The translations under genes were made by a program, and so were the position numbers. A DNA stretch of 64,000 bases from Minisyncoccia bacterium (GTDB lineage: Bacteria; Patescibacteriota; Minisyncoccia; Phycocordibacterales; UBA918). This document shows positions 1 to 64,000 of the stretch, piece after piece. Location of the stretch: assembly GCA_046293175.1 (NCBI GenBank), contig JBKBPM010000001.1, positions 4,484-68,483 of the forward strand, in the 5' to 3' direction. Under the pieces are notes generated by a model. That model searched no databases, was not told the origin of the DNA, and saw nothing but the letters and a program-made list of their open reading frames with translations. Positions within the stretch are counted from its first letter, which is position 1. Each line of letters opens with the position of its first letter.

Positions 1-1139
1 AGTGTTGTAGACAGTAATTGTTTTGGTTGTCATAGCTTCTGTTGTGCGGTCTTTAAGTGCGGCAGCGATGTTGTTTTTTAATGTTGATGCTAGTTTGGTG
101 TCGGTGAGGATACTCGATAATGCACCAGCGAGCGCTGGGCTGTTGTCTCTTGGTACCAAGAGCCCACTTTTGCGATCGGAAACAATATCAGTAATCCCAC
201 CAACATTAGTGGCGACAATCGGTAGTTGAGCCAAACCTGCTTCATGAAGAACGTATCCATATGATTCTGATTTTGAAGCCAAGACAAATATATCAAACGC
301 TTTAAGGAAACGGGCTGCTTCGTGGAGGCTCCCAACCACAAAAATATGCTCAGACATACCACGGTCTTTGACCCATGCTTCCAGATTGTCTCGCAGTTGG
401 CCATCGCCGATACAGATGAGACGTAGGTTTGGATTAGTAGCAGTGAGGCTACGTACAGCTTCAAAAAGCACTTGGTGACGTTTGATCGGATGGAGTTCTG
501 CAACACAGACAAGCCATGGATCGTTTTGGTAGGGGAGAAGTACCGGGAAAAAATCGACAATCTTCTCACGAGCTTCGGCCCGTGAGAACATGACACCGAT
601 ACTGCGTCCAGGGTTAATCACAGACATTTTTTTATGTACTCCTGGCCAATTCATCTCTCGCATCATGCCAGATGAGACTGCGATAGTATGGTGTGAGAGA
701 ACGACGGAGGCATAATGGATACCTTTGATGAGGAAACGTTGCCAGAAGGGCCTGTCTTCATTAAAAGCCCACCCATGAGCGGTAAAAACAATACGTGGGA
801 CTAACGCCAAACGTCCAACCAAAGCTCCCATAGCGCCAGCCTTTGAACTATTAAGATGAAGCACGTCTGGTTTTTCGGTACGGAAAATGGTGTAGAGCTC
901 GCGCGCGAGAAAAAGCTCTTGTTTGACATGAACATCGCGCGCGAGGCTTTTGATAGTAATGGTACGAATACCTGCATGATGAAGCATCTCGACGAGCGTA
1001 CCATTACCACCAAGAGCGACCACAGGTTCAAATTCATTGCGATTGAGGGTGGTCGCAAGATCGTAGACGTAACGTTGCGCCCCACCCCAATTTGACTTGG
1101 TAATAAGGAACAGTATTTTTTTAGGTTGCGAGGCAGACA
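1..1139 (-). CDS. GT4-family glycosyltransferase (group 1), 5' end inside window, 3' end runs off window start
   Basis: Reverse-strand ATG at 1137-1139 (not in ORF track because no stop in window). Translation MSASQPKKILFLITKSNWGGAQRYVYDLATTL...VLHEAGLAQLPIVATNVGGITDIV shows GT4 N-domain and E-x7-E-type C-terminal region. Confidence 0.75.
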
Positions 1140-1314
1140 TATAGTTAGTTAGAACGGTTTTCCAGTCGAAGAATAAGTGATTCTATGAAGTAAAATAAGG
1201 CTATTATCGGTTTTATCGGCGTAATCATGGGGTATAACCAAGCATACCGCATTTTGGATACAGAAGCGACTAAGGCTTGCTAGTCTAGTATCCTCTGGTA
1301 CCATAGGAGCACTT

Positions 1315-2718
1315 ATGGGAGAACGTACTCGGGAGCTCACCATTCTCATTATTGGTGACAGTATTGCTTTTTTGAGTGCGCTTTGGCTGACGCTATTAGT
1401 GCGATATTTGGACTGGCCAGCTAGGGATTTGCTCGCAAGTCACTTTGGTCCATTTCTCCTCCTGTCTGGACTGTGGCTGTTTATTTTCTACATTGGCGGT
1501 CTTTACGACAAACACACCACCATTCTCAAAACGTTTTTGTTTAGTCGGATTTTAAACACACAGGTAGTCAATATCATCTTAGCGTTTTTCCTTTTTCTCA
1601 TTATTCCATTTGGTATTGCGCCAAAGACCAACCTGGTCATTTATCTCTTTATCTCAGTAGGGTTGATTACTTATTGGCGTATGTATCTGTATCCGCGCTT
1701 TGCGCCGATTGCCCACAAGCGCGCCATACTCTTGGCCGACGGGGACGAAGCGATTGAGCTCGTCGACGAAGTAAATAACAATGACCGCTACTCCTATTCC
1801 TTTGTGCGTTTGATTGATAGCCAAACGGCACTAAAAACACCAGATTTCAAAGAAAAACTACTTGCTCTCATTGAAAAAGAGCGGATTGATATTATTGTGG
1901 CCGACCCACATAGTCCCTATCTCGAACAAGTGTTGCCGGAGTTGTTTGATAAGGCGTTTATAGATTTTGATTTTACCTTCCTCGATTTCTATAAAGTGTA
2001 TGAAGACACGTTTGATCGTGTGCCACTCTCGGCGTTGCGATACGATTGGTTTTTAGCGCATGTCTCACAATCACGGAGTCTCGTGTATGATGTATCAAAA
2101 CGTCTCATTGATCTGGTGACCTGTCTTATTCTAGGAATTGGTTTTCTTATCCTCTTGCCCTTTGTGTATCTTGCCATGCGCATTGAAGGTCCCGGCCCGT
2201 TCTTCATTACCCAAGACAGAATTGGGCAATACAATCGACCAGTGAAGGTGCATAAAATTCGCACCATGACGAAAAATCTCGCTGGTAGTGGTACCTGGAC
2301 CGGGGAAGATGCTAAGCAAAATAATGTGGTGACAAAAGTCGGGGCGATTTTGCGCAAGCTCAGTATTGACGAGATTCCACAGATTTGGGCAATCATCCGT
2401 GGCGATATGTCACTCATTGGTCCGCGTAATGATACCGCTGGTCTTGGTGAGCGTCTCGCGAGTGAAATCCCATACTACAAAATCCGCTACTTCGTAAAGC
2501 CGGGAGTGACCGGTTGGGCGCAGACCAATCAGCGCTATATTCCAGGGAATATCAGTCCGCAATCAATTGAGGAATCTCGGATTCGCTTTTCTTATGACTT
2601 GTACTACCTCAAGAACCGATCATTCTGGCTTGATATGGCGATTTTCCTCCGGACGATTAAGACGGTTTTGTCGCGGTTTGGAGTGTCCGTATATTTTCCA
2701 CGTAATAAATTTAAATAA
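1315..2718 (+). CDS. Polyprenyl-phosphate sugar phosphotransferase (bacterial sugar transferase, WbaP/WcaJ/EpsB-like)
   Basis: N-terminal TM segments; C-terminal catalytic region PFFITQDRIGQYNRPVKVHKIRTM ... DEIPQIWAIIRGDMSLIGPR ... KPGVTGWAQ typical of Bac_transf family. Confidence 0.85.
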   Translation: MGERTRELTILIIGDSIAFLSALWLTLLVRYLDWPARDLLASHFGPFLLLSGLWLFIFYIGGLYDKHTTILKTFLFSRILNTQVVNIILAFFLFLIIPFGIAPKTNLVIYLFISVGLITYWRMYLYPRFAPIAHKRAILLADGDEAIELVDEVNNNDRYSYSFVRLIDSQTALKTPDFKEKLLALIEKERIDIIVADPHSPYLEQVLPELFDKAFIDFDFTFLDFYKVYEDTFDRVPLSALRYDWFLAHVSQSRSLVYDVSKRLIDLVTCLILGIGFLILLPFVYLAMRIEGPGPFFITQDRIGQYNRPVKVHKIRTMTKNLAGSGTWTGEDAKQNNVVTKVGAILRKLSIDEIPQIWAIIRGDMSLIGPRNDTAGLGERLASEIPYYKIRYFVKPGVTGWAQTNQRYIPGNISPQSIEESRIRFSYDLYYLKNRSFWLDMAIFLRTIKTVLSRFGVSVYFPRNKFK

Positions 2719-2913
2719 TAGTAGGTGGCTCAATAAACAGAGTTGGAAATGGCACCAAAAAAACGCCCGCGGAAGGCGCATTTTGGTGGGTGGACCAAAA
2801 TTAATTATAGTCGCTACGCTCATTAATTTCGGCCACATTCGCCATTGTTGGGCTAAAGCTCTTTGTGGCTCATGTTACTTTTCTTTATCTTCTAATGTTA
2901 TACTCTTGAACAT

Positions 2914-3993
2914 ATGAAACAAACGGTTTTTATTGTTGGTGGTGCTGGGTACATCGGTGAGATGCTCTGTGATCAGATGAGTAAGCGTGACGATGTTGCA
3001 GCGATTGTAGCGTTGGACAAAGAGCCGCAGTCAGAGTTTTCAAAATCAATTCCCAAAGTTACCTATATACAGCACAACATGGCTGATGACGGCTGGCAGG
3101 AACAAGTAGCAGCTCATAACCCGACTACGGTCGTACATACTGCATGGCAGATTCGTGCTATGTACGGTCAGGCACAAGAAGAGTGGCGTTGGAATGTCGA
3201 AGGATCTGACAAAATCTTCCAGTTCGCGATGACGACCGACTCGGTAGAAAAGCTCATTTATTTTTCTACCGCTTCTTCATACAGTGCACGCTCTAACAAC
3301 ACGATCGAGCATCGATTTACTGAACTCGAAGGGTTTCGTGATGACGACTACATTTATGCCAAAGAAAAGAAGGTTACCGAAGAGCGTCTTAAGACCTTGT
3401 TTGATGAGCGCAAGGCAGCGGGGAAGCCAGTGCCGCAGGTCTTTGTGGTACGACCAGCGGCAATTACTGGTCCACGTGGTCGCTATATGCGCAACCGTTT
3501 TGGTCTCCAGTCTGCGCTCCAAGGTAACCTCAAGGGAGGCTTTGCGTATAAGCTCGTAACGTCACTCACCGCGTTTGTGCCAGCCACGAAGCTTTGGGCA
3601 CGTCAGTTCATCCATGAAGATGATGTGAATGATATCGTGATGAAGTTCACCTTCGAACCATTCAGTCAGGATTATGTGGTGTTCAACATTACACCTGACA
3701 GCGAACCGGTATTAGCCAAAGATATGGCTGCAGCAGTTGGGAAGCGTATCTTGCCTATACATCCCTGGATGGCCCGGATTGCCTTCTTTTTCTTTTGGCA
3801 CGCAACACGGGGTAAGGTACCAACTTGTCCCGGATCATGGCGGTTCTACTCGTATCCGGTGGTGATGAGTGGCGCCAAGCTCGCGACGGTGTACGAGTGT
3901 AAGTACACCAGTAAAGATGCGTTTCAGTACACTGACGGTCGGTACGAATCATACGTGCCTGAGACGCTCCGTCGCCCGAAGCCAAAACAGTAG
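2914..3993 (+). CDS. NAD-dependent epimerase/dehydratase family protein (SDR)
   Basis: Rossmann GxxGxxG (VFIVGGAGYIGEM) near N-terminus, YxxxK (YIYAKEK). Confidence 0.65.
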   Translation: MKQTVFIVGGAGYIGEMLCDQMSKRDDVAAIVALDKEPQSEFSKSIPKVTYIQHNMADDGWQEQVAAHNPTTVVHTAWQIRAMYGQAQEEWRWNVEGSDKIFQFAMTTDSVEKLIYFSTASSYSARSNNTIEHRFTELEGFRDDDYIYAKEKKVTEERLKTLFDERKAAGKPVPQVFVVRPAAITGPRGRYMRNRFGLQSALQGNLKGGFAYKLVTSLTAFVPATKLWARQFIHEDDVNDIVMKFTFEPFSQDYVVFNITPDSEPVLAKDMAAAVGKRILPIHPWMARIAFFFFWHATRGKVPTCPGSWRFYSYPVVMSGAKLATVYECKYTSKDAFQYTDGRYESYVPETLRRPKPKQ

Positions 3994-3996
3994 GTT

Positions 3997-4359
3997 ATGC
4001 GGAAAATTGTCACTGCAGCTTTTTGTTCTGTGGCAAATCAACCGTGGTGGGTGAGGTTGGGTATGGTGGGGACCCATATCGGTTGGATTGGTGCCGCCTA
4101 CCTCGCGTATCATGCCAATGATATGCCGCTTATGTTAATTGCGATTGGCACGATACTATTCTCGTGTACGTTTCACCTGACCGGACGTCGTGGTTTTGAG
4201 ATTATCGACACTGCCTACGCGGCTCTTTATATAGGCCTTGGCCCGTTGCTCCTTAGTGTAGCTGGCGCATCTCTGAAAGAATGGTTGTTTGGTGGTGTTG
4301 TGACACTTGCTGCGCTCTTTTATCTATACGATATCGACCCATCGCCGATTGAGTGGTAA
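3997..4359 (+). CDS. Small integral membrane protein, unknown function
   Basis: 120-aa ORF with 3-4 hydrophobic helices immediately after epimerase gene. Confidence 0.35.
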   Translation: MRKIVTAAFCSVANQPWWVRLGMVGTHIGWIGAAYLAYHANDMPLMLIAIGTILFSCTFHLTGRRGFEIIDTAYAALYIGLGPLLLSVAGASLKEWLFGGVVTLAALFYLYDIDPSPIEW

Positions 4360-4482
4360 ATGTCTGGCGTATGTACAGTGGCACGCTCTCTGGCATATCA
4401 CCGCTTCACTCTTAACATTGCTTATCTACGGTATCTATTTAGATTATTGGCGCTTTTAAGTTGGTGTCAGGTCTCGCTGTAA

Positions 4483-5301
4483 TTGTGGTATACTCACCTC
4501 CATATGATTATTGATGGACGAGCATTGGCGGGTGCAATCGTATCAGATTTACGAAAAGAAACCGCCGCTATGGCAGGATTGCCGCTCCTCACTGTTTTTA
4601 CCTGTGCACCAAATTTTGAAACGAAGAAGTTTCTTGATCTCAAAACGAAGCGAGCAGCAGAGGCTGGTATCTCGGTCAGTGTGATTGAACTTCCGCCAAA
4701 CGTTACGTTGGCTCAGGTGAACACCGCCATCAATCAAAGTCGAACTATTAGTGACGGTATCATTATCCAGTTTCCGTTTCCACACCTCACTACCAAAGAC
4801 CTCATTGATTTACTACCAACCGAGCTCGATGTTGATGTTACGAATTATGATGGACAAGCCAAGGGATTATTGCCGCCAGTGGTAGGGGCGATTGCAGAAA
4901 TCAGCCAAGCTCATACTATTGATTGGGTTGGGAAGTCGGTGGTGGTGGTGGGTAATGGGCGCCTGGTGGGCGCGCCTGCGGCTGCCTATGCTGTAACCCA
5001 AGGAGCGACGGTGACCGTGGTCACCAAAGACTCCAATAATCTTTCAGTGACTCATGACGCTGATATTATTATTCTCGGTGCTGGTTCGCCGGGACTCCTC
5101 ACACCAGAGATGGTGAAAGACGGAGTTGTGGTATTTGATGCGGGAACTTCCGAAGAGGGAGGTATGCTCGTGGGCGATGCCCATCCTCTTGTGGCGAACA
5201 AAGCCAGTCTATTCACCCCAGTCCCTGGAGGAATAGGTCCGTTAACCATTGCCATACTCCTCAAAAACGTGCTCTATTTGGCCAAACAGCATAGAAAATA
5301 A
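4483..5301 (+). CDS. folD: Bifunctional methylene-THF dehydrogenase / methenyl-THF cyclohydrolase FolD (start possibly ATG 4504, MIIDGR)
   Basis: MIIDGRALA...; VVVGNGRLVGAPAA NADP-binding loop; TPVPGGIGPLTIAILLKN C-terminal motif. Confidence 0.85.
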   Translation: MWYTHLHMIIDGRALAGAIVSDLRKETAAMAGLPLLTVFTCAPNFETKKFLDLKTKRAAEAGISVSVIELPPNVTLAQVNTAINQSRTISDGIIIQFPFPHLTTKDLIDLLPTELDVDVTNYDGQAKGLLPPVVGAIAEISQAHTIDWVGKSVVVVGNGRLVGAPAAAYAVTQGATVTVVTKDSNNLSVTHDADIIILGAGSPGLLTPEMVKDGVVVFDAGTSEEGGMLVGDAHPLVANKASLFTPVPGGIGPLTIAILLKNVLYLAKQHRK

Positions 5302-5347
5302 AGCGCTTTTATGGTATAACAGCCATATTATTTTGTAAGGTTCAGGT

Positions 5348-6805
5348 ATGGGCTCAAAAACAGACGCCAAAGACACTTCACCACAGGTGGAGGCTTTCAT
5401 TAGAATTTTTCGCGCAGTTGTTGTGTTGGCGCTTGGTGTGCTTATTGGCTATTTCGTCTGGTACAACGCGACCACGCCCGATGCCAAGTTCCCCTTTAAG
5501 CTCGGGCTCGATCTCGCAGGTGGTAGTCACCTCGTTTATGAAGCGGACGTGAGTAAAATTGATCCCGCTGAAGTGCCAGAGCTCATGGCAGTGTTGCGCG
5601 ATGTGATTGAACGTCGTATCAACGTCTTTGGTGTTTCAGAACCAATTATCCAGGTCGAAGAAAGTAGTTTTGCGGCCGAAGAGAAGCGTCACCGTCTTGT
5701 GGTTGAACTCCCGGGAGTCACCGATGTGGAAGCAGCGGTTACTGAAATTGGCCGTACACCACTCCTTGAATTTAAGCTCATGAATGCAGAGAAGGTAATT
5801 GCGGCTGAACAAGCCGAGAACCTTCGCCGCAGTGCTTCTGGAACCGGTGCCATCATTGGTAATGTTTCAGTAAATGGAGAATCGGTTGATTCATTAGACC
5901 CATACACCGATACTGGTCTCACTGGACGATACCTTGCCAGTGCTGCTCTGGAATTCGCTGGGGGACAGTCTGGACAGCTAGCAAACGAACCGTTAGTCGC
6001 TATTACGTTCACGGACGAAGGGGGTAAGTTATTTGAAGAAATCACCCGTAATAATGTTGGGCAGCAGCTCGCGATTTTCCTTGATGGTGAAATCATTTCG
6101 GCTCCCCGCATTAATGAAGCCATCTCTGGTGGTCGAGCCACCATTTCAGGCGGCTTTACTCCAGATGAGGCCCGAGAACTCGCGCAGAACCTCAACTTTG
6201 GTGCGCTTCCCGTACCAATTAATCTTGAAAGTACACAAACCATCGGCGCTTCACTCGGAGCTGAGGTGCTCGAAAAAGGGGTAACGGCCGGTATTGTTGG
6301 TCTCGGGATCGTCATACTCTTTATGGTGTTGTGGTACCGCGTACCTGGACTCATTGCCGGTCTTGCCTTGCTGCTCTATGTGACCATTATGCTGTCTCTC
6401 TTTATGCTCATTCCTGTCACTCTGACGGCAGCGGGTCTTGCTGGTTTTATTTTGTCACTGGGTATGGCGGTGGATGCAAACGTACTAGTCTTTGAACGTA
6501 TGAAAGAAGAAATGCGCGCTGGACGAAGTAGTCGAGCCGGTGCCGAAGAAGGTTTTCGTCGAGCGTGGAGTGCGATTCGAGACGGAAACGCCACCAGTAT
6601 TCTTTCGGCTATTGTATTGTTTTGGTTTGGTACCTCCATTGTTAAAGGCTTCGCCCTGGTGTTTGGTATCGGCGTGATTGTATCAATGATAAGTGCGATT
6701 GTACTCACTCGTACTTTGCTTATGGCATTGCCGGATTATCAGTTGTCACACAGTAGGTTTATTCGCTTCGTCTACGGCAGTGGATTTAATCGTTCAAATA
6801 ATTAA
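5348..6805 (+). CDS. secD: Protein translocase subunit SecD
   Basis: LGLDLAGGSHLVYEAD signature, periplasmic domain, C-terminal 6-TM bundle. Confidence 0.9.
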   Translation: MGSKTDAKDTSPQVEAFIRIFRAVVVLALGVLIGYFVWYNATTPDAKFPFKLGLDLAGGSHLVYEADVSKIDPAEVPELMAVLRDVIERRINVFGVSEPIIQVEESSFAAEEKRHRLVVELPGVTDVEAAVTEIGRTPLLEFKLMNAEKVIAAEQAENLRRSASGTGAIIGNVSVNGESVDSLDPYTDTGLTGRYLASAALEFAGGQSGQLANEPLVAITFTDEGGKLFEEITRNNVGQQLAIFLDGEIISAPRINEAISGGRATISGGFTPDEARELAQNLNFGALPVPINLESTQTIGASLGAEVLEKGVTAGIVGLGIVILFMVLWYRVPGLIAGLALLLYVTIMLSLFMLIPVTLTAAGLAGFILSLGMAVDANVLVFERMKEEMRAGRSSRAGAEEGFRRAWSAIRDGNATSILSAIVLFWFGTSIVKGFALVFGIGVIVSMISAIVLTRTLLMALPDYQLSHSRFIRFVYGSGFNRSNN

Positions 6806-6811
6806 TCCGGT

Positions 6812-7789
6812 ATGTTTTCAGTTATCTACAAAAAATACTTTCTTGCGGCGACTGTCGTGATCTTTGCGGTATCGCTTGGAATCATCGCGGTGTTCGGATT
6901 ACAGTATAGTATCGACTTTACCGGAGGCGCCCTCACGGAAGTGAGTTACGATGTGGTACCCACCAAGGCTGAACTAGAAAGCGCCCTTACGCCACTTAAT
7001 CTCGGTGGTGTCTCGGTGCGCGAAACCACATTAGGTGACCGAGGTGAAGGGTATTTCATTCGTACTCGTGACCTCTCAGAAGAAGAACGTACTACGCTCG
7101 AAGAAACTATTCTAGCGGTAGGAGAAGGAGGAAATATTGAGCGTTTTACCACCGTTGGACCAACTATTGGAGCCGAGCTTTCGAGCAAGGCGGTGTGGGC
7201 GCTTGGGTTTGTATCACTCATTATTATTCTCTATGTTGCGTATGCCTTTGCGGGTATCGGCAAGCCAGTGAGTGCCTGGATTTATGGGCTTATTACAATT
7301 TTTGTGCTCTTTCACGACGTGCTCGTACCGACAGCGATGATGAGTCTGCTTGGTCACTTTGTGGGCGCTGAAATTGATGTCCTCTTTGTGATGGCGGTCC
7401 TCGCTGTCCTTGGGTACTCGGTCAACGACACGATTGTTGTATTTGACCGGGTCCGTGAAAATCTAAAATTAAATCGAACGGAAAGACGGACCAAAATCAA
7501 AGAGCCAGGTGGTATTGAACTAGAGCATGTTGAGTATACCTTGACCAAGCCGTTTAATGACATTATTGGTCCCGCTGTTACCGAGACCCTTGGTCGGTCG
7601 ATTAATACCTCGTTCACTACACTGCTCGCCCTCATTGCGCTGTACTTTTTTGGTGGGGAATTAACTAAAAATTTTGCACTGGTGTTGATGGCTGGTGTGG
7701 TAGCGGGAACCTACTCGTCTATTTGTATGGCGGTACCACTTTTGGCAGCGTATGCTAAGTGGCAGGCAAAGCGTGAGATTAGTAAGTAG
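6812..7789 (+). CDS. secF: Protein translocase subunit SecF
   Basis: Immediately downstream of secD; SIDFTGGALTEV motif and SecF-type TM bundle. Confidence 0.9.
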   Translation: MFSVIYKKYFLAATVVIFAVSLGIIAVFGLQYSIDFTGGALTEVSYDVVPTKAELESALTPLNLGGVSVRETTLGDRGEGYFIRTRDLSEEERTTLEETILAVGEGGNIERFTTVGPTIGAELSSKAVWALGFVSLIIILYVAYAFAGIGKPVSAWIYGLITIFVLFHDVLVPTAMMSLLGHFVGAEIDVLFVMAVLAVLGYSVNDTIVVFDRVRENLKLNRTERRTKIKEPGGIELEHVEYTLTKPFNDIIGPAVTETLGRSINTSFTTLLALIALYFFGGELTKNFALVLMAGVVAGTYSSICMAVPLLAAYAKWQAKREISK

Positions 7790-7792
7790 TCT

Positions 7793-8344
7793 ATGATTAT
7801 TGGTATTGCCGGAACCGACGGATCTGGAAAAGGCACGGTCGTTGATCATCTCGTTAAAAATTATGGCTTTGCGCATTACTCCAGCCGAGCGATTATTCTT
7901 GAACACATAAACGCTTTTGGATTGCCTGACACTCGAGCTCAGATGCGGCTCTCCGCTAATGAGCTACGTGCAAAGCATGGAAATGATTTTTTGGTGACAC
8001 AAGCACTTAAACGCATGCAGCGTGATGGTGTACATAATGCGATTATCGAATCAATTCGAGCTACCGCTGAAGCAAATACACTAAAATCTCACGGAGGAAT
8101 CCTGCTCGCTGTTGATGCCAATCAAGAACTTCGTTATGAGCGTGTACAAGCTAGACGTTCAGAAACAGACCGAGTCTCATTTGAGCAATTTGTTGCACAT
8201 GAAGAGCTTGAAAAGAATGATCCCGACCCTCATGGTATGCAAAAAGGGAAAGTGATTGAAATGGCCGATTACACCATCATGAACGATGGTACCATAGAGG
8301 AGTTGCATCAGGCGGTTGATGCGTTTATGCAAAAATATCTCTAA
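7793..8344 (+). CDS. P-loop nucleotide/nucleoside kinase family protein (exact substrate unclear)
   Basis: Walker A IGIAGTDGSGKGTV at N-terminus, 183 aa, kinase-like size. Confidence 0.5.
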   Translation: MIIGIAGTDGSGKGTVVDHLVKNYGFAHYSSRAIILEHINAFGLPDTRAQMRLSANELRAKHGNDFLVTQALKRMQRDGVHNAIIESIRATAEANTLKSHGGILLAVDANQELRYERVQARRSETDRVSFEQFVAHEELEKNDPDPHGMQKGKVIEMADYTIMNDGTIEELHQAVDAFMQKYL

Positions 8345-8349
8345 TAATA

Positions 8350-8390
8350 AAAAAGACCGGCACCTAGAGGTGCCGGTCTTCAGTATTTTT
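8350..8390. terminator. Bidirectional rho-independent terminator between convergent genes
   Basis: aaaaagaccggcacctagaggtgccggtcttcagtatttttg; 9-bp GC-rich stem flanked by A-run and T-run. Confidence 0.7.
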
Positions 8391-8396
8391 GACCTC

Positions 8397-9095
8397 TTAA
8401 TTATGAATCCTGGTGCCGATAAACGGACGTCCGGCCAAGTAATCCTCAAGGCTTGATAGCTTCAGGCCATTAAGCTGCGCGACTTCAATATTATCGCGCT
8501 CGGCCACCTTCGCAGCCACGGGGTCAAATGGAGCAGAGAGACCAGGTGCCCAATCTTCAGGGATGAGTTTGCGGAAGTCAGCCCAGGTGATGTCTTCGAT
8601 CTTCTGCGCGTCTGGATTCGTGTGTGGGTTGTCCGTGTACACGTAGTCAGTGTTCGAGAGGTTGATGACGGTCTTCGCACCAATCTTCTCCGCAATCTGG
8701 ACGGCGCGGAGGTCAGTGGAGCAGCCAGGACGATATCCAGCCGCAATAATGACGCGGTACTGCGGAGGCACATCAAGGACCTCGTCAGGGTTCTTGATCA
8801 TAATGTGGTAGGCAATATCACGAAAGATAGTTCGCAAAAGGTGGCCATTAAGGTGAGTCGAGTGAATGCCAAGCCAATCAAGGTCATCTCGGGTCAGGTC
8901 AGTCACGTCACCGGCTGCGTCTTGGTAGCGTCTCGCCGTCTTGCCACCGCCGGCGATGATAATAAAACGACGACCACTTTGGGTCGCTTCATTGGTGACT
9001 AAGGATTTGAGGGTCTTCAAAAAGGTGGTGTCAATCTGATCAGGGACAATCAGTGATCCGCCAACTGACATAACAATGGTTTCTGTGGTAGTCAT
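8397..9095 (-). CDS. Amino-acid-kinase-fold protein, UMP kinase (PyrH)-like; start taken at MTTTET rather than upstream ORF-track start
   Basis: IVMSVGGSLIVPD ... FIIIAGGGKTARRY ... VIIAAGYRPGCSTD pattern of the aspartokinase/UMP-kinase fold. Confidence 0.55.
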   Translation of the reverse strand: MTTTETIVMSVGGSLIVPDQIDTTFLKTLKSLVTNEATQSGRRFIIIAGGGKTARRYQDAAGDVTDLTRDDLDWLGIHSTHLNGHLLRTIFRDIAYHIMIKNPDEVLDVPPQYRVIIAAGYRPGCSTDLRAVQIAEKIGAKTVINLSNTDYVYTDNPHTNPDAQKIEDITWADFRKLIPEDWAPGLSAPFDPVAAKVAERDNIEVAQLNGLKLSSLEDYLAGRPFIGTRIHN

Positions 9096-9160
9096 AACGA
9101 CTTCATTGTACGTGAGTAGGGTAACTTGTAAACAAATATGAAGTGGTACAATAGGGACAT

Positions 9161-10129
9161 ATGGAAAATGAACCACAACAAATTGAAACGTCAACGCAAC
9201 CGGCAATGGCTGCCACCAAGCCTGTCATTACCTCGGGGCGTCAATTGCTCCGGCAATCACTTGGATTTACCTTCACTAACTTTTGGCCACTTTTTGCTAT
9301 TTCACTACTCTCAGGACTAGTAGCGCTCCCGAGTCTTATTTTGGCTTTATATCTCGATACCCAGCTCGATTCGTCACTGGCGGTACAATATGGTCTTGCC
9401 ATCCTCGTGACCGTACTTGGTCTTGTCGGATCAATTGCATCTATGACCATGGCGACCCGCGCCACCATGCACGCCGGGGAATGGCGGTTGTCGGCTATTC
9501 TCGGGAGCCTAGGTCAGCTCTGGTGGCCACTGTCGCTCACGATCTTTTTTGCCTACGCAGTGATGGGGGCTGGGTTTATTTTCTTTATCATCCCGGGCAT
9601 CGCTTTTACTGTCTTTCTCTTGCCAATTATGTGGGTAGTGGCAGTGGAAGGGCTCCGTGGCAAGGCAGCCTTGGTTCGTTCGATTACGCTGGTGTCTCAG
9701 TACTGGTGGACGGTCTTTGGTCGGCTCTGCTTCCTCGGCCTCGTGTGTCTCTTGGCTTTTGTGGCAGGACTTCTTGCTGTGGTGGTCTTTTCGCCAGCTG
9801 CCTTTTTCCTTTATATGATTAATGAAACGTTTGCCCTTATTGTCTCTGTATCGGGAGCAGTAGCTGTTTATCTTGTGACAGCTACCTTTGCAACGTTTGT
9901 GATGATGCGGTATTCGCTCTTGCTCTACGAAGATTTGGTGCAGGCGACGACGGTCGAGAAAACTCCTAGCCGGTGGAGTGGCTGGCCACTGTCGGTTTTC
10001 TTGGTTATCGGTTCGCTCCTTGGTGTGCTGTACTTGCTGGCACTTCCGTACCTAACGCTAGAGGATATGCGTGAAAATACCGATGAGCCACTCCCATGGG
10101 AAGCAAGTCTCGAAGAGTTTTTTAACTAA
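9161..10129 (+). CDS. Polytopic membrane protein, unknown function
   Basis: 322 aa with at least 6 hydrophobic helices; no recognised catalytic motif. Confidence 0.4.
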   Translation: MENEPQQIETSTQPAMAATKPVITSGRQLLRQSLGFTFTNFWPLFAISLLSGLVALPSLILALYLDTQLDSSLAVQYGLAILVTVLGLVGSIASMTMATRATMHAGEWRLSAILGSLGQLWWPLSLTIFFAYAVMGAGFIFFIIPGIAFTVFLLPIMWVVAVEGLRGKAALVRSITLVSQYWWTVFGRLCFLGLVCLLAFVAGLLAVVVFSPAAFFLYMINETFALIVSVSGAVAVYLVTATFATFVMMRYSLLLYEDLVQATTVEKTPSRWSGWPLSVFLVIGSLLGVLYLLALPYLTLEDMRENTDEPLPWEASLEEFFN

Positions 10130-10141
10130 AGAACAGACACA

Positions 10142-10180
10142 GTAAAAGACCATCTTACTCGTGAGGTGGTCTTTTATGAG
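10142..10180. terminator. Hairpin terminator between convergent genes
   Basis: aaagaccatcttactcgtgaggtggtcttttatg. Confidence 0.5.
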
Positions 10181-10187
10181 CAGAGAG

Positions 10188-10763
10188 CTATTTTGTAGTA
10201 ACGCGCACTCCCCAGGGGGTGGTGGTCAGAGGGTTGCGGTACCGGCGGCAGACAGGGAAGAGACAGAAGGCTAATATCACGATGATAATAGAGCGCCAGA
10301 ACTGAAACCCAATCCACCACTCATCCGTCATCGTGTGCCGCACAATTTCGTTTGTGATACCAGCTACCAGAAAGATACTAAACCAGAACCAGGTCATGAC
10401 CTGCCAGCCAGCCGGAAGGAGATCAAAGGATTGGCCAAACAGGCGTTCGAGCAAGGGTTTTGACCACGTCCGACTGCGGTAGAGGACGGCGGCACCAAGG
10501 AGGAAATAAACCGTATCTGAGAAAATAATGATATCGGGGGTGTTGCCAAAGAACGTGAGCAATCCCGACACAATCACAAAAAAGCCAAAAATGAGGGATA
10601 GTGCCGGTAGTCGCTTCTGGTAGAGGAGCATCACAGCCACGACCGCAATGGTGACGTATACATAGAGGAGAGTCGAGGTGATGAAATCGTAGTGGTAACT
10701 GGCGACGTAGAACACGACCATTGGCACACATTCGAGCAAAAAGAGGAGAGTTGTCTTCACCAT
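10188..10763 (-). CDS. YciB/IspZ-like inner-membrane (intracellular septation protein A family) protein; start placed at MVKTTLL
   Basis: 5-TM layout and LLERLFGQSFDLLPAGWQVMTWFWFSIFLVAGITNEIV segment resembling YciB core. Confidence 0.45.
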   Translation of the reverse strand: MVKTTLLFLLECVPMVVFYVASYHYDFITSTLLYVYVTIAVVAVMLLYQKRLPALSLIFGFFVIVSGLLTFFGNTPDIIIFSDTVYFLLGAAVLYRSRTWSKPLLERLFGQSFDLLPAGWQVMTWFWFSIFLVAGITNEIVRHTMTDEWWIGFQFWRSIIIVILAFCLFPVCRRYRNPLTTTPWGVRVTTK

Positions 10764-11016
10764 GTGACGTAATGGTATCACAGTCCGCTCGGCAACTGGT
10801 ATAGGGGGAACAAATAATCGCCAAAAAGGCATTACTTGACAGCACTTTATTTATCCACTGTAATTATTTGACACTTAGTTATTCCTGTGCTAGGTTAGGC
10901 GGGCTTGGGGGATGGTCTCCATCCTTACTGGCCCTGCTACCAACCCTGAGGGGCGTGGACGATTAGCGGGTTGCAACTCACCAGGGCTTTATGCCCGTAC
11001 TTGAAAGAGGCTTACG

Positions 11017-11436
11017 ATGAAACTGAAGAATTCCATGCTTGGCATCGCCGTCATCGCCCTGACCGCTGTTCTCGCCCTCCCGGCCGCCGCGACCGGTTCC
11101 GGCGGCTGCTGGTACTGTGGGGGTGTGAAGGAACGCTCTGCGACCTTCAGCTCGAATGCCGGTGGCGGTGTCGTCAATGAAGGGCAGGCCCTCGCAGCGG
11201 GCAAGAAAACCTTGACCTTGTCGACCTCTGTGTCGACCAAGGACCTGGGCGCTGGCGGTTCGGCCGTGGTCCCGGAGAAAGGCGATCCGAAGGCTTCGGC
11301 CTATTCCTATGCCGACTTCCAGACCTCGGGTCTTTCCATGTCGCTGGCGGTCGGGACGACGTCCGCTGCCGCAGCGTCGATGGAGACCGGCGAGGCGGTC
11401 GCTACGGGTTCGGCCGAGACCGCGGTCGACAACTAA
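11017..11436 (+). CDS. Secreted Ala/Gly/Ser/Thr-rich protein in high-GC islet (foreign-looking)
   Basis: About 65% GC and GCC/CTG/ACC codon bias unlike the rest of the window; signal peptide MKLKNSMLGIAVIALTAVLALPAAA; SD-like aagagg 8 nt upstream. Confidence 0.5.
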   Translation: MKLKNSMLGIAVIALTAVLALPAAATGSGGCWYCGGVKERSATFSSNAGGGVVNEGQALAAGKKTLTLSTSVSTKDLGAGGSAVVPEKGDPKASAYSYADFQTSGLSMSLAVGTTSAAAASMETGEAVATGSAETAVDN

Positions 11437-11458
11437 GCCGATTCGTTCGGTTCAAGAT

Positions 11459-11490
11459 AAAGGGGGTTCCAGCAATGGGACCCCCACTTT
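11459..11490 (+). terminator. GC-rich rho-independent terminator
   Basis: aaagggggttccagcaatgggacccccactttttata. Confidence 0.7.
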
Positions 11491-11643
11491 TTATACTTGA
11501 CAAATTAATCTAGATATGGTAGCTTTTGAGCGCTACCGTTATGGAGCCTGATACCCTTGGTTATCTTTGGGACCGCTATCAGATCTGTACTCGCCTGGGG
11601 ATGTCCCCAATCAAATCCAATGTCAAACTAGAAGGATGATGAC

Positions 11644-12396
11644 ATGTTGAATATCAAAACCTTGGCTCTGATGGGTGCTTTTGCTCTGAGCCCGCTGGCT
11701 GTCTATGCCAACGGGAGCGATGCGTCTTCGGAATCCAATGCGAATTCCCAGTCGACGTCGATCGCTGGCGCTCAGGCGCTCAACAACGTCGAGCTGAACT
11801 CGGTGGCTGTGGCCCTCTCGGGCACGGACTGCACCAATGGCGCCGGTGCCAGCTTCGCCGGTTTCGGTTTCGTCTTCCAGATGACCGATGCCGAGTGCAA
11901 GCAGCTGCGGGCTGCGCTGGCGATGGATACGACCGGCACCGGCTCGAAAGGCTCGGTTCGGGCGCTCATCATCGCCTCGGCTTCGACCAAGGGCTTCGCT
12001 CCACCTCCCGGCTTGCCGGCGACGGTCGAAACCTGCGATTACCGCCACGAGAACCGGACGCTCTTTTTCCGGTCGAGTGCCAACAGCCTCGAAGGCCAGC
12101 TGAGCGATCGTCTTGCGTGCATCATCAGCCGCGAAACCATGCTCGAGGTCAACCTGTCGGCGCTGCGGCACAAGACCGAGGCCCGCTTGGCCAAGCTCTC
12201 TGCTGCTTCGGCCCCGGCGGCCGTCTCGACGAAGAGCAATGGCGCCTCCAGGAGCCTGCTGTCTGTCACCGACACCAAGGTTCGGGTCCGGGTGAATGGG
12301 ATCAACTACCCGATCACCGGCAAGAACTTGGTCGACTGGCAGTCGGGTCGGCCCCTCAACTTCGGTGGTGTGTCGCTCACCAAGTTCGACTTCTGA
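11644..12396 (+). CDS. Secreted, possibly outer-membrane-type beta-rich protein in high-GC islet (ends ...SLTKFDF with C-terminal Phe)
   Basis: Signal peptide MLNIKTLALMGAFALSPLAVYA; alternating hydrophobic pattern near C-terminus; terminal aromatic residue as in diderm OMPs; about 64% GC. Confidence 0.5.
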   Translation: MLNIKTLALMGAFALSPLAVYANGSDASSESNANSQSTSIAGAQALNNVELNSVAVALSGTDCTNGAGASFAGFGFVFQMTDAECKQLRAALAMDTTGTGSKGSVRALIIASASTKGFAPPPGLPATVETCDYRHENRTLFFRSSANSLEGQLSDRLACIISRETMLEVNLSALRHKTEARLAKLSAASAPAAVSTKSNGASRSLLSVTDTKVRVRVNGINYPITGKNLVDWQSGRPLNFGGVSLTKFDF

Positions 12397-12439
12397 CACC
12401 GCACATCAACTGCACAGCGCGCTCGCGCGCTGTGCGCCT

Positions 12440-12478
12440 TGACCCCGTTCGCTTTGCGAGCGGGGTCTTTTACTTTGT
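12440..12478 (+). terminator. Rho-independent terminator
   Basis: gaccccgttcgctttgcgagcggggtcttttactttg. Confidence 0.7.
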
Positions 12479-12561
12479 ATATACAATGGATGATTTTTTT
12501 ATATTGCATTTGGTTTCTAAATATGGTGACATAGAGTGAGAACAGGTTTTAATCAACGGGG

Positions 12562-12849
12562 GTGTCGATGACTCAACAGGTGACAGTTACCACCAGTCTG
12601 CGTATGCAAATCATCGGCTTCTTCCTCATCACGATGGTGGGGATCCTCCTTTGGTTTGCTTTTGAACTACGGCAAGTAGTAAAGGGTCACGAAGTGGCAG
12701 CGTCATTGCACACTGCAGAAATCGTGCGCGTGGTAATGCCTGCCGAGGAAGTTCCTGGCATGTGCTTGCCATTGTTGCCGGTTAAATTGTGGAATCGAGA
12801 CCCGGCGACAGTACCCGATCCACCACCATGGACACGTGTGGTGGTCTAA
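12562..12849 (+). CDS. Hypothetical small membrane protein (GTG start) in high-GC islet
   Basis: 95-aa ORF with one TM (IIGFFLITMVGILLWFAF); followed by terminator aggccccgttcgagagaacggggcct at 12868-12895. Confidence 0.3.
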   Translation: MSMTQQVTVTTSLRMQIIGFFLITMVGILLWFAFELRQVVKGHEVAASLHTAEIVRVVMPAEEVPGMCLPLLPVKLWNRDPATVPDPPPWTRVVV

Positions 12850-12950
12850 AGCGGCTGCACAGGCCCCGTTCGAGAGAACGGGGCCTTGCTTGTAAAAACG
12901 GCTGATTTGTTGCATAATAAAATTGAATCACCAAGACAGAAAGGAGGTGT

Positions 12951-13148
12951 ATGGTGGTGCGGGAATACAAGGGTCCTGAAAGAAGAGGTCCAGATATGCT
13001 GATCAAACTGGTTTTTCTTGGGGTGATAACCTTGATGATTTATCTCACCTGGTTAGCTCCTCGACCGCAGCCTGGCTGTCTGGGTCAAGAACCGACTTGG
13101 GTGGTCGGTTTACCAACCTGTGATGGGTTGGTGCCATCAGAAGAATGA
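12951..13148 (+). CDS. Hypothetical small membrane protein with strong SD
   Basis: aaaggaggtgtATG (canonical GGAGG SD, 5-nt spacer); single TM LIKLVFLGVITLMIYLTWLA; terminator aggcctcgtccacaaggacgaggcct at about 13176-13212. Confidence 0.35.
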   Translation: MVVREYKGPERRGPDMLIKLVFLGVITLMIYLTWLAPRPQPGCLGQEPTWVVGLPTCDGLVPSEE

Positions 13149-13294
13149 AGAATCGTTTTTGGATTTAGAAGAAACATGGCCTCGTCCACAAGGACGAGGC
13201 CTCATTTTGTCTCATTTTTGCTGCTGGCCGCGCGGGCTTTTTACACCTGGTCAACCAGCCGCTTTGGGGTAGGTATTTTATCCGCGTTAAATGC

Positions 13295-13322
13295 TTGCAT
13301 TATTTTTCAATATCTGTATAAT
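13295..13322 (+). promoter_or_regulatory. Candidate sigma70-type rRNA promoter (TTGCAT-N16-TATAAT) upstream of 16S
   Basis: ttgcattatttttcaatatctgtataat about 460 nt upstream of 16S 5' end in an AT-rich leader. Confidence 0.45.
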
Positions 13323-13783
13323 GCTCGCACTGTTCGTTGGAAGTAATTCAGGCCTTCTTTTGAGGTCTATCACTTTCGAAGGGAACACTGCATTTTGACA
13401 ACCTCGCGAAGAAGCATCTGAATCTTTGGTTCAGAAATTTATTCGTGGGAACCAAACTAATTTTGAGGAACTAGTTTTGGTCAATATCACTTATCTGATT
13501 CCCAAAATCAGATAGGTACGTATATTATTTTTTACATTTTTTAAAATGTAGACAAATGGTATGCATCAGCACAAATATAAGCAATTGAATATCGAATATT
13601 CTTTTGTCTTATCCTTAGGTAAATTGTTAGAAAGCAGCGGGAACCAAAGTACAGTACCGCTACATATTCAGTTATGAACTTTCTAGCGCAGATCACAGAA
13701 ATGAAAAATGAAGAATTATAAATGAAAAATTATTTTTTCATTTATAACTTCTCATTCATAATTTCTTTCTTCTGTCTTTAATT

Positions 13784-15232
13784 AGAGTTTGATCCTAGCT
13801 CAGGATGAATGCTGGCGGCGTGGATGAGGCATGCAAGTCGAATGGGTTTAGGCCCATGGCAGACGAGGTAGGAACACGTAGGTACGTACCCAAGAGTCAG
13901 GGATAACCGGCCGAAAGGTCGAATAATACTTGATGGTCCCTTCGGGGTAAAGATTTATCGCTCTTGGAACGGCCTGCGGGCTATCAGCTTGTTGGTAAGG
14001 TAACGGCTTACCAAGGCTACGACGGCTAGGGGAGGTGAGAGCCTGACCCCCACCGATGGAACTGCGACACGGTCCATACTCCTACGGGAGGCTGCAGTCG
14101 AGAATCTTCCGCAATGGACGAAAGTCTGACGGAGCGACGCCGCGTGGTGGATGAAGTCCCTCGGGACGTAAACACCTTTTATGAGGGAGGAAGTTTATTG
14201 ACGTTACCTCATGAATAAGGGGCTCCCAACTCTGTGCCAGCAGGAGCGGTAATACAGAGGCCCCAAGCATTATCCGGATTTACTGGGCGTAAAGGGTGCG
14301 TAGGCGGTTATATTAGTCGGGTGTTAAATCCCGGGGCTCAACCCCGGAATCGCATCCGAAACGGTATAACTAGAATCAGTCAGAGGCAAGCAGAACTCTC
14401 GGTGTAGGGGTGAAATCCGTTGATATCGAGGGGAATACCAAATGCGAAGGCAGCTTGCTGGGACTTGATTGACGCTGAGGCACGAAAGCGTGGGTAGCGA
14501 AGCGGATTAGATACCCGCGTAGTCCACGCCCTAAACGCTGTCTGTTGGCTATAGGGAGTATCGACCCTCTCTGTGGCGAAGTTAACACGTTAAACAGACC
14601 GCCTGGGTAGTACGAGCGCAAGCTTAAAACTCAAAGGAATAGACGGGGGCTCGCACAAGCGGTGGATCATGTGGCTTAATTCGTAGCTAAGCGAAAAACC
14701 TTACCAAGGCTAGAAACTATACTGCACGCTCCGGGAAACCGGAGAAGCCTTCGAGGGTGTATAGCAGGTGATGCATGGCCGTCGTCAGTTCGTGGCTTGA
14801 GCTGTTCCCTTAAGTGGGGAAACGAACGCAACCCTCGTTGCCTGTTACAAGTGTCAGGCGAGACTGCTCCCTCACGGGAGAGGAAGGTGAGGATGACGCC
14901 AGGTCAGCATGTCCCTTGATGCCTTGGGCTGCACACGTGATACAATGGGTGATACAATGGGACGCAATACCGTAAGGTGGAGCAAATCCCCAAAACCATC
15001 CTCAATTCGGATTGAGGTCTGCAACTCGACCTCATGAAGTCGGAATCGCTAGTAATCGTGAATCAGCACGTCACGGTGAATACGTTCCCGAGCCTTGTAC
15101 TCACCGCCCGTCAACTCAAGGGAGTCGGGAGTGCCCGAAGTGCCAGTTTATCTGGTCCTACGGTAAGCTCGATGACAGGGAGTAAGTCGTAACAAGGCAC
15201 GGCTAGCGGAAGCTGGTCGTGGATTAATTCCA
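13784..15232 (+). rRNA. rrs: 16S ribosomal RNA (complete, about 1450 nt), CPR-like divergent
   Basis: agagtttgatcctagctcag 5' end; gtgccagcaggagcggtaatac (515 region variant); ggattagatacccgcgtagtcc; gtactcaccgcccgtcaactc; 3' end gtcgtaacaaggcacggctagcggaagctggtcgtggattaattcc. Confidence 0.93.
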
Positions 15233-15454
15233 ATTGGACACGTCGTTGCGTCTTGGTAACAAGATTGCACATAACGGCTAATTGGTCGATATTAGGTAGC
15301 TCAATTGACTACCTAATGAGTAGACGATACAGAACACTCTGAAGTGGTATCGGACTTTTAGGAAAGACTAAAGCCAAAGGATAAGACAAAAGAGCAGACG
15401 AGCAATTGCTTTTTTTGTACCCTATATTTGTTGCATATTGATATGAAGTGGGTG

Positions 15455-15497
15455 AAAAACACCGCTGTCCCGTAGGGACAGCGGTGTTTTTCGTATG
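15455..15497. terminator. Bidirectional terminator directly downstream of 16S (no ITS or 23S follows)
   Basis: aaaaacaccgctgtccctacgggacagcggtgtttttcg. Confidence 0.75.
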
Positions 15498-15507
15498 GGC
15501 GATAGTT

Positions 15508-15975
15508 TTAGATATCAAAGACTGGCGGCAGCTCGCCCCGGGTGGCGCTTGGTGAACGTGGTTGTGGGCGAGGGGACGTGCATGGGGCGTAACTTGTATA
15601 GTCATCACTCAAATAATCTGGTACGACATCATTCCCGCAGTTATCAAGACCAAGACCATCGGTGAAGATATTAATAATGCCCCAAAACGAGAGAATAAAA
15701 ATGAAGACACCAATACTGTAGAGGGCGAGGTTCTTGGCGTTTTCTCGACCCTCTTCGGTAGCACCTTTAATTATAAAAAAACGAACACCGTTCCAGACAA
15801 AGATCAGAAAAGCAACCCCAAGCAGGAAGGGGATGAGATAATTGTTGAAAAATTGAAACAATACTGGTAGAGCATCTTGTAGACCGCCTGGCCCTGTGGC
15901 CATACTCATACCAGCGGCGATCACCAAAATGATGATCATTCCAAGTCCCATAGACATGCCACTACTATAGCGCAT
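15508..15975 (-). CDS. Small polytopic membrane protein (weak resemblance to TrbC/VirB2-type pilin topology); start placed at MRYSSGMSMG
   Basis: Three hydrophobic helices, Pro/Ser-rich C-terminal tail. Confidence 0.4.
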   Translation of the reverse strand: MRYSSGMSMGLGMIIILVIAAGMSMATGPGGLQDALPVLFQFFNNYLIPFLLGVAFLIFVWNGVRFFIIKGATEEGRENAKNLALYSIGVFIFILSFWGIINIFTDGLGLDNCGNDVVPDYLSDDYTSYAPCTSPRPQPRSPSATRGELPPVFDI

Positions 15976-16010
15976 TTGTGGGCCTTTTTCACTGTTTTGC
16001 TGGGGAATTA

Positions 16011-16038
16011 TTGACTTTTGGCCATTTTTGTGTATAAT
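16011..16038 (+). promoter_or_regulatory. Strong sigma70-like promoter TTGACT-N16-TATAAT
   Basis: ttgacttttggccatttttgtgtataat, followed by SD-bearing small ORF. Confidence 0.5.
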
Positions 16039-16104
16039 ATTAAGTAAGTGGGGTGACCCACAAGGAGCTTGAAAACGCGCCTCGTGGCGCAAAAGGAGGA
16101 AACA

Positions 16105-16235
16105 TGTTGAGAGAATTGCCTTGGATTCTGTTGGAATGTCTCATCAAGGCCGTCCTCGTTTTCGTCCCGGAGACGAAGATGACAGCCGAGGAGGCGAACC
16201 AGGAAGGTCCGCGGGACTACCTGTCCCGCAAATAA
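16105..16235 (+). CDS. 43-aa small protein in high-GC islet
   Basis: aaaaggaggaaacATG canonical SD; MLRELPWILLECLIKAVLVFVPETKMTAEEANQEGPRDYLSRK; not in ORF track (<60 aa). Confidence 0.3.
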
Positions 16236-16279
16236 CTTAACCAGCCCGCAAAGACGGGCATATGAGGAGAGAGCAGAAA

Positions 16280-16426
16280 TGACGCAAGAACAAATTGTAG
16301 AGCTGGTACAACGTCGTCCTTGGACGATGATCATTGCAGCTCTCATACTGGTGGCCGTGGTCACGGCGATTGGTTCTGGGATCGAAACCTACATCTACCC
16401 GGTGTTGAAGAGGTGGGGGCTGTGAA
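16280..16426 (+). CDS. 48-aa single-TM small protein in high-GC islet
   Basis: gaggagagagcagaaATG SD; MTQEQIVELVQRRPWTMIIAALILVAVVTAIGSGIETYIYPVLKRWGL; followed by hairpin aggaggcggaatctgccgcctct at about 16577-16605. Confidence 0.35.
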
Positions 16427-16675
16427 GGTTCACCCTCTTGACAGCAATGCAAACCTCCGCGTGAAGCTCAATCGCCGCTCACCCGGCCGATGGTTTCGCA
16501 AGGAAGTGCTGTCTTACTCACTGCATGTGCGAATGACTGTCGTACTGCTCGGGATTTGTGTTCTTTGATGGATGATGTAAGGAGGCGGAATCTGCCGCCT
16601 CTTGCTGCTTGGACATTCGGTCCCGGCAGCTTTTGTTTTATGAGACTATTTGCGGTACAATCTCGTGCATTGCCT

Positions 16676-16782
16676 AGGTGGTGTAATTGGTAGGTGAGAC
16701 AGTGTGGAGCACTGTCGAACGGCGCTTCAGGTGCGTATGCCGCAAGGCGTGGAGGCTGTCATAATCTGGGAGATTATGACAG
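16676..16782 (+). pseudogene. Partial, interrupted duplicate of tRNA-Leu (D-arm, anticodon arm and variable arm) followed by an 11-bp perfect hairpin
   Basis: Shares gtggtgtaattggtag (16 nt) and cgcttcaggtgcgtatgccgcaaggcgtggagg (33 nt) with the intact tRNA-Leu 140 bp downstream. A 29-nt insert replaces ccacgta, and the T-arm and acceptor are replaced by ctgtcataatctgggagattatgacag. Confidence 0.45.
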
Positions 16783-16818
16783 GAAGTTGCTCGGTATTTT
16801 ATAAATTGAAGATATAGT

Positions 16819-16900
16819 GCTGGAGTGGTGTAATTGGTAGCCACGTACGCTTCAGGTGCGTATGCCGCAAGGCGTGGAGGTTCAAGTCCTCTCTCCAGCA
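16819..16900 (+). tRNA. tRNA-Leu (anticodon CAG), long variable arm, no encoded CCA
   Basis: Acceptor GCTGGAG/CTCCAGC, D-loop TAATTGGTAG, anticodon loop TTCAGGT, variable arm TGCCGCAAGGCGTG, T-loop TTCAAGT. Confidence 0.8.
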
Positions 16901-17220
16901 CTATGTATTCAATAAGATACCAGCAACCTATACAGATTCTGTAAGAATCAAGTCCTCTCCTAGATACAAACATAAAACCTTTCGAGTCAACTCAAAAGGT
17001 TTTATGCTACTTCATTTGAAATCTTTTTGCGTCTTTTGTCGTTACGAGTTACTAAGTATAATTTTCACAAGTTCAATTATACTAAGTACTCTTGACCACG
17101 ACTCACGGTTCGCAAGCTCACAACGTTCCGTCTCGGACAAAGGTCGTATCTACCAAAACTAGTAAATACTAACAACTAAAAACACCATTCCATAAGAATG
17201 GTGTTTTTAGTTGTTTCCTT

Positions 17221-17259
17221 TGTCCGCGCTCTAGGATTCGAACCTAGGACCTTTCGAGT
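17221..17259. repeat. 39-bp perfect direct repeat copy of the 3' portion of tRNA-Ile (second copy 17390-17428 is inside the intact tRNA)
   Basis: tgtccgcgctctaggattcgaacctaggacctttcgagt identical at both loci. A further 19-bp near-identical copy of the tRNA 3'-flank (tctttttgcgtcttttgtc) lies at 17021-17040 versus 17375-17393. Confidence 0.8.
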
Positions 17260-17391
17260 GAGCCAGTTTGGGAAACTGGCGCAAGACTCATCCTGAATCT
17301 TTTGGAGCTTTGCGAACAAAAGAAGCGGATGAGTGGACAGCTCCTGTAAGGAGTCAGTCGAATGCTTTTAAATGTTCTTTTGCGTCTTTTG

Positions 17392-17465
17392 TCCGCGCTC
17401 TAGGATTCGAACCTAGGACCTTTCGAGTATCAGTCGAATGCTCTAGCCAACTGAGCTAAGCGCGG
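17392..17465 (-). tRNA. tRNA-Ile (anticodon GAT)
   Basis: Reverse complement CCGCGCTTAGCTCAGTTGGCTAGAGCATTCGACTGATACTCGAAAGGTCCTAGGTTCGAATCCTAGAGCGCGGA folds as cloverleaf with loop CTGATAC. Confidence 0.8.
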
Positions 17466-17638
17466 ACAAAAGAAACAAAGAACATTGTAGCCAACCCTAT
17501 CAGCTCATAAATATCGCTGATTCGCTTCGCGACCGGAAAAATTACTATTCGCAATTTTTAGCTCGCGCGGACAAGGGCTTCTACGAAGCTTCTACAATGA
17601 CCGCTACTATAGCAGATTATTTTAGAAATTGTAAGGGG

Positions 17639-18214
17639 TTACAGGAAAAGGCGAAAGGCAGTATGCATGCCGTAGGCGTAGATACTTTGGTTGACTAAGT
17701 TACCCAAAAACAGCGGGATCATCATCGTTCGCCACGAGACGCCAAGTAAGGCGAGGGGGATGATCAGGGCTTCGTTTGGAATTGATATAAACGCAGCATA
17801 AAGAAAGATGATCGGAATAAGCCACTTCCGGTGGTGCTTGTGGATATGCTCGAGGCGGGTGATGAACTTGGGATATTTATGAGCGAGAGTGTCACGGCTG
17901 ATGCGGCCAAAGACATAGCCAATGAAGTCGGCGAGCAGGGTCCCAATGGTGAGGGCAAAAATGATACCAATAAGGTTCAGTCCCGCGGCGGTGAAGATGG
18001 GGGTGAAGGCAACAGCGGGGATGGGCAAGATAACATTAAGTCCTGCGATAGTTGCAATGACGACTACCCCGAAATAACCCAGAGAAGCCACCTGTGCCTG
18101 TAAGTCGGGTGTACGCAAAAGATACTCAGCAAAAAAGAGCGCACCAAAAGCCACGACAAGGAGTATTGTCAGGAGAAACAGACCAAAGAGCACTTGTTTC
18201 TTCCGCTTGACCAT
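17639..18214 (-). CDS. DedA/VTT (SNARE-associated, TVP38/TMEM64-like) family membrane protein
   Basis: 4-5 TM helices, LPIPAVAF ... FIGYVFGRISR motif region resembling the DedA core. Confidence 0.5.
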   Translation of the reverse strand: MVKRKKQVLFGLFLLTILLVVAFGALFFAEYLLRTPDLQAQVASLGYFGVVVIATIAGLNVILPIPAVAFTPIFTAAGLNLIGIIFALTIGTLLADFIGYVFGRISRDTLAHKYPKFITRLEHIHKHHRKWLIPIIFLYAAFISIPNEALIIPLALLGVSWRTMMIPLFLGNLVNQSIYAYGMHTAFRLFL

Positions 18215-18245
18215 TATAGGTAGTGTACCACGCTCGGTACGAGTA

Positions 18246-18440
18246 TTACCGAGAGAAGTCGGTTATGGTTGCTGGATCTTGATTGGCTATGGCTTCAAGT
18301 TGATTAGTGGTGGCTTCTAGTTCGGCAGTGGCAGTTGAGAGTTCGGTTGTGAGCGTATAGACAAAAAAAGCAAAGCCACCAACCAGGGTCCAAGCAATGT
18401 ATGGGAAAATACGGTACTGTTCGAGTGAACGCTTAGACAT
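18246..18440 (-). CDS. Small membrane protein with C-terminal coiled-coil-like segment
   Basis: 64-aa ORF, one TM (IAWTLVGGFAFFVYTL) then ELSTATAELEATTNQLEAIANQ. Confidence 0.3.
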   Translation of the reverse strand: MSKRSLEQYRIFPYIAWTLVGGFAFFVYTLTTELSTATAELEATTNQLEAIANQDPATITDFSR

Positions 18441-18561
18441 AGTGGTATTTTAGCCGAATATTTTAATACAAACGAGGAAGGGGTGTGGATGCATTGACAA
18501 ATGAGTTTTGATATGTATAATGCTGTTATATCGTTATTTGCGAATCCGGGAAGGTAGTAAC

Positions 18562-19023
18562 ATGATGAAATCATCTGCACCGAGGCTTCTCTTGGGCGCT
18601 TCGGCAGTAAAACCTCGCGACCGAATGCTGCGGAGTATCCTGTCTCATGAATGCCAGGACACCACTGAATTCGAAGGGGGTGGTGATCAGACGACGGCAT
18701 TGGTCGACGAATTTCACCCTGCAGAGCTCGTCACCCTGAATCGCGAGGTCTCCCTTGTTCGGGTCTGGGGGCAGTCCGGGACCTTTCCAGTCCAGCGCTG
18801 GATTCTAAACCAGTTCTGTGGGCGGTACCCGGCATCTTCTCTTTACGAAGGCATGGCCTTGGCGGTGCGGCTCGGAACAACCTGGCAACGGGGACATCTC
18901 GAGGTGAAGGAGATCATTCCTTTTTCGACAGCTTCGCGGGTCGCAGAAGCGACTGCTACCCAATTGGTTGAAGAAATGATGTCGACAACCTCGTTGAGAA
19001 CGAAGCGGAGCCGGGGTGCATAA
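18562..19023 (+). CDS. Hypothetical protein in third high-GC islet (start at MMKSS)
   Basis: About 57% GC, SD-like ggaaggtagtaacATG; ends in GC-rich terminator gagccggggtgcataaccccggctcgttttttt (19003-19040). Confidence 0.4.
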   Translation: MMKSSAPRLLLGASAVKPRDRMLRSILSHECQDTTEFEGGGDQTTALVDEFHPAELVTLNREVSLVRVWGQSGTFPVQRWILNQFCGRYPASSLYEGMALAVRLGTTWQRGHLEVKEIIPFSTASRVAEATATQLVEEMMSTTSLRTKRSRGA

Positions 19024-19038
19024 CCCCGGCTCGTTTTT

Positions 19039-19389
19039 TTGTTACTTTTCGACTACTTCATGAGTACTATGAGCCAGACGCACAACAGAAGGGACATTAA
19101 GACAATGGCAGACGTTGATATTTTTCACGCACCAAAGCGGTGTGCTGATAACCAACCGCCGTTGGCGGATGCCATCAGACGTATCCGGGTGGTAGCGCCA
19201 ATTACTGCGCAGCCACATCTGAAACGATTGGCGGATGAACTGGAATTTCGCACCCCTCACTGTCCCGATGCAGTTACCACCACGGCGGTGCGCAACTCCC
19301 TAGGGACAGTGCTGGGCAGTATGATCGATGCGGTGCCGTTTCGGCAGCGACATGAAGCCGCTTTCGATTTCTTCGGCTTAACCGACTGA
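19039..19389 (+). CDS. Hypothetical protein in third high-GC islet (true start uncertain; candidate ATGs at about 19060 and 19105)
   Basis: GC-rich ORF followed by terminator agccgggcatcgcacgatgcccggtttt (19411-19440). Confidence 0.3.
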   Translation: MLLFDYFMSTMSQTHNRRDIKTMADVDIFHAPKRCADNQPPLADAIRRIRVVAPITAQPHLKRLADELEFRTPHCPDAVTTTAVRNSLGTVLGSMIDAVPFRQRHEAAFDFFGLTD

Positions 19390-19496
19390 CGACATCGATC
19401 CACAAACCTGAGCCGGGCATCGCACGATGCCCGGTTTTCCTACATCATATGTGCTCTCGACACCACGCCCTTTTTTCAGTACTCTAGTAAAACAAT

Positions 19497-20873
19497 ATGA
19501 CTGACTTCAAAGACTATTTTAAAGGCAAACGAGTGGTGGTTATGCGGATTGGTTTGTTGGGTCGTGGGATTGGCGATACAGCCTATCTCGCTGAAGCCGG
19601 GGCGGATGTTCTGGTAGTCGATGCTGCGCCACAAGAAGTCATGCAGCCAGCAGTTGATCAGCTATCGCAATACCCGAATATTGCCTGGAAGTTTGGTCCC
19701 TATGATTTTGCTGACTTCAAAGACGCTGACCTCGTACTCGTGGGTGCCGGGGCACCACTTGATGAACCAGTGCTCCTTGAGTGTCAAGCGGCAGGAGTTC
19801 GATTGGTTCAAAGTGCCGCGCTATTTGCTGAGCTGTCTGGTGTGCCAGTGATTGGGGTGACCGGGACACGAGGGAAGAGTACCGTGACGATGATGATTCA
19901 TCATGTACTCTCGTACATCACCAGTGAGAATATTTTGCTCGGGGGTAACATCCGTGGGGTCTCCAATCTCCAGCTCCTTAATGAAGTAAAAGAAGATTCG
20001 CTCTGTGTGATGGAGCTCGACTCGTGGCAGCTTCAGGGCTGGGGCTGGGCCGGTATCAGTCCACAGGTGGCCGTCTTCACGAGTTTTATGGAAGATCACC
20101 TCAATTACTACTCTCGTGGTGGCAAATCTCACGACGACGCCATGGCGGCTTACTTCGTGGACAAAGCACAGATATTTTTGCATCAAGAAGAGAGTGGAAC
20201 ATTTATCACCACTCCTGCGGTATTTGAATGGGTAAAAAAGGTCTTGCCAAACGAAACGATTAGCCAGGAGCTAGTACTCGCAGACACCTCTGTTTTACCC
20301 GAGGACATGCTCCTCTCGATGCCGGGTGAGCATAATCGCCTCAATGCTGCTTTAGCCTATGAAGCCCTTAAGGCAGTCGGGCTTGATGATGAGGCTATTT
20401 TTGAAGGCCTCGCAACTTTCCCGGGGGTTGAAGGACGCTTGCAATTGGTAGCAACCAAAGACAATGTCCGCGTTTACAATGACAACAATGCGACAACACC
20501 GCAGGCCACTATTGCTGCGCTTGAAGCACTTGATTTGGGGAACCGGAACATTATCTTGATTGCCGGTGGAGCAGATAAAAATATTGATGTGACCAATCTC
20601 GCTTATGCGATTACGCAACACTGCAAAAATGTCCTCCTGATTCCTGGTTCCGGTACCGATAACCTCCTCTCGTATCTCGATGGCGGAGAAGTGGGTGTTT
20701 CAGTCTTACCAAACCTCAAGACTGCCTTTGCCGAAGCGACGCGCTTCGCAGAAAACGGCGACATCATCCTCTTTAGTCCAGCCTTTGCCTCATTCTCACA
20801 GTACAAAAATGAGTACGAACGTAATGATGAGTTCCTTAATCTTGTACAGCAGTGGGAGGACACGGTAGAGTAA
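19497..20873 (+). CDS. murD: UDP-N-acetylmuramoylalanine--D-glutamate ligase MurD
   Basis: N-terminal Rossmann KRVVVMRIGLLGRGIG, Mur ligase P-loop GVTGTRGKSTVT, C-terminal Mur_ligase_C region. Confidence 0.85.
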   Translation: MTDFKDYFKGKRVVVMRIGLLGRGIGDTAYLAEAGADVLVVDAAPQEVMQPAVDQLSQYPNIAWKFGPYDFADFKDADLVLVGAGAPLDEPVLLECQAAGVRLVQSAALFAELSGVPVIGVTGTRGKSTVTMMIHHVLSYITSENILLGGNIRGVSNLQLLNEVKEDSLCVMELDSWQLQGWGWAGISPQVAVFTSFMEDHLNYYSRGGKSHDDAMAAYFVDKAQIFLHQEESGTFITTPAVFEWVKKVLPNETISQELVLADTSVLPEDMLLSMPGEHNRLNAALAYEALKAVGLDDEAIFEGLATFPGVEGRLQLVATKDNVRVYNDNNATTPQATIAALEALDLGNRNIILIAGGADKNIDVTNLAYAITQHCKNVLLIPGSGTDNLLSYLDGGEVGVSVLPNLKTAFAEATRFAENGDIILFSPAFASFSQYKNEYERNDEFLNLVQQWEDTVE

Positions 20874-20900
20874 TATAGCGTATATGCTATAGTAGTTTGT

Positions 20901-22187
20901 ATGGAAAAGCATATTCACTTTATTGGTATTGGTGGAATCGGTATGAGTGCCTTGGCGCGTTTTTGGCAACACGAGGGAGCGGTGGTGACGGGGAGTGATC
21001 GTGAGCCCAGTCTTATCACCAAAGGGCTGGAAGACCTCGGCATCGTTATTGACTATGAGCAAAAAGCGGAGAATGTAAGTTCGAGGAAAGACCTCGAACT
21101 AGTGGTGTACACCGAAGCGATGCCAAAGGATCATCCGGAGATGATGGCCGCGCGTGAGCTTGGAGTACCAATGGTCAACTACTTTGAAGCGCTTGGCCAA
21201 GTCGCAAACGAGTACTACCTTATTGCGGTAGCCGGCAGTCATGGGAAGACGACGACCACTGCGATGATTACCGACATTCTCGAAGAAGCGGGCCTTGATC
21301 CAACTGCTATTATTGGTTCACTCCGCAGCAAGACAAAGAGCAACTTTCGCGCCGGGAAGAGCAAATATGCGGTGGTGGAAGCTTGTGAGTATAAACGAGA
21401 CTATCTTCATCTTGAGCCTGATGTGCTCGTGATCACGAACCTCGAATGGGAGCATGTTGACTACTACAAAGACCTCGCTGATGTGCAGAGCGCCTTTCGG
21501 GAGCTCGCACTTAAAGTGCCTGAAGACGGTGCGATTGTAACTAATGTCACGGATCCTAATATCGCACCAGTGATTGCAGGCCTCTCGACCAACATTATCG
21601 ACTATCGTCCGCTCATTGACTTGACCCTCAAGCTCCGTCAGCCGGGTATGCACACCCGCATGAATGCGGCTGCGGCTCGTGGCGCGGCCGAGTTCCTCGG
21701 TATTGAAACAACAAAGGTGAATGAAGCACTTAAGTGGTTTGCGGGGACCTGGCGTCGGTTTGAATACAAAGGGGAAGTGAATGGCGCTCCAGTCTATGAT
21801 GACTACGGACACCATCCAACCGAGCTGCGCGCAACATTTGCTGGAGTGCGTGAGCTCTATCCTGACCATAAGCTCAAGGTAGTATTTCAATCCCATACCT
21901 ATTCCCGTACCTACGAACTGTTTACTGATTTTGTAACGGTACTTGCTACTGCGGATGAGGTATCGCTTTTGCCAATCTACGCCGCTCGTGAAGAAAACAA
22001 ATGGGGGGTAACGAGTGAAAAGCTCGCTGCAGAAATTATTGCAAAGGGTACCCCTTGTACGGTCTACGAGACGATTCCGGCTTGTGCCCTCGCGATCAAA
22101 GAATCACTCTCGTACGAGAAAAAAGAAGTGGTCTTAGTGATTGGTGCAGGAGCGGTGACGGAGGTTGCAACTCTGCTCACTGAGTAG
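20901..22187 (+). CDS. murC: UDP-N-acetylmuramate--L-alanine ligase MurC
   Basis: HFIGIGGIGMSALA N-terminus, AVAGSHGKTTTTAMI P-loop. Confidence 0.85.
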   Translation: MEKHIHFIGIGGIGMSALARFWQHEGAVVTGSDREPSLITKGLEDLGIVIDYEQKAENVSSRKDLELVVYTEAMPKDHPEMMAARELGVPMVNYFEALGQVANEYYLIAVAGSHGKTTTTAMITDILEEAGLDPTAIIGSLRSKTKSNFRAGKSKYAVVEACEYKRDYLHLEPDVLVITNLEWEHVDYYKDLADVQSAFRELALKVPEDGAIVTNVTDPNIAPVIAGLSTNIIDYRPLIDLTLKLRQPGMHTRMNAAAARGAAEFLGIETTKVNEALKWFAGTWRRFEYKGEVNGAPVYDDYGHHPTELRATFAGVRELYPDHKLKVVFQSHTYSRTYELFTDFVTVLATADEVSLLPIYAAREENKWGVTSEKLAAEIIAKGTPCTVYETIPACALAIKESLSYEKKEVVLVIGAGAVTEVATLLTE

Positions 22188-22244
22188 GTAACTTTTTTCC
22201 GTTAGCTGTGGTACTATAAGGGACAACTTCATAACATGTATCGA

Positions 22245-22410
22245 GAGCATGAGAGAGGGAACTGACCCGCTGCTAAAAACCAGCAACATCTCATCCGCAA
22301 CCAGCTATCAACGATAGCCCGGTGCGACTTTCTTCACTAGTTCTACAACTAGTGGTAGATACCACACCTCTTTCGATACGCATTCATTTGAATGCGTTTT
22401 ATGTTGTTGC
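22245..22410 (+). promoter_or_regulatory. Structured metK leader: candidate SAM-responsive riboswitch-like element plus intrinsic terminator (attenuator)
   Basis: AUGAGAGAGGGAACUGACCCGCUGCUAAAAACCAGCAACAUCUCAU parallels the SAM-I core (AGAGGGA..GGCCC..GAAACC..GCAACC) with a P1-like closing helix AUGAGA/UCUCAU. Downstream hairpin acgcattcatttgaatgcgttttatg sits 25 nt before the metK start. Confidence 0.3.
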
Positions 22411-22433
22411 TTTAGTTCATTAATTTTCTTTTT

Positions 22434-23380
22434 ATGTTAAAAACTGCTGAATGTGTTTCACCTCGTCATCCTGATAAGATTTGTGATCGGATTTCTGACG
22501 CTGTTCTTGATGTGTATCTATCTGAGGACCCAAAAAGTCGAGTGGCGATTGAGGCGGTGGGGAGTCATGGTCAGGTGTGGGTGACTGGGGAGGTTACCTC
22601 AACTGCGACCGGCATCGATATTCCGGCTATTGTCCGCGAGATAGCGGGAGATAATTTAGAAATTCGTGTGCACGTCGTAGCGCAGAGTCCAGAGATTGCG
22701 CAGGGGGTGGATGTAGGTGGTGCGGGTGACCAAGGTATTATGACCGGCTATGCCACCCGTGAGACCAAAAGTTATATGCCACGTGAGTACGAGTTGGCCC
22801 GTCAGCTCTGTCAGAAGGTATATGAAGTTTTCCCGTTTGATGGCAAGACTCAAGTGACGGTTGATGGTACCGGTGCAGTTACCTCAGTGGTCTGTAGTTT
22901 CCAAAACGCACCAAAGGCTAAGCTTGAAGCGCTCGTACGGTCGGTGATCCCTAATGCTCGCGAATACCACATCAATCCCGCTGGTGATTGGAGTCAGGGC
23001 GGCTTTGATGCTGATGCTGGGCTTACTGGACGTAAGATTATTGTCGACAACTATGGACCTGAGGTGGCAGTTGGTGGCGGCGCCTTCTCTGGTAAAGATC
23101 CGAGCAAGGTAGACCGTAGCGCCGCCTATATGGCACGGCGCATTGCAGTTGATTATCTCGAGGCACGGCCTGAAGCGAATACGGTCCTCGTGAAGCTTGC
23201 GTACGCCATTGGGCACCCTGAGGCACTTATGGCGGTCGCTATCGTCGACGGCGTACCAGAGACGGTCGAAGGGTACAATCTCACCCCGCAGGAATTAAGG
23301 ATTTCCTCGGGCTTGAGGCACCAATCTACGCTGATACGGCAGCGTGGGGGCACTTTGGGCGCGGGTTTAGTTGGAGGTAG
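22434..23380 (+). CDS. metK: S-adenosylmethionine synthetase MetK (compact form) with an apparent 1-nt deletion or frameshift near 23298-23301; true frame ends at TAG 23378-23380
   Basis: HPDKICDRISDAVLD, GGGAFSGKDPSKVDRSAAY signatures in frame 0; conserved C-terminus DFLGLEAPIYADTAAWGHFGRGFSWR* is in the -1 frame starting at 23300. Confidence 0.8.
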
Positions 23381-23387
23381 GAGAACA

Positions 23388-23427
23388 AGAAAAGGCCGGA
23401 GCTATCGCTCCGGCCTTTTCTTTTTTC
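23388..23427 (+). terminator. Rho-independent terminator between metK and rsmI
   Basis: aaaaggccggagctatcgctccggccttttcttttttc. Confidence 0.75.
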
Positions 23428-23457
23428 AAAATCGTGGTACGGTATGGCAACTACGTA

Positions 23458-24143
23458 TGCATAAAATTGGCACCCTTTTTGTCGTTGCTACCCCGATTGG
23501 GAACATGGAGGATATCACACTCCGTGCGCTTCGGGTTTTTCGTGAAGTAGATTATGTGTTGTGTGAGGATACTCGTACGACCGGGAATCTTTTGAAGCAC
23601 CACGGGGTAAAGGCCAAACTAAAACGTTACGATGCACATGCCAGTGTCGCCGCTCACGAAGCGATTGTGGCTGACCTGGTCGTCGGGCAGTCAATTGCCC
23701 TGGTTTCAGACGCCGGAACCCCAGGTGTCTCAGATCCCGGAGTGGTCCTGGTACGCCAAGCCCGCGCCGCGGGCTGTCGGATTGATGCTATTCCTGGTGC
23801 GTCAGCTATTACGGCCGCTATTTCTATCGCTGGTATCAACGGAAATCAGTTTAGTTTTCTCGGCTTTGTCCCAAGTAAGAAGGGGCGCGAGACATTTTTT
23901 GCAGATCTCGAGCTCTATGATCATCCGGTAGTTTTTTTTGAGGCAACTCACCGTATTCTTAAAACACTAGAGAGCCTCGCGGCACAGTACAGTACCGCTA
24001 CGCTTCATCTCGCGCGAGAACTTACCAAATTCCATGAAGAGATGCTTGTGGGATCGCCGGCGGAGATTTTGGCAACCTTAACCGCAGCACCGGTCAAGCA
24101 AAAAGGGGAGTTTGTACTTATTTTGACCCAACCAAACGCCTAA
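23458..24143 (+). CDS. rsmI: 16S rRNA (cytidine1402-2'-O)-methyltransferase RsmI (tetrapyrrole-methylase fold)
   Basis: MHKIGTLFVVATPIGNMEDITLRALRVFREVDYVLCEDTRTTGNLLKHHGV; ORF track fuses it to metK only because of the upstream frameshift. Confidence 0.8.
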
Positions 24144-24169
24144 AAGTTTTCCACAGTTTTAGTTATATT

Positions 24170-24442
24170 TTGTCACCCGGGTTTTGGTGCGGTATACTCG
24201 AAGGAATGACTAAAGGCACACTGGTATTTCTGTTAGGGTTAGTAACGATTGTTTTGCCATCGCTCGGTATACCGATGTTGTGGAAGCAAATCATCTTTGC
24301 ACTCATGGGTGTATTACTCATTGGGATTGGCTACAGTATTCGCCGTTCCCAGTACTTATCTACTCTTGAGCATGATGGTACTGTACGTACCGCTGAGACG
24401 TTTGTAGAGACGACCGAACCACTATTTGATACCACCCGGTAG
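24170..24442 (+). CDS. Small 2-TM membrane protein
   Basis: 90-aa ORF, hydrophobic helices LVFLLGLVTIVLPSLGI and IIFALMGVLLIGIGY. Confidence 0.3.
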   Translation: MSPGFWCGILEGMTKGTLVFLLGLVTIVLPSLGIPMLWKQIIFALMGVLLIGIGYSIRRSQYLSTLEHDGTVRTAETFVETTEPLFDTTR

Positions 24443-24462
24443 ATAACCAACATATTTGCTTT

Positions 24463-26127
24463 GTGGTAGCTGGTACAATATCCCTAATGAATCAGATAAT
24501 TAAGTTTCTGCTTTTGTTCTGTGTACTGTTTGGAGCAGAGATTGCTTTGGCTGCACCAATTGTGCCTGGGTCATTTTCAACGACGTGGGATACTGGTGTT
24601 GATACTACCGTTACGATTAACCTTGGAGTTTGCCCAAGTGCCATATATTGGGAAGAAATTGGTAATGCTAGTAATAATGGTACAACTACTGATTGTGTGG
24701 GTAGCACTCAAACTATCACTTTTCCCACTCCAGGGCAGTATCGAACAGACTTCAGTGGTTCTTTTACGAAAATTGATTTAGGAGTTTTAGGTAACCGATA
24801 TAAATTTCGTACGGTTGAGCAGTGGGGAAGTAGTAACTGGACGGACATGTACCTTGCTTTTTCTAATGTTACCCAGCTTGTATTTAATGCTGTTGATACC
24901 CCAGATCTATCTTCGGTGACAGATATGTCATACATGTTTAGTGGGGCAACTAATTTTAATTCTCCGATTGGAAACTGGGATGTATCCAATGTGACTTCAA
25001 TGTTTTTTATGTTCAGATCTGCGGCAGCGTTCAACCAGCCGCTCAATGCTTGGAATATTTCAAACGTGACAAACATAAAGGGTATTTTTAATAACGCCAC
25101 TTCCTTTAATCAGCCACTTGATAACTGGGATGTATCTCAGATTACAGAAATGCATTCAGTGTTTGCTGGTGCTACTGCTTTCAATCAACCACTCAATTCC
25201 TGGGATGTCTCGCAGGTAACCTCATTCCGAGGCGAAGCCCCATACCCTGATAGAGGCATGTTTGCCGGTGCCACCTCATTCAATCAACCACTCGATGCCT
25301 GGGATGTCTCAAGTGCCTCTGATATGAGATGGATGTTTAATGGCGCCACCTCATTCAATCAACCACTCGATGCCTGGGATGTCTCAAATGTAACTAGTAT
25401 GGCGAGTATGTTTCAAAATGCTACCGCATTTAACCAACCACTCGATGCCTGGGATGTCTCAAATGTAACTAGTATGGCGAGTATGTTTCAAAATGCTACC
25501 GCATTTAACCAACCACTCAATTCTTGGGATGTCTCAAGTGCCTCTGATATGATATGGATGTTTAATGGCGCTTCTTCATTTAATCAGTCACTTCGAAATT
25601 GGCAAATTTACAGTGAGGTAGCAATAGGAGATATTTTCCGTGATGCAACTGCGTTATCCTCGGAAAATTATGCTGATATGCTTATTGGTTGGTCACAATT
25701 AAGTTCAATACCTATGAATATTGATCTAGGTATTGTATCGGCTCGGTACTGTGATACGGCCGAAAACGCTCGAACATTACTCCGTACTGAGTACCTTTGG
25801 AATATTACCGACCTTGGCCCTGAAGTCTGTGCATCAGTTGAAGAACCGGCTCCAGAGGTTACCCCTCGGGTAGGAAATGGTAGTACAAGGACAAAAGTAG
25901 GTCTTCGAGAAAAACGTCTTGATGACCTTAAGGCCGCCATGTCTTCCAGTACTGCACCGGTGAGTGAAAAGCTTGTCAGTTTTGTTTCCTCCCTCAAAAA
26001 ATTCCTCAACTACCTCACGACCCACGAAGAAGAAATGAAAAATCTCTCGCCAGAAGAGTCTAAAGCGGTAATAATGGTACTACGAGACGCCATTCTGGAG
26101 CTCCTTAAGTGGCTGCCGGGGGTCTAA
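24463..26127 (+). CDS. Secreted BspA-like / DUF285 (Mycoplasma-lipoprotein-type) repeat surface protein
   Basis: Signal peptide; about 10 tandem 25-26-aa repeats of consensus FNQPLxxWDVSxVTxMxxMFxxATxFNQ. Confidence 0.75.
   Translation: MVAGTISLMNQIIKFLLLFCVLFGAEIALAAPIVPGSFSTTWDTGVDTTVTINLGVCPSAIYWEEIGNASNNGTTTDCVGSTQTITFPTPGQYRTDFSGSFTKIDLGVLGNRYKFRTVEQWGSSNWTDMYLAFSNVTQLVFNAVDTPDLSSVTDMSYMFSGATNFNSPIGNWDVSNVTSMFFMFRSAAAFNQPLNAWNISNVTNIKGIFNNATSFNQPLDNWDVSQITEMHSVFAGATAFNQPLNSWDVSQVTSFRGEAPYPDRGMFAGATSFNQPLDAWDVSSASDMRWMFNGATSFNQPLDAWDVSNVTSMASMFQNATAFNQPLDAWDVSNVTSMASMFQNATAFNQPLNSWDVSSASDMIWMFNGASSFNQSLRNWQIYSEVAIGDIFRDATALSSENYADMLIGWSQLSSIPMNIDLGIVSARYCDTAENARTLLRTEYLWNITDLGPEVCASVEEPAPEVTPRVGNGSTRTKVGLREKRLDDLKAAMSSSTAPVSEKLVSFVSSLKKFLNYLTTHEEEMKNLSPEESKAVIMVLRDAILELLKWLPGV
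25366..25515 (+). repeat. Perfect 75-bp tandem duplication (2 units) inside the BspA-like gene
   Basis: ctcgatgcctgggatgtctcaaatgtaactagtatggcgagtatgtttcaaaatgctaccgcatttaaccaacca repeated head-to-tail (25366-25440, 25441-25515). Confidence 0.9.
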
Positions 26128-26179
26128 AAAGTGTACATAACGGTCATTTTAGCTCTTCTCTCTCGGGTATACTTGGGGT

Positions 26180-27718
26180 ATGTACAACGAAGAGGATACA
26201 CCTCGCCGTTTTTACGCGATTTCGTTTGAAGATGATGAACCGATTGTCACAATGGGGACGCTTATTCCGCGTAAAGAACTATCGTTTCATCCGAGAACTG
26301 TTGCCCTCCCGCCACGTCCAACGAGACTCCTCATCGCTTCTCGAACGTTGGCACTCCTCGCCACACTCGTCTTTTGTATTTATGGAGCCGTCTTTGTGGC
26401 GCCAATCGCGGTCGAACGAGGACAAACCCTGCTTGCGAGTACCTTTTCGACTATCATCGCGACCAATAACGCACCCGTTGTGATTGAGCATCCGTACTCC
26501 AAAGAAGTGACACCTTTGACGTATGGTATAGAGGTAGCGTTTTCAGAGCCAGATTTTTTTGCCACTGCACGGGATGCGTTTATCGAAGCTGAGCGGACGT
26601 TTGTCGAGGCTGACTTGGCGGCGATGCGCCTGCGTTATTTTGAGGACGGAGTGCTGGTCCTTGAATATCCGATTGTAAAAAAAGGAGAACCTGGTACCTT
26701 CTGGGAGACACCAGCTGGACTTTATGAGGTAGAGAAAAAGAAACAAACACACTTCGCCTCTTTCGGACAAGTGTATTTGCCGTATAGTATGGCCTTCCAG
26801 GGTAACTTTTATATTCACGGTACGCCGTACTACGAAACCGGGGATGTACCGACCACTACTGCCCAAGGTGGTATCGAGCTCGCTACAGCTGATGCTAAAG
26901 AGCTCTACGAAGTGGTGCCACTCCACACACCGGTTTTGGTCTACGAACGAGCTGCCGACCGCAAAGAGTTTTTGTATGAACCAAAAGTACCGGAACTAGC
27001 CACTCCCCACTACCTGATTGCTGATGTTGAATCAGGTACGGTTCTGGCCGCAAGCGACCTCAGTGAAGCGGTCCCGATTGCGTCACTGACGAAGTTGATG
27101 ACCGCGGTTGTGGCCGCTGAATATATCAATCTCGATACCCGAGTGGCGATTACTGAGCCAACTTTTGTACAATCACTTATTCCTCGTCTAGGAGAGCGAA
27201 GCTCGGTGTCGTTCTATTCACTCCTTGAACTCCTGCTGCAGGAATCATCAAATGAAGCGGCTGAGGTAATTGCTTCTGAAGTCGGACGTGAGCAGTTTAT
27301 CAAGTACATGAATGAGCGTGCGAAGTCGCTTGGTATGTCATACACCACATTCACTGATCCATCGGGTCTTGATAATGGCAACGTCTCGTCGGTGGGAGAT
27401 CTGCTTCGACTGATGCAGTACATTTACGAAAAGCGCCATTTTATTGTTGATATCAGTGCTGGAAAAAAACTCCCGGACATGTATGTGACGGGTGAATTCA
27501 GTGGTTTGGCTAACTTCAATACCGTTGACGGTATGGATAATTTCATTGGTGGTAAAATCGGTGAGACCACCGCAGCCGGACAAACTTCCGTCACACTACA
27601 CACCCTTAATGTGCGGGGTGAAGAACGGGTAGTGGCAATTATTATTCTCGGCTCAAAGGGACGCAATGCTGATGTGACGGCACTACTGAAGTATGCAGAA
27701 GAGCGTTTTGGCAGCTAA
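26180..27718 (+). CDS. Membrane-anchored fusion: L,D-transpeptidase (YkuD)-like domain with D-Ala-D-Ala carboxypeptidase (peptidase S11, PBP5-like) domain
   Basis: N-terminal TM; YkuD-like FYIHGTPYYETG...AQGGIEL (canonical SHGCIRL position carries Gly instead of Cys); S11 motifs ASLTKLMT (SxxK), SGLDNGN (SxN), GGKIGET (KTG-like). Confidence 0.65.
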   Translation: MYNEEDTPRRFYAISFEDDEPIVTMGTLIPRKELSFHPRTVALPPRPTRLLIASRTLALLATLVFCIYGAVFVAPIAVERGQTLLASTFSTIIATNNAPVVIEHPYSKEVTPLTYGIEVAFSEPDFFATARDAFIEAERTFVEADLAAMRLRYFEDGVLVLEYPIVKKGEPGTFWETPAGLYEVEKKKQTHFASFGQVYLPYSMAFQGNFYIHGTPYYETGDVPTTTAQGGIELATADAKELYEVVPLHTPVLVYERAADRKEFLYEPKVPELATPHYLIADVESGTVLAASDLSEAVPIASLTKLMTAVVAAEYINLDTRVAITEPTFVQSLIPRLGERSSVSFYSLLELLLQESSNEAAEVIASEVGREQFIKYMNERAKSLGMSYTTFTDPSGLDNGNVSSVGDLLRLMQYIYEKRHFIVDISAGKKLPDMYVTGEFSGLANFNTVDGMDNFIGGKIGETTAAGQTSVTLHTLNVRGEERVVAIIILGSKGRNADVTALLKYAEERFGS

Positions 27719-27890
27719 AGTTTTTATATAATCACTAACTACCGCGTTACCTCCGTCTTTTAGGTCTTTTAACGTATAAAAGGTACACTTCAGACTTGCA
27801 GTCATAGGCGTCCTTGTATTTAGCGATTATCTGACAAACTACAGAGAGGGTGGCTCTAAAAAAAGTGAACTATAGTATAATGACAACAAC

Positions 27891-29786
27891 ATGACGCAGT
27901 TTGACCCAGAAAAAATCACCTTCTTTGCCAAAACCGACGCTCGGGGGAAAGTTATACCCTTTGGTATCAAAGCCCGTGACCGTCAGCGACACATGTACGT
28001 CATCGGGAAGACAGGTATGGGTAAGTCGACCTTGCTTGAAAATATGGCTGCCCAAGATATCCAAAGTGGGGAAGGGATGGCTTTTATCGACCCGCACGGT
28101 TCAGCCGCCGAAAAGCTCCTTGAGTATATTCCGGAACATCGAGTAAACGACGTCATCTATTTTGCGCCATTTGATCTTGATAATCCAGTCTCGTTTAACG
28201 TGATGGAAGACGTTGGTCCAGATAAACGTCATCTCGTAGTGTCCGGCCTCATGTCGACCTTCAAGAAGATATGGGTTGATGCCTGGAGTGCCCGTATGGA
28301 GTACATTCTTACCAACGCGCTTTTGGCCCTCATTGAGTACCCTGATACAACACTCCTGTCAGTCAACCGTCTGTTTTCAGATAAGCACTTCCGCAACCGC
28401 GTCGTTGACTACGTGAAGGATCCAGCCGTAAAAGCTTTTTGGGTGGAAGAATTTGCGGCATATACCGATCGTTTTGCGGCTGAAGCCTTGCCAGCGATTC
28501 AAAACAAAATCGGTCAGTTTACGGGGAACCCCCTCATTCGTAATATCATCGGCCAACCACACTCAAGTTTTGATATTCGTAAAATTATGGATGAGAAAAA
28601 GATTCTCATTATTAACCTCTCTAAGGGGTTGGTAGGAGATACTAATGCGAACCTGCTTGGGTCCATGCTTACTACCCGTATTTACCTCGCGGCCATGAGT
28701 CGCGCTGACCTACTACCGGCGGTGATGAAGACAATGCCAAACTTCTACTTCTACGTGGACGAGTTTCAATCGTTTGCGAACGCCACTTTTGCGAATATTC
28801 TCTCTGAAGCGCGTAAGTACCATCTCAACCTCATTATTGCGCACCAGTACATCGAACAGATGGAAGAGGATGTCCGTAATGCGGTCTTTGGTAACGTCGG
28901 AACGACGGTAGCGTTTCGCGTTGGGCCATTTGATGCGGAGGTGCTCGAGACCATCTTCACGCCACGGTTTTTGGCAGCGGACCTCGTGAATCTTGGTGCC
29001 TATCAGATTTATCTGACACTCATGATTGATGGGATTGGCTCGCAACCATTTTCGGCCGTGACCTTGCCCGAGATCCCACCGCCACGGATTTCGTGTCGAG
29101 ATATGGTGATAGCGGCGAGCCGCAAGAACTTTGCGACTCCGCGTCCGATTGTCGAAAAAATCATCACCGATCTGCATACGCCAGTTGAACCACCAGTTAA
29201 GCCACCAAAGCCTGATATACCAAAAAGCGACACTCACAAAGGTGAAGTGAAGTCGACAGGTGCTTCGAGTTCTGCAAGTAGTAGTACACCAAAGACTGAC
29301 AAACCGGTACCAACCGCACCAGCCCGAATCGACCGGCCAGCTCCAAAGCCAAAGCCAAAACCAACCAATCGCCCGGTAGGCTCTGAAGCTAAACCGAAGC
29401 CGACACCAACCCCAGTTCCAACGGTGACCGCCGATGGGCTCAAGGCTGTGCTCGCTCGTATTGCTGCTGCGACCAACGATACCAATGGCAAGAAAGGCGA
29501 AGATAAGCCCGCAGCAGCAACGTCAAAGGTTGAAGCAACGGCACCAGCTACTGATCATCGAAGTGCCTTGCGGTCGGTGCTTGGTTCTGTACTTGAAACA
29601 GCGTCAGCGCCACAAATGACGGTACCTGCTCCAGTCGAAAAACCTGAACCAAATCCACAGTCAACAGCACCAGCTTCAGCTCCAGTAGCTCCTGATACTG
29701 CCTATATATCTGATGCGGCTGAACCAGATATCAAAGTGCTCAAAAAAATCCTCAGGAATGATGCTAAGGTCAAATCTCCATTTTGA
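27891..29786 (+). CDS. VirD4/TraD/TrwB-like (type IV coupling protein superfamily) P-loop ATPase with long Pro/Lys/Thr/Ala-rich disordered C-terminal tail
   Basis: Walker A YVIGKTGMGKSTLL; Walker B FYFYVDEFQSF; ARKYHLNLIIAHQYIEQM downstream motif; C-terminal 200 aa low complexity (PKPKPKPT, PTPTPVPT). Confidence 0.55.
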   Translation: MTQFDPEKITFFAKTDARGKVIPFGIKARDRQRHMYVIGKTGMGKSTLLENMAAQDIQSGEGMAFIDPHGSAAEKLLEYIPEHRVNDVIYFAPFDLDNPVSFNVMEDVGPDKRHLVVSGLMSTFKKIWVDAWSARMEYILTNALLALIEYPDTTLLSVNRLFSDKHFRNRVVDYVKDPAVKAFWVEEFAAYTDRFAAEALPAIQNKIGQFTGNPLIRNIIGQPHSSFDIRKIMDEKKILIINLSKGLVGDTNANLLGSMLTTRIYLAAMSRADLLPAVMKTMPNFYFYVDEFQSFANATFANILSEARKYHLNLIIAHQYIEQMEEDVRNAVFGNVGTTVAFRVGPFDAEVLETIFTPRFLAADLVNLGAYQIYLTLMIDGIGSQPFSAVTLPEIPPPRISCRDMVIAASRKNFATPRPIVEKIITDLHTPVEPPVKPPKPDIPKSDTHKGEVKSTGASSSASSSTPKTDKPVPTAPARIDRPAPKPKPKPTNRPVGSEAKPKPTPTPVPTVTADGLKAVLARIAAATNDTNGKKGEDKPAAATSKVEATAPATDHRSALRSVLGSVLETASAPQMTVPAPVEKPEPNPQSTAPASAPVAPDTAYISDAAEPDIKVLKKILRNDAKVKSPF

Positions 29787-29822
29787 GAACCTAGGACATC
29801 GGATGTTCTAGGTTCTCAAAAC
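29786..29822. terminator. Near-perfect hairpin after ATPase gene
   Basis: ttttgagaacctaggacatcggatgttctaggttctcaaaac (15-bp stem, one mismatch). Confidence 0.6.
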
Positions 29823-29948
29823 ACGCTCTTGTCAGAGAGAGAAAGGTGAGTTGTTTTTTGCCCAAAATAACAAAACCCTCGCGACTATACACAGGTGTCC
29901 CTATCCGTGACCGACTGTGGTCAGAAGAGAGGAGTACAATATACTTAT

Positions 29949-30062
29949 ATGGCAAACAACGAGCAAAATTTTGACTTCGATTTACCAACTGTCGTAAGTA
30001 ACGCACCAGCCACACCACGAGTACATATTGGTGGGGATGTTTGTGTCGCTTGCGAAGGCTAA
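29949..30062 (+). CDS. 37-aa small ORF with double-Gly and two-Cys C-terminus (speculative small peptide)
   Basis: agaggag 14 nt upstream of ATG; MANNEQNFDFDLPTVVSNAPATPRVHIGGDVCVACEG; immediately followed by 46-bp perfect palindrome. Confidence 0.25.
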   Translation: MANNEQNFDFDLPTVVSNAPATPRVHIGGDVCVACEG

Positions 30063-30075
30063 TTATTACACTAGG

Positions 30076-30121
30076 TTGACAACACGGGCGGAAACCAAAT
30101 TTGGTTTCCGCCCGTGTTGTC
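30076..30121. promoter_or_regulatory. 46-bp perfect palindrome (23+23) between small ORF and epimerase-GT gene: terminator and/or operator
   Basis: tgacaacacgggcggaaaccaaatttggtttccgcccgtgttgtca followed by tattttgg; 37 bp upstream of ATG 30159. Confidence 0.7.
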
Positions 30122-30158
30122 ACTATTTTGGAGGTTTTCTGGTACTATAGAAGCGCAT

Positions 30159-31601
30159 ATGGCAAAACTGATTGTGGTGACCGGTGGGGCAGGGTTTGTA
30201 GGCTCACACCTCTGTGAGCGTTTGGTACATGATGGTCACCGGGTAATTTCCCTTGATAACTATTTCACCGGTAGTACGGCAAATCATGTAGAAGGGGTCG
30301 AGTACCGTACCGGTCACACCAAAGACATCGCTTCTCTTGTACCGGAAACACCAGATATTATTTTCCACCTCGGCGAATATGCTCGAACGGAGAAGAGTTT
30401 TGAAGATATTGAAATTGTCTTTGATCTCAACAAGACCGGCACCTTTGCGGTCCTTGAGTATGCCAGACGAACCAAGGCGAAGCTCATCTACGCCGGATCG
30501 TCGACTAAGTTTGCCGATGGCGGTAGCGGTCGCAATCAAAGCCCGTACGCCTGGAGTAAGGCGACTAACACGGAACTGGTAGAAAATTATGCAGAGTGGT
30601 TTGGTCTCAATTACGCCATCACGTATTTCTACAATGTGTATGGTCCACGCGAGATGAGTGGGGCGTATGGTACCCTCATTAAAATCTTTAGTGACCTCTA
30701 CAAGAGCGGGCAGCCATTGACCGTCACGGCACCCGGTACCCAGACCCGCAACTTTACCCATGTCGAAGATATCGTGAATGGTCTTGTGCTCGTCGGTGAA
30801 AAGGGTCAAGGGGATGGTTACGGTATCGGCGCAGACGAGATGTACGGTGTACTAGAGGTAGCCAACATGTTTGGTGGTGAGATAATCATGCTGCCTGAGC
30901 GCAAGGGTAATCGGCTCCAAGGTGGTGTCGATAATGCACAAGTAAAGGCGCTTGGCTGGCAGCAAAAGCATCGCTTGCCAGACTGGATTGAAGCCGTGAA
31001 GAAAGAAGTCGGGGCGGTAGTGCCACAAGAACAGCGCATCTTGGTTTTTTCGACTACCTTCTACCCACACGCCGGTCCAGCCGAGCATGCGCTCTGCGAT
31101 CTGATGCGCGCCTTACCACACGTGCAGTTTGATGTGGTCACCACAAAGTTCTCCAAAGACACGATGGGGGATGCCTGCGATATTCCAAATGTCACCCTCT
31201 ACCGGGTTGGGGTCGGGCGGCCACTAGACAAGTACCTCCTCCCGCTCGCGGGGGCAAGGATAGCGAGCCGTTTACGCCGCCAGCACTCGTATATGTTTAA
31301 GTGGTCACTGTTTGCGAGTTACGGTGCACTCGCATCCCTCTTATCCTTTGGGCCACATATCCCGCACCTCATTACGCTTGCTGATCAGAAGCTCGGAAAT
31401 ATTCCCTGGTTTACTCGTGTGGTACTAAGGCATGTGCTTGGCACTGCAGACCAGGTCTACGCTATGGATACCTATGAAGCGAAGAGTGCGGTCTCGCTTG
31501 CGAAGCGTACCACCCTTGTCCGCTCGATTGGTCAAGGTGATGCCTTCGCAAACCAGCTCCGCGTCGCCTATGGTAACTATCTTCGTGCGCGGATAAAGTA
31601 A
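30159..31601 (+). CDS. Fusion: UDP-glucuronate decarboxylase (UDP-xylose synthase)-like SDR with a GT4 N-terminal-domain-only module
   Basis: LIVVTGGAGFVGSHL, DNYFTG, YAWSK, FYNVYGPRE (UXS-like) over aa 1-310; then ILVFSTTFYPHAGPAEHAL...FDVVTTKF paralogous to N-terminus of next gene. Confidence 0.65.
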   Translation: MAKLIVVTGGAGFVGSHLCERLVHDGHRVISLDNYFTGSTANHVEGVEYRTGHTKDIASLVPETPDIIFHLGEYARTEKSFEDIEIVFDLNKTGTFAVLEYARRTKAKLIYAGSSTKFADGGSGRNQSPYAWSKATNTELVENYAEWFGLNYAITYFYNVYGPREMSGAYGTLIKIFSDLYKSGQPLTVTAPGTQTRNFTHVEDIVNGLVLVGEKGQGDGYGIGADEMYGVLEVANMFGGEIIMLPERKGNRLQGGVDNAQVKALGWQQKHRLPDWIEAVKKEVGAVVPQEQRILVFSTTFYPHAGPAEHALCDLMRALPHVQFDVVTTKFSKDTMGDACDIPNVTLYRVGVGRPLDKYLLPLAGARIASRLRRQHSYMFKWSLFASYGALASLLSFGPHIPHLITLADQKLGNIPWFTRVVLRHVLGTADQVYAMDTYEAKSAVSLAKRTTLVRSIGQGDAFANQLRVAYGNYLRARIK

Positions 31602-31603
31602 TT

Positions 31604-32812
31604 ATGAAAAGGAAAATTCTTATCTTTTCGCTTGGATACTACCCAAAGCACATCGGAGGCGCTGAGGTCGCCATCAAAGAAATTACCGACCGACTCTCAC
31701 CAGAGGAATACGAATTTCATGTGCTCTGTAATCGGTACGATAGTACCTTGCCAAAGGAAGAACACATTGGGAACGTGATGGTGCATCGCATTGGTCTCAC
31801 AAAGAAAAATCCGACCATGGGAGATTTGCGGAAGCTTCCACTCCATCTCAACAAAATCATCTACCAATTTTCGGCTTACTATACCGCGAAGCGTCTCCAC
31901 AAGCATTATCACTTTGATGCGATTTGGGCGATGATGGCACATAGTTGTGGAGTGCCAGCGGGGATGTTCAAAAAACGGTTCCCGGGGGTACCGTATGTGC
32001 TGACGCTCCAAGAAGGCGATCCACCAGAGTACATCGAGCAAAAAATGAAAATATTTGGCAAGCTCTTCCCGGAGGGATTTTCTCGGGCTGATGTCATTCA
32101 ATCTATTTCGACCTTTCTCCAGGGCTGGGCACTCCATATGGGCTTTCGTGGTAAGCAAGTGATTATCCCAAATGCGGTTGATACGAAGAAGTTTATGGTG
32201 GAGCTTTCAGCTGAACGACGACAAGAACTACGACAAGAATTAGGTCTCGCTGAAAACGATATCGTTCTCGTCACCACTTCACGCCTGGTGCATAAAAACG
32301 CGGTAGATGACGTGATCAAAGCGATGGCACTTTTGCCAGCTGAGGTGAAGTTTATTGTCTTTGGCATTGGGCCAGACGAAGACAAACTCAAGTCCTTGAT
32401 TGCTGACCTCAAGCTTGGTGATCGGGTTTCGCTCCGCGGTCAGATTGGTCACGATGTGATGCCAAGCTACCTCAAGGCCTGCGATATCTTTATTCGACCG
32501 TCACGCAGTGAGGGGATGGGGAACTCATTTGTAGAAGCCATGGCGGCTGAGCTACCGGTGATTGCAACTCAAGAGGGTGGTATTGCCGATTTTCTATTTG
32601 ACCGAAACCTCAATCCGGATAAAGAGACGACCGGCTTTGCCGTCCGCAAAGATAATCCCGAAGATATTGCGACTGCTGTGCGTGAGATTATGGCCAACCC
32701 GGAATTTGTTGCCGACGTGGTGGCGACCGCCAAAGCCATGGCCATTCGTGATTATGATTGGGATATTATAGCCAAGCGGATGCATGATGAAGTTTTCCAA
32801 CCATTGTGGTAG
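31604..32812 (+). CDS. GT4 glycosyltransferase
   Basis: ILIFSLGYYPKHIGGAEVAIKEI N-domain; C-domain FIRPSRSEGMGNSFVEAMAAELPVIATQEGGIADF. Confidence 0.8.
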   Translation: MKRKILIFSLGYYPKHIGGAEVAIKEITDRLSPEEYEFHVLCNRYDSTLPKEEHIGNVMVHRIGLTKKNPTMGDLRKLPLHLNKIIYQFSAYYTAKRLHKHYHFDAIWAMMAHSCGVPAGMFKKRFPGVPYVLTLQEGDPPEYIEQKMKIFGKLFPEGFSRADVIQSISTFLQGWALHMGFRGKQVIIPNAVDTKKFMVELSAERRQELRQELGLAENDIVLVTTSRLVHKNAVDDVIKAMALLPAEVKFIVFGIGPDEDKLKSLIADLKLGDRVSLRGQIGHDVMPSYLKACDIFIRPSRSEGMGNSFVEAMAAELPVIATQEGGIADFLFDRNLNPDKETTGFAVRKDNPEDIATAVREIMANPEFVADVVATAKAMAIRDYDWDIIAKRMHDEVFQPLW

Positions 32813-33071
32813 GTGAGTTCGTCCAAAAATCCTTCAGACTTTGTTGCGCTACACTCAGAAACACTCATCGTTAGAAAGTCTGGGAGAATTTCGCAAGAGG
32901 TTGCCAGCTATTTTGAAAAAAGCGACAACCTGTACAGCTTCTGTAAGAAGTGTCTATATACGCTTCATACTTCCTCACTCGCGCTTCGCGTCTATGGAGC
33001 TTCTGAGACCATACTCTTTAGATTTCTGAGGGATTTTTGGCAGGCGTTAATCGTGATATAGTAGAATTCTT

Positions 33072-34199
33072 ATGAAGATTCTATTGGCGGCCGGACTATA
33101 TCCACCAGATATTGGTGGGCCGGCCCGCTATGCTGAGATGATAGCGACGAGACTACCAGCAGAAGGAATGGCGGTTACGGTGGTGCCGTATCGAGAGGTG
33201 CGGAGTGTTCCAAAAATCTTTCGGCATCTCGCCTATACCTGGCGACTGTGGCGTGCCAGTCGGGGCGTATCTGTAGTCTACGCGCTTGATCCAATCAGTG
33301 TTGGGGTGCCAGCAGCAATCGTGTCCTTCCTCCGCGGGCTACCACTGGTGGTCCGACTTGGTGGCGACTACGCGTGGGAGCAAGGAGTCCAGCGTTTTGG
33401 TGTGACTAAGACGCTTGATGCCTATACAAAAGACCCGCATCAGGTCAGATTGCCCGTGCGGATACTAGCCGGGATACAAGCACAGGTGGTGAGGCGGGCT
33501 AAAGCGGTAGTGGTCCCAAGCCAGTACCTCAAAGGGGTTGTGGCGACCTGGGGTGTTGCGCCCTCGCGACTACATGTCATCTACAGTGCGCATACGGTTG
33601 AGCCACTCAAAGACAGCCGCAATGATCTGCGAGCCCAATTAGGTTTTGCCGATCAAACTATCGTGAGCATTAGTCGCCTCACACCATGGAAAGGCATGAG
33701 TGCGCTCCTTGATATGATGGTGGAGCGAAAAGCACGCGGTGACGCAACCAAACTCGTCATTGGTGGAGATGGGCCTGAGCGGGCACCGCTTGAAGCAAAA
33801 ATAAAAACCCTGGGACTTGAGTCGTCTGTGCGGATGGTTGGGGCATTGTCGTTTACTGACGTCTTTCGATATGTGACTGCTGCGGATGTGTTTGTGCTTA
33901 ATACCGCGTACGAAGGACTATCACATCATCTCATTGAAGCACTTGCGCTTGGGACACCGGTCGTGACCACACCGGTTGGCGGGAATCCCGAATTGATCAC
34001 TGATGGGGTGGAGGGACTCTTGGTAGGGGTAAATGACGTGTCGGCCCTTGATACAGCGATTGAAAAAATCCTCACTGATAGTGCCTTGCGAGACAGGCTC
34101 GTTGCCGCCGGTCAAAAGAAGGCAGCCCAGTTTGCGGCGGCAGATGCGATTATGCCTATCAAACAACTTTTGGAGCGTATAATCAGTACTAAGGCATAA
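33072..34199 (+). CDS. GT4 glycosyltransferase
   Basis: ILLAAGLYPPDIGGPARYA; C-domain VLNTAYEGLSHHLIEALALGTPVVTTPVGGNPELI. Confidence 0.8.
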   Translation: MKILLAAGLYPPDIGGPARYAEMIATRLPAEGMAVTVVPYREVRSVPKIFRHLAYTWRLWRASRGVSVVYALDPISVGVPAAIVSFLRGLPLVVRLGGDYAWEQGVQRFGVTKTLDAYTKDPHQVRLPVRILAGIQAQVVRRAKAVVVPSQYLKGVVATWGVAPSRLHVIYSAHTVEPLKDSRNDLRAQLGFADQTIVSISRLTPWKGMSALLDMMVERKARGDATKLVIGGDGPERAPLEAKIKTLGLESSVRMVGALSFTDVFRYVTAADVFVLNTAYEGLSHHLIEALALGTPVVTTPVGGNPELITDGVEGLLVGVNDVSALDTAIEKILTDSALRDRLVAAGQKKAAQFAAADAIMPIKQLLERIISTKA

Positions 34200-34207
34200 C
34201 CTCTTAT

Positions 34208-35353
34208 ATGCATGTAGTCTCTCTCGGCCACGATACAAAGATATTTGACTCGACCTCGCGGCCGTACGGGAGGCAAGTGGCCTATGCCAAAAAAGCCGGG
34301 CAGCTCTCGATGTTGATTCCGACCCATACATCCTATCCCACGGTGACGACAGAGGGTTTTGTGGTTGAGGCAGTGGCCGCCCGTCTCGCACCGGTATGCT
34401 TCATAAAGCTCCTCGTCAGGACGCTACAAGTGGTCTCTCATGCCAAAAAGAATGAGAAGGTGGTCCTCACCGTTCAAAGCCCGTTTGAGCTTGGATTGAT
34501 TGGACTTATTGTTTCAAGGTGGGGTCGTGTACCACTGGAGGTTCAGGTTCATGGTGATTTTTACAGTCGGGAGTATTGGCGTCTCGAATCGCGCGGTAAC
34601 CGCATCCGCTATCAGCTTGGGTTGTTTGTGCTGCGCAGAGCCAATCGGGTGCGAGTAGTAGGGGAGCGGATCCGAACGTCACTCGTTAGTCGCAAAGTGG
34701 CGCGAGAGAAGATTACTGTCTTGCCAATTCAGACGGCACTCACTTCATTTTTGGAAGCTTCACCCCGACCACTCTGGCCAGACACCAATCGACTCACGAT
34801 TATTTCGGTCGCCCGCTTCTCACGTGAGAAAAATCTTTCCATGTTGCTACAGGCTTTTAAGTCTGTTAATCAGGTACATTCTGATACACAGTTGGTGCTC
34901 GTTGGTGAAGGCGGAGAAGAGAAAAAACTCCGGGCAGAGATTGCCGCTCTTTGGCCGAATCATGATGCTCCAGTACTTATATACCCGTGGCAGTCAGATG
35001 TGGCGGCCGTTATGAAAGCGGCAGATATCTTTGTCCTCACCTCTGACTACGAAGGGTATGCGATGGTGCTTGGTGAAGCTATGGCGGCGGGTCTACCGAT
35101 TGTGACGACAGACGTCGGATGTGTCGGTGAACTTTGTCTCCCCGATGTGCATGCACTGGTGGTACCACCGCGTGATGAAGCCTCATTGGCTGCTGCACTC
35201 ACCACCTTGGCGACTGATACTGATCTGCGTACACGTATAGCAGCAGCTGGGATGGTGACGGTAAGGTCGATGGAACAAAGTGACGAGGTATACACCAGTC
35301 AGATTGTCGCTGGTTGGAGTAGCCTTGTGAAGTTGGAAAGAAAAGGACCCTGA
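34208..35353 (+). CDS. GT4 glycosyltransferase
   Basis: VLTSDYEGYAMVLGEAMAAGLPIVTTDVGCVGEL C-domain. Confidence 0.75.
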   Translation: MHVVSLGHDTKIFDSTSRPYGRQVAYAKKAGQLSMLIPTHTSYPTVTTEGFVVEAVAARLAPVCFIKLLVRTLQVVSHAKKNEKVVLTVQSPFELGLIGLIVSRWGRVPLEVQVHGDFYSREYWRLESRGNRIRYQLGLFVLRRANRVRVVGERIRTSLVSRKVAREKITVLPIQTALTSFLEASPRPLWPDTNRLTIISVARFSREKNLSMLLQAFKSVNQVHSDTQLVLVGEGGEEKKLRAEIAALWPNHDAPVLIYPWQSDVAAVMKAADIFVLTSDYEGYAMVLGEAMAAGLPIVTTDVGCVGELCLPDVHALVVPPRDEASLAAALTTLATDTDLRTRIAAAGMVTVRSMEQSDEVYTSQIVAGWSSLVKLERKGP

Positions 35354-35431
35354 CGGGACGAAACCCGGCAGGGGACTTTTTGTTGTGATGTCTATATAAT
35401 AGCAATATCTGTTGTGTTGTTAAGATTCAAC

Positions 35432-36481
35432 ATGAAAAAGAAACTCCTCATCATCACGCAGGTTGTTGATACCAAGCATCCAATCTTGGGCTTTTTTCAT
35501 GGTTGGATTGAGGAATTTGCAAAGCAGTGTGAGCAGGTTCACGTGATTGCTCTACAAGTCGGAATACACAATCTTCCGAGTAATGTGACTGTACACTCCC
35601 TTGGTAAAGAAGCGGGCGAGAGTCGTCTTAAATATCTGTGGCGATTTTATCGAACAATTTATACACTCCGGCATGAGTACGACGCGGTGTTTGTGCATAT
35701 GAATCAGGTGTACGTGATTTTGGGTGGACTCCTCTGGCGACTTTGGGGCAAGCAAATTGGTCTTTGGTATGCGCATGGCGCGGTTTCACTTTCGCTGCGA
35801 GTGGCGACGTGGCTCACCCATATTGTTTTCACCTCCACCCCACAGGGCTTTCGTATAAAATCCCCTAAGGTGGTAGTGACCGGGCAGGGGATTGATATGA
35901 GCCGCTTTCGGTATGTCCCGCGTACAGAGTTTTCAATGTTGCGCCTTTTGGTTGTCGGACGGATTGCCGAATCAAAGGGCATCAAGACGCTCCTTGAAGC
36001 GTGTCACCGGCTTAAAGAATCAGGTATACCATTTTTGTTTACGATTGTCGGAGCGGCGACAACCGAGACGGAACGGCAGTATGAAGCTACGCTCCACGAG
36101 TACTGCAAAAACAACGGACTTGAGTCGCAGGTAATTTGGCATGGCGGTGTAGCTCAGACAGAACTACCAGCTCTCCTTGCCGCCACCGATATTTTTATTC
36201 ACGACGGTGCCACTAACAGTCTTGATAAGGTACTGGTCGAGGCGGTGGCTTGTGGGGTGCCAGTGATTTCCTCAAATCCTTCGTACCGCTACATCATGGG
36301 GGAGAACGAATGGCCCATCTTTTTTCCGCCGCGTGATAGTGTCTCTCTCGCTACAAAAATCACTGAGCTTGCGAACCGATCCCTGTTTGACAAGAACGAG
36401 TTTACACGAGCTACTGCCGCAAAAGTGCAACAGGAGCATAGTCTTTCAAATTTGATTGCAAAGATTTTGGATAGTTATTAA
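35432..36481 (+). CDS. GT4 glycosyltransferase (start at MKKKLLII)
   Basis: FIHDGATNSLDKVLVEAVACGVPVISSNPSYRYIMG C-domain. Confidence 0.75.
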   Translation: MKKKLLIITQVVDTKHPILGFFHGWIEEFAKQCEQVHVIALQVGIHNLPSNVTVHSLGKEAGESRLKYLWRFYRTIYTLRHEYDAVFVHMNQVYVILGGLLWRLWGKQIGLWYAHGAVSLSLRVATWLTHIVFTSTPQGFRIKSPKVVVTGQGIDMSRFRYVPRTEFSMLRLLVVGRIAESKGIKTLLEACHRLKESGIPFLFTIVGAATTETERQYEATLHEYCKNNGLESQVIWHGGVAQTELPALLAATDIFIHDGATNSLDKVLVEAVACGVPVISSNPSYRYIMGENEWPIFFPPRDSVSLATKITELANRSLFDKNEFTRATAAKVQQEHSLSNLIAKILDSY

Positions 36482-36533
36482 TAGACTTTGATTTCGTTGA
36501 TTATACAGATTTATTCATTGTGGAATTTATGTA

Positions 36534-36542
36534 GGGGGGGGG
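36534..36542. repeat. G9 homopolymeric tract about 50 bp upstream of secreted-protein gene (candidate slipped-strand phase-variation site)
   Basis: atgtagggggggggtagaatagg; longest G/C homopolymer seen in the window, in a promoter-proximal position. Confidence 0.8.
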
Positions 36543-36593
36543 TAGAATAGGATTATTATAATGATGTAAAAGTTATTAGATTATCTTTACCCT

Positions 36594-37286
36594 ATGAAGA
36601 ATGTATTAATAATATTTTGTTTCTTCTTTCTATTCATAAATCATGTAAGCGCAGAGACGGTAACCATTTATGGTTCAACCGGCGATGGCCATCTTGGCAC
36701 ACCTTGGGGTGTAAATGATTGGACAGGTCAGCGAATGGCAACAACTGGTAGAGATGTAGATTACACCGGTTCGCAAGTCGAGGTACTTTCATTTATCGGT
36801 AGTCCATCTACTTGGACTTCAATTTACCGCGGATTTCTAGTGTTTGATACTTCCGTGATACCAGATAATGCTGAAATCATCAGTGCCTCAACGAGTATAT
36901 ACACTAATGTTGTGCATAATGATGATAACGATACATATGCATATATGGGCTTGTATCAAGGAATGCAAAACTCTACGAGCAGTATCGATGTTGGTGATAT
37001 TGATCAATGCTCAGATTCCCTGAACAGCCCAACTGCAGGTGCTGCAACAATTGATATAGACAATTTTTCAGTCAATACATATAGCACTTTTGGTCTAAAT
37101 TCAACTGGAAAAAGTTGGATAGACAAAGCGGGTTATACAAAACTTTGTTTCCGGGAAGGTCATGACGCGGGTAATGATCAAATTTCTGGTGGACAGTATA
37201 CCTATTCGGGTTTCAGATTTAGATCAGCTGAAGCTGCAGGAACCAGCACGGATCCGTATATGAAGATAGAGTACATACTTCCTTAG
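36594..37286 (+). CDS. Secreted protein of unknown function (low-GC sub-island)
   Basis: Signal peptide MKNVLIIFCFFFLFINHVSA; about 40% GC vs about 50% in neighbours; terminator aaaacacccttatgtaagggtgtttt at 37305-37330. Confidence 0.5.
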   Translation: MKNVLIIFCFFFLFINHVSAETVTIYGSTGDGHLGTPWGVNDWTGQRMATTGRDVDYTGSQVEVLSFIGSPSTWTSIYRGFLVFDTSVIPDNAEIISASTSIYTNVVHNDDNDTYAYMGLYQGMQNSTSSIDVGDIDQCSDSLNSPTAGAATIDIDNFSVNTYSTFGLNSTGKSWIDKAGYTKLCFREGHDAGNDQISGGQYTYSGFRFRSAEAAGTSTDPYMKIEYILP

Positions 37287-37409
37287 ATAAATAAAATTAT
37301 ATTTAAAACACCCTTATGTAAGGGTGTTTTAAATAAATTTCATCATGCCACTAGACAAAACCTAGCAGGCAACTTTAAAAATTGTTACTATACAAAGAAT
37401 AAATTCAGT

Positions 37410-38198
37410 ATGAAGACAATTATTAACACGGTACCTAAACTAGCCTGGGAACTCTCTGGACATTCAATTTTAGCGACATTGATACTCAGTTGTCGACTCA
37501 GTTATTTTTATATCACCCGGTATTATTGGCCGGCCTGGGGCGATTTTTCAATCACTGTGTATGTGACAAGAAAAGCTCAATTGTTCACGCTTCATAGTTT
37601 TTTGGATGTCGCAGGCCTCGCTGAAGCATTTGTTGATAAAGAGTATTCGTTTGACGGAATTGATGAAGTCAAAACAATTTTAGATATCGGTGGACACATT
37701 GGTGACAGTACACTCTATTTTCGGATGAAGTATCCAAAAGTCACTATTTTTGTGGTGGAGCCAGCGACAGAAACGTTGAAGTATTTACGCAAAAATTTTG
37801 CTAACGATGACAAGGTAAAAATTATTCAAGGCGCATTGGCGGCTACTTCAGGGTATCTAGAACTACAAATTACAAAAAATTCTATGGGTCACTCCCTGAA
37901 ATCGCGCTCTTCTGGAGTTGGTCATGAGACAGTTAAAACTCATACGCTATCGGATATCTGTAGTCTGGCGGGGGTGTCTAAATTTGATATCACAAAATTT
38001 GATATTGAAGGCGGTGAAGATGCATTATTAAGTATCAAACCAAATACATATAGCCGGGCCTATATTGGAGAAATTCATCTTGACCTCCTGCCGGGTGTGT
38101 CACTCGAAGATTACAAAACTGTATTCAAAGATGCTTCAGTGACCTTCACAAACACAAAACACCAAAAGCGATATATAATGAGAGCCCTGTATGCATAA
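37410..38198 (+). CDS. FkbM-family SAM-dependent methyltransferase
   Basis: ILDIGGHIGDSTLYF, FVVEP, FDITKFDIEGGE motifs. Confidence 0.75.
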   Translation: MKTIINTVPKLAWELSGHSILATLILSCRLSYFYITRYYWPAWGDFSITVYVTRKAQLFTLHSFLDVAGLAEAFVDKEYSFDGIDEVKTILDIGGHIGDSTLYFRMKYPKVTIFVVEPATETLKYLRKNFANDDKVKIIQGALAATSGYLELQITKNSMGHSLKSRSSGVGHETVKTHTLSDICSLAGVSKFDITKFDIEGGEDALLSIKPNTYSRAYIGEIHLDLLPGVSLEDYKTVFKDASVTFTNTKHQKRYIMRALYA

Positions 38199-38829
38199 AA
38201 TATCCCCGCATTACTCAATTATTCGAACCGCTGAGTACAAAGCTCTAGAGAAGCTTTTGATGAACGGAAAGATTCTAGACGTTGGTGGAGGCAAGAATAC
38301 CGCCTACCACCACATCATTAAAGGAGAACATACCTTCACGGTCATTAACCTCGACGAAAATTCACAACCTGACTTTATTGTTGATATTGAAAAGTCATTT
38401 CCATTTGAGAATGGTGTATTTGATCACTGTGTTTGTCTTAATGTACTTGAGCATGTCTGGCTGTACGAAAACGCTTTTAGTGAAATGGTTCGGGTGACCA
38501 AGACGGGCGGTACGATAGTTATAACTACACCATTTATGCACCATATTCATGGTTCACCGGATGACTATCTGCGGTACACACCATCAGTCTATAAGAGAAT
38601 CGTTGAGCGATATGATTGTGAAGTCGTTTCAATTGAAGCTACCGGGCAGGGACTTTTTTCGGTTGTCTACCAATCAATCTTTATTGGGATTCCAACCAAG
38701 ACACTTAGGTATATTGGAAAGAAAATTGCCGTAGGTCTAGACAGCTTCTTTTCCACTCTTTCAAAACGTTATCGCAAAATGGCGGAGACTTTACCGCTTG
38801 GTTACATTGTGATCATAAAAAAGAAGTAG
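38191..38829 (+). CDS. Class I SAM-dependent methyltransferase (Methyltransf_11-like); start overlaps previous stop (ATGCATAA)
   Basis: ILDVGGGKNTAYH motif I; VCLNVLEHV; GGTIVITTP. Confidence 0.7.
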   Translation: MHKISPHYSIIRTAEYKALEKLLMNGKILDVGGGKNTAYHHIIKGEHTFTVINLDENSQPDFIVDIEKSFPFENGVFDHCVCLNVLEHVWLYENAFSEMVRVTKTGGTIVITTPFMHHIHGSPDDYLRYTPSVYKRIVERYDCEVVSIEATGQGLFSVVYQSIFIGIPTKTLRYIGKKIAVGLDSFFSTLSKRYRKMAETLPLGYIVIIKKK

Positions 38830-38866
38830 TCACTTTTTGGTGGTCAAGAAGGTAATAGGTTGATAT

Positions 38867-39814
38867 ATGAACATACTCGTCACCGGTGGAGCCGGATTTA
38901 TTGGCAACGCATTTACGCTAAAAGCAGTGGCCGAGGGGCATACGGTGACAGTCATCGATAACATGAATAGTTACTATGACCGCAGTCTCAAAGAGGCGCG
39001 TCGGGCGCGCTTGCCAGAGACAGTTACCTTTGTAGAAGGTGATATTACCGACCGTGCACTCCTCACTCGACTCTGCGAAGGAGAGCATTTTGACGCAATT
39101 GGTCACTTTGCGGCGCAGGCCGGGGTACGGTATTCGCTCGAACACCCTGAGGTGTATGTCGAGAGTAATTATGTGGGGACCTTTACGATTCTTGATGTTG
39201 CTCGCCTTTGTGGTATCACAAAAATTGTCATGGCGTCGACTTCGTCGGTCTATGGCGATGATACCCCTACTCCGTTTGTGGAGACAGCACCAGCTAGTCA
39301 CCCGGTATCCATTTATGCCGCGACGAAGCGTGGGGTAGAGATCTTGGCCTCGACCTACGCCCATCTCTACCAGATGGAGATTACGGCCCTGCGCTTCTTT
39401 ACGGTATATGGTCCGTGGGGGAGACCAGACATGGCCCTCTTTCATTTCACCAAACAAATGTTGGCCGGTGAACAGATTCCTGTCTACAACAACGGGCAGA
39501 TGCGCCGGGATTTTACCTACGTTGATGATATTGTCGACGGCTTTTACCGCGCAGTGACTACTTCCATCCCCGGATACACCGTCATGAATATTGGCAATGG
39601 GCAGCCGGTTGAACTGATGGACTTTATCCGACACCTTGAGTCCGCTCTTGGTGTAGAGGCGAAGATAGACTTTAAACCAATGCAGGCTGGGGATGTGCAT
39701 GAGACGTATGCTGATATCAGCCAAGCCAAAGAGAAGCTGGGATATGACCCAAAGACTGATATTAAGCAAGGAATCATATCTTTTGTCGAGTGGTACCGTA
39801 GTTATTATCAGTAG
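38867..39814 (+). CDS. UDP-glucuronate 4-epimerase-like NAD-dependent epimerase
   Basis: ILVTGGAGFIGNAF, YAATKRGVE, hallmark LRFFTVYGPWGRPDMA. Confidence 0.75.
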   Translation: MNILVTGGAGFIGNAFTLKAVAEGHTVTVIDNMNSYYDRSLKEARRARLPETVTFVEGDITDRALLTRLCEGEHFDAIGHFAAQAGVRYSLEHPEVYVESNYVGTFTILDVARLCGITKIVMASTSSVYGDDTPTPFVETAPASHPVSIYAATKRGVEILASTYAHLYQMEITALRFFTVYGPWGRPDMALFHFTKQMLAGEQIPVYNNGQMRRDFTYVDDIVDGFYRAVTTSIPGYTVMNIGNGQPVELMDFIRHLESALGVEAKIDFKPMQAGDVHETYADISQAKEKLGYDPKTDIKQGIISFVEWYRSYYQ

Positions 39815-39834
39815 GGCATTATGCTACTATAATG

Positions 39835-40490
39835 CCATGTCGGATTTTACTTTTTTACTGAAGGAAATTAGCAAAGGTCGCTCAGTGACCCGGTCATTTT
39901 TTAACAATGCGGTGCGCAAGATTTCGGTGCGTGGTAAGGTGATTGATATTGGAGCGGGGAGTAGTCCTCATTACCAGGACCTCATGCTCAAAGAGCCGGG
40001 AGCGGAGTTTGTGAGTATGGATCGCCTTACGGGGGACAGCACCAACTTTGAGACTGATGCGCTGCCGTACGAAACCGCGAGTTTTGATACGGTGATCTCG
40101 ATGAACGTGCTTGAGCATATCTACAATTACAAATGGCACTTTGGTGAACTCGTCCGGATCTTGAAGCCCCAAGGGAAATTCGTGATGTTTGTGCCGTTTT
40201 TGTACATGTACCACCCAGGACATAGTGATGGGCTCCTTGATTGTCACCGCTATACCCGTGATGCACTTGAGCGCATGTGTGCGGAGGTGGGTCTTACCGC
40301 CGAAGTAAAGGAGGTAAGTCGGGGCGTCTGTATCGCAGCGCTTAATATGTGTATCTTGTCGATGCCAAAAATCATCCGGCCTTTCTTCTTTGTACCAGCC
40401 TATCTCCTTGATGGTCTCTTAATCAAATACCGTCCGCTTTACCCGCGTCAGTTTCCACTCGGGTACATGGTGGTAGCCGTAAAAAAATAA
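39835..40490 (+). CDS. Class I SAM-dependent methyltransferase, paralog of 38191-38829
   Basis: VIDIGAGSSPHY; ISMNVLEHI; C-terminus PLGYMVVAVKK vs PLGYIVIIKKK in paralog. Confidence 0.65.
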
Positions 40491-40493
40491 TCT

Positions 40494-41522
40494 ATGGTCC
40501 CCATCTATATTTTTAGACGCAAAGATGGTATCAAAGATTCGATTTTGTTGACCCTGATGCAGAGTCAAAATGAGTACGAAGGTGGACTCTTTCAGCAAAT
40601 CAAAACGGCGCCATTTCGTACGCTCGCTACGTTTGTGGGAGAAGGGGAGTCAGCGAAGTATGTGATGATTCCACACAATTATTTTGCTATCGAAAATGAT
40701 ACTGCGTACCTAGAGGAAGCAGCCGCCTATGCGAAACAAATTGGTGCGAAACTCTTTGTCTTTGCCTACGGCGATAGTGCTGAACCGATTGTGATTGATA
40801 ATGCGATTATTATTCGCTCCTCAGCCTACACGTCACGCCTGCGGCCAAACGAAATCATCATGCCGGCCTTTGTGGAGGATATCGGTGAGCAATTCGGAGT
40901 ACACTATCGTGAGAAGACCGTACCGGTACCAACGATTGGTTTTACCGGTTGGGTACGATTCGGAAATTTTAAACAAGAGTATAAGTACCAAATCAAAATC
41001 TGGCGCTCAAAAATGGCTATCTGGTTTGCGGGTGCGCCAAAGCCCTCGCTCCAGGGTCTCTACTACCGTCGCAAAGCCATTGATTACATTAATCGCGCCA
41101 AGCGGGTAACCGGTCGCTTTATCATGCGTGGTTCGTACTCAGGGAGCGCAAAGACAATCGAAGCAGATCCGAGTGTGGTACGCAAGCAATTTGTAGACTC
41201 AATCACCGAGGCGGATTTGTCGCTGGTGGTACGGGGCGACGGCAACTTCTCACTGCGGTTCTTTGAAGTGCTCTCGCTTGGCCGGATTCCGGTGTTTGTG
41301 GATACGGAGACACCACTCCCACGCGTGACAGAGATTGATTACGACTCGTTTATGATTCGGGTTCCGCACGAGCGACTCCATGATATAGAAACTATTGTTG
41401 GTGATTTTTGGGACGCTTGTACCCCTGAGCAATACCAGGCTATGCAGCAAAAAGCCCGTACCATCTTTGAGACGAAGCTTCGAGCTGATCGATTTTACAC
41501 TGACCTTTTTGCCACCCTATGA
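40494..41522 (+). CDS. Exostosin/GT47-like glycosyltransferase (tentative)
   Basis: LSLVVRGDGNFSLRFFEVLSLGRIPVFV resembles the GT47 C-terminal motif (PRGD..S.R..EAL..GCIPV). Confidence 0.4.
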   Translation: MVPIYIFRRKDGIKDSILLTLMQSQNEYEGGLFQQIKTAPFRTLATFVGEGESAKYVMIPHNYFAIENDTAYLEEAAAYAKQIGAKLFVFAYGDSAEPIVIDNAIIIRSSAYTSRLRPNEIIMPAFVEDIGEQFGVHYREKTVPVPTIGFTGWVRFGNFKQEYKYQIKIWRSKMAIWFAGAPKPSLQGLYYRRKAIDYINRAKRVTGRFIMRGSYSGSAKTIEADPSVVRKQFVDSITEADLSLVVRGDGNFSLRFFEVLSLGRIPVFVDTETPLPRVTEIDYDSFMIRVPHERLHDIETIVGDFWDACTPEQYQAMQQKARTIFETKLRADRFYTDLFATL

Positions 41523-42358
41523 GCATTCTTTTTAATGCCTTTATTTCTATCTCTAGTCTCTTTAAAGCACCGCTCTCTGCGCGACGAAAACTTTTGGTGT
41601 TGTGGTGGTACCTCTGTATCTTGGTAGCCTTACCATTCTCTCGACTGACGCGTCAGCGTCGTATTTATTGTGCTGGGTTTGTCATTGAGGGGTTTGATCT
41701 TGCGACATTACGGTTCCTTTACGAAGAAACTTTTTTGCGTCAAGAATACAACGTGCAGCTTCCGAAAGCACCGTACTGTATTGATGCCGGAGCCAATATT
41801 GGTATTGCCACCCTCTTTATCAAGTGGCTCTATCCCGACGCTCACGTACTGGCGATTGAACCAGATCCTGCCACCGTCGCACTCTTGCGCAAGAATATAA
41901 AGCGGAACAAACTCAAGGACGTCACTGTTTTCCATGGTGCGGTTAGTGACCAAGCTGGCCAGTTATCGCTCTTTATTCATCCTACGAAGCAAGGGTCGCT
42001 GAAGATGAGCAACTATGCCCGCAAGGGTATGACGGTTGAAGTACAAGTACCGGCCGAGCGACTGTCGACACTCCTTACTAAAGCTGGGTGGTCACATATC
42101 GATTTTGCCAAGATTGATATTGAAGGAGCAGAGTGGCAGGTTCTCCGTGACCTCACGACTAGCGGCTGGCTCGCCAAAGTAGGACAGTACGTCATCGAAT
42201 ACCATCACCTCATGGGTACCCACGAATCAAAATTCAGTGAGTTCCTCAGGGACTTTGAAGCAGCGGGGTATCTCTACCAAATGAATACCAAGTCGTTGCC
42301 GTATAACCACGCCCCACAGTTTCAGGACGTGCTTCTGTATCTGAAGCGGGCGGTATAA
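41519..42358 (+). CDS. FkbM-family methyltransferase
   Basis: CIDAGANIGIATLF, AIEPDP, FAKIDIEGAE. Confidence 0.7.
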   Translation: MSILFNAFISISSLFKAPLSARRKLLVLWWYLCILVALPFSRLTRQRRIYCAGFVIEGFDLATLRFLYEETFLRQEYNVQLPKAPYCIDAGANIGIATLFIKWLYPDAHVLAIEPDPATVALLRKNIKRNKLKDVTVFHGAVSDQAGQLSLFIHPTKQGSLKMSNYARKGMTVEVQVPAERLSTLLTKAGWSHIDFAKIDIEGAEWQVLRDLTTSGWLAKVGQYVIEYHHLMGTHESKFSEFLRDFEAAGYLYQMNTKSLPYNHAPQFQDVLLYLKRAV

Positions 42359-42362
42359 CATT

Positions 42363-43514
42363 ATGGCTACTGATACCCGTAGTGTCATTGTCTATGTACT
42401 CCCGAGTCTCGTCGCTTCCGGTGGTATCGAGCGGCAGTTTTTGGCCCAGATGAAAGTGATTGATACGACGAAGTTCGTCATCCATGTAGTAACGCTTTGT
42501 ACCTACCCTGGTCGTGAATCACTCTATGAGCAGCTACCCGAGCATGTGACCGCGCATGAACTAGCGTGGCGGGGTGGGTTTGATGTGAAGACAATTTTTA
42601 GATTGTTTCGTCTCTTACGTCGTCTACGACCGGCGGTAGTAGTATCAAGTATGGTGACCGCAAACACGCTGGTGCGATATCTCCGGCCCTTGGTGGGATA
42701 TAAGGTAATAGCGCGCGAGCATAACACCTACGAAGACAAGACATTACGACACAAAATCCGCGATCATATTGGCGCTTACTTTTCGAGTCGGATTGTCGCG
42801 GTCTCAAAAACAGTGGCTGATTTCTCCTCTCACCAATCATGGATACCAAGGCGTTGGTTTACGGTTATCTACAATGGGATTGATACCAAACGGGTGGCCG
42901 AATTTTTGGCTACGGAAGCACCAATCAAAGTTCCGGCATTACGAGCGGAGTTTGGTTGGAGCGAAGAAACCAAGATGATTCTTAATGTTGCTCGACTCAA
43001 AAAGCACAAAAATCACCGTCTTCTTATTGACGGTTTTGCACTCTACCTCAAAACGCACCCGACTGACGACGTTGTTCTTTGTATTGTCAGCGCCGGCAGT
43101 GAAGAAGCGAACCTTCGTGCGTATATTGCCGAGCTTGGGCTCCAAAACCGCATTGTCTTGACCGGCTACCGCAATGACGTGTATACCTTTTTTGCTGCAG
43201 CCAAGGCCTTCTTTTTGACGTCTGACATTGAAGGATTTCCCAATGTCGCCATTGAAGCGCTTGCGTTTGGCGTACCGGTCGCATCAACTATCGTCCCTGG
43301 TATTGATGAGATTATTGTTGATGGGGAACAGGGGAAACTCTTAGAACGTACCCCGGCCTCGGTTTGTGCTACAATGGACTGGTTTTTTAAGTTATCAGAT
43401 GATGACTATGCGAAGGTAGCAATGCGCGCCAAGGCTACGGCAGCAGCATTTGATATCAAACGGATTGTTGGGGAATACGAAGACTTATTTTGTGAACTGA
43501 TAACGAGAAAATGA
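42363..43514 (+). CDS. GT4 glycosyltransferase
   Basis: VIVYVLPSLVASGGIERQ; C-domain FLTSDIEGFPNVAIEALAFGVPVASTIVPGIDEII. Confidence 0.8.
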   Translation: MATDTRSVIVYVLPSLVASGGIERQFLAQMKVIDTTKFVIHVVTLCTYPGRESLYEQLPEHVTAHELAWRGGFDVKTIFRLFRLLRRLRPAVVVSSMVTANTLVRYLRPLVGYKVIAREHNTYEDKTLRHKIRDHIGAYFSSRIVAVSKTVADFSSHQSWIPRRWFTVIYNGIDTKRVAEFLATEAPIKVPALRAEFGWSEETKMILNVARLKKHKNHRLLIDGFALYLKTHPTDDVVLCIVSAGSEEANLRAYIAELGLQNRIVLTGYRNDVYTFFAAAKAFFLTSDIEGFPNVAIEALAFGVPVASTIVPGIDEIIVDGEQGKLLERTPASVCATMDWFFKLSDDDYAKVAMRAKATAAAFDIKRIVGEYEDLFCELITRK

Positions 43515-43515
43515 T

Positions 43516-44364
43516 ATGAAAGAAATTTGCGGAGACGTTTCAAAAGAAAATAATCTATCAGTACTCGAGAAGACTCAGTATTTTTTTCATAACCTTACCC
43601 GTGGTCTCTACGGGCACCACACCTGGCTTTGGTGCAAACGGTTGCCTGCACCAACCAATTTCAGTAAACGGATTACTGATTCACCGATGCGGTTTTTACT
43701 TGATAATGCCTTTGCTGAAGTAATCAAGCGGTATGTGCCAGCCGCATCGCTGTCAGTATTTGATATTGGGTCAGGAACAGCGTACTACCGGTCAGCCTTG
43801 GCTGCCCTTGGTAAGAGTGGCACCTATACCGGGTTAGATGTGTATCGCCACCCTCGCTATAGTGACGATGCGGTACCAGCCTTTGCGTCATCAATGATTA
43901 TCAGAAAGATTGAGGATCTTGTGCCAACTACCACCTATGATTTGGTGATGAGTATCACTGCCCTTGAGCATATACAAGATGATCAAAAAGCGATTACGCT
44001 CTCGACTGCCTTGGCAGGACAAAATGGGGTGCAGGTACATATTGCGCCGTCATTCCTGTCACTCTTTTTGTATCTGTGGCATGGCTATCGGCAGTACACG
44101 CCGTGGCGGGTAAAACACTTGTTTAAAGGGTTGCCGTATGATGTGTATCGTCTCGGTGGGTGGGGAAGTTTTTTGGTACACTTCCTTTTTATTACCGTAC
44201 CAGAGCGAATTATCGGTTTGCCGTCACCTCGTCGCTTCGCCATCTACCACTACAGTCTGCGGGTTGGTCTCTTTGTAGACCGCCTTATCCCGTTTGGATC
44301 AATCGCCTACATCGTCGTGGTGCGACCACAAAAAACCTATGAATCGTCTTCGACAAAAAATTAA
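43516..44364 (+). CDS. SAM-dependent methyltransferase (tentative)
   Basis: VFDIGSGTAYY motif I, ITALEHI motif. Confidence 0.5.
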   Translation: MKEICGDVSKENNLSVLEKTQYFFHNLTRGLYGHHTWLWCKRLPAPTNFSKRITDSPMRFLLDNAFAEVIKRYVPAASLSVFDIGSGTAYYRSALAALGKSGTYTGLDVYRHPRYSDDAVPAFASSMIIRKIEDLVPTTTYDLVMSITALEHIQDDQKAITLSTALAGQNGVQVHIAPSFLSLFLYLWHGYRQYTPWRVKHLFKGLPYDVYRLGGWGSFLVHFLFITVPERIIGLPSPRRFAIYHYSLRVGLFVDRLIPFGSIAYIVVVRPQKTYESSSTKN

Positions 44365-45148
44365 ATCACTCACCCAAGCCCAAAAGTTTGGTACTACGTG
44401 GTTGGATCGTGGCTACATCGTAGCGATGTTGTTGTGGCGTCCATTGCGGCGGCGTTTTGGTATCAAGGATACACCGTGCGTATTTCATATCACTATTAAT
44501 GCCACACCACTCTCGGTGACCCTAAATGGTTCGCATGATGAGTTTTTGATTTTTGACGAAATCATGATTCGTCAGGAGTACAACGTACCCGCTCTGAAGA
44601 GTAAAGAGGTGCGACACATTATAGATGCTGGCGCCAATATTGGTCTTGTATCCTTGTTTTATAGTGCCATGTACAAAGATGCGGTGATTCATGCCTATGA
44701 ACCGAATCCTGAGTTATTCCCACGCCTGCGAGCGCAAGTGGCGCAGTGTCCACGGATAGTGCCGCATGAATTGGCACTAGGTGGCCACAGTGGCCAGGTA
44801 CAGTTTTATGTGAATCCAGAAAAAAGCATTGCTTCATCACTGACTCCAAGACCTGATATGCCACTGGTGCCGTACGAAGTGACCGTAGCGGCACTTGATG
44901 AGGTGGTGAGAGAAGCGGGGATGGAGCAGATTGATATTCTTCAGTTTGATATTGAGGGAGCGGAATATGAAATGTTGGCACACTCAACAGCGGCGGCAGC
45001 GAGCCGGGTTTTGATTGGTGAAATCCATGAAGATTTAAGTGGACACAAACTTGAAGATTTTGTGAAGTTGCTTCCACATCATGACGTGACCGTGGCTCCT
45101 GGTCGAAAGGCGGGTCGGTATGTAATCCTTGGTATACACGAAGGATAG
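44339..45148 (+). CDS. FkbM-family methyltransferase (start at MNRLRQ)
   Basis: IIDAGANIGLVSLF, AYEPNP, LQFDIEGAE. Confidence 0.7.
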   Translation: MNRLRQKIKSLTQAQKFGTTWLDRGYIVAMLLWRPLRRRFGIKDTPCVFHITINATPLSVTLNGSHDEFLIFDEIMIRQEYNVPALKSKEVRHIIDAGANIGLVSLFYSAMYKDAVIHAYEPNPELFPRLRAQVAQCPRIVPHELALGGHSGQVQFYVNPEKSIASSLTPRPDMPLVPYEVTVAALDEVVREAGMEQIDILQFDIEGAEYEMLAHSTAAAASRVLIGEIHEDLSGHKLEDFVKLLPHHDVTVAPGRKAGRYVILGIHEG

Positions 45149-45155
45149 TCTCTGT

Positions 45156-46061
45156 ATGAAAATTTCCATTATTATCGCTACCTACAACCGAGCACAATTG
45201 CTACCAAAAGCAATTGCGAGTGTACTGGCTCAGACCTATCAAAACTGGGAGTTGGTCGTGGTAGATGATGGTTCTACAGATACTACTGACGAGGTGATGC
45301 GGGGGTACACTCACGATCTTCGAATTATCTTCCACCGTTTGTCACAAAATCAAGGAGCGACCGCTGCTCGCAACTATGGCCTTTCAAAAGCAACAGGAGA
45401 TGTACTCATGGTTTGGGATAGTGACGACATACTTTTTCCAGAGGCCTTAGAGCGGGTGACAACATTGTTTGCTGAACAACCAGAAGCGAGTATTATTTCG
45501 GCACACTGCCGGCAAATCAAGCAAGGAGCGGTGATTCCATACACGCCGCTTGCGACCGGTTATAAAAGTGTTGAAGCTATTGTGGCGCGTATATTACCAG
45601 CCAATACAAAAATTCGAGCTGTTAAAAAATCAGTGTTTACTGATGTTCGCTACGAGGCACGAAATATCGACTTCACCGTTAACTGCTATTTAGCAGAACG
45701 GGGACAATGGTATCACAGCAACGAAGAGCTTGGTGAGTTGTATCTCGAGTCTGATACTGTGTCATTGACCACGAGTCGCTATACTTTCAAACCGGGTCGA
45801 TCGATTGAACGGGTTGAACCACTCAAACGATTTTTGACACACTTTAAGACAATTCTCATTAAGCATGCGCCACAACGTCTCGGGGCGCTGTCGTACGGTG
45901 CTTCGATTGGATTACTGTTGATGAAAGAGAAGCGCCAAGCGATTCAGTATGCTTGGCAGGCAGTACGATACGATTGGTCACTGAAACACGCGTTGTGGTT
46001 TTTGTTTGTTCTATTGCCTGGGTCAGGCGTGCTGCTCCGCTTTTACACCGGTGCCACTTAG
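45156..46061 (+). CDS. GT2 family glycosyltransferase
   Basis: ISIIIATYNRAQLLPKAIASVLAQTYQNWELVVVDDGSTDTT. Confidence 0.75.
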   Translation: MKISIIIATYNRAQLLPKAIASVLAQTYQNWELVVVDDGSTDTTDEVMRGYTHDLRIIFHRLSQNQGATAARNYGLSKATGDVLMVWDSDDILFPEALERVTTLFAEQPEASIISAHCRQIKQGAVIPYTPLATGYKSVEAIVARILPANTKIRAVKKSVFTDVRYEARNIDFTVNCYLAERGQWYHSNEELGELYLESDTVSLTTSRYTFKPGRSIERVEPLKRFLTHFKTILIKHAPQRLGALSYGASIGLLLMKEKRQAIQYAWQAVRYDWSLKHALWFLFVLLPGSGVLLRFYTGAT

Positions 46062-47288
46062 TGGACGATAGAAATACCACAAGACAATAAAGAGGCGGGT
46101 TATTTCACAAATAAACATCGCGGCGAGTACGCCAAAGATACCAAAGAGTGGCGTCAGGACGAGGAGCAGAATAATCTTGAGTCCCGGGATAACGGTTTGG
46201 ATAATATAGAGCGCCTTGGTGTCGGCGTGGGCTTTAATCGCTTCTTGCAGTAGGCCAGCCGGGAAGAAGAGTATCAAAAAGGCAAATACCTGTGAGTAGA
46301 TAATTGCTTCGGTATAGCCAGGGACAAAGTAGCTAAACAAGAATGGTGCAACAGCAACATACGCAAGCACAATCCCAATCGAGACGATCAATAGGGCCAG
46401 GAGTTTTGGCATCATGGTCGACTGAAGATGAGTGAGTGATCGCTGGCTAAAACGAGGGAGCGTAATGGTAGTGAGGATTTTGTTGAGATAACGTAGCTGC
46501 TGGGCAGGGGCAATGGCAATCGTGTAGATAGCTAATTGTACCGGACCAAGCACATGCCAGATGACGACCTTATCAAGTTGGTAGGAGACACCACCAAGAA
46601 TGTTCATGAGACTCAGGTGTTTGCCGTAGGTGGTTGATTGATGGTCGCGTTTGTTATTCGGTTTGTAGTGATTGGTGACCACGTAATAGAGCACGATATG
46701 GAGTACGACCTGGCTCACCATATAGACGGCGAAAAGGGTGAGGATGGCAGTCGTGAAATAGAGGGTGATCAGCGATGCGAGTACCGGCACCACATTAATG
46801 AGGATACCAACAATACTGTAGTTCTTGTGGTCATGGCGACCATTGATGAGTGCGGTGTAGAGCGGTAGAGCATTAATGAGTGGGGCAGTGAGAGTGGCGA
46901 CGAGACTCCCCAGACCAATGACGAGGTTGCCTTGCCATAAGTAGTAACCGCTGATACCAAGTCCAAGCGCTACCATCCCAAAGCTGTACCGGAGTGAGGT
47001 TTTGATGCCAGCCTGAAGTTCGCCCTCGTATCCGCGGGCAACTGAGCGGGTGACCGAGGTAGCAAAGCCGGTGAGGGCAATCACACTAATAAAACCAAAG
47101 ATGGTGAGGAGGTACTTGTAGGTACCAAAGTCGTTTTCACTCAGGCTATTCGCTAAAAGCACGGTGAGAACAAGGCTCCCGACACTGCCAATCATCTGAC
47201 CACCAAAAAGCCAGAGCGTGCTCGGGAGATGGGTGCGCAGGGAAAGACGACTACGTCGTTCAATCGCAGAAATGACTCTTGACCACAT
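46023..47288 (-). CDS. Wzx-like oligosaccharide flippase (MOP superfamily polysaccharide biosynthesis protein)
   Basis: 421 aa, about 12 TM helices, typical PST-family layout, inside glycan locus. Confidence 0.7.
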   Translation of the reverse strand: MWSRVISAIERRSRLSLRTHLPSTLWLFGGQMIGSVGSLVLTVLLANSLSENDFGTYKYLLTIFGFISVIALTGFATSVTRSVARGYEGELQAGIKTSLRYSFGMVALGLGISGYYLWQGNLVIGLGSLVATLTAPLINALPLYTALINGRHDHKNYSIVGILINVVPVLASLITLYFTTAILTLFAVYMVSQVVLHIVLYYVVTNHYKPNNKRDHQSTTYGKHLSLMNILGGVSYQLDKVVIWHVLGPVQLAIYTIAIAPAQQLRYLNKILTTITLPRFSQRSLTHLQSTMMPKLLALLIVSIGIVLAYVAVAPFLFSYFVPGYTEAIIYSQVFAFLILFFPAGLLQEAIKAHADTKALYIIQTVIPGLKIILLLVLTPLFGIFGVLAAMFICEITRLFIVLWYFYRPLSGTGVKAEQHA

Positions 47289-47361
47289 AAATATTGGTAT
47301 AGTTTATCAAACTATATAAGAAGACGATACGTTACAAGCCTTTTCATTTCGTTTTTCGTGG

Positions 47362-48240
47362 GTGTATACTAGGCCTTGTATGGAAAATCAATCAGTCGTG
47401 TGTCTGTCTTGTCAGTCACCACGTGTGACCGTTCTCACACACAACATGAACAAATGCGAGGCTTGCGGTTACTTCTTTGTCGCAGTCCTAGAGCGCGATC
47501 GGCAGCAAGCTAATTTTCAACTTATCACCAATGCACCAGTAGATGCCGCCGCACTCGCGGCCATGAAAAAGAAATATCCTAAAGATAGCCACGCCAAGCG
47601 AAAACTCTACGAAGCGTATGCAGAAAAAGCGCTGGCATGGTATGGACCTGAGGTGGCTATCCTTGATGTCGGAGCTAGTGGCGGATTTTTCCTTCATGAG
47701 GTAGAAAAGCGGGGAGCAAAAAAGGAGAATCTGCGCACCCTTGAGGTCGATCGTACGTACCAGGCAATGACCGAAGAATACTTTGGTTACGAAGGTGATA
47801 TCGAAAATATTGAAACTTACCAAGCGCCACGTCAGTACCATTTGATTACATTGTTTGATGTGCTTGAGCACGTCCATAAGTTTTGGGACGCCCTTGCGAC
47901 GATGCATAACGCGCTTACTCCAGATGGACGCCTCCTTTTAAAGCTCCCGAATGGTCGGTGGGCCTACTTTAAGTATAAGATGGCGATGCTCCTCGGGTGG
48001 CAAAAAAAAGTGCCAGGCTATCTCTACCTCGAACCAGGTGGGCACCTCAACTACTGGAACTACCAGTCCATTAAGACCCTTGAGAAAGCTGGTTTTGAAC
48101 TGGAGTCATTTGTGTACGTTCGTCCGTACAAGGAGCAGTTTGGTTCTCAGTACCCGGTCCGTATCTTGGGATATCGACTTAATGCGCTTTTGGGACTTAA
48201 TTTGTTTCCTGAGTTTATCGCCGTATTCAAGAAAAAATAA
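47362..48240 (+). CDS. SAM-dependent methyltransferase with N-terminal CxxC...CxxC zinc-ribbon (sugar C-/O-methyltransferase type)
   Basis: CLSCQSP...CEACGYFF; ILDVGASGGFF motif I; LFDVLEHV. Confidence 0.6.
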   Translation: MYTRPCMENQSVVCLSCQSPRVTVLTHNMNKCEACGYFFVAVLERDRQQANFQLITNAPVDAAALAAMKKKYPKDSHAKRKLYEAYAEKALAWYGPEVAILDVGASGGFFLHEVEKRGAKKENLRTLEVDRTYQAMTEEYFGYEGDIENIETYQAPRQYHLITLFDVLEHVHKFWDALATMHNALTPDGRLLLKLPNGRWAYFKYKMAMLLGWQKKVPGYLYLEPGGHLNYWNYQSIKTLEKAGFELESFVYVRPYKEQFGSQYPVRILGYRLNALLGLNLFPEFIAVFKKK

Positions 48241-48284
48241 CTTTTGTTTGCAATAACGAGTTACATCCGATATAACAGGCACAT

Positions 48285-49148
48285 ATGAAAGAATTACAAA
48301 TCGGATTTATCGGACAAGGGTTTATTGGCAAGCATCTCGCTGACGATTTTGCTGAACGAGGATTTACCATTGTCCGGTACGCGCTTGAACCAGAGTTTGC
48401 TGACAACAAAGACGCCATCAAAGACTGTGATATCGTTTTTATTGCGGTACCAACCCCAACGACACCAACTGGTTTTGATTCCCGAATTCTTGAGGCAGTT
48501 TTGCCACTGGTGGGGGCTGGTAAAACGGCAGTAATTAAATCAACGATGTTGCCAGGTACGACCCTACGACTCCAAAAGCAATTTCCTGATATTGTGGTAC
48601 TCCACAGTCCAGAGTTTTTGCGAGAGAAGAGTGCGCGTGAAGATACCAAAGAACCACTCCGTAATATTGTTGGCATGCCAATTGCAGATGAAGCGCATCA
48701 AACAGCAGCTGAGCAAGTGATGGCAGTTTTGCCGAATAGTCCGTTTACTCTGATCACCGGTGCGGCTGAAGCCGAGCTCATTAAGTATGCAGGTAACAAT
48801 TTCCTCGCACTGAAGGTCATCTTTATGAATATTATCTACGATGCCGCTGAGGCTGTTGGTGCCAACTATTCTTTGATTGCCGAAGCCATGAAAGCCGATC
48901 CGCGGATTGGAACGAGTCATATGAACGTAATTGATCAAAGTGGTCACCCAGGGAGTGTGCCGGGACGAGGGGCGGGCGGACACTGCTTTCCGAAAGACTG
49001 GGCAGCCTTCACCGATTGGTATAGAGCAACTTGTGCTGATGACACTGCCGGCCAGGCTGTGCTTGATGCCGTAGAGAAAAAGAATATTGATTTGCTTCGC
49101 AGTAGTCAAAAAGATCTCGACTTACTCGCTGGTATTTACGGCGCGTAA
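48285..49148 (+). CDS. UDP-glucose/GDP-mannose dehydrogenase family protein, short form (287 aa)
   Basis: IGFIGQGFIGKHL NAD-binding fold; catalytic GGHCFPKD. Confidence 0.7.
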   Translation: MKELQIGFIGQGFIGKHLADDFAERGFTIVRYALEPEFADNKDAIKDCDIVFIAVPTPTTPTGFDSRILEAVLPLVGAGKTAVIKSTMLPGTTLRLQKQFPDIVVLHSPEFLREKSAREDTKEPLRNIVGMPIADEAHQTAAEQVMAVLPNSPFTLITGAAEAELIKYAGNNFLALKVIFMNIIYDAAEAVGANYSLIAEAMKADPRIGTSHMNVIDQSGHPGSVPGRGAGGHCFPKDWAAFTDWYRATCADDTAGQAVLDAVEKKNIDLLRSSQKDLDLLAGIYGA

Positions 49149-49168
49149 TGAGATAGATTTTATTTTAT

Positions 49169-50179
49169 ATGTCCACCCCAAAGACCAAAGTTGTGGTAGT
49201 TGGTGGTGGTACCGGTACTTACACACTGTTGCGAGGACTGAGGCAGTATCATAATGAGCTTGATATTACAGCAATTGTGACGATGGCTGATTCCGGTGGT
49301 TCGACCGGTCGGCTTCGTGATGAATTCGGACAGTTGCCGGTAGGGGATGTGAGACAGGCGCTCGCTGCCTTGGCTCCTGATGTACCAGGCGCCAAGAATC
49401 TCTTACGCGATTTATTTTTGTACCGCTTCAAAAGTGGGGAAGGACTCTCTGGTCACAATTTTGGCAACCTCTTTTTAACTGCGCTCACCGATATGCTCGG
49501 TAGTGAAGCAGAAGCCATTGAAGCGGCTGGAGTATTGCTGCGTATCGAAGGGAAGGTGATCCCGGTGACCACCGACAAGGCCCATCTTGCTGCAACTTTT
49601 AGTTCTGGTCGAACCGTGGTTGGTGAACATGAGATTGATGAACCGAAACCAGAACATATTCATGATCGAATTACGACGCTCTTTCTGACCCCAATAGCGA
49701 AGCTTTCAGTTGAGGCAAAAGAGGCACTTTTGTCTGCCGACTGTATTATTTTTGGGCCGGGTGATTTTTATACGAGTATTCTCGCGAATGCGGTCGTGAC
49801 TGGTTTTGCCGACGCTGTGAAGGAGAGTCAGGCGACTATACTGTTTGTGGCTAATTTGATGGCGAGGCCTGGGCAGACAATTGGCATGCACCTCGCTGAC
49901 TATGTAACGGAGTTTCATCGCTACGTGTCTGTTTTGCCAGATCTCATTGTGGTGCCAGACACGCTGTTGCCAGGAGAGCTTGTACAGCACTATGCCGATA
50001 CCGAAGGTGTGCATCCAGTCTCGCATCAGATCACTGATGAGCGAATCAAGCTGCATGCTGCACCAATCATAAACCAAGAACGTTTTTTGCCAGAGGCTGG
50101 TGACGTACTTATTCGAAGTCTCATTCGTCACGATAGTGACGCGCTAGCGGCAGCAATTGTCGGTCTGCTCCACAGATGA
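49169..50179 (+). CDS. YvcK/CofD-family (UPF0052, gluconeogenesis-factor-like) protein
   Basis: VVVVGGGTGTYTLLRGL ... ITAIVTMADSGGSTGRLR. Confidence 0.75.
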   Translation: MSTPKTKVVVVGGGTGTYTLLRGLRQYHNELDITAIVTMADSGGSTGRLRDEFGQLPVGDVRQALAALAPDVPGAKNLLRDLFLYRFKSGEGLSGHNFGNLFLTALTDMLGSEAEAIEAAGVLLRIEGKVIPVTTDKAHLAATFSSGRTVVGEHEIDEPKPEHIHDRITTLFLTPIAKLSVEAKEALLSADCIIFGPGDFYTSILANAVVTGFADAVKESQATILFVANLMARPGQTIGMHLADYVTEFHRYVSVLPDLIVVPDTLLPGELVQHYADTEGVHPVSHQITDERIKLHAAPIINQERFLPEAGDVLIRSLIRHDSDALAAAIVGLLHR

Positions 50180-50219
50180 CGCATCTCTTGTTTTCAAAAC
50201 ACAGTATACTAGTGACAGT

Positions 50220-51509
50220 ATGGAAGACGGTCAATATATCAAAGACGCTCAACGGTCACTTGATTCGATTCTTCGTAATGGTCGCCAGAAAAACCAAACG
50301 GCAGCAATACCAGAAGTTTCAGTGAGCGAAGCCCGTCAATCGCCGGTAGCGGAACTCACTTCAACCCGTACTAAGACTCGGGTGTTGTTTATTACTACTG
50401 ATACCAGCATGCTCAATCAAGCCACCAAGTCGCTTGACGGCTTCACGGCTATCAGAGACCTCTTTCATGAGGTGCATATAATGGTATTGCGAACTGGTAT
50501 CAAGCCAAAAAATCCCGTACTGCGTATTGATAACAATACCTGGCTCTATACGGTGACAGCCAAATATGCCTGGCAGTTACCGTTTTTTGGCTGGTCAATG
50601 TTGGCCAAAGAGCTCACCTTTGCTGAAGGTTTTAGACCAGATATTATTGTGGCGCGTGAAGTAGGGGTGAGTGCCTTTTGCGCGTATGGAGCGGGTACCT
50701 ATTATGGCCGTTCTATACAACTGCATATTCCAGAACGTCACCGACAGGCCGCCAAGTGGCTAGAGCGCAAATTTGAGGCTTGGCTCATCCGACTCTTTCC
50801 AAGTATTCGTGTTACGACCGAAGAGCTTGCAAAGTCATACCAGGCAGCACTTGGAGAAGATTATGATGTTGCTATCTTGCCGCGGTACCGCGGGTATATC
50901 AATGATTTTACGGGTAAGCAGGGAACATACCTTCGTACTAAATACCCGCAATTTAGTTTCATCGTATTGTATGTAGGTGACCTGATACCAACATCAACTG
51001 CTTTTAGTGCCATTGATGCGGTGCGGGGTATTTTGCGCAACCCACGAGTTGGTTTTTTGATGGTGGGAAATGGAACCGGAGTTATGGAGTGCGAACGCCG
51101 AGCGGAACTCTTGGGTATTAAAGATCAGGTAGTGATTGAACGTCGAGCTGATGACATTGCCGCCTACATGAGCAGCGCTGATGTGCTTCTGGTGACTGAT
51201 GTTGACGCTACTGCCGATGAGGTGGCATTGTACGGAGCAGCGGCTGGTACTCCTACCGTCATGACGAAGACGGCCCTGCGTGAAGATATCTTCGTCGATG
51301 GTGAATCTGCCTACCTGGTATCTGATGCCCGCTCAAACCGTATTGGTGAGATTTTAGTACGCTTATTAAATAATAATACCGATCGACTTCTCATGCGCGA
51401 TCGCAGTAGGCAAGCCGTGGTGAGTCGTCTCTCGACTAGTCAAAGCGACTACGAACGAGCCTTTCGGGCCAGTATTGAGGAGGCGCTTTTATACGAAGTC
51501 TCATCATAG
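50220..51509 (+). CDS. GT4-like glycosyltransferase (start at MEDGQY)
   Basis: C-terminal GT1-type domain FLMVGNGTGVMECERRAELLGI...LLVTDVDATADEVALYGAAAGTPTVMTK. Confidence 0.6.
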   Translation: MEDGQYIKDAQRSLDSILRNGRQKNQTAAIPEVSVSEARQSPVAELTSTRTKTRVLFITTDTSMLNQATKSLDGFTAIRDLFHEVHIMVLRTGIKPKNPVLRIDNNTWLYTVTAKYAWQLPFFGWSMLAKELTFAEGFRPDIIVAREVGVSAFCAYGAGTYYGRSIQLHIPERHRQAAKWLERKFEAWLIRLFPSIRVTTEELAKSYQAALGEDYDVAILPRYRGYINDFTGKQGTYLRTKYPQFSFIVLYVGDLIPTSTAFSAIDAVRGILRNPRVGFLMVGNGTGVMECERRAELLGIKDQVVIERRADDIAAYMSSADVLLVTDVDATADEVALYGAAAGTPTVMTKTALREDIFVDGESAYLVSDARSNRIGEILVRLLNNNTDRLLMRDRSRQAVVSRLSTSQSDYERAFRASIEEALLYEVSS

Positions 51510-51559
51510 CAGTACCTGTTTCTGTTTGACGGCATGGTACACTTTTACTACAGATTTTT

Positions 51560-52387
51560 ATGAAAATGCGACATGGCCCAGCGTTTATTGGTATCGGTGC
51601 CTCACATGCCGGACTGACACAAGTCACTAAATGGCTTAGTGAACATGAAGCAGTTACTGATACTATAGTGGCAGGAAATTTTTTTAATACCGAAGCCTTT
51701 ACAAAAAAAGGTCTTGCTTGGTATGAGAACCGCATCGGTTGTGGTCAAGAGAACAAGGGAAAGTTGTGTGGTGATGTCACTGCTGGCTATTTGGTAGATA
51801 AAGATGTACCGAAACGCATTGCGACCACATATGGTGATGCTAAACTTTTTTTGATTGTCAGGCATCCTCTCAAACGGGCACTCCAGGCGTACCTTACAAA
51901 TCAATCTATTGATAAGTCAGCCGGTCATTTATCAGCTGCTGCATATTTGGCGAAAGAAACAGCCATTCAAACAGAGAGCTACTACGCTGATCACTTGGCG
52001 TATTACTACGAGTATTATGCACCGGTAAATCTTCATATTATTGTGTACGAAGATTTAGTAGCCGATCCAGTCAAGACTATGCAGGCACTCTATACGTACC
52101 TGGAGATTGATGCTGGGGTAATTCCAAAAAGCCTTAAACATCTTGCGCCTCCACCGGAGCCACCAAAAAACCCAGGTCTCATCAAACGTACGCGCATGCG
52201 CATCCATTCGTTGTATAAGCGACTCCGCGCACGTCCAGTCGGGCCACTGTTTCCGCCAGAGCCAGATATAGACAGTCTGCTTTCACCAGAAGAAAAGCAG
52301 CTTTTTGTGGCGAGTCTGCGACCAGCGACCGATCGGCTGTCGCATATAGTAGGGAGGGATATGCTTTCTTTCTGGGACCTCTCCTAG
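51560..52387 (+). CDS. Sulfotransferase-family protein (tentative)
   Basis: 5'-PSB-like PAFIGIGASHAGLTQVTKWL and 3'-PB-like LFLIVRHPLKRALQAY. Confidence 0.5.
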   Translation: MKMRHGPAFIGIGASHAGLTQVTKWLSEHEAVTDTIVAGNFFNTEAFTKKGLAWYENRIGCGQENKGKLCGDVTAGYLVDKDVPKRIATTYGDAKLFLIVRHPLKRALQAYLTNQSIDKSAGHLSAAAYLAKETAIQTESYYADHLAYYYEYYAPVNLHIIVYEDLVADPVKTMQALYTYLEIDAGVIPKSLKHLAPPPEPPKNPGLIKRTRMRIHSLYKRLRARPVGPLFPPEPDIDSLLSPEEKQLFVASLRPATDRLSHIVGRDMLSFWDLS

Positions 52388-52624
52388 ATTTCACCAACTA
52401 ACCCCATCTTCTTTGTTGTCATCGTCAAAGAAAAAGTCATTGTATATCTAATACGCCTCCTTTTTCTTTTCCTCGACGCCGCGAATCTGCGGTCATTTGC
52501 TGAAATCTAGAACTGGAATTTGTTATTAATGAGAAATTTGTGACTACTGACCGTAGAAAGACATTAGGAATAGGTGTTCGTCTAGAGATGGTCGGTTTTT
52601 TGCCTGTGGTATAGTAGTAGCCAT

Positions 52625-54844
52625 ATGAAAGATATTTTGCAAGGTATTATTTATGTTGGTTTGTTTGCGGTACCATTTTTAACCCTATACGTCGCAAACG
52701 AAAACTTTTTTCCATACATTACCGGTAAGAATTTCTGGTTCCGTATCATCGTCGAAATTGTTTTAGCCGCTTACGTTATTCTCGCACTCCTCGATACCAC
52801 TTTCCGGCCACGCTTTTCTTGGCTTTTGGTAACCTTCAGTGCTCTGCTTGGCGTGATGCTTATTGCGACACTGCAGGCTGAACATGTGACTACAGCGCTC
52901 TGGAGTAATTTTGAGCGTATGGATGGCTATGTCACTCTTGTACACGTCTTCTTATACTTCTTGGTATTGGCTAGTATGTTCAAGAGTCGAGCAATTTGGA
53001 CCTACTTCCTCAACACTACCGTCGGTGTGGCGGCACTGGTAGCGCTGAATGGCGTGGCTCAGCTTTCCGGTGGTACCACGCGTGTTGATAGTACACTTGG
53101 AAACGCTGCCTACATGGCCGTGTATATGCTCTTCCATATCTTTATTGCAGCGTTCCTCTTTGCTCGCACGAAGGTGGTTCCATACCGCGTCATTTATGGC
53201 TTGTTGATTGTGCTCTTTGTGTTTGTGCTCTTGCAAACCGGTACTCGAGGTACGGCTATTGGTCTTGCGACTGGATCACTTGCGATGGTGGCGTATATGG
53301 TGCTTTTTGCTACCAAGAATCCGCAGATTCGGCGCTACGCGGTGATTGCTACAGTGGCGCTTGTTGTGGTGTTCTCTGGCTTCTTTGCCGTTCGTGATTC
53401 AGCCTATATCCAGAGTAAGCCAGCCTTAGCTCGTATTGCGAACATTGATCTTGGTAACGACCTTCGTGTCCGTTCAATTATTTGGGGTATGTCTATTGAG
53501 GGAGTAAAAGAACGACCACTCTTTGGTTGGGGGAATGGTAACTTCAACTACGTCTTTAATGAACAGTACGACCCTCGTCTCTATGGTCAGGAACAGTGGT
53601 TTGATCGGGTGCACAATATTGTATTTGATTGGCTGATTGCTGGCGGTGTGGTTGGCTTGTTAGCGTACGGCAGTATCTTTGCGGCCATATTCTATTACCT
53701 TATTATCGTCGCTTGGCGAAAGGAGAGTGCAATTCCGGTAATGGAACGTGGTATTTTGGTTGGTTTGACTGTGGGGTACATGACGCACAACCTGGTGGTG
53801 TTTGACAATATCATTAGTTACATTTTCTTTGCGGTTCTCCTGGCTCTGGTGCACAGTTACTACAGTGAGGAATGGGGTGGTTTCATGAAGCGATCATTAC
53901 CAAAGCCAATTGTGACGCAGATTGTGGCACCTATCATCGTCGTGCTCGCTGTTGTTTTTGTCTACGTCGTCAACGTACCAGGAATGCGTGCCGCATCAGG
54001 TATTATTGATGCGTTTCGTACCCAAGATATTGCACAGCGTCTCTCCATCTTTGAAGAGATTTTGGCACTTAACTCGTTTGCCCAGCAAGAAATTGTTGAG
54101 CAGCTTGCCCAGCAGGCGATGGGTATTGCCCAGAATCCTGGAGCTATTGACCCTGCCCTACGCGATAAGTTTTTGGCTACTGCCGAATCAGAATTGCAAA
54201 AGATGGTGCAAAAGAAGCCCGGGGACGCTCGACTTCATGTCTTCCTCTCGAGTTACTATCGTGCGACTGGTGATCAGGCCAAGGCACAGGCTGAACTTGC
54301 TATCGCTCGTTCATTGTCACCAAAGAAGCAAGCGATTATTCTCCAGCAGGGTGCAGTAGAAATTGCCCTTGGCAACAACGAAGCGGCGCGTGATTTCTTT
54401 GCGGAGGCATTCCGACTGGATGAAACCAACGATGAGGCGCGCGAGTACTATTACGCCTCACTCTTGTTTACGGGTGAATTAGAACAGGCAGATGGTCTTT
54501 TGGCTTCAACCACACCTGAATTCAAAGATCGTATTGCCAATAGTGATTTTGTCTTCTCGGCACTTAATCAAGCAAAGCAGTATGAAACACTCGCCGGTCT
54601 CTACGAACAACGTGTGCTTGCTACACCTGATAATGCGCAGCAGTGGGCAAGTCTGGCCTTCCTCTACTACCAGCTTGGTCAAGAAGCTTCAACCACTAAT
54701 AAAGATCGTCAGCGAATTATGACAGATAAGGCAATTGAGACATTGGCTCGAGGAGCTAAAGCTGTACCAACCTTTGCACCGACAGCAGAGTGTGTATCAA
54801 CAAATCTCAAGGCCGGACGAGCACCTGAGGTGGGTTGTCAGTAG
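52625..54844 (+). CDS. O-antigen ligase (Wzy_C / WaaL-like) domain protein with C-terminal TPR repeats
   Basis: About 12 TM, LLQTGTRGTAIGLATGSLAMV loop motif, then TPR-like helical repeats. Confidence 0.7.
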   Translation: MKDILQGIIYVGLFAVPFLTLYVANENFFPYITGKNFWFRIIVEIVLAAYVILALLDTTFRPRFSWLLVTFSALLGVMLIATLQAEHVTTALWSNFERMDGYVTLVHVFLYFLVLASMFKSRAIWTYFLNTTVGVAALVALNGVAQLSGGTTRVDSTLGNAAYMAVYMLFHIFIAAFLFARTKVVPYRVIYGLLIVLFVFVLLQTGTRGTAIGLATGSLAMVAYMVLFATKNPQIRRYAVIATVALVVVFSGFFAVRDSAYIQSKPALARIANIDLGNDLRVRSIIWGMSIEGVKERPLFGWGNGNFNYVFNEQYDPRLYGQEQWFDRVHNIVFDWLIAGGVVGLLAYGSIFAAIFYYLIIVAWRKESAIPVMERGILVGLTVGYMTHNLVVFDNIISYIFFAVLLALVHSYYSEEWGGFMKRSLPKPIVTQIVAPIIVVLAVVFVYVVNVPGMRAASGIIDAFRTQDIAQRLSIFEEILALNSFAQQEIVEQLAQQAMGIAQNPGAIDPALRDKFLATAESELQKMVQKKPGDARLHVFLSSYYRATGDQAKAQAELAIARSLSPKKQAIILQQGAVEIALGNNEAARDFFAEAFRLDETNDEAREYYYASLLFTGELEQADGLLASTTPEFKDRIANSDFVFSALNQAKQYETLAGLYEQRVLATPDNAQQWASLAFLYYQLGQEASTTNKDRQRIMTDKAIETLARGAKAVPTFAPTAECVSTNLKAGRAPEVGCQ

Positions 54845-54856
54845 TAACTATTTCAT

Positions 54857-55889
54857 GGCTGATTTAGTGGTACTGGAGAAGGTCTCCCTCGCAGAGCATA
54901 CAACCCTCAAAGTTGGTGGTACCGCGCGCTATTTCATTACCGCTACGAGTGAAGCAGAGGTGGCAGAAGCAGTGCAGTTTGCACATGAGCGGCAATTACC
55001 GCTTTTTGTGCTTGGAGCAGGTTCAAATGTGCTTGCAAGTGATGGTGAGTATGCTGGTGTGGTACTTAATATTCGTCTACTGGGTAAAGAAGCAATTGTT
55101 GACGAAAGTACTAACTCGGTGCTTTTTACCGTTGGTGCTGGTGAAGATCTCGACACGATTATTGCTCATACTGTTCTATCTGGTTGGTGGGGGATAGAAA
55201 ACCTCTCGGCTATCCCGAGCTCAATTGGTGCTGTTCCAGTGCAAAATGTGGGAGCCTACGGCGTCGAGGCGAGTCAGGTGATTGTGTCAGTGCGGGTGTA
55301 TAACGGGGAGACAAAACAGATTGAAACGTGGATCGCTAGTCAGTGTGCATTTGCGTATCGTGACTCAATCTTCAAACATGAAAGAGGGCGGCAAGCGATA
55401 GTACTGGCAGTTACGTTCCGATTATCGGTAACACCCACACCTCATTTAAGCTACAAAGATCTAGTCGAGTATTTTGGTGATACAACACCTACTCAGGCTG
55501 CGATTCGTGCAGCGATTATTGCTATTCGGGGAAAGAAATTTCCCGATTGGCGAGTGGTTGGTACCGCTGGTTCATTCTTCAAAAATCCTATCATTCCATC
55601 GACCCAGGCTGCATTACTCAAAGAGCAGTACCCAGAGCTTCCCGTTTATGATACCGATACTGCTGATCAAAAAAAGGTATCATTAGGATACGTGCTTGAT
55701 AAAATTTGTCACCTCAAAGGATACTGCGATGGACCAGTTTGTCTCTATCAAGAGCAGGCTCTTGTGCTTACTGTGGTTCCAGGTACTGGTGCTGATGTAG
55801 TCACTGCTTTCGCAAAAAAAATTGCCGAAAAAGTTTTTGCTACAACAAATATTTCAATTGAGTGGGAAGTAGTTTTACTTTCGAACTGA
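54857..55889 (+). CDS. murB: UDP-N-acetylenolpyruvoylglucosamine reductase MurB (start at MADLVV)
   Basis: TTLKVGGTARYF, LGAGSNVL FAD-binding motifs. Confidence 0.8.
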
Positions 55890-56080
55890 TAAGGAGAAAA
55901 AATTTCTTATTTAAATTTTTTAATTTTTTCTTATCCACACAAATTGTGTGAAAACAAATTGTATGAAAAAAAATTACACGTGATAATAGATGTAAGCAGA
56001 CATTCTCTCAAACAGTTCTTTCTTTAAGGTGAGAGAGTCATGCGGTCGAAATTTATTCAACTAACTCTCATCACACATAT

Positions 56081-56224
56081 ATGGCAGTAGCAAAGAAGAA
56101 GGCCGCTAAGAAAGTAGCCAAGAAAGCAGTGAAGAAGGCTCCAGCAAAGAAGAAGGTAGCCAAGAAAGCTGTAAAGAAGGCTGCCCCTAAGAAGGCCGCA
56201 AAAAAGGTAGCAAAGCGCAAGTAA
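56081..56224 (+). CDS. 47-aa Lys/Ala-rich histone-H1-like basic protein (Hc1/AlgP-repeat type)
   Basis: MAVAKKKAAKKVAKKAVKKAPAKKKVAKKAVKKAAPKKAAKKVAKRK; own terminator aaaaaccgcttctagcggttttt at 56250-56274; missed by ORF track (<60 aa). Confidence 0.5.
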   Translation: MAVAKKKAAKKVAKKAVKKAPAKKKVAKKAVKKAAPKKAAKKVAKRK

Positions 56225-56318
56225 GACACCTCCGTGTCGAACTAATAGCAAAAACCGCTTCTAGCGGTTTTTGCTTTGTCTTTGTGTTTCCTATAAAAAA
56301 CGGTATACTTTGCAGGCT

Positions 56319-58832
56319 ATGTCATTTTTAGATAGATTTTTTGGCCCTAGTTATCAAAAAGAGCTTACCGCACTTACTCCATTGGTGGCTGAAATTAATG
56401 GACTCGAATCAGTGTATGCTTCGTCTACCATTACTGATTTGCGTGAGGTTACTAAATCCTTGCAGGCAAAGTTGGCTGCGGATGAAGCTGAACTTGATGA
56501 TGTGCTTCCCACGGCTTTTGCGTTAGTACGGGAAGCCAGTAAACGTACCCTAGGGCTCCGTCATTATGACGTGCAGCTTATGGGTGGTATTCTCCTCCAT
56601 CGCGGTAAAATCACTGAAATGCGCACTGGAGAAGGAAAGACACTAGTGGGGACACTCCCAGCCTTTCTCAATGCTCTTGGCGGAAAGGGTGTCCATGTTG
56701 TGACAGTCAATGATTATCTGGCACGACGTGACGCGGTGTGGATGGGTCAGGTGTATGATCTCCTTGGTCTCTCAGTTGGTATTATTAATAGTACCGGTTC
56801 GTATATCTATGATGCGTCACACGTGGAAAAGGATCGAGAGCGTGATGATGTTGGTTCATACAAAGTTGTCTATGACTTTTTGCGGCCATGTACACGTACT
56901 GAAGCATATGCGGCTGATATTACCTACGGAACTAATAGTGAATTTGGTTTTGACTATCTCCGCGATAATATCGAATTCGATACTACTCGCTTGCGTCAAC
57001 GCGGGCATACGTACGCCATCATTGATGAAATTGACTCTATCTTGATTGACGAAGCAAGAACACCGCTTATTATTTCAGCGCCGGCTCAAGATTCTGAAAA
57101 CCTGTATGCTATTTTTGCTGGTATTGCGAAGCAGCTCAAGTTTGAAGAGCATTACGTGGTGGATGAAAAGCTTCGCAGTGCGACATTAACTAACGCTGGT
57201 ATTGAAGCGGCAGAAAAAATGCTCGGTGTAGACAATATCTATACTGACAAGGGTATCAAGTATGTACATCATCTTGAAACCGCTGTTCGTGCACAAGCAC
57301 TCTACACACGAGATAAGGAATACGTCGTACGAGACGGGGAGGTTGTCATTGTCGATGAGTTTACTGGTCGTTTGCAACCAGGTCGTCGCTGGTCTGACGG
57401 ACTCCACCAAGCCATTGAAGCCAAAGAAGGTGTGGCTGTGCAGCGTGAGTCGCGGACCTATGCGTCCATTACCTACCAGAACTATTTCCGTATGTACGAA
57501 AAGCTCTCTGGTATGACTGGTACGGCTCTCACCTCCGAAGAAGAGTTTTACACCGTATACAAGCTTGAGGTAGTGCCAGTACCAACCCATCGTCAGGTGT
57601 CCCGCGTTGATCACAATGATCTCATTTTTCAAAATGAAGCTGGAAAGTTTAAGGCGATTATTGCGCGGGTGAAAGAAATTAATCAAACCGGACAGCCTAT
57701 TCTTATTGGTACAGCATCAATTGAGGTCAACGAGCGTATGTCAGAGGCGCTTAAGAAAGCCGGAGTGGTGCATCAGGTACTCAATGCCAAGAATCACGAA
57801 CGTGAAGGGGAGATTATTGCTGCTGCCGGTATGAAAGGTGCTGTGACATTGGCTACTAACATGGCGGGTCGTGGCGTGGACATTAAACTTGGTGGACCGC
57901 AAGCCTCACCAGAACAAGCAGAAGAGGTCCGTAACCTCGGTGGTCTCTTTGTGTTGGGAACTGAGCGTCACGAAGCGAGACGTATTGATAACCAGCTTCG
58001 TGGTCGAGCCGGCCGACAAGGAGATCCTGGCGCAACCCAGTTCTATGTTTCCATGGAAGACTCTCTGATGCGTGTGTTCGGAGGGGAACGAGTCAAAAAC
58101 CTCATGGGCACCTTTGGCATTCCCGAAGATCAGCCAATTGAGATGAAACTCATCTCTCGCCAGCTAGAAGCTGCTCAAACTCGAATTGAAGGCTTCCATT
58201 TTGATTCCCGTAAGCAAATCTTGGCCTACGATGATGTACTTAACATGCAACGTATCTCGATTTATAATCGTCGTCATAAATTGCTGCATCAAGATGTAGC
58301 CGAACTTTCAGCAATTAAAGATGAGGTGATTGCCGTAGTTCCATCAGTCGCGGAGGTATTTGCCACCAAAGAGGCAGAATTCGGAACTGAGCATATGAAC
58401 CAGATGTTTTCACAGCTCTGCCTACAGATTATTGACTCGCTCTGGGTTGATCACCTCGAGTTGATGGGACATATTCGTTCGAGTGTAAATCTCCGTGCTT
58501 ATGGTCAGCGTGACCCACTCATTGAATATCGTCGCGAGGGGACAGAGGCATTTTTGGACCTCCAGCACACTATTCTCCATCGTATAGCTGAGGTGCTTCC
58601 GGTTATGCAGCCGGCGGTAATTGCCAAGGAAGAAGTAGCTCACCAAAAAGAAGCGGAAGCAGCTCTTAAGGCGAGTGAAGGTGGGGAGAAAAAAACTGCT
58701 CCCAAAGTAGCTGAGACTCTTCCAGGTCGCAATGATATCGTGACTGTCACGAATGGTGTGACGACCCAAACCATGAAATACAAAAAAGCAGAACCACTCT
58801 TAGCCTCAGGTTGGCAGCTGGTATCAAAGTAA
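56319..58832 (+). CDS. secA: Preprotein translocase ATPase SecA (start at MSFLDRFFG)
   Basis: RHYDVQLMGGILLHRGKITEMRTGEGKTLV, DEIDSILIDEARTPLIIS, TNMAGRGVDIKLGG motifs. Confidence 0.9.
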   Translation: MSFLDRFFGPSYQKELTALTPLVAEINGLESVYASSTITDLREVTKSLQAKLAADEAELDDVLPTAFALVREASKRTLGLRHYDVQLMGGILLHRGKITEMRTGEGKTLVGTLPAFLNALGGKGVHVVTVNDYLARRDAVWMGQVYDLLGLSVGIINSTGSYIYDASHVEKDRERDDVGSYKVVYDFLRPCTRTEAYAADITYGTNSEFGFDYLRDNIEFDTTRLRQRGHTYAIIDEIDSILIDEARTPLIISAPAQDSENLYAIFAGIAKQLKFEEHYVVDEKLRSATLTNAGIEAAEKMLGVDNIYTDKGIKYVHHLETAVRAQALYTRDKEYVVRDGEVVIVDEFTGRLQPGRRWSDGLHQAIEAKEGVAVQRESRTYASITYQNYFRMYEKLSGMTGTALTSEEEFYTVYKLEVVPVPTHRQVSRVDHNDLIFQNEAGKFKAIIARVKEINQTGQPILIGTASIEVNERMSEALKKAGVVHQVLNAKNHEREGEIIAAAGMKGAVTLATNMAGRGVDIKLGGPQASPEQAEEVRNLGGLFVLGTERHEARRIDNQLRGRAGRQGDPGATQFYVSMEDSLMRVFGGERVKNLMGTFGIPEDQPIEMKLISRQLEAAQTRIEGFHFDSRKQILAYDDVLNMQRISIYNRRHKLLHQDVAELSAIKDEVIAVVPSVAEVFATKEAEFGTEHMNQMFSQLCLQIIDSLWVDHLELMGHIRSSVNLRAYGQRDPLIEYRREGTEAFLDLQHTILHRIAEVLPVMQPAVIAKEEVAHQKEAEAALKASEGGEKKTAPKVAETLPGRNDIVTVTNGVTTQTMKYKKAEPLLASGWQLVSK

Positions 58833-58849
58833 CTATCACCAGAGGAGCC

Positions 58850-58879
58850 AAAAAACACCCATTGTAGGGTGTTTTTTGG
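58850..58879 (+). terminator. Rho-independent terminator after secA
   Basis: aaaaaacacccattgtagggtgttttttgg. Confidence 0.7.
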
Positions 58880-58894
58880 TATACTTGCAATAAT

Positions 58895-59239
58895 ATGATA
58901 CGAATTATTGTTTATGTAGCCACGAGCGCTTTAGCTCTCCTTATAGCAAATGAGATTATTCCTGGCCTCACCATCGATACTTGGCAGACAGCTGTCTTTG
59001 CGGCGGTGGTTCTTGGTGTGCTTAACAGTTTTGTAAAACCGATTCTGATACTCCTCACCCTACCCATTACGCTCATTACCCTTGGGTTGTTTATTCTCGT
59101 AATCAATGTCCTCTTATTTATGACGGCCGCTTGGCTCCTCCCGGGGTTTGCAGTTGCTGGCTTTGTACCAGCCGCCCTTGGTACTCTTATGGTGAGTGTC
59201 GTTCATCTATTTGTAGGGAAGATGCAGCAAGCCGATTAA
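58895..59239 (+). CDS. YvlD / phage_holin_4_2 (PF04020-like) 4-TM membrane protein
   Basis: LLTLPITLITLGLFILVINVLLFMTAAWLL motif; terminator aaaacgcccaccttggggcgttttttt at 59267-59300. Confidence 0.5.
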   Translation: MIRIIVYVATSALALLIANEIIPGLTIDTWQTAVFAAVVLGVLNSFVKPILILLTLPITLITLGLFILVINVLLFMTAAWLLPGFAVAGFVPAALGTLMVSVVHLFVGKMQQAD

Positions 59240-59364
59240 TCAAGTGAGAGAAAACTGTCCGTACATAAAAACGCCCACCTTGGGGCGTTTTTTTATGTAA
59301 GAAATTACTTTTACTCACAGTCCCTCAAAAGTCGTCTTATTTTTAGAGTCATTAACACCCCTTA

Positions 59365-59640
59365 AAAATCATAAAATTTGCTATAGATAGTTGGTCTACT
59401 CTATCAAGAAGAGTGGAATAAAAGATGATCACGGTAGGGGAGAGACGTGGACATGACCATTAGAGATACGCCACACTCACGGACACCACAAGGGTATTTC
59501 CATTTTTAGACTCCTTTCAGTCGTTAAAAATTAGGTCATTTCGCTATAGTCGCCCTGTGTCATCAAATTGGTGGAATCAAGAGTGTTTGCGGTAGTTGAG
59601 AGACGTGGACGTGGCCATTAGGGATAGGCCACGCTCACGG
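59365..59640 (+). repeat. Two tandem imperfect (about 75-80% identical) units of about 120 nt upstream of obg; candidate structured ncRNA duplicates
   Basis: Unit A 59365-59485 and unit B 59524-59640. They share ttaaaaat..atttgctatagat.., and conserved cores cggtaggggagagacgtggacatgaccattagagatacgccacactcacgga versus cggtagttgagagacgtggacgtggccattagggataggccacgctcacgga. Confidence 0.6.
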
Positions 59641-59714
59641 AAATTCGCCATAGTCGGCACAAGCGCCTCGTTGGCTCATTTCATTTTGACTCAAGAAAGT
59701 TTTTATGGTATGAC

Positions 59715-60689
59715 ATGCAGATGTTTACAGATCAAATCACTATATACGCTGAAGCCGGAGCCGGAGGAGACGGTGTTACGCGCTGGCGTCACGAGAAGTT
59801 TGTCCCCAATGCAGGACCGTCAGGTGGAAACGGTGGAGATGGTGGAGACGTCTACATTGAAGCCGTGCGAGACCTCGGGCTACTTTCAAAGTATCTCGGT
59901 AATCCACGTTTTAGCGCGGGTGCGGGTGTGCCTGGGCAAACCGGAAGTAAGGCTGGTCGTCATGGTGAAGATCTCATTATCAAGGTTCCTGTTGGTTCAA
60001 TTGTCACTGATGTGAGTCGTGAACGGGTCTACGAATTTTTTACCGAAGGACACAAAGAACGAGTCTTTAAGGGTGGTCGTGGCGGCTTAGGTAACGAGCA
60101 CTTTAAGTCTTCCACGAACCGCTCTCCCGAAGAAAACACCAAAGGCAAGCCTGGAGAATCGGGAGACTTAAAAATTGAGCTTACGCTTGTAGTGGATGTG
60201 GGACTTATTGGTTTGCCAAATGCGGGTAAGTCGACTCTTCTTAATACGTTCACCAATGCGCGTAGTGCGGTTGGTGCCTATCCCTTCACTACCCTCGTCC
60301 CACACCTAGGTGACCTCTATGGCTTTGTGCTTGCTGACATCCCAGGACTCATTGAAGGAGCCCACACGGGGAAGGGACTCGGACATACCTTCTTGCGACA
60401 CGTCACCAAGACCAAAATGCTCCTCCATCTTGTTTCTTTTGAGCACGAAGACCTAATTGAAAAGTATTATATCATTCGAAATGAGCTATCTTCGTACAGT
60501 AAAGACCTTGAAGATAAAGAAGAATGGATTATTTTTACTAAAAAAGACCTTGCAAATAAAGAGCAATTAGAAAAAGTGCAAGAGTTTATTGACAAGTCTA
60601 ACAAACGTGTCTTTATTATATCTACAGAAACTGGGGAAGGAATCAAAAACCTCCAAGATACCCTTGTCGAGCGCCTTCGAGGAACGTAA
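59715..60689 (+). CDS. obg: GTPase Obg/CgtA
   Basis: Gly-rich Obg fold AGAGGDGVTRWRHEKF...GGNGGDGGDV; G1 GLPNAGKSTL; G3 DIPGLIEGA. Confidence 0.85.
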   Translation: MQMFTDQITIYAEAGAGGDGVTRWRHEKFVPNAGPSGGNGGDGGDVYIEAVRDLGLLSKYLGNPRFSAGAGVPGQTGSKAGRHGEDLIIKVPVGSIVTDVSRERVYEFFTEGHKERVFKGGRGGLGNEHFKSSTNRSPEENTKGKPGESGDLKIELTLVVDVGLIGLPNAGKSTLLNTFTNARSAVGAYPFTTLVPHLGDLYGFVLADIPGLIEGAHTGKGLGHTFLRHVTKTKMLLHLVSFEHEDLIEKYYIIRNELSSYSKDLEDKEEWIIFTKKDLANKEQLEKVQEFIDKSNKRVFIISTETGEGIKNLQDTLVERLRGT

Positions 60690-60698
60690 AATACCCCC

Positions 60699-62111
60699 AT
60701 GTATACGCCAACTATTGGGCTAGAAGTTCACGCCGAATTAAAAACCAAGAGTAAAATGTTTTGTGGGTGCCAGAATAATCCACATCATGATGAACCGAAC
60801 ACCAATGTCTGTCCGGTTTGTATGGCACACCCGGGAACGTTACCGGTACCAAATGAGGCAGCCATAAAATCTGTCCTCATGTTTGGAACAGCAGTTGATG
60901 GTGCACTTGCGACCTATTCAGAATTTGATCGTAAAAATTATTTTTATCCGGATATCCCAAAAGCCTATCAGCTCAGTCAGTATGCATTCCCGTTTGTGAA
61001 AGGGGGAGTGTTGGCGGGAGTTGAACTCACCCGGGTGCATCTCGAAGAAGATACTGCGCGTAGTCAACACGACAAAGGGGAAGGAAGTCTCATTGACTAC
61101 AATCGGGCTGGCGTACCACTCATGGAGTTGGTGACTGAACCAGTTATTCATGATGCACAAACAGCCGGGAACTTCGCTCGGGAACTACAGCTCTTATTGC
61201 GAACTCTTGGCATTAGTGATGCAAATATGGAGAAGGGAGAGATGCGGGTAGAAGCCAATATATCGGTTAGCAAAGACACTAATCTCGGTACTAAGGTAGA
61301 AGTCAAAAATCTTAACTCATTTAGATCAGTCGAAGATGCTATCAACTATGAAATCAAGCGGCAGATAGCAGTGCTTGAAGCTGGAGGAGAATTGAAACAG
61401 GAAACGAGAGGATGGGATGAGAACAAGAGCGAGACGTATGTGCAGCGCAGTAAAGAAACCGCTAAAGACTACCGATATTTTCCTGATCCGGACATTCCAA
61501 AGTACGATTTGACTTTAAAAAATGATTTTTCGAAGTCGGCCCTATCCGAGATAATGCCTGTTCTACCCAATGAAAAGCGCTTAAAATATAGTCTTCTCGG
61601 ATTAACGAACTCACAGATAGAAATAATAATAGCAGACCAACATATCGACTCGTACTTCGCATCGCTCCTTGAGGTGATGGGTGAAGAAGCAACTCCTGTG
61701 CTAGCATTGGCCGTCAATTATCTCCTGACCGACATGGTGCCACTTTGGAGTAATGTAACGACGACTGACACCATCATCTCACCAGAGCACTTTGCAGCCC
61801 TGATGGGTCTCCTTTACACCCGCCAGATCACCTCACGGGTAGCAAAGGACCTACTTATTGAGTTTGCCTTACAAGACAATGATTTAGTAGCTATCATTCA
61901 AGAGCGAGGACTCCTCGCTTCCAGTAACTCCGCTGACCTCGAGCGAATAGTGGACGAGGTATTGTCCAGCAACGAATCAGTGGTGGCAGAATATCAGGGA
62001 GGGAAGATAAGCGTTATTCAGTTCTTGGTTGGCCAAGTGATGAAGCAGACTAAAGGAGCTTCAGACCCCATCACCGTGCGTGAGGTACTAGAACGCAAGC
62101 TTCAAAGCTAA
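60699..62111 (+). CDS. gatB: Asp/Glu-tRNA amidotransferase subunit B GatB
   Basis: TIGLEVHAELKTKSKMFCGC, YFYPDIP, C-terminal GatB/YqeY domain. Confidence 0.85.
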   Translation: MYTPTIGLEVHAELKTKSKMFCGCQNNPHHDEPNTNVCPVCMAHPGTLPVPNEAAIKSVLMFGTAVDGALATYSEFDRKNYFYPDIPKAYQLSQYAFPFVKGGVLAGVELTRVHLEEDTARSQHDKGEGSLIDYNRAGVPLMELVTEPVIHDAQTAGNFARELQLLLRTLGISDANMEKGEMRVEANISVSKDTNLGTKVEVKNLNSFRSVEDAINYEIKRQIAVLEAGGELKQETRGWDENKSETYVQRSKETAKDYRYFPDPDIPKYDLTLKNDFSKSALSEIMPVLPNEKRLKYSLLGLTNSQIEIIIADQHIDSYFASLLEVMGEEATPVLALAVNYLLTDMVPLWSNVTTTDTIISPEHFAALMGLLYTRQITSRVAKDLLIEFALQDNDLVAIIQERGLLASSNSADLERIVDEVLSSNESVVAEYQGGKISVIQFLVGQVMKQTKGASDPITVREVLERKLQS

Positions 62112-62198
62112 ACGAGAAATCTAGAGTTATGAACATATCTCGGCCACCTTATGGTGGTCATTTATGTACATAGTTTGTATACTAAAAAGCAGTAAGGT

Positions 62199-63068
62199 AT
62201 GGATACGGTCACTGTCAACGGAAAGATCTACAAAAAAGCCGCTGTTTTGGCTAAGCAATTTCGCTATACTACTGACTATATTGGTCAACTGTGTCGTAAC
62301 AAGAAGGTAGACTGCCAATTTGTCGGTCGCTCCTGGTACGTCACTGAAGCATCACTTCTTGCCCACAAAGATAATCGTTATAAAGAAGTTCGTGTAGACG
62401 AGAAAACTATAAAAAACAATAATATCTCGGTACGTGATACTTCTGAAATCTCAGTTAGGCCTCGTCTTTTGAAAACTGCACAAAAGCTTGCGCCAACTTC
62501 TCATTTTGCTTCGCGTCTCATTCCTCGCGAATCGAAATATTTTCCAGATGAAGCTGAGCTTTTGCCAGTTACGCTCAAACCTACTCCTACCATTAAACCT
62601 ATCATTCCAACCACTATACCGGTAGCTCTTGAAGCGGCCACAACCATCAAAGTAAAAGCTGAAAAATCTATAGCAAAGCTTGATTTTACTGATCTTCCTA
62701 CCGTTGCTCTAACTGGAAATTTGGTGGTACAGGAGATTGTCCCTGATGTGACTCCTTCAACTCCGGTAGTACTTCCTGTACCTGGAATGGCAAAAGCAAA
62801 GCCTGAGACGACCCCCCATGAGGTTAAGACGGTCCTTGTACAGCCGCCTGTAGACAACAAGATAAGCTTTACACCAACACAGGTCCGTGCCCTTCCTAAG
62901 CCAGCTCCTCGGTACTTTTTACTGGCAACCTCTATCCTTACGAGTTGTCTTTTATTTGGGTTTGTGACGACAGCCAATGTCGTGTTTACTATCGGTAAAA
63001 ACATCACCGTGAAGCAGGTGCAATTTGACGTTGCTCCACTCCAAAATTGGCTTGTAAAGTCACGCTAG
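62199..63068 (+). CDS. Hypothetical protein: N-terminal Xis/MerR-type HTH-like module with Pro/Thr-rich linker and C-terminal TM
   Basis: KIYKKAAVLAKQFRYTTDYIGQLCRNKKVDCQFVGRSWYVTEASL; paralogous to N-terminus of next gene. Confidence 0.4.
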   Translation: MDTVTVNGKIYKKAAVLAKQFRYTTDYIGQLCRNKKVDCQFVGRSWYVTEASLLAHKDNRYKEVRVDEKTIKNNNISVRDTSEISVRPRLLKTAQKLAPTSHFASRLIPRESKYFPDEAELLPVTLKPTPTIKPIIPTTIPVALEAATTIKVKAEKSIAKLDFTDLPTVALTGNLVVQEIVPDVTPSTPVVLPVPGMAKAKPETTPHEVKTVLVQPPVDNKISFTPTQVRALPKPAPRYFLLATSILTSCLLFGFVTTANVVFTIGKNITVKQVQFDVAPLQNWLVKSR

Positions 63069-63137
63069 TTATTAACACCTTAAAGGTCGGTTATTCATGC
63101 TGAAATAGCTATAATATTACTAGCTATTTCGTAGAGC

Positions 63138-63857
63138 ATGTCAGAAAATTTTTTCATCGGGAATCGTCGCCTTATCCCACTCAAAGAAGTCACCAAAATT
63201 GTCCCGTACTCACGCGAGTATGTGGCTCGTTTGGCTCGCGATGGTAGAGTAGCTGCAGCACAAATTAACCGGCAGTGGTACATCGATCCAGAGTCTCTCA
63301 AAAACTTTTTTGATCAAGCCCAGCTCGAGATGCAGGCGCGTGGTGAATACGTCCGCGAGTTGCGCAAGCAAGAGCTCGATCTGCATGAATGGTGGTCAGC
63401 GTTTGTTGATACGCAAAAAAATCGTCAGGTTGGCCGTGCTGGCCGTGCTGCCAAGAAATCAATTTTGATAATTATTCTCGGTCTTTTTGTTGGACTTTTA
63501 GTGACGCGCTTCGCACCACTGGGGGATCCGGCAGTACTAGCTTCTTTGATTGAGAGTCAACAGCTCGCATCACTCATCACGGCACAAGACAATGAAGCGG
63601 CCGCCGTATCGTGGTACGAAACTGGCGATGTGGTGACCGAAGACGAATCACTCTTAAGTCCTGTAGGGATACTCCTTCTCCCTGATGGTGTGTCTGAAGA
63701 TCCTGCAGCCTTCTTTTCTGATGAGGTACGCGTAGAACAAACTGGTCCAACCAGTGGTGTTATCTATAGCTCGACTTCATCAAGTTCTGTGCCATTTGTG
63801 CGAGTGACTGCAGATGAGCAGGTTGAGTCGGTGGAATCGGTAGAGCTGGAGCCATAG
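63138..63857 (+). CDS. Hypothetical protein: N-terminal Xis/MerR-type HTH-like module with TM and acidic C-terminal region (paralog of 62199-63068)
   Basis: LIPLKEVTKIVPYSREYVARLARDGRVAAAQINRQWYIDPESL; TM KKSILIIILGLFVGLLVTRF. Confidence 0.4.
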   Translation: MSENFFIGNRRLIPLKEVTKIVPYSREYVARLARDGRVAAAQINRQWYIDPESLKNFFDQAQLEMQARGEYVRELRKQELDLHEWWSAFVDTQKNRQVGRAGRAAKKSILIIILGLFVGLLVTRFAPLGDPAVLASLIESQQLASLITAQDNEAAAVSWYETGDVVTEDESLLSPVGILLLPDGVSEDPAAFFSDEVRVEQTGPTSGVIYSSTSSSSVPFVRVTADEQVESVESVELEP

Positions 63858-63863
63858 TTTTTT

Positions 63864-64000
63864 ATGTATCGGTCTTATTATCTACAACTTTTTGTCTCAC
63901 TGGTGGCACTCGCCACGGTGACATTGTTGTGGGTAATACCAGCACAAGCCCAGTTCAATGAACAGATTAATTACCAAGGGCGACTCCTTGATGCGACTGG
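63864..64000 (+). CDS. Secreted protein, 5' end only (runs off window)
   Basis: MYRSYYLQLFVSLVALATVTLLWVIPAQA signal-peptide-like N-terminus; no stop in window. Confidence 0.3.
   Translation, partial: MYRSYYLQLFVSLVALATVTLLWVIPAQAQFNEQINYQGRLLDAT

What the first reader, a model, noticed from the sequence alone, without database searches (positions are those of the whole stretch)
30159..55889. About 26-kb surface-glycan locus predicting a heavily methylated, sulfated, uronic-acid/xylose-containing glycan, possibly a protein O-glycosylation system
The locus encodes a UGDH-like enzyme (UDP-GlcA), UXS-like enzyme (UDP-Xyl) and UDP-GlcA 4-epimerase (UDP-GalA), a coherent nucleotide-sugar pathway. 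It also has 6-7 GT4, a GT2 and a GT47-like transferase. Seven methyltransferases (three FkbM-type, four class I, one with a Zn ribbon) and a sulfotransferase are present, along with a Wzx flippase and a WaaL/O-antigen-ligase-like enzyme fused to TPR repeats. A CPR-like monoderm is unlikely to make LPS, so the ligase-TPR protein is more plausibly an O-oligosaccharyltransferase decorating S-layer, pilin or other surface proteins. The methylation and sulfation density is unusual.
Basis: partly seen in the sequence, partly recalled or inferred. Interest (0 to 1): 0.6.

Follow-up and report, generated by a model that had tools for sequence, protein, structure and literature searches.

The report
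Paceibacteria surface-glycan locus with conserved ligase
This stretch of a tiny, uncultured candidate-phyla-radiation (CPR) bacterium encodes a real sugar-coat assembly line rich in methyl- and sulfate-adding enzymes, which ends in a highly conserved membrane enzyme that probably attaches the finished sugar chain to a still unidentified surface molecule.

Summary
Pfam confirms six full GT4 glycosyltransferases and one half GT4 domain. It also confirms a GT2, a GT47-like enzyme, three FkbM and four class I methyltransferases, a sulfotransferase-fold protein, a Wzx flippase and a 739-aa Wzy_C+TPR protein, in a Paceibacteria (Patescibacteria) genome.

- The 'UXS' has Ser-Thr-Lys where UXS has Thr-Ser-Glu, so xylose is unsupported.
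- The 'UGDH' is a 287-aa form without the UDP-binding domain.
- CofD/YvcK and MurB, which lie inside the interval, are not glycan-locus genes.
- A priming phosphoglycosyltransferase lies 28 kb upstream.

New findings:
- The Wzy_C+TPR protein is a core Paceibacteria gene, found in at least 551 species genomes at 34-98% identity.
- It has a WaaL fold, an invariant Arg/Arg/His set and an outward-facing TPR domain, and it lies directly upstream of murB-secA.
- The left-end SDR fusion is also core (69-96% identity).
- Between these anchors lie semi-conserved GT4 genes and a swappable module. Relatives carry Wzx or an ABC exporter there, never both, plus methyltransferases, PAPS synthase or nonulosonic-acid genes.

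Best reading: glycan is assembled on undecaprenyl phosphate, flipped, and transferred en bloc by a donor-agnostic ligase. A protein acceptor is plausible, by analogy with the S-layer enzyme WsfB, but unproven. A conserved lipid or wall acceptor is a serious rival.

The parts
1315..2718 (+). Candidate priming enzyme: polyprenyl-phosphate glycosyl-1-phosphate transferase (Bac_transf, 467 aa). It lies 28 kb upstream of the locus.
   Evidence: Pfam PF02397 E=9e-48. NCBIfam EPS_sugtrans 254 bits, below the 295 cut-off. Homologues lie next to the ligase in L069 and L071.
30159..31601 (+). Core gene: extended SDR (epimerase/dehydratase fold) fused to a GT4 N-terminal-like half domain.
   Evidence: Pfam Epimerase E=4e-41; Glyco_trans_4_4 weak at residues 327-458. 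Human UXS is the best solved match (E~1e-26), but TSE is replaced by STK. At least 120 full-length homologues at 69-96% identity.
31604..35353 (+). Three GT4 glycosyltransferases (31604-32812, 33072-34199, 34208-35353). They are semi-conserved backbone genes.
   Evidence: Pfam Glycos_transf_1 E=1e-34 to 1e-37. Orthologue-like matches at 33-52% identity in the same order in L082 and L084.
35414..36481 (+). GT4 glycosyltransferase, the first gene of the variable module.
   Evidence: Pfam E=8e-24. Recurs with FkbM1 in L013 and L018; the fuller series with MT11_1 and GT47 is seen only in L013.
36594..37286 (+). Secreted 230-aa protein with a signal peptide and weak DNRLRE/CBM96-like similarity, in a low-GC segment.
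   Evidence: NCBIfam DNRLRE 23.9 bits, below cut-off. N-terminal hydrophobic segment. GC 0.405 at 36-38 kb. Larger relatives next to the ligase in L021, L023 and L034; the 716-aa CBM96 protein of L017 was not matched by this 230-aa protein.
37410..38829 (+). FkbM methyltransferase (37410-38198) and class I methyltransferase (38191-38829).
   Evidence: Pfam Methyltransf_21 E=3e-9; Methyltransf_11 E=2e-9.
38867..39814 (+). Nucleotide-sugar 4-epimerase, most likely a UDP-glucuronate 4-epimerase.
   Evidence: Best solved match is 5u4q at E=9e-97. MoeE5 and B. cereus UGAepi match at 1e-41. The catalytic region reads STSS, with no dehydratase or decarboxylase acid. Homologues are named UDP-glucuronate 4-epimerase by JGI.
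39693..40490 (+). Class I methyltransferase. The true start is probably near 39837.
   Evidence: Pfam Methyltransf_11 E=7e-9.
40494..41522 (+). Exostosin/GT47-like glycosyltransferase.
   Evidence: Pfam PF03016 E=2e-10, 40.8 bits against a 33.4 cut-off, C-terminal half only. Only weak EXT2/EXTL3 matches in the PDB.
41519..45148 (+). FkbM methyltransferase (41519-42358), GT4 (42363-43514), class I methyltransferase (43516-44364) and FkbM methyltransferase (44294-45148).
   Evidence: Pfam. In sister genome L002 the 43540-45881 segment is replaced by a divergent copy of the class I methyltransferase plus a different 220-aa methyltransferase in place of the FkbM gene.
45129..46061 (+). GT2 glycosyltransferase with one C-terminal hydrophobic segment.
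   Evidence: Pfam Glycos_transf_2 E=5e-35. Hydropathy scan.
46023..47288 (-). Wzx-type flippase (421 aa, polytopic).
   Evidence: Pfam Polysacc_synt E=7e-15. Nine or more hydrophobic segments. A Wzx lies upstream of the ligase in 29 of 49 related loci.
47362..48240 (+). Class I methyltransferase with an N-terminal CxxC...CxxC zinc-ribbon-like motif.
   Evidence: Pfam Methyltransf_23 E=3e-13. Motif read in the translation.
48285..49148 (+). Short UGDH-like NAD-dependent dehydrogenase (287 aa). The catalytic Cys/Lys/Asn motifs are present and the C-terminal UDP-binding domain is absent.
   Evidence: Pfam N-terminal and central domains only. The alignment to 3vtf ends near chain residue 310 of its 444. 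The short form is a family: 145 representatives at E<=1e-30, some fused to GT4, GT2, SDR or Ddl.
49169..50179 (+). CofD/YvcK-family protein (UDP-GlcNAc-binding family). Semi-conserved neighbour, absent at this position in L002.
   Evidence: Pfam CofD E=3e-75. NCBIfam YvcK 274.7 bits, above the 196 cut-off. Synteny.
50220..51509 (+). GT4 glycosyltransferase with an N-terminal extension. Semi-conserved, and often directly upstream of the ligase.
   Evidence: Pfam. Present in 11 related loci; 38-40% identical in L082 and L084.
51560..52387 (+). Sulfotransferase-fold protein, closest to carbohydrate (heparan-sulfate 3-O) sulfotransferases, with a non-canonical PAPS loop.
   Evidence: Pfam Sulfotransfer_3 41.2 bits against 27. 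Family profile against 3bd9, 1t8t and 1zrh gives E=2e-25 to 8e-21. GASHAGLT replaces the RKGGT loop; VRHPLKRA is kept.
52625..54844 (+). Core gene: WaaL-fold glycan ligase (13 predicted TM helices, Wzy_C domain) with an extracytoplasmic C-terminal TPR domain of about 270 aa.
   Evidence: Pfam Wzy_C 64.8 bits. AF2 pLDDT 86. Foldseek top hit for the TM part is WaaL 7tpg_B, E=1e-6, TM-score 0.64. R208, R283, H330, C723 and C738 are invariant in 56 sequences. At least 551 species genomes carry it.
54855..55889 (+). MurB (UDP-N-acetylenolpyruvoylglucosamine reductase). It is the conserved right flank, not a glycan-locus enzyme.
   Evidence: Pfam FAD_binding_4 and MurB_C. It follows the ligase in 54 of 80 loci, with a gap of 20 bp or less in 34 of 52.

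Best explanation
The locus is the glycan part of a conserved cell-envelope neighbourhood of Paceibacteria. The gene order is murD-murC ... PBP/LDT - T4CP - [glycan genes] - ligase - murB - secA.

Proposed pathway:
1. A Bac_transf enzyme (probably the one at 1315-2718) primes undecaprenyl phosphate with a sugar-1-phosphate.
2. Up to nine cytoplasmic glycosyltransferases (six GT4, GT2, GT47-like, perhaps the half-GT4 fusion) extend it into one large oligosaccharide. This probably contains glucuronic and/or galacturonic acid.
3. Seven soluble SAM methyltransferases, and possibly a sulfotransferase, decorate it on the cytoplasmic side.
4. Wzx flips it across the membrane.
5. The conserved 13-TM WaaL-fold enzyme transfers it en bloc from undecaprenyl diphosphate to an extracytoplasmic acceptor, which its outward-facing TPR domain recognises.

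I take the acceptor to be most likely one or more conserved surface proteins, which would make this protein O-glycosylation of the WsfB/PglL type.

Shown: the domain content, the WaaL fold, the invariant catalytic-type residues, the synteny and the core-versus-variable structure. Inferred: the order of steps, the sugar identities, whether sulfation really occurs, and the acceptor.
For: Domain content is established.

Evidence that the last enzyme is a ligase rather than a repeat-unit polymerase:
- It is present in at least 551 species-level genomes, and the best 80 loci are 34-88% identical. It diverges at the same rate as MurB (median 45% for both), whereas Wzx is at 30% and the GT/MT content changes from genome to genome.
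- It is kept whether the neighbouring exporter is Wzx (29 of 49 loci) or a PglK/MsbA-like ABC half-transporter (6 loci). No locus has both.
- The locus holds no second polytopic protein and no Wzz.

Evidence on fold and active site:
- In the PDB only WaaL 7tpg matches the TM part significantly (E=1e-6, TM-score 0.64).
- The family profile hits 7tpg at E=8e-5.
- R208, R283 and H330 are invariant. Their 75/47 spacing compares with 73/50 for E. coli WaaL R215/R288/H338 and 74/51 for PglL R224/R298/H349 (PMC3643930).

Evidence that the TPR domain faces outward:
- The positive-inside pattern fits all 13 helices.
- There is an invariant Cys pair, C723/C738.

Evidence for a protein acceptor:
- The S-layer O-oligosaccharyltransferase candidate WsfB of the Gram-positive P. 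alvei has the same Wzy_C plus C-terminal TPR layout (PMC2943079).
- P298-x-x-G301-x-G303 has the spacing of the PglL P313/G316/G318 motif that the cited paper reports as PglL-typical.

Evidence for decoration:
- All methyltransferases and the sulfotransferase lack signal peptides.
- Related loci carry PAPS synthase next to the ligase (12 of 80).
- L013 has a parallel module with a canonical sulfotransferase.
Against: - No acceptor was identified. There is no pilin-type motif in the window and no S-layer gene was recognised.
- The PglL_A and Wzy_C_2 Pfam models do not match the ligase.
- TPR domains also serve polysaccharide machinery, as in BcsC, PgaA and PrsT, which are the weak NCBIfam hits.
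- Conserved GT4 genes flank the ligase, as core-oligosaccharide genes flank waaL. This would fit a lipid-linked acceptor equally well.
- The priming enzyme is 28 kb away, and its link to the locus rests on co-location only.
- The UGDH-like protein lacks its UDP-binding domain.
- The sulfotransferase has a degenerate PAPS loop, and no PAPS synthase lies in the 64 kb.
Confidence: 0.42

Rival explanations
1. A 'core plus O-antigen' logic in a monoderm. The conserved backbone genes (SDR-half-GT4 fusion, GT4_a, GT4_b, GT4_c, GT4_f) would build a conserved glycolipid or wall-linked core. The WaaL-fold enzyme would ligate the variable, Wzx- or ABC-exported glycan onto that core. The product would be a lipoglycan or secondary cell-wall glycopolymer, not a glycoprotein.
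For: - The gene layout mirrors waa/rfb. Conserved GT4 genes and the ligase keep fixed positions, while a swappable module sits between them.
- The SDR fusion is 69-96% identical across the class.
- The only solved structure the ligase resembles is a true WaaL, which acts on a lipid-linked acceptor.
- The neighbourhood is peptidoglycan biosynthesis (MurD, MurC, PBP/LDT, MurB). The ligase-murB gap is 20 bp or less in 34 of 52 loci.
Against: - No lipid-anchor synthase was identified. All NCBIfam GT4 matches are far below equivalog cut-offs.
- The large outward TPR domain has no counterpart in the matched WaaL structure 7tpg (413 aa), whose match covers only the TM part. A TPR is known for the protein-targeting WsfB.
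- The conserved gene order continues into unrelated housekeeping genes (secA, obg, gatB). Adjacency to murB may therefore carry no functional meaning.
Confidence: 0.28
2. The Wzy_C+TPR protein is a Wzy-type polymerase. The locus would then make a polymerised, anionic, teichuronic-acid-like wall polysaccharide by a Wzx/Wzy pathway, attached to peptidoglycan by an enzyme encoded elsewhere.
For: - Pfam Wzy_C also covers polymerases, and the locus has Wzx but no other Wzy candidate.
- The best sub-threshold NCBIfam names for the GT2, for GT4_a and (third-ranked) for the UGDH-like protein are TuaG, TuaC and TuaD of the B. subtilis teichuronic acid operon, whose TuaE is a Wzy_C protein by my recollection.
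- Uronic-acid enzymes are present.
Against: - Polymerases co-vary with their repeat unit. This protein is conserved at housekeeping level across genomes whose GT sets share almost nothing.
- It persists in loci that use an ABC exporter and have no Wzx.
- No Wzz/PCP and no LCP ligase lie in the window.
- It carries the WaaL/PglL Arg/Arg/His set.
Confidence: 0.12
3. The interval is not one system. The conserved backbone and the 13.7-kb insert would be separate pathways that merely share a chromosomal hot spot. Several methyltransferases, the sulfotransferase-fold protein and the short dehydrogenase would act on non-glycan or different substrates.
For: - The insert (35.4-49.1 kb) has its own flippase and a low-GC segment.
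- CofD and MurB inside the interval are unrelated to glycan assembly.
- The sulfotransferase has no canonical PAPS-loop Lys and no PAPS synthase nearby.
- The short UGDH-like family lacks the UDP-binding domain and is fused to diverse partners, including D-Ala-D-Ala ligase.
Against: - All genes but Wzx are co-oriented, with short or overlapping gaps.
- The same gene types recur next to the ligase in dozens of genomes.
- The sister genome L002 keeps the order from FkbM2 to SecA.
- FkbM and class I methyltransferases are the most frequent family in these islands, which points to glycan decoration.
Confidence: 0.1

Closest known systems
WaaL O-antigen ligase (Cupriavidus metallidurans WaaL, PDB 7TPG; E. 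coli WaaL)
   Same: - Pfam Wzy_C domain.
- Same polytopic fold: the only significant PDB match, TM-score 0.64.
- Invariant Arg/Arg/His with the same spacing as WaaL R215/R288/H338.
- Works downstream of either a Wzx or an ABC exporter, and is much more conserved than the glycan genes it serves.
   Different: - 16% sequence identity.
- An extra 13th helix and a TPR domain of about 270 aa outside the membrane.
- The host is a monoderm CPR bacterium with no sign of lipid A-core, so the acceptor must differ.
- It lies directly upstream of murB-secA rather than in a waa cluster.
WsfB/WsaB S-layer O-oligosaccharyltransferases and slg loci of Paenibacillus alvei and Geobacillus stearothermophilus
   Same: - Gram-positive-type envelope.
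- Wzy_C enzyme with a C-terminal TPR (WsfB), or a separate TPR protein (WsaA), according to PMC2943079.
- The locus combines nucleotide-sugar genes, GTs, an O-methyltransferase and a priming Gal-1-P transferase.
   Different: - No S-layer gene was found near the locus.
- The slg cluster described there for G. stearothermophilus uses an ABC transporter and one methyl cap, whereas here there are a Wzx and seven methyltransferases.
- This enzyme is a class-wide core gene in fixed synteny, whereas slg clusters have no preferred chromosomal site.
PglL/PilO/TfpO general O-glycosylation systems of Neisseria, Acinetobacter and Pseudomonas
   Same: - En bloc transfer from Und-PP after Wzx flipping.
- Wzy_C domain.
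- The conserved R/R/H set and the P-x-x-G-x-G spacing.
- Relaxed donor specificity would explain conservation next to variable glycan genes.
   Different: - The PglL_A (PF15864) model does not match.
- No adjacent pilin or other acceptor gene.
- The host is a different phylum without an outer membrane.
Bacillus subtilis teichuronic acid (tua) operon
   Same: - A monoderm uronic-acid glycan locus with a priming transferase, Wzx-like TuaB, GT4 and GT2 enzymes, UGDH (TuaD) and a Wzy_C protein (TuaE).
- The best sub-threshold NCBIfam names for the GT2 and for GT4_a are TuaG and TuaC, and TuaD is the third-ranked name for the UGDH-like protein.
   Different: - All scores are far below equivalog cut-offs (84-114 bits against 400-700).
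- As I recall, tua has no methyltransferases, sulfotransferase or TPR.
- As I recall, TuaE is taken to be a polymerase, which the conservation pattern here argues against.

Membership tests
Wzy_C / WaaL-type glycan ligase superfamily | Pfam PF04932 match above the gathering score | tested here: met
   64.8 bits against 31.7, residues 194-348.
Wzy_C / WaaL-type glycan ligase superfamily | WaaL polytopic fold | tested here: met
   AF2 model of residues 1-470 (pLDDT 80, pTM 0.85). Foldseek top hit 7tpg_B, E=1.2e-6, TM-score 0.56/0.64; next hit FtsW at E=0.03.
Wzy_C / WaaL-type glycan ligase superfamily | Two Arg and one His at or near the outer face that are essential in E. coli WaaL (R215, R288, H338) | tested here: met
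   R208, R283 and H330 are invariant in 56 sequences. Spacing is 75/47 against 73/50. The correspondence rests on spacing and on the profile match to 7tpg positions 181-350, not on a residue-level structural alignment.
Wzy_C / WaaL-type glycan ligase superfamily | The acceptor is lipid A-core | not testable with these tools
   No LPS genes were seen in the 64 kb. That Patescibacteria lack LPS is from general knowledge, not tested here.
PglL-type protein O-oligosaccharyltransferase | Match to the PglL_A model (PF15864), which separates PglL from WaaL (PMC3643930) | tested here: not met
   Pfam scan at E<=0.01 lists only Wzy_C and TPR families.
PglL-type protein O-oligosaccharyltransferase | Gene adjacent to a pilin or other target glycoprotein | tested here: not met
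   No class III (pilin) signal motif in any frame of the window. The neighbours are a sulfotransferase-fold gene and murB.
PglL-type protein O-oligosaccharyltransferase | Transfers Und-PP-glycan to Ser/Thr of proteins | not testable with these tools
   Needs biochemistry or glycoproteomics.
WsfB-type S-layer O-oligosaccharyltransferase | Wzy_C domain followed by a C-terminal TPR region in a monoderm | tested here: met
   Pfam Wzy_C plus TPR_19/TPR_14. TPR solenoid at residues 469-729 in the model. The architecture is described for WsfB in PMC2943079.
WsfB-type S-layer O-oligosaccharyltransferase | Sequence relationship to WsfB, and an S-layer glycoprotein substrate | not tested
Wzx/Wzy-dependent glycan pathway | Wzx flippase | tested here: met
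   Polysacc_synt E=7e-15, polytopic.
Wzx/Wzy-dependent glycan pathway | Priming polyprenyl-phosphate glycosylphosphotransferase | tested here: inconclusive
   Bac_transf E=9e-48 on the same contig, but 28 kb upstream and separated by housekeeping genes.
Wzx/Wzy-dependent glycan pathway | A dedicated Wzy polymerase and a Wzz/PCP co-polymerase | tested here: not met
   The locus has no polytopic protein other than Wzx and the ligase, and no Wzz domain.
UDP-xylose synthase (UXS) | Catalytic Thr-Ser-Glu plus Tyr-x-x-x-Lys of the decarboxylase | tested here: not met
   Aligned to human UXS1, TSE corresponds to STK (Glu to Lys), and the following loop is 13 residues shorter. YxxxK is present.
UDP-glucose 6-dehydrogenase (UGDH) | Three-domain architecture including the C-terminal UDP-binding domain | tested here: not met
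   Only PF03721 and PF00984 match. The protein ends 20 nt before the next gene. TIGR03026 gives 134 bits, below the 189.8 cut-off.
UDP-glucose 6-dehydrogenase (UGDH) | Catalytic Cys motif (GGxCxPKD) and the Lys/Asn helix motif | tested here: met
   GGHCFPKD and AELIKYAGNNFLALKV align with 3vtf.
UDP-glucuronate 4-epimerase | Extended SDR with Ser/Thr-Tyr-Lys and no dehydratase or decarboxylase acid, closest to characterised UDP-GlcA epimerases | tested here: inconclusive
   The catalytic region reads STSSVYG and Y..K. MoeE5 and BcUGAepi match at E~1e-41, but a UDP-Glc 4-epimerase (4zrm) scores slightly better. The best hit, 5u4q, is labelled a dehydratase by its depositors. Homologues are named UDP-glucuronate 4-epimerase by JGI.
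PAPS-dependent carbohydrate sulfotransferase | Sulfotransferase-fold match above the curated cut-off | tested here: met
   PF13469 41.2 bits against 27; PF00685 32.3 against 22. The family profile matches heparan-sulfate 3-O-sulfotransferases at E=2e-25.
PAPS-dependent carbohydrate sulfotransferase | 5'-phosphosulfate-binding loop with the conserved Lys, and the catalytic base | tested here: inconclusive
   The loop is GASHAGLT (His at the Lys position; Gly or Lys in relatives). The catalytic Glu position holds Asp in the window and its two closest relatives (L002, L003) and Glu in the other aligned relatives. The 3'-phosphate Arg is kept and the Ser is lost.
PAPS-dependent carbohydrate sulfotransferase | PAPS supply (ATP sulfurylase plus APS kinase) in the same genome | not testable with these tools
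   None in the 64 kb by tblastn. It is present next to the ligase in 12 of 80 other Paceibacteria loci, none of which carries a homologue of this sulfotransferase.

The most novel reading that the evidence does not exclude
Paceibacteria as a class may possess an undescribed envelope-glycoconjugate system organised like LPS core plus O-antigen, but in a monoderm. Its fixed parts would be a class-specific TPR-bearing WaaL-fold ligase and a conserved SDR-half-GT4/GT4 backbone, embedded in the peptidoglycan gene neighbourhood. Into these plugs a rapidly exchanged module: Wzx or ABC exporter, methyltransferases, PAPS synthase with sulfotransferase, nonulosonic-acid genes. The product would be a strain-variable, heavily O-methylated coat. 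In this genome the GT47-like, heparan-type sulfotransferase-like, UGDH-like and uronate-epimerase genes suggest it may be sulfated and uronic-acid-rich, that is glycosaminoglycan-like. Such a coat could determine host attachment and phage susceptibility of these episymbionts.
Probability: 0.3. Interest if true: 0.75.

Novelty: new variant of a known kind. Interest (0 to 1): 0.55.

Why it matters
The cell surface of candidate-phyla-radiation bacteria is almost unknown. It must nevertheless mediate their attachment to host cells and their exposure to phages.

This work gives a concrete, class-wide genetic handle:
- a conserved ligase gene directly upstream of murB;
- a defined hot spot immediately upstream of it where glycan genes are exchanged.

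This makes several questions testable: what the acceptor is, whether glycan type tracks host range, and whether CPR bacteria make sulfated, methylated glycans. It also flags two enzyme families worth biochemical study, namely a UGDH-like dehydrogenase without a UDP-binding domain and a highly conserved SDR fused to half a GT4. Full-text searches found no paper treating O-antigen-ligase-family proteins in these bacteria.

Tried and rejected
- Foldseek of the full-length ligase model against the PDB was swamped by TPR proteins. I re-modelled residues 1-470 alone to see the membrane fold.
- A 14-sequence profile of the membrane part found nothing in PDB sequences, although the 56-sequence full-length profile had found WaaL.
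- Literature searches for O-antigen ligase, sulfotransferase or glycosylation in Patescibacteria/CPR found nothing relevant. A search for PDB entry 5U4Q did not clarify its true activity.
- A pilin-motif scan of all six frames found no candidate acceptor.
- tblastn with a Paceibacteria PAPS synthase found no homologue in the window.
- NCBIfam gave no equivalog-level name for any GT4, the priming enzyme, Wzx, the sulfotransferase or the GT47-like protein.
- I first took the SDR-half-GT4 fusion to be a recombination remnant at the island edge and rejected that: it is a 69-96% conserved full-length family.
- I considered that the whole 26 kb is one mobile island and rejected it: both ends and several internal genes are syntenic core genes.
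- I considered LPS O-antigen and rejected it as a membership claim, because nothing in the window or lineage suggests lipid A.

Full report
**What is in the interval**

All genes but one lie on the plus strand, with short or overlapping gaps. In order they are:
- an extended SDR fused to a GT4 N-terminal-like half domain (30159-31601);
- four GT4 glycosyltransferases (31604, 33072, 34208, 35414);
- a small secreted protein (36594);
- an FkbM and a class I methyltransferase (37410, 38191);
- a second SDR (38867);
- a class I methyltransferase (39693);
- an exostosin/GT47-like protein (40494);
- FkbM (41519), GT4 (42363), class I methyltransferase (43516), FkbM (44294) and GT2 (45129);
- a Wzx-type flippase on the minus strand (46023-47288);
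- a class I methyltransferase with a CxxC...CxxC N-terminus (47362);
- a short UGDH-like dehydrogenase (48285);
- a CofD/YvcK-family protein (49169);
- a GT4 with an N-terminal extension (50220);
- a sulfotransferase-fold protein (51560);
- a 739-aa Wzy_C+TPR protein (52625-54844);
- MurB (54855-55889).

The Pfam E-values range from 1e-9 to 1e-75, and each named family call scores above its gathering cut-off, so this is not a chance pattern.

The organism is a Patescibacterium. Close homologues are deposited as Candidatus Paceibacteria/Parcubacteria, and the window carries a lone 16S rRNA gene. One protein is 100% identical to an NCBI protein on a 676-kb contig. A sister genome (L002, 88% identical ligase) keeps the order from 41.4 kb to the end of the window. 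The locus is therefore not an assembly artefact.

**Corrections to the nucleotide-sugar story**

The second SDR (38867) is a sound 4-epimerase candidate:
- Its catalytic region reads STSS...Y..K, without a dehydratase or decarboxylase acid.
- It matches the UDP-GlcA epimerases MoeE5 and BcUGAepi at about 1e-41.
- Its homologues are named UDP-glucuronate 4-epimerase by JGI.

The 'UXS-like' SDR (30159) is not a UXS:
- Its best solved relatives are human UXS1 structures, but only at about 1e-26.
- In the alignment the catalytic Thr-Ser-Glu is Ser-Thr-Lys, and the following loop is 13 residues shorter.
- Xylose is therefore not supported.

The 'UGDH' is 287 aa:
- It has the NAD-binding and central domains and the catalytic GGxCxPKD motif.
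- It ends about 20 nt before the next gene and lacks the whole UDP-binding domain.
- This short form is a real family: 145 cluster representatives at E<=1e-30, mostly 260-300 aa. Some are fused to GT4, GT2, SDR or even D-Ala-D-Ala ligase.
- That pattern argues for a sugar-pathway role, but it leaves the substrate open.

**The sulfotransferase**

- Pfam scores are above cut-off, but they cover only the C-terminal part of the models.
- A profile of eight family members matches heparan-sulfate 3-O-sulfotransferases at 2e-25 to 8e-21 and NDST at 1e-15, from the N-terminus on. This is a carbohydrate-type sulfotransferase fold.
- The PAPS 5'-phosphosulfate loop is atypical (GASHAGLT, His at the Lys position). 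The catalytic Glu position holds Asp in this genome. The 3'-phosphate Arg is kept and the Ser is lost.
- No PAPS synthase lies in the 64 kb.
- Sulfation is nevertheless a theme of the lineage. A bifunctional ATP sulfurylase/APS kinase sits just upstream of the ligase in 12 of 80 related loci.
- Locus L013 has a module parallel to this one: GT4 - FkbM - MT - canonical Sulfotransfer_1 with PKSGRTW - GT47-like - FkbM - Wzx - PAPS synthase - MT - ligase.

**The ligase is a core gene**

- The Wzy_C+TPR protein has more than 2000 full-length relatives. The best 120 are 51-98% identical.
Nearly all of the best 80 records are titled as Patescibacteria lineages (Kaiser-, Campbell-, Taylor-, Nomurabacteria, Paceibacteria); a few carry only generic titles.
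- I called ORFs in the 80 fetched loci and labelled them with the window's proteins. Downstream the order ligase - MurB - SecA - small holin-like gene - Obg - GatB is kept in most genomes. The ligase-murB gap is 20 bp or less in 34 of 52 cases.
- Upstream the content changes from genome to genome. Wzx is present in 29 of 49 loci with at least 9 kb of flank.
- A PglK/MsbA-like ABC half-transporter stands directly before the ligase in four of six further loci and one or two genes away in the other two. No locus has both exporters.
- A Pfam census of 148 otherwise unlabelled upstream ORFs gives methyltransferases as the commonest family (16). Next come CMP-sugar cytidylyltransferases (8), NeuB (6), DegT aminotransferases (4) and TagF-like transferases (3).
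- Median identity to the window is 45% for the ligase, 45% for MurB and 30% for Wzx.

**The left side is conserved too**

- The SDR-half-GT4 fusion is a 480-500-aa family, 69-96% identical in the 120 best hits. It is not a recombination remnant.
- Around it, a Kaiserbacteria genome (L082) and a 595-kb JGI contig (L084) share the order MurC (seen in L082) - TP_methylase - PBP/LDT - T4CP-like ATPase (84-86% identical over about 430 aligned residues) - SDR fusion (71%) - GT4_a (37-42%) - ... CofD (52-53%) - GT4_b (40-52%) - GT4_f (38-40%).
- The interval is therefore not one 26-kb island. It consists of a backbone (SDR fusion, GT4_a, GT4_b, GT4_c, CofD, GT4_f, ligase) and a module of about 13.7 kb (35.4-49.1 kb) inserted between GT4_c and CofD. 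The module contains GT4_d, the secreted protein, five of the seven methyltransferases, the epimerase, the GT47-like protein, GT4_e, GT2, Wzx, the zinc-ribbon methyltransferase and the short dehydrogenase.
- Even between this genome and its sister L002, one methyltransferase pair (43540-45881) has been exchanged and CofD is present or absent.
- This genome has seven methyltransferases in about 19 kb. Related loci average 0.8 labelled methyltransferases per 10 kb, with a maximum of four. Methylation here is at the high end of a lineage-wide habit.

**Structure of the ligase**

- AlphaFold2 with 56 sequences gives pLDDT 86.
- A full-length Foldseek search returned only TPR proteins, so I modelled residues 1-470 separately (pLDDT 80, pTM 0.85).
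- The only significant PDB match for that part is the O-antigen ligase WaaL (7tpg_B, E=1.2e-6, TM-score 0.56/0.64). FtsW is a distant second. The family profile also hits 7tpg by sequence (E=8e-5).
- R208, R283 and H330 are invariant. Their spacing of 75/47 compares with 73/50 for the essential R215/R288/H338 of E. coli WaaL and 74/51 for R224/R298/H349 of PglL (PMC3643930).
- P298-x-x-G301-x-G303 has the spacing of PglL P313/G316/G318.
- The charge distribution in the short loops fits a 13-helix topology with the N-terminus inside, the catalytic loop (258-331) outside and the C-terminal TPR solenoid (469-729) outside. This is inferred.
- An invariant Cys pair (C723, C738) at the end of the TPR domain fits an extracytoplasmic disulfide.
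- The PglL_A and Wzy_C_2 Pfam models do not match.

**How it most likely works**

1. A Bac_transf priming enzyme is present on the contig (1315-2718, E=9e-48). Homologues lie next to the ligase in L069 and L071. It probably starts the chain on undecaprenyl phosphate.
2. Up to nine GTs extend the chain.
3. The methyltransferases and the sulfotransferase-fold protein have no signal peptides or membrane spans. They would act in the cytoplasm.
4. Wzx flips the product.
5. The locus holds no second polytopic protein and no Wzz. The product is therefore probably a single large oligosaccharide rather than a polymer.
6. The WaaL-fold enzyme transfers it en bloc.

The enzyme is conserved at housekeeping level and is retained with either exporter type. 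Both points argue that it reads the lipid carrier and a conserved acceptor, not the variable glycan. That is ligase behaviour, not polymerase behaviour.

**The acceptor is the open point**

A protein acceptor is favoured by the large outward TPR domain and by the precedent of WsfB. WsfB is the S-layer O-oligosaccharyltransferase candidate of the Gram-positive P. alvei, and it has the same Wzy_C plus C-terminal TPR layout (PMC2943079). No acceptor gene was found, however, and there is no pilin motif in the window.

The backbone-plus-module layout resembles waa core genes plus rfb. This keeps a conserved glycolipid or wall acceptor as a serious rival. I put the protein reading at about 0.4, the lipid or wall 'core' reading at about 0.3, and a polymerase role at about 0.1.

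**Novelty**

The components belong to known kinds. The new elements are:
- a class-wide, TPR-bearing WaaL-fold ligase fixed directly upstream of murB;
- the exchangeable glycan module upstream of it;
- the SDR-half-GT4 and short UGDH-like families.

Searches of the held literature found nothing on them. I rate this a new variant of a known kind, of moderate to good interest.

Noticed in passing
window 30159-31601; P0394-P0513: The SDR fused to a GT4 N-terminal-like half domain is one of the most conserved proteins here. It is 69-96% identical over the full length in the best 120 hits, all 469-502 aa. Its catalytic region (Ser-Thr-Lys, short loop) fits no characterised SDR subfamily that I checked. 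Its function is unknown.
   Followed up: partly
window 48285-49148; P0121-P0270: There is a family of about 270-300-aa UGDH-like dehydrogenases that lack the UDP-binding domain but keep the catalytic Cys. In other genomes they are fused to GT4 (either end), GT2, an SDR epimerase/dehydratase or a D-Ala-D-Ala ligase.
   Followed up: partly
window 22434-24143: A 569-aa ORF joins a shortened S-adenosylmethionine synthetase-like region (partial matches to all three MetK domains) to a TP_methylase (RsmI-like) domain. In relatives L082 and L084 the TP_methylase is a separate 226-230-aa protein. A SAM synthetase-like domain sits 8 kb from a locus with seven SAM methyltransferases.
   Followed up: partly
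L013:7488-9164, L014:5978-7636, L051:8126-9952 and nine further loci: A bifunctional ATP sulfurylase/APS kinase (PAPS synthase) is encoded just upstream of the conserved ligase in 12 of 80 Paceibacteria loci. In L013 it occurs together with a canonical sulfotransferase. It is never in the same 10 kb as a homologue of the window's atypical sulfotransferase.
   Followed up: partly
L050, L058, L059, L061, L064, L074 (for example L074:8194-9957): A PglK/MsbA-like ABC half-transporter of 587-605 aa lies within two genes upstream of the ligase (directly upstream in L050, L058, L059 and L074) in loci that have no Wzx. The two exporter types are mutually exclusive in this data set.
   Followed up: yes
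window 36594-37286; L017:7724-9874; L021, L023, L034: A secreted DNRLRE/CBM96-like protein sits in a low-GC patch (GC 0.405) of the variable module. Much larger secreted relatives (644-991 aa) lie upstream of the ligase in L021, L023 and L034, directly so in L023, and L017 has a 716-aa CBM96 protein directly upstream that this protein did not match. They could be glycan-binding proteins or acceptor glycoproteins.
   Followed up: no
window 27891-29786 and 15508-16092 (minus strand): A TrwB/VirD4-like coupling-protein ATPase is 84-86% identical over about 430 aligned residues across distant Paceibacteria. It carries a variable Pro/Ala/Thr/Lys-rich C-terminal tail of about 200 aa. A T4SS-pilin-like ORF lies 12 kb upstream.
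   Followed up: no
window 26180-27718: A single 512-aa membrane-anchored protein combines an L,D-transpeptidase (YkuD) domain with a D,D-carboxypeptidase (Peptidase_S11) domain. The fusion is conserved in L082 and L084.
   Followed up: no
window 13777-15234, 16819-16901, 17391-17465: A 16S rRNA gene stands alone, with no 23S or 5S anywhere in the 64 kb. tRNA-Leu(CAG) lies downstream, and tRNA-Ile(GAT) lies on the opposite strand about 2 kb downstream.
   Followed up: no
window 43540-45881 and 49169-50179 against L002: Compared with a sister genome that is 70-78% identical at the DNA level, one methyltransferase pair is replaced by a divergent copy of the class I enzyme plus a different 220-aa methyltransferase, and the CofD/YvcK gene is present only in the window. 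This shows very recent turnover inside the locus.
   Followed up: yes
Census of 148 ORFs upstream of the ligase in L004-L081 (alignment A4): Other Paceibacteria carry nonulosonic-acid genes (NeuB, CMP-sugar cytidylyltransferase), DegT aminotransferases and TagF-like CDP-glycerol glycerophosphotransferases at the same hot spot. L035 has AT3-SGNH O-acyltransferases there.
   Followed up: partly
window 24463-26127: A 554-aa DUF285 (BspA-like repeat) protein lies between the MetK-like fusion and the PBP/LDT gene. It is a possible surface protein. It is not seen at this position in L082 or L084, which have a DUF4015 protein there.
   Followed up: no

What the first reader, a model, noticed from the sequence alone, without database searches (positions are those of the whole stretch)
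36480..38830. Low-GC (about 40%) sub-island inside the glycan locus, with a G9 homopolymer upstream of a secreted protein gene (phase-variation candidate)
A G9 run (36534-36542) lies about 50 bp upstream of the start of a signal-peptide protein (36594-37286). It sits at the left edge of an AT-rich block that also contains an FkbM and a class I methyltransferase. Homopolymeric G tracts in promoters are classic slipped-strand mispairing switches controlling surface or glycan-modifying genes. Nothing comparable occurs elsewhere in the window.
Basis: partly seen in the sequence, partly recalled or inferred. Interest (0 to 1): 0.55.

Follow-up and report, generated by a model that had tools for sequence, protein, structure and literature searches.

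The report
Poly-G tract in lectin gene promoter
A run of nine G's sits in a highly conserved control region just upstream of a gene for a secreted sugar-binding-type protein in an uncultured ultra-small (CPR) bacterium; a related lineage has eight G's there, so it is a credible but unproven on/off or dimmer switch of a familiar kind.

Summary
G9 lies at 36534-36542, 51 bp before the ATG of a signal-peptide protein (36594-37286). It sits at the left edge of the lowest-GC block of the window (38.8% against 47.8%), which also holds an FkbM and a class I methyltransferase.

The source is a Candidatus Paceibacteria (CPR) MAG.

**For a switch:**
- In the only other lineage with this locus (about 78% nucleotide identity), a 91-bp block (36512-36602) has no substitutions.
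- The sole difference in that block is G8 instead of G9.
- The tract abuts a -10-like TAGAAT.

**Against or missing:**
- No read-level data were available.
- All assemblies within a lineage agree (G9 twice, G8 three times).
- This genome's promoters are extended -10 type with no clear -35.
- Composition-only nulls make a G9 somewhere in 64 kb unremarkable.

**The gene:** it is a stand-alone, terminator-bounded unit. It encodes a beta-sandwich resembling CBM96/DNRLRE carbohydrate-binding modules. The domain belongs to a large family with no Pfam model, also found in pilin-like and giant surface proteins.

**Verdict:** a plausible promoter simple-sequence-repeat switch, that is, a new member of a known kind in a phylum where none is documented. 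It is not demonstrated. The low-GC block is a shared, mosaic glycan-locus cassette, not a recent mobile island.

The parts
36534..36542 (+). G9 homopolymer; G8 at the orthologous site in lineage B (L003, L007, L008)
36512..36602 (+). 91-bp conserved cis-regulatory block. It has no substitutions against a lineage about 78% identical overall; the only difference is the 1-G indel. It is the best conserved stretch in about 6.8 kb of aligned DNA.
36518..36523 (+). TTGTGG, a weak -35-like hexamer (3 of 6). It lies 19 bp from TAGAAT at G9 and 18 bp at G8. Inferred, not demonstrated.
   Evidence: read from the sequence; not called by the consensus scan
36543..36548 (+). TAGAAT, a -10-like hexamer directly abutting the G tract (GGG-TAGAAT, compare GGG-TATACT upstream of the gene at 26180). 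Leading candidate -10.
36557..36562 (+). TATAAT, an alternative -10-like hexamer. Its -35 position would fall inside the G tract.
36577..36582 (+). TAGATT, an alternative -10-like hexamer at -17 from the ATG. This is the position typical of this genome's leaderless or short-leader genes.
36594..37286 (+). Gene for a 230-aa secreted single-domain beta-sandwich protein, CBM96/DNRLRE-like (NCBI MFN3692502.1, locus tag ACK4SL_00195). Residues 1-20 (36594-36653) form the signal peptide.
37295..37340 (.). Strong hairpin terminator (22-nt arms, 91% complementary). The stem is conserved in lineage B with a different loop. It closes the one-gene transcription unit.
37383..37391 (+). TGTTACTAT, an extended -10 promoter of the FkbM gene, conserved as TGCTACTAT in lineage B
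37410..38198 (+). FkbM-family methyltransferase, GC 39.7%; only 60% amino-acid identity to the lineage B allele
38191..38829 (+). Class I SAM methyltransferase, GC 40.5%; 89% amino-acid identity to lineage B
36482..38830 (+). Low-GC three-gene cassette inside the glycan locus (about 30114-46061: epimerases, GT4 x5, GT47-like, GT2, three FkbM and four class I methyltransferases)

Best explanation
The G9 run is a genuine poly-G simple-sequence repeat. It is embedded in the cis-regulatory block of a stand-alone gene for a secreted, lectin-like (CBM96/DNRLRE-fold) protein. The gene lies in a methylated-glycan biosynthesis locus of a Paceibacteria (CPR) bacterium.

The most likely mechanism is slipped-strand mispairing that changes the tract length. 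That change alters promoter geometry: the distance between the -10-like TAGAAT abutting the tract and the upstream DNA, including TTGTGG, would be 19 bp at G9, 18 bp at G8 and 17 bp at G7. Expression of the lectin would then be switched or graded within a population.

Shown here:
- the tract and its rarity against the genome's own run-length spectrum;
- its position 51 bp before the ATG, inside the most conserved stretch of the locus;
- a G8/G9 difference between the two known lineages;
- the one-gene unit with its own terminator;
- the protein's fold and family.

Inferred:
- which -10 is used;
- that length affects transcription;
- that switching is frequent and selected.

The low-GC block is a variable cassette of the surface-glycan locus. 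Both lineages share it, and recombination has shaped it.
For: - Tract and position.
- Depletion of long G/C runs in the window: 39 runs of 5, 2 of 6, none of 7-8, one of 9. Extrapolation expects 0.015 runs of 9 or more per 64 kb.
- Orthologous tract G8 in L003, with identical sequence in L007 and L008.
- No substitutions in 36512-36602, against 7 mismatches in the 29 bp just upstream and 60-85% identity elsewhere. The tract indel is the only non-coding indel in 1.87 kb.
- The exact-match runs flanking the indel (60 and 30 bp) exceed every other run in about 6.8 kb; the next best is 35 bp. The tract therefore changed while 82 neighbouring bases did not.
- The -10-like TAGAAT abuts the tract, and the conserved block begins 6 bp upstream of TTGTGG.
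- There is no terminator between the GT4 gene and the tract, but a strong conserved terminator follows the gene. The next gene has its own conserved extended -10.
- Gene product: AlphaFold pLDDT 94.5, pTM 0.88. Foldseek hits are 8WAB chondroitin-sulfate CBM (E 1e-6, TM 0.55/0.70) and 7VBO CBM96 (E 2e-4). DNRLRE NF033679 gives E 3.7e-5 over nearly the whole profile.
- Relatives are fused to a pilin N-methylation motif, Ig-like domains and peptidases in large surface proteins. This is the class of product that phase variation usually controls.
- Lineage B's cassette carries two more G/C runs: an in-frame G7 in FkbM and a C6 at codons 5-6 of the methyltransferase. That makes 3 runs of 6 or more in 3.3 kb, Poisson P about 5e-4 at the window's rate.
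Against: - No read-level data, so heterogeneity is untested.
- Both assemblies of lineage A show G9. All three of lineage B show G8, including a contig reported from two samples.
- The consensus sigma-70 scan calls no promoter across the tract. TTGTGG matches only 3 of 6.
- Eighteen putative promoters in the window show TGnTAnnnT about 15 nt before the ATG and no clear -35. A spacer-length mechanism may therefore not apply, and the working -10 could be TAGATT at 36577, 35 bp downstream of the tract.
- Composition-only nulls make a G9 in 64 kb unremarkable.
- One 1-bp difference between lineages about 20% diverged could be a neutral fixed indel.
- Distant homologues (P0002, P0030) have no tract upstream.
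Confidence: 0.45

Rival explanations
1. Static element. The G tract is a fixed part of the regulatory region, for example the G-rich context just upstream of the -10 (as in GGG-TATACT at gene 26180), a rigid spacer, or a regulator site. The G8/G9 difference is a neutral or once-fixed indel with no switching role.
For: Tract length is the same in all assemblies of each lineage. Promoters here are extended -10 types without a recognisable -35. A GGG-TATACT promoter-like site exists elsewhere. The whole block is under strong conservation, which fits a fixed functional sequence.
Against: A G8-G9 run is intrinsically slippage-prone (general knowledge of homopolymer mutability). It is the one thing that changed in a block where 82 other bases did not. 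The genome otherwise avoids G/C runs longer than 6, so keeping one suggests its properties are used.
Confidence: 0.35
2. Junction relic. The tract is a by-product of acquiring the low-GC cassette, a scar near its left boundary, and has no function.
For: It lies 53 bp inside the left edge of the low-GC block. Identity to lineage B is mosaic around it, rising in the last 300 bp of the GT4 gene.
Against: No flanking direct or inverted repeats and no mobility genes. The cassette and the tract are at the same place in both lineages. The block around the tract is the most conserved DNA of the locus, which is not what a functionless scar would show.
Confidence: 0.07
3. RNA-level role. In transcripts reading through from the upstream GT4 genes, the G run pairs with the ACCCU just 5' of the AUG and masks the start codon.
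For: There is no terminator between the GT4 gene and the tract. The minimum-free-energy fold pairs the G run with UACCCU next to the AUG.
Against: The fold is no more stable than shuffled sequence (z = -0.05). There is no Rfam match. No covariation is available because the block is invariant.
Confidence: 0.05
4. Artefact. The tract, or the G8/G9 difference, is an assembly or sequencing error.
For: Homopolymers are error-prone on some platforms; the platforms used are unknown to me.
Against: The NCBI MAG and an independent k-mer assembly (Logan) agree on G9 over 6.7 kb at 100% identity. NCBI, JGI and Logan assemblies agree on G8 for lineage B.
Confidence: 0.03

Closest known systems
Promoter homopolymer phase variation in Neisseria meningitidis (porA poly-G, opc poly-C between -35 and -10) and Bordetella pertussis fim2/fim3 (poly-C between the activator site and -10)
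   Same: A G/C homopolymer of about 9 nt sits immediately upstream of a -10-like hexamer of a gene for a secreted or surface protein. Length differs by one unit between lineages. (The named systems are from my own knowledge; general background is in PMC1891110 and PMC5084427, listed.)
   Different: No demonstrated -35 or activator site and no expression data. The organism's promoters look like extended -10 types. The host is a free-living or episymbiotic CPR bacterium, not a mucosal pathogen.
Campylobacter jejuni poly-G tracts in capsule, LOS and flagellin-glycan modification genes, including methyltransferases
   Same: Poly-G tracts are concentrated in a low-GC, methyltransferase-rich surface-glycan locus. 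Lineage B also has an in-frame G7 in the FkbM gene. (Background: PMC8355987 and PMC3068675, listed.)
   Different: Campylobacter tracts are mostly intragenic frameshift switches of G8-G13. Here the long tract is intergenic, and the intragenic runs are short (G7, C6).
Mycoplasma variable surface protein promoters (e.g. M. hyorhinis vlp poly-A tract)
   Same: A small-genome, host-dependent, wall-reduced lineage uses a promoter homopolymer to vary a secreted or surface protein (own knowledge).
   Different: That tract is poly-A, not poly-G, and controls lipoprotein families with repeat-rich coding regions. This gene is single-copy and not a lipoprotein.
CBM96 / DNRLRE domain (NF033679; structures 7VBO alginate-binding and 8WAB chondroitin-sulfate-binding)
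   Same: The same beta-sandwich fold by Foldseek (E 1e-6 and 2e-4). A weak sequence match covers almost the full DNRLRE profile. 7VBO is the founding CBM96 and is related to DNRLRE (PMC9971899).
   Different: The score is below the NCBIfam cut-off (23.9 against 34 bits). A profile of the family finds no PDB sequence. The protein is about 40 residues larger than the CBMs. It is not attached to a carbohydrate-active enzyme. Ligand binding is untested.

Membership tests
Simple-sequence-repeat contingency locus (promoter homopolymer phase variation) | G/C homopolymer long enough to slip (about 8 or more) | tested here: met
   G9 at 36534-36542; G8 in lineage B
Simple-sequence-repeat contingency locus (promoter homopolymer phase variation) | Tract lies within or next to the promoter of the controlled gene | tested here: inconclusive
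   The tract is 51 bp before the ATG, abuts a TAGAAT and lies inside a 91-bp invariant block. However, no consensus promoter spans it, and two further -10-like hexamers lie downstream.
Simple-sequence-repeat contingency locus (promoter homopolymer phase variation) | Tract length differs among related strains while flanks are conserved | tested here: met
   G9 against G8 with no substitutions in the surrounding 82 bases. Only two lineages are known.
Simple-sequence-repeat contingency locus (promoter homopolymer phase variation) | Length heterogeneity within a population (reads) | not testable with these tools
   No read access. Consensus length is constant within each lineage across 2 and 3 assemblies.
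Simple-sequence-repeat contingency locus (promoter homopolymer phase variation) | Expression changes with tract length | not testable with these tools
   Needs reporter fusions or transcriptomics.
Simple-sequence-repeat contingency locus (promoter homopolymer phase variation) | Tract is over-represented relative to genome expectation | tested here: inconclusive
   Expected 0.015 per 64 kb from the genome's own run-length spectrum, but not unusual under dinucleotide shuffles (43 of 100).
CBM96 / DNRLRE domain | Sequence match to NF033679 at or above the curated cut-off | tested here: not met
   23.9 bits against a cut-off of 34, E 3.7e-5, profile positions 21-163 of 164
CBM96 / DNRLRE domain | Beta-sandwich fold superposable on solved CBM96 structures | tested here: met
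   Model pLDDT 94.5. 8WAB E 1e-6, TM 0.55/0.70; 7VBO E 2e-4, TM 0.47/0.58.
CBM96 / DNRLRE domain | Binds a polysaccharide | not testable with these tools
   Needs binding assays.
FkbM-family methyltransferase (37410-38198) | Match to TIGR01444 / PF05050 above cut-off | tested here: met
   TIGR01444 77 bits against 37.7; PF05050 37.9 bits against 22.7
Horizontally acquired genomic island | Deviant base composition | tested here: met
   38.8% GC, the lowest 2.35-kb stretch of the window; GC3 31-41% against 45-55% in neighbouring genes
Horizontally acquired genomic island | Mobility genes, flanking repeats or a tRNA insertion site | tested here: not met
   No significant flanking repeats. The tRNAs are 19 kb away. 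The three genes are a lectin-like protein and two methyltransferases.
Horizontally acquired genomic island | Present or absent among close relatives | tested here: not met
   The same three genes, in the same order and position, and likewise low-GC, occur in lineage B.

The most novel reading that the evidence does not exclude
This is the first simple-sequence-repeat contingency locus recognised in the Candidate Phyla Radiation. A poly-G promoter switch would control a secreted lectin-like module whose relatives are displayed on pilin-like and giant surface proteins. It would lie within a glycan-modification cassette that in one lineage carries further slippage-prone runs (G7 in FkbM, C6 in a methyltransferase). 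Under this reading, ultra-small episymbionts use Campylobacter- or Mycoplasma-style stochastic variation of surface recognition.
Probability: 0.25. Interest if true: 0.6.

Novelty: new member of a known kind. Interest (0 to 1): 0.4.

Why it matters
CPR/Patescibacteria are thought to live attached to host cells. How they vary their surface and attachment factors is largely unknown. A full-text search found only one paper containing both 'Patescibacteria' and 'phase variation', each term occurring once, in a paper about archaeal DNA methylation.

If the tract does switch a secreted lectin-like protein, this would extend a classic pathogen strategy to this phylum. It would also give a simple, read-countable marker of population heterogeneity in metagenomes.

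Separately, the gene belongs to a large domain family with no Pfam model: about 5,000 cluster representatives with a CBM96-like fold. The domain is recurrent in CPR-type surface proteins and deserves a family definition.

Tried and rejected
- **First protein search.** The word-indexed search suggested an orphan with 2 hits. The exhaustive HMMER search showed a large family, so the orphan reading is rejected.
- **First structure model.** The 2-sequence alignment gave an unusable model (pLDDT 38.6). A 24-sequence alignment solved this.
- **PDB sequence search.** A profile of the family found nothing. Only fold comparison linked it to CBM96.
- **More tract alleles.** A flank-pattern scan and a protein scan of JGI metagenome contigs both found nothing. 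Extra assemblies of lineage B (L007, L008) are identical to L003, so they add no new alleles.
- **Family-wide tract.** Upstream regions of distant homologues P0002 and P0030 have no homopolymer. The tract is lineage-specific.
- **Structured RNA or riboswitch in the conserved block.** No Rfam hit, and the fold is no better than shuffles. Rejected.
- **Mobile-element boundaries.** No meaningful repeats. Rejected.
- **Small ORF across the tract.** The ORF at 36488-36550 (20 aa, TTG start) has a 5' part that is not conserved, and G8 would shift its frame. Treated as spurious.
- **Consensus promoter scan.** It gave no more hits than shuffles and none across the tract. A hand-built alignment of 18 putative promoters gave TGnTAnnnT and no -35. 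It could not decide which -10 is used.
Full report
**1. The observation**

The sequence shows nine G's at 36534-36542. The first possible start codon of the downstream ORF is the ATG at 36594, 51 bp later, and the ORF ends at 37286. The N-terminus MKNVLIIFCFFFLFINHVSA|ETV has the form of a signal peptide. The confident part of the structure model and the homologue alignment both begin at about residue 20.

The block 36480-38830 is 38.8% GC, against 49.1% and 46.9% on either side. It is the lowest-GC 2.35-kb stretch of the window, about 3.5 sd below the mean. It contains an FkbM-family methyltransferase and a class I methyltransferase.

The G9 is the only G or C run of 7 or more in 64 kb. Its significance depends on the null:
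- Dinucleotide-preserving shuffles often produce G8 or longer (43 of 100 reach the observed count).
- The real sequence is strongly depleted of long G/C runs: 39 of length 5, 2 of length 6, none of 7-8. Its own run-length spectrum predicts 0.015 runs of 9 or more.

**2. Source and comparison material**

The protein is MFN3692502.1 (ACK4SL_00195) from a Candidatus Paceibacteria MAG, on a 676-kb contig. The window also holds a 16S rRNA gene.

An independent Logan assembly (SRR31360863, L002) is 100% identical over 6.7 kb and also reads G9.

A flank-pattern scan of species-representative genomes found one other lineage, a Candidatus Parcubacteria MAG from White Clay Creek (L003). There the tract is G8. 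Two more assemblies of that lineage (Logan SRR35355747, reported from two samples, and JGI 3300043408) are identical to L003 and also read G8. Scans of JGI metagenome contigs found no further alleles.

**3. What the comparison shows**

The two lineages are about 75-80% identical in DNA across the locus. Protein identities are mosaic:

| Protein | Amino-acid identity |
|---|---|
| Downstream class I methyltransferase (the ORF listed at 39693-40490) | 95% |
| Cassette class I methyltransferase (38191-38829) | 89% |
| Lectin-like protein | 89% and 83% (to the two domains in L003) |
| GT47-like | 84% |
| GT4 genes | 74% and 67% |
| FkbM | 60% |

Against this background, 36512-36602 has no substitutions at all. 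The only difference is the single-G indel. The 29 bp just upstream carry 7 mismatches.

The exact-match runs on either side of the indel (30 and 60 bp) are the longest in about 6.8 kb of alignment; the next best is 35 bp. The intergenic region after the gene, which holds a terminator and the FkbM promoter, is visibly less conserved.

The block is either under very strong constraint or recently shared by recombination. Either way, the tract is the one thing that changed while 82 neighbouring bases did not. It has also been kept long in both lineages, in genomes that otherwise avoid such runs.

**4. Anatomy**

The upstream GT4 gene ends at 36481, and no terminator lies before the tract. The tract directly abuts TAGAAT (36543-36548). 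A weak TTGTGG lies at 36518-36523, 6 bp inside the conserved block. That gives spacings of 19 bp at G9, 18 bp at G8 and 17 bp at G7.

Two further -10-like hexamers follow: TATAAT at 36557 and TAGATT at 36577.

The gene is followed by a strong hairpin terminator (37295-37340). Its stem is conserved in lineage B. The FkbM gene has its own conserved TGnTACTAT. The lectin-like gene is therefore a self-contained unit within an otherwise same-strand gene array.

Eighteen putative promoters in the window share TGnTAnnnT starting about 15 nt before the ATG, and they show no clear -35 or Shine-Dalgarno sequence. This suggests leaderless or short-leader mRNAs driven by extended -10 promoters.

That pattern weakens the textbook spacer-length model and leaves the working -10 undecided. 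No structured RNA was detected in the block.

**5. The gene product**

Pfam has no model for it. NCBIfam's DNRLRE domain matches weakly but end to end, at 23.9 bits against a cut-off of 34.

An exhaustive profile search found 4,981 cluster representatives (239 at E of 1e-30 or better). The domain occurs:
- alone;
- at the N-terminus of proteins of about 650 aa;
- inside proteins of 2,000-3,000 aa.

Partner domains include a pilin N-methylation motif, a Rha78A-like Ig domain, a C39-like peptidase and subtilase. The named sources are Patescibacteria for the nearer relatives.

With a 24-sequence alignment, AlphaFold gives pLDDT 94.5. Foldseek's best matches are:
- the chondroitin-sulfate CBM 8WAB (E 1e-6);
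- pro-BMP9 prodomains;
- the CBM96 founder 7VBO (E 2e-4);
- CBM15.

7VBO is the CBM96 founder and is related to DNRLRE (PMC9971899).

The product is therefore best described as a secreted, lectin-like beta-sandwich of the CBM96/DNRLRE superfamily. It is not a member by the curated sequence threshold, and its ligand is unknown.

**6. The low-GC block**

The same three genes, in the same order and likewise low-GC (36-42% against 47-56%), occur in lineage B. There are no flanking repeats or mobility genes.

The surrounding locus (about 30114-46061) encodes two epimerases, five GT4, a GT47-like and a GT2 glycosyltransferase, and seven methyltransferases. Low GC and mosaic allele divergence are what one expects of a variable cassette in a surface-glycan locus (established knowledge of O-antigen and capsule loci).

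**7. Explanation and rivals**

I commit to a slipped-strand promoter switch or rheostat as the most likely function (0.45). The main rival is a static regulatory or spacer element with a neutral G8/G9 indel (0.35). A junction relic (0.07), an RNA-level start-codon mask (0.05) and an artefact (0.03) are minor.

Points against switching:
- consensus length is constant within each lineage;
- the promoter is undefined;
- no read data are available.

**8. Novelty and score**

The mechanism is classic. What would be new is its occurrence in CPR bacteria, where a full-text search found no report, and its target, a lectin-like module of a large uncharacterised surface-protein family.

I rate it a new member of a known kind, with interest 0.4.

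Noticed in passing
window 36594-37286 against L003 3592-5253 (- strand): Domain copy number differs between lineages. Lineage B encodes a 553-aa protein made of domain 1, a Rha78A-like Ig domain and domain 2. The window gene has one domain. Its 5' two-thirds resembles domain 1 (up to 97% identity), and its last 120 nt or so resembles domain 2 (85-87% against 72-73%). That fits deletion or duplication by recombination between the repeats.
   Followed up: partly
L003 3181-3187 and 2666-2671 (gene strand is -): In lineage B the FkbM gene has an in-frame G7 (TTG GGG GGG CAT = LGGH); the window uses GGT GGA there. The class I methyltransferase has a C6 at codons 5-6. A +1 or -1 slip in the G7 truncates FkbM at about residue 130. 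With the promoter G8 this makes three runs of 6 or more in 3.3 kb (P about 5e-4 at the window's rate).
   Followed up: partly
window-wide, e.g. upstream of 2914, 9161, 27891, 33072, 52625: Most genes lack a Shine-Dalgarno sequence. They carry TGnTAnnnT starting about 15 nt before the ATG, which suggests leaderless or very short-leader mRNAs from extended -10 promoters with no clear -35.
   Followed up: partly
window 36561-36569: A two-codon mini-ORF, ATG ATG TAA, lies inside the invariant block, between the candidate -10 elements and the real start codon.
   Followed up: no
family of window 36594-37286 (P0003-P0191): This domain of about 215 aa has no Pfam model but about 4,981 cluster representatives. 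Invariant residues are D31, D135, R187, D191, P221 and Y227, with a conserved LCLREGHD motif. It is fused in various proteins to a pilin N-methylation motif, Ig-like domains, a C39-like peptidase or subtilase.
   Followed up: partly
window 38867-39814; L003 6509-7000: Gene content differs between lineages. The window has an NAD-dependent epimerase between the two class I methyltransferases that lineage B lacks. Lineage B has a low-GC (36%) NYN-domain gene between two GT4 genes that the window lacks.
   Followed up: partly
window 22434-24143: A single 569-aa ORF joins all three S-adenosylmethionine synthetase domains to a C-terminal tetrapyrrole-methylase-type (TP_methylase) domain. It is either an unusual fusion or a missed gene boundary.
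   Followed up: no
window 24463-26127: A low-GC (43%) gene encodes a protein of four DUF285 repeats (Mycoplasma-type, E 5e-106), just upstream of a fused L,D-transpeptidase and D-Ala-D-Ala carboxypeptidase.
   Followed up: no
window about 10900-13700: A high-GC stretch (55-59% against 48%) lies directly upstream of the 16S rRNA gene (13777-15234). It has overlapping ORFs on both strands, no Pfam hit and no Rfam hit. It is unexplained.
   Followed up: partly
window 27891-29786: A TrwB/TraG-type (type IV coupling protein-like) ATPase gene lies a few kb upstream of the glycan locus.
   Followed up: no
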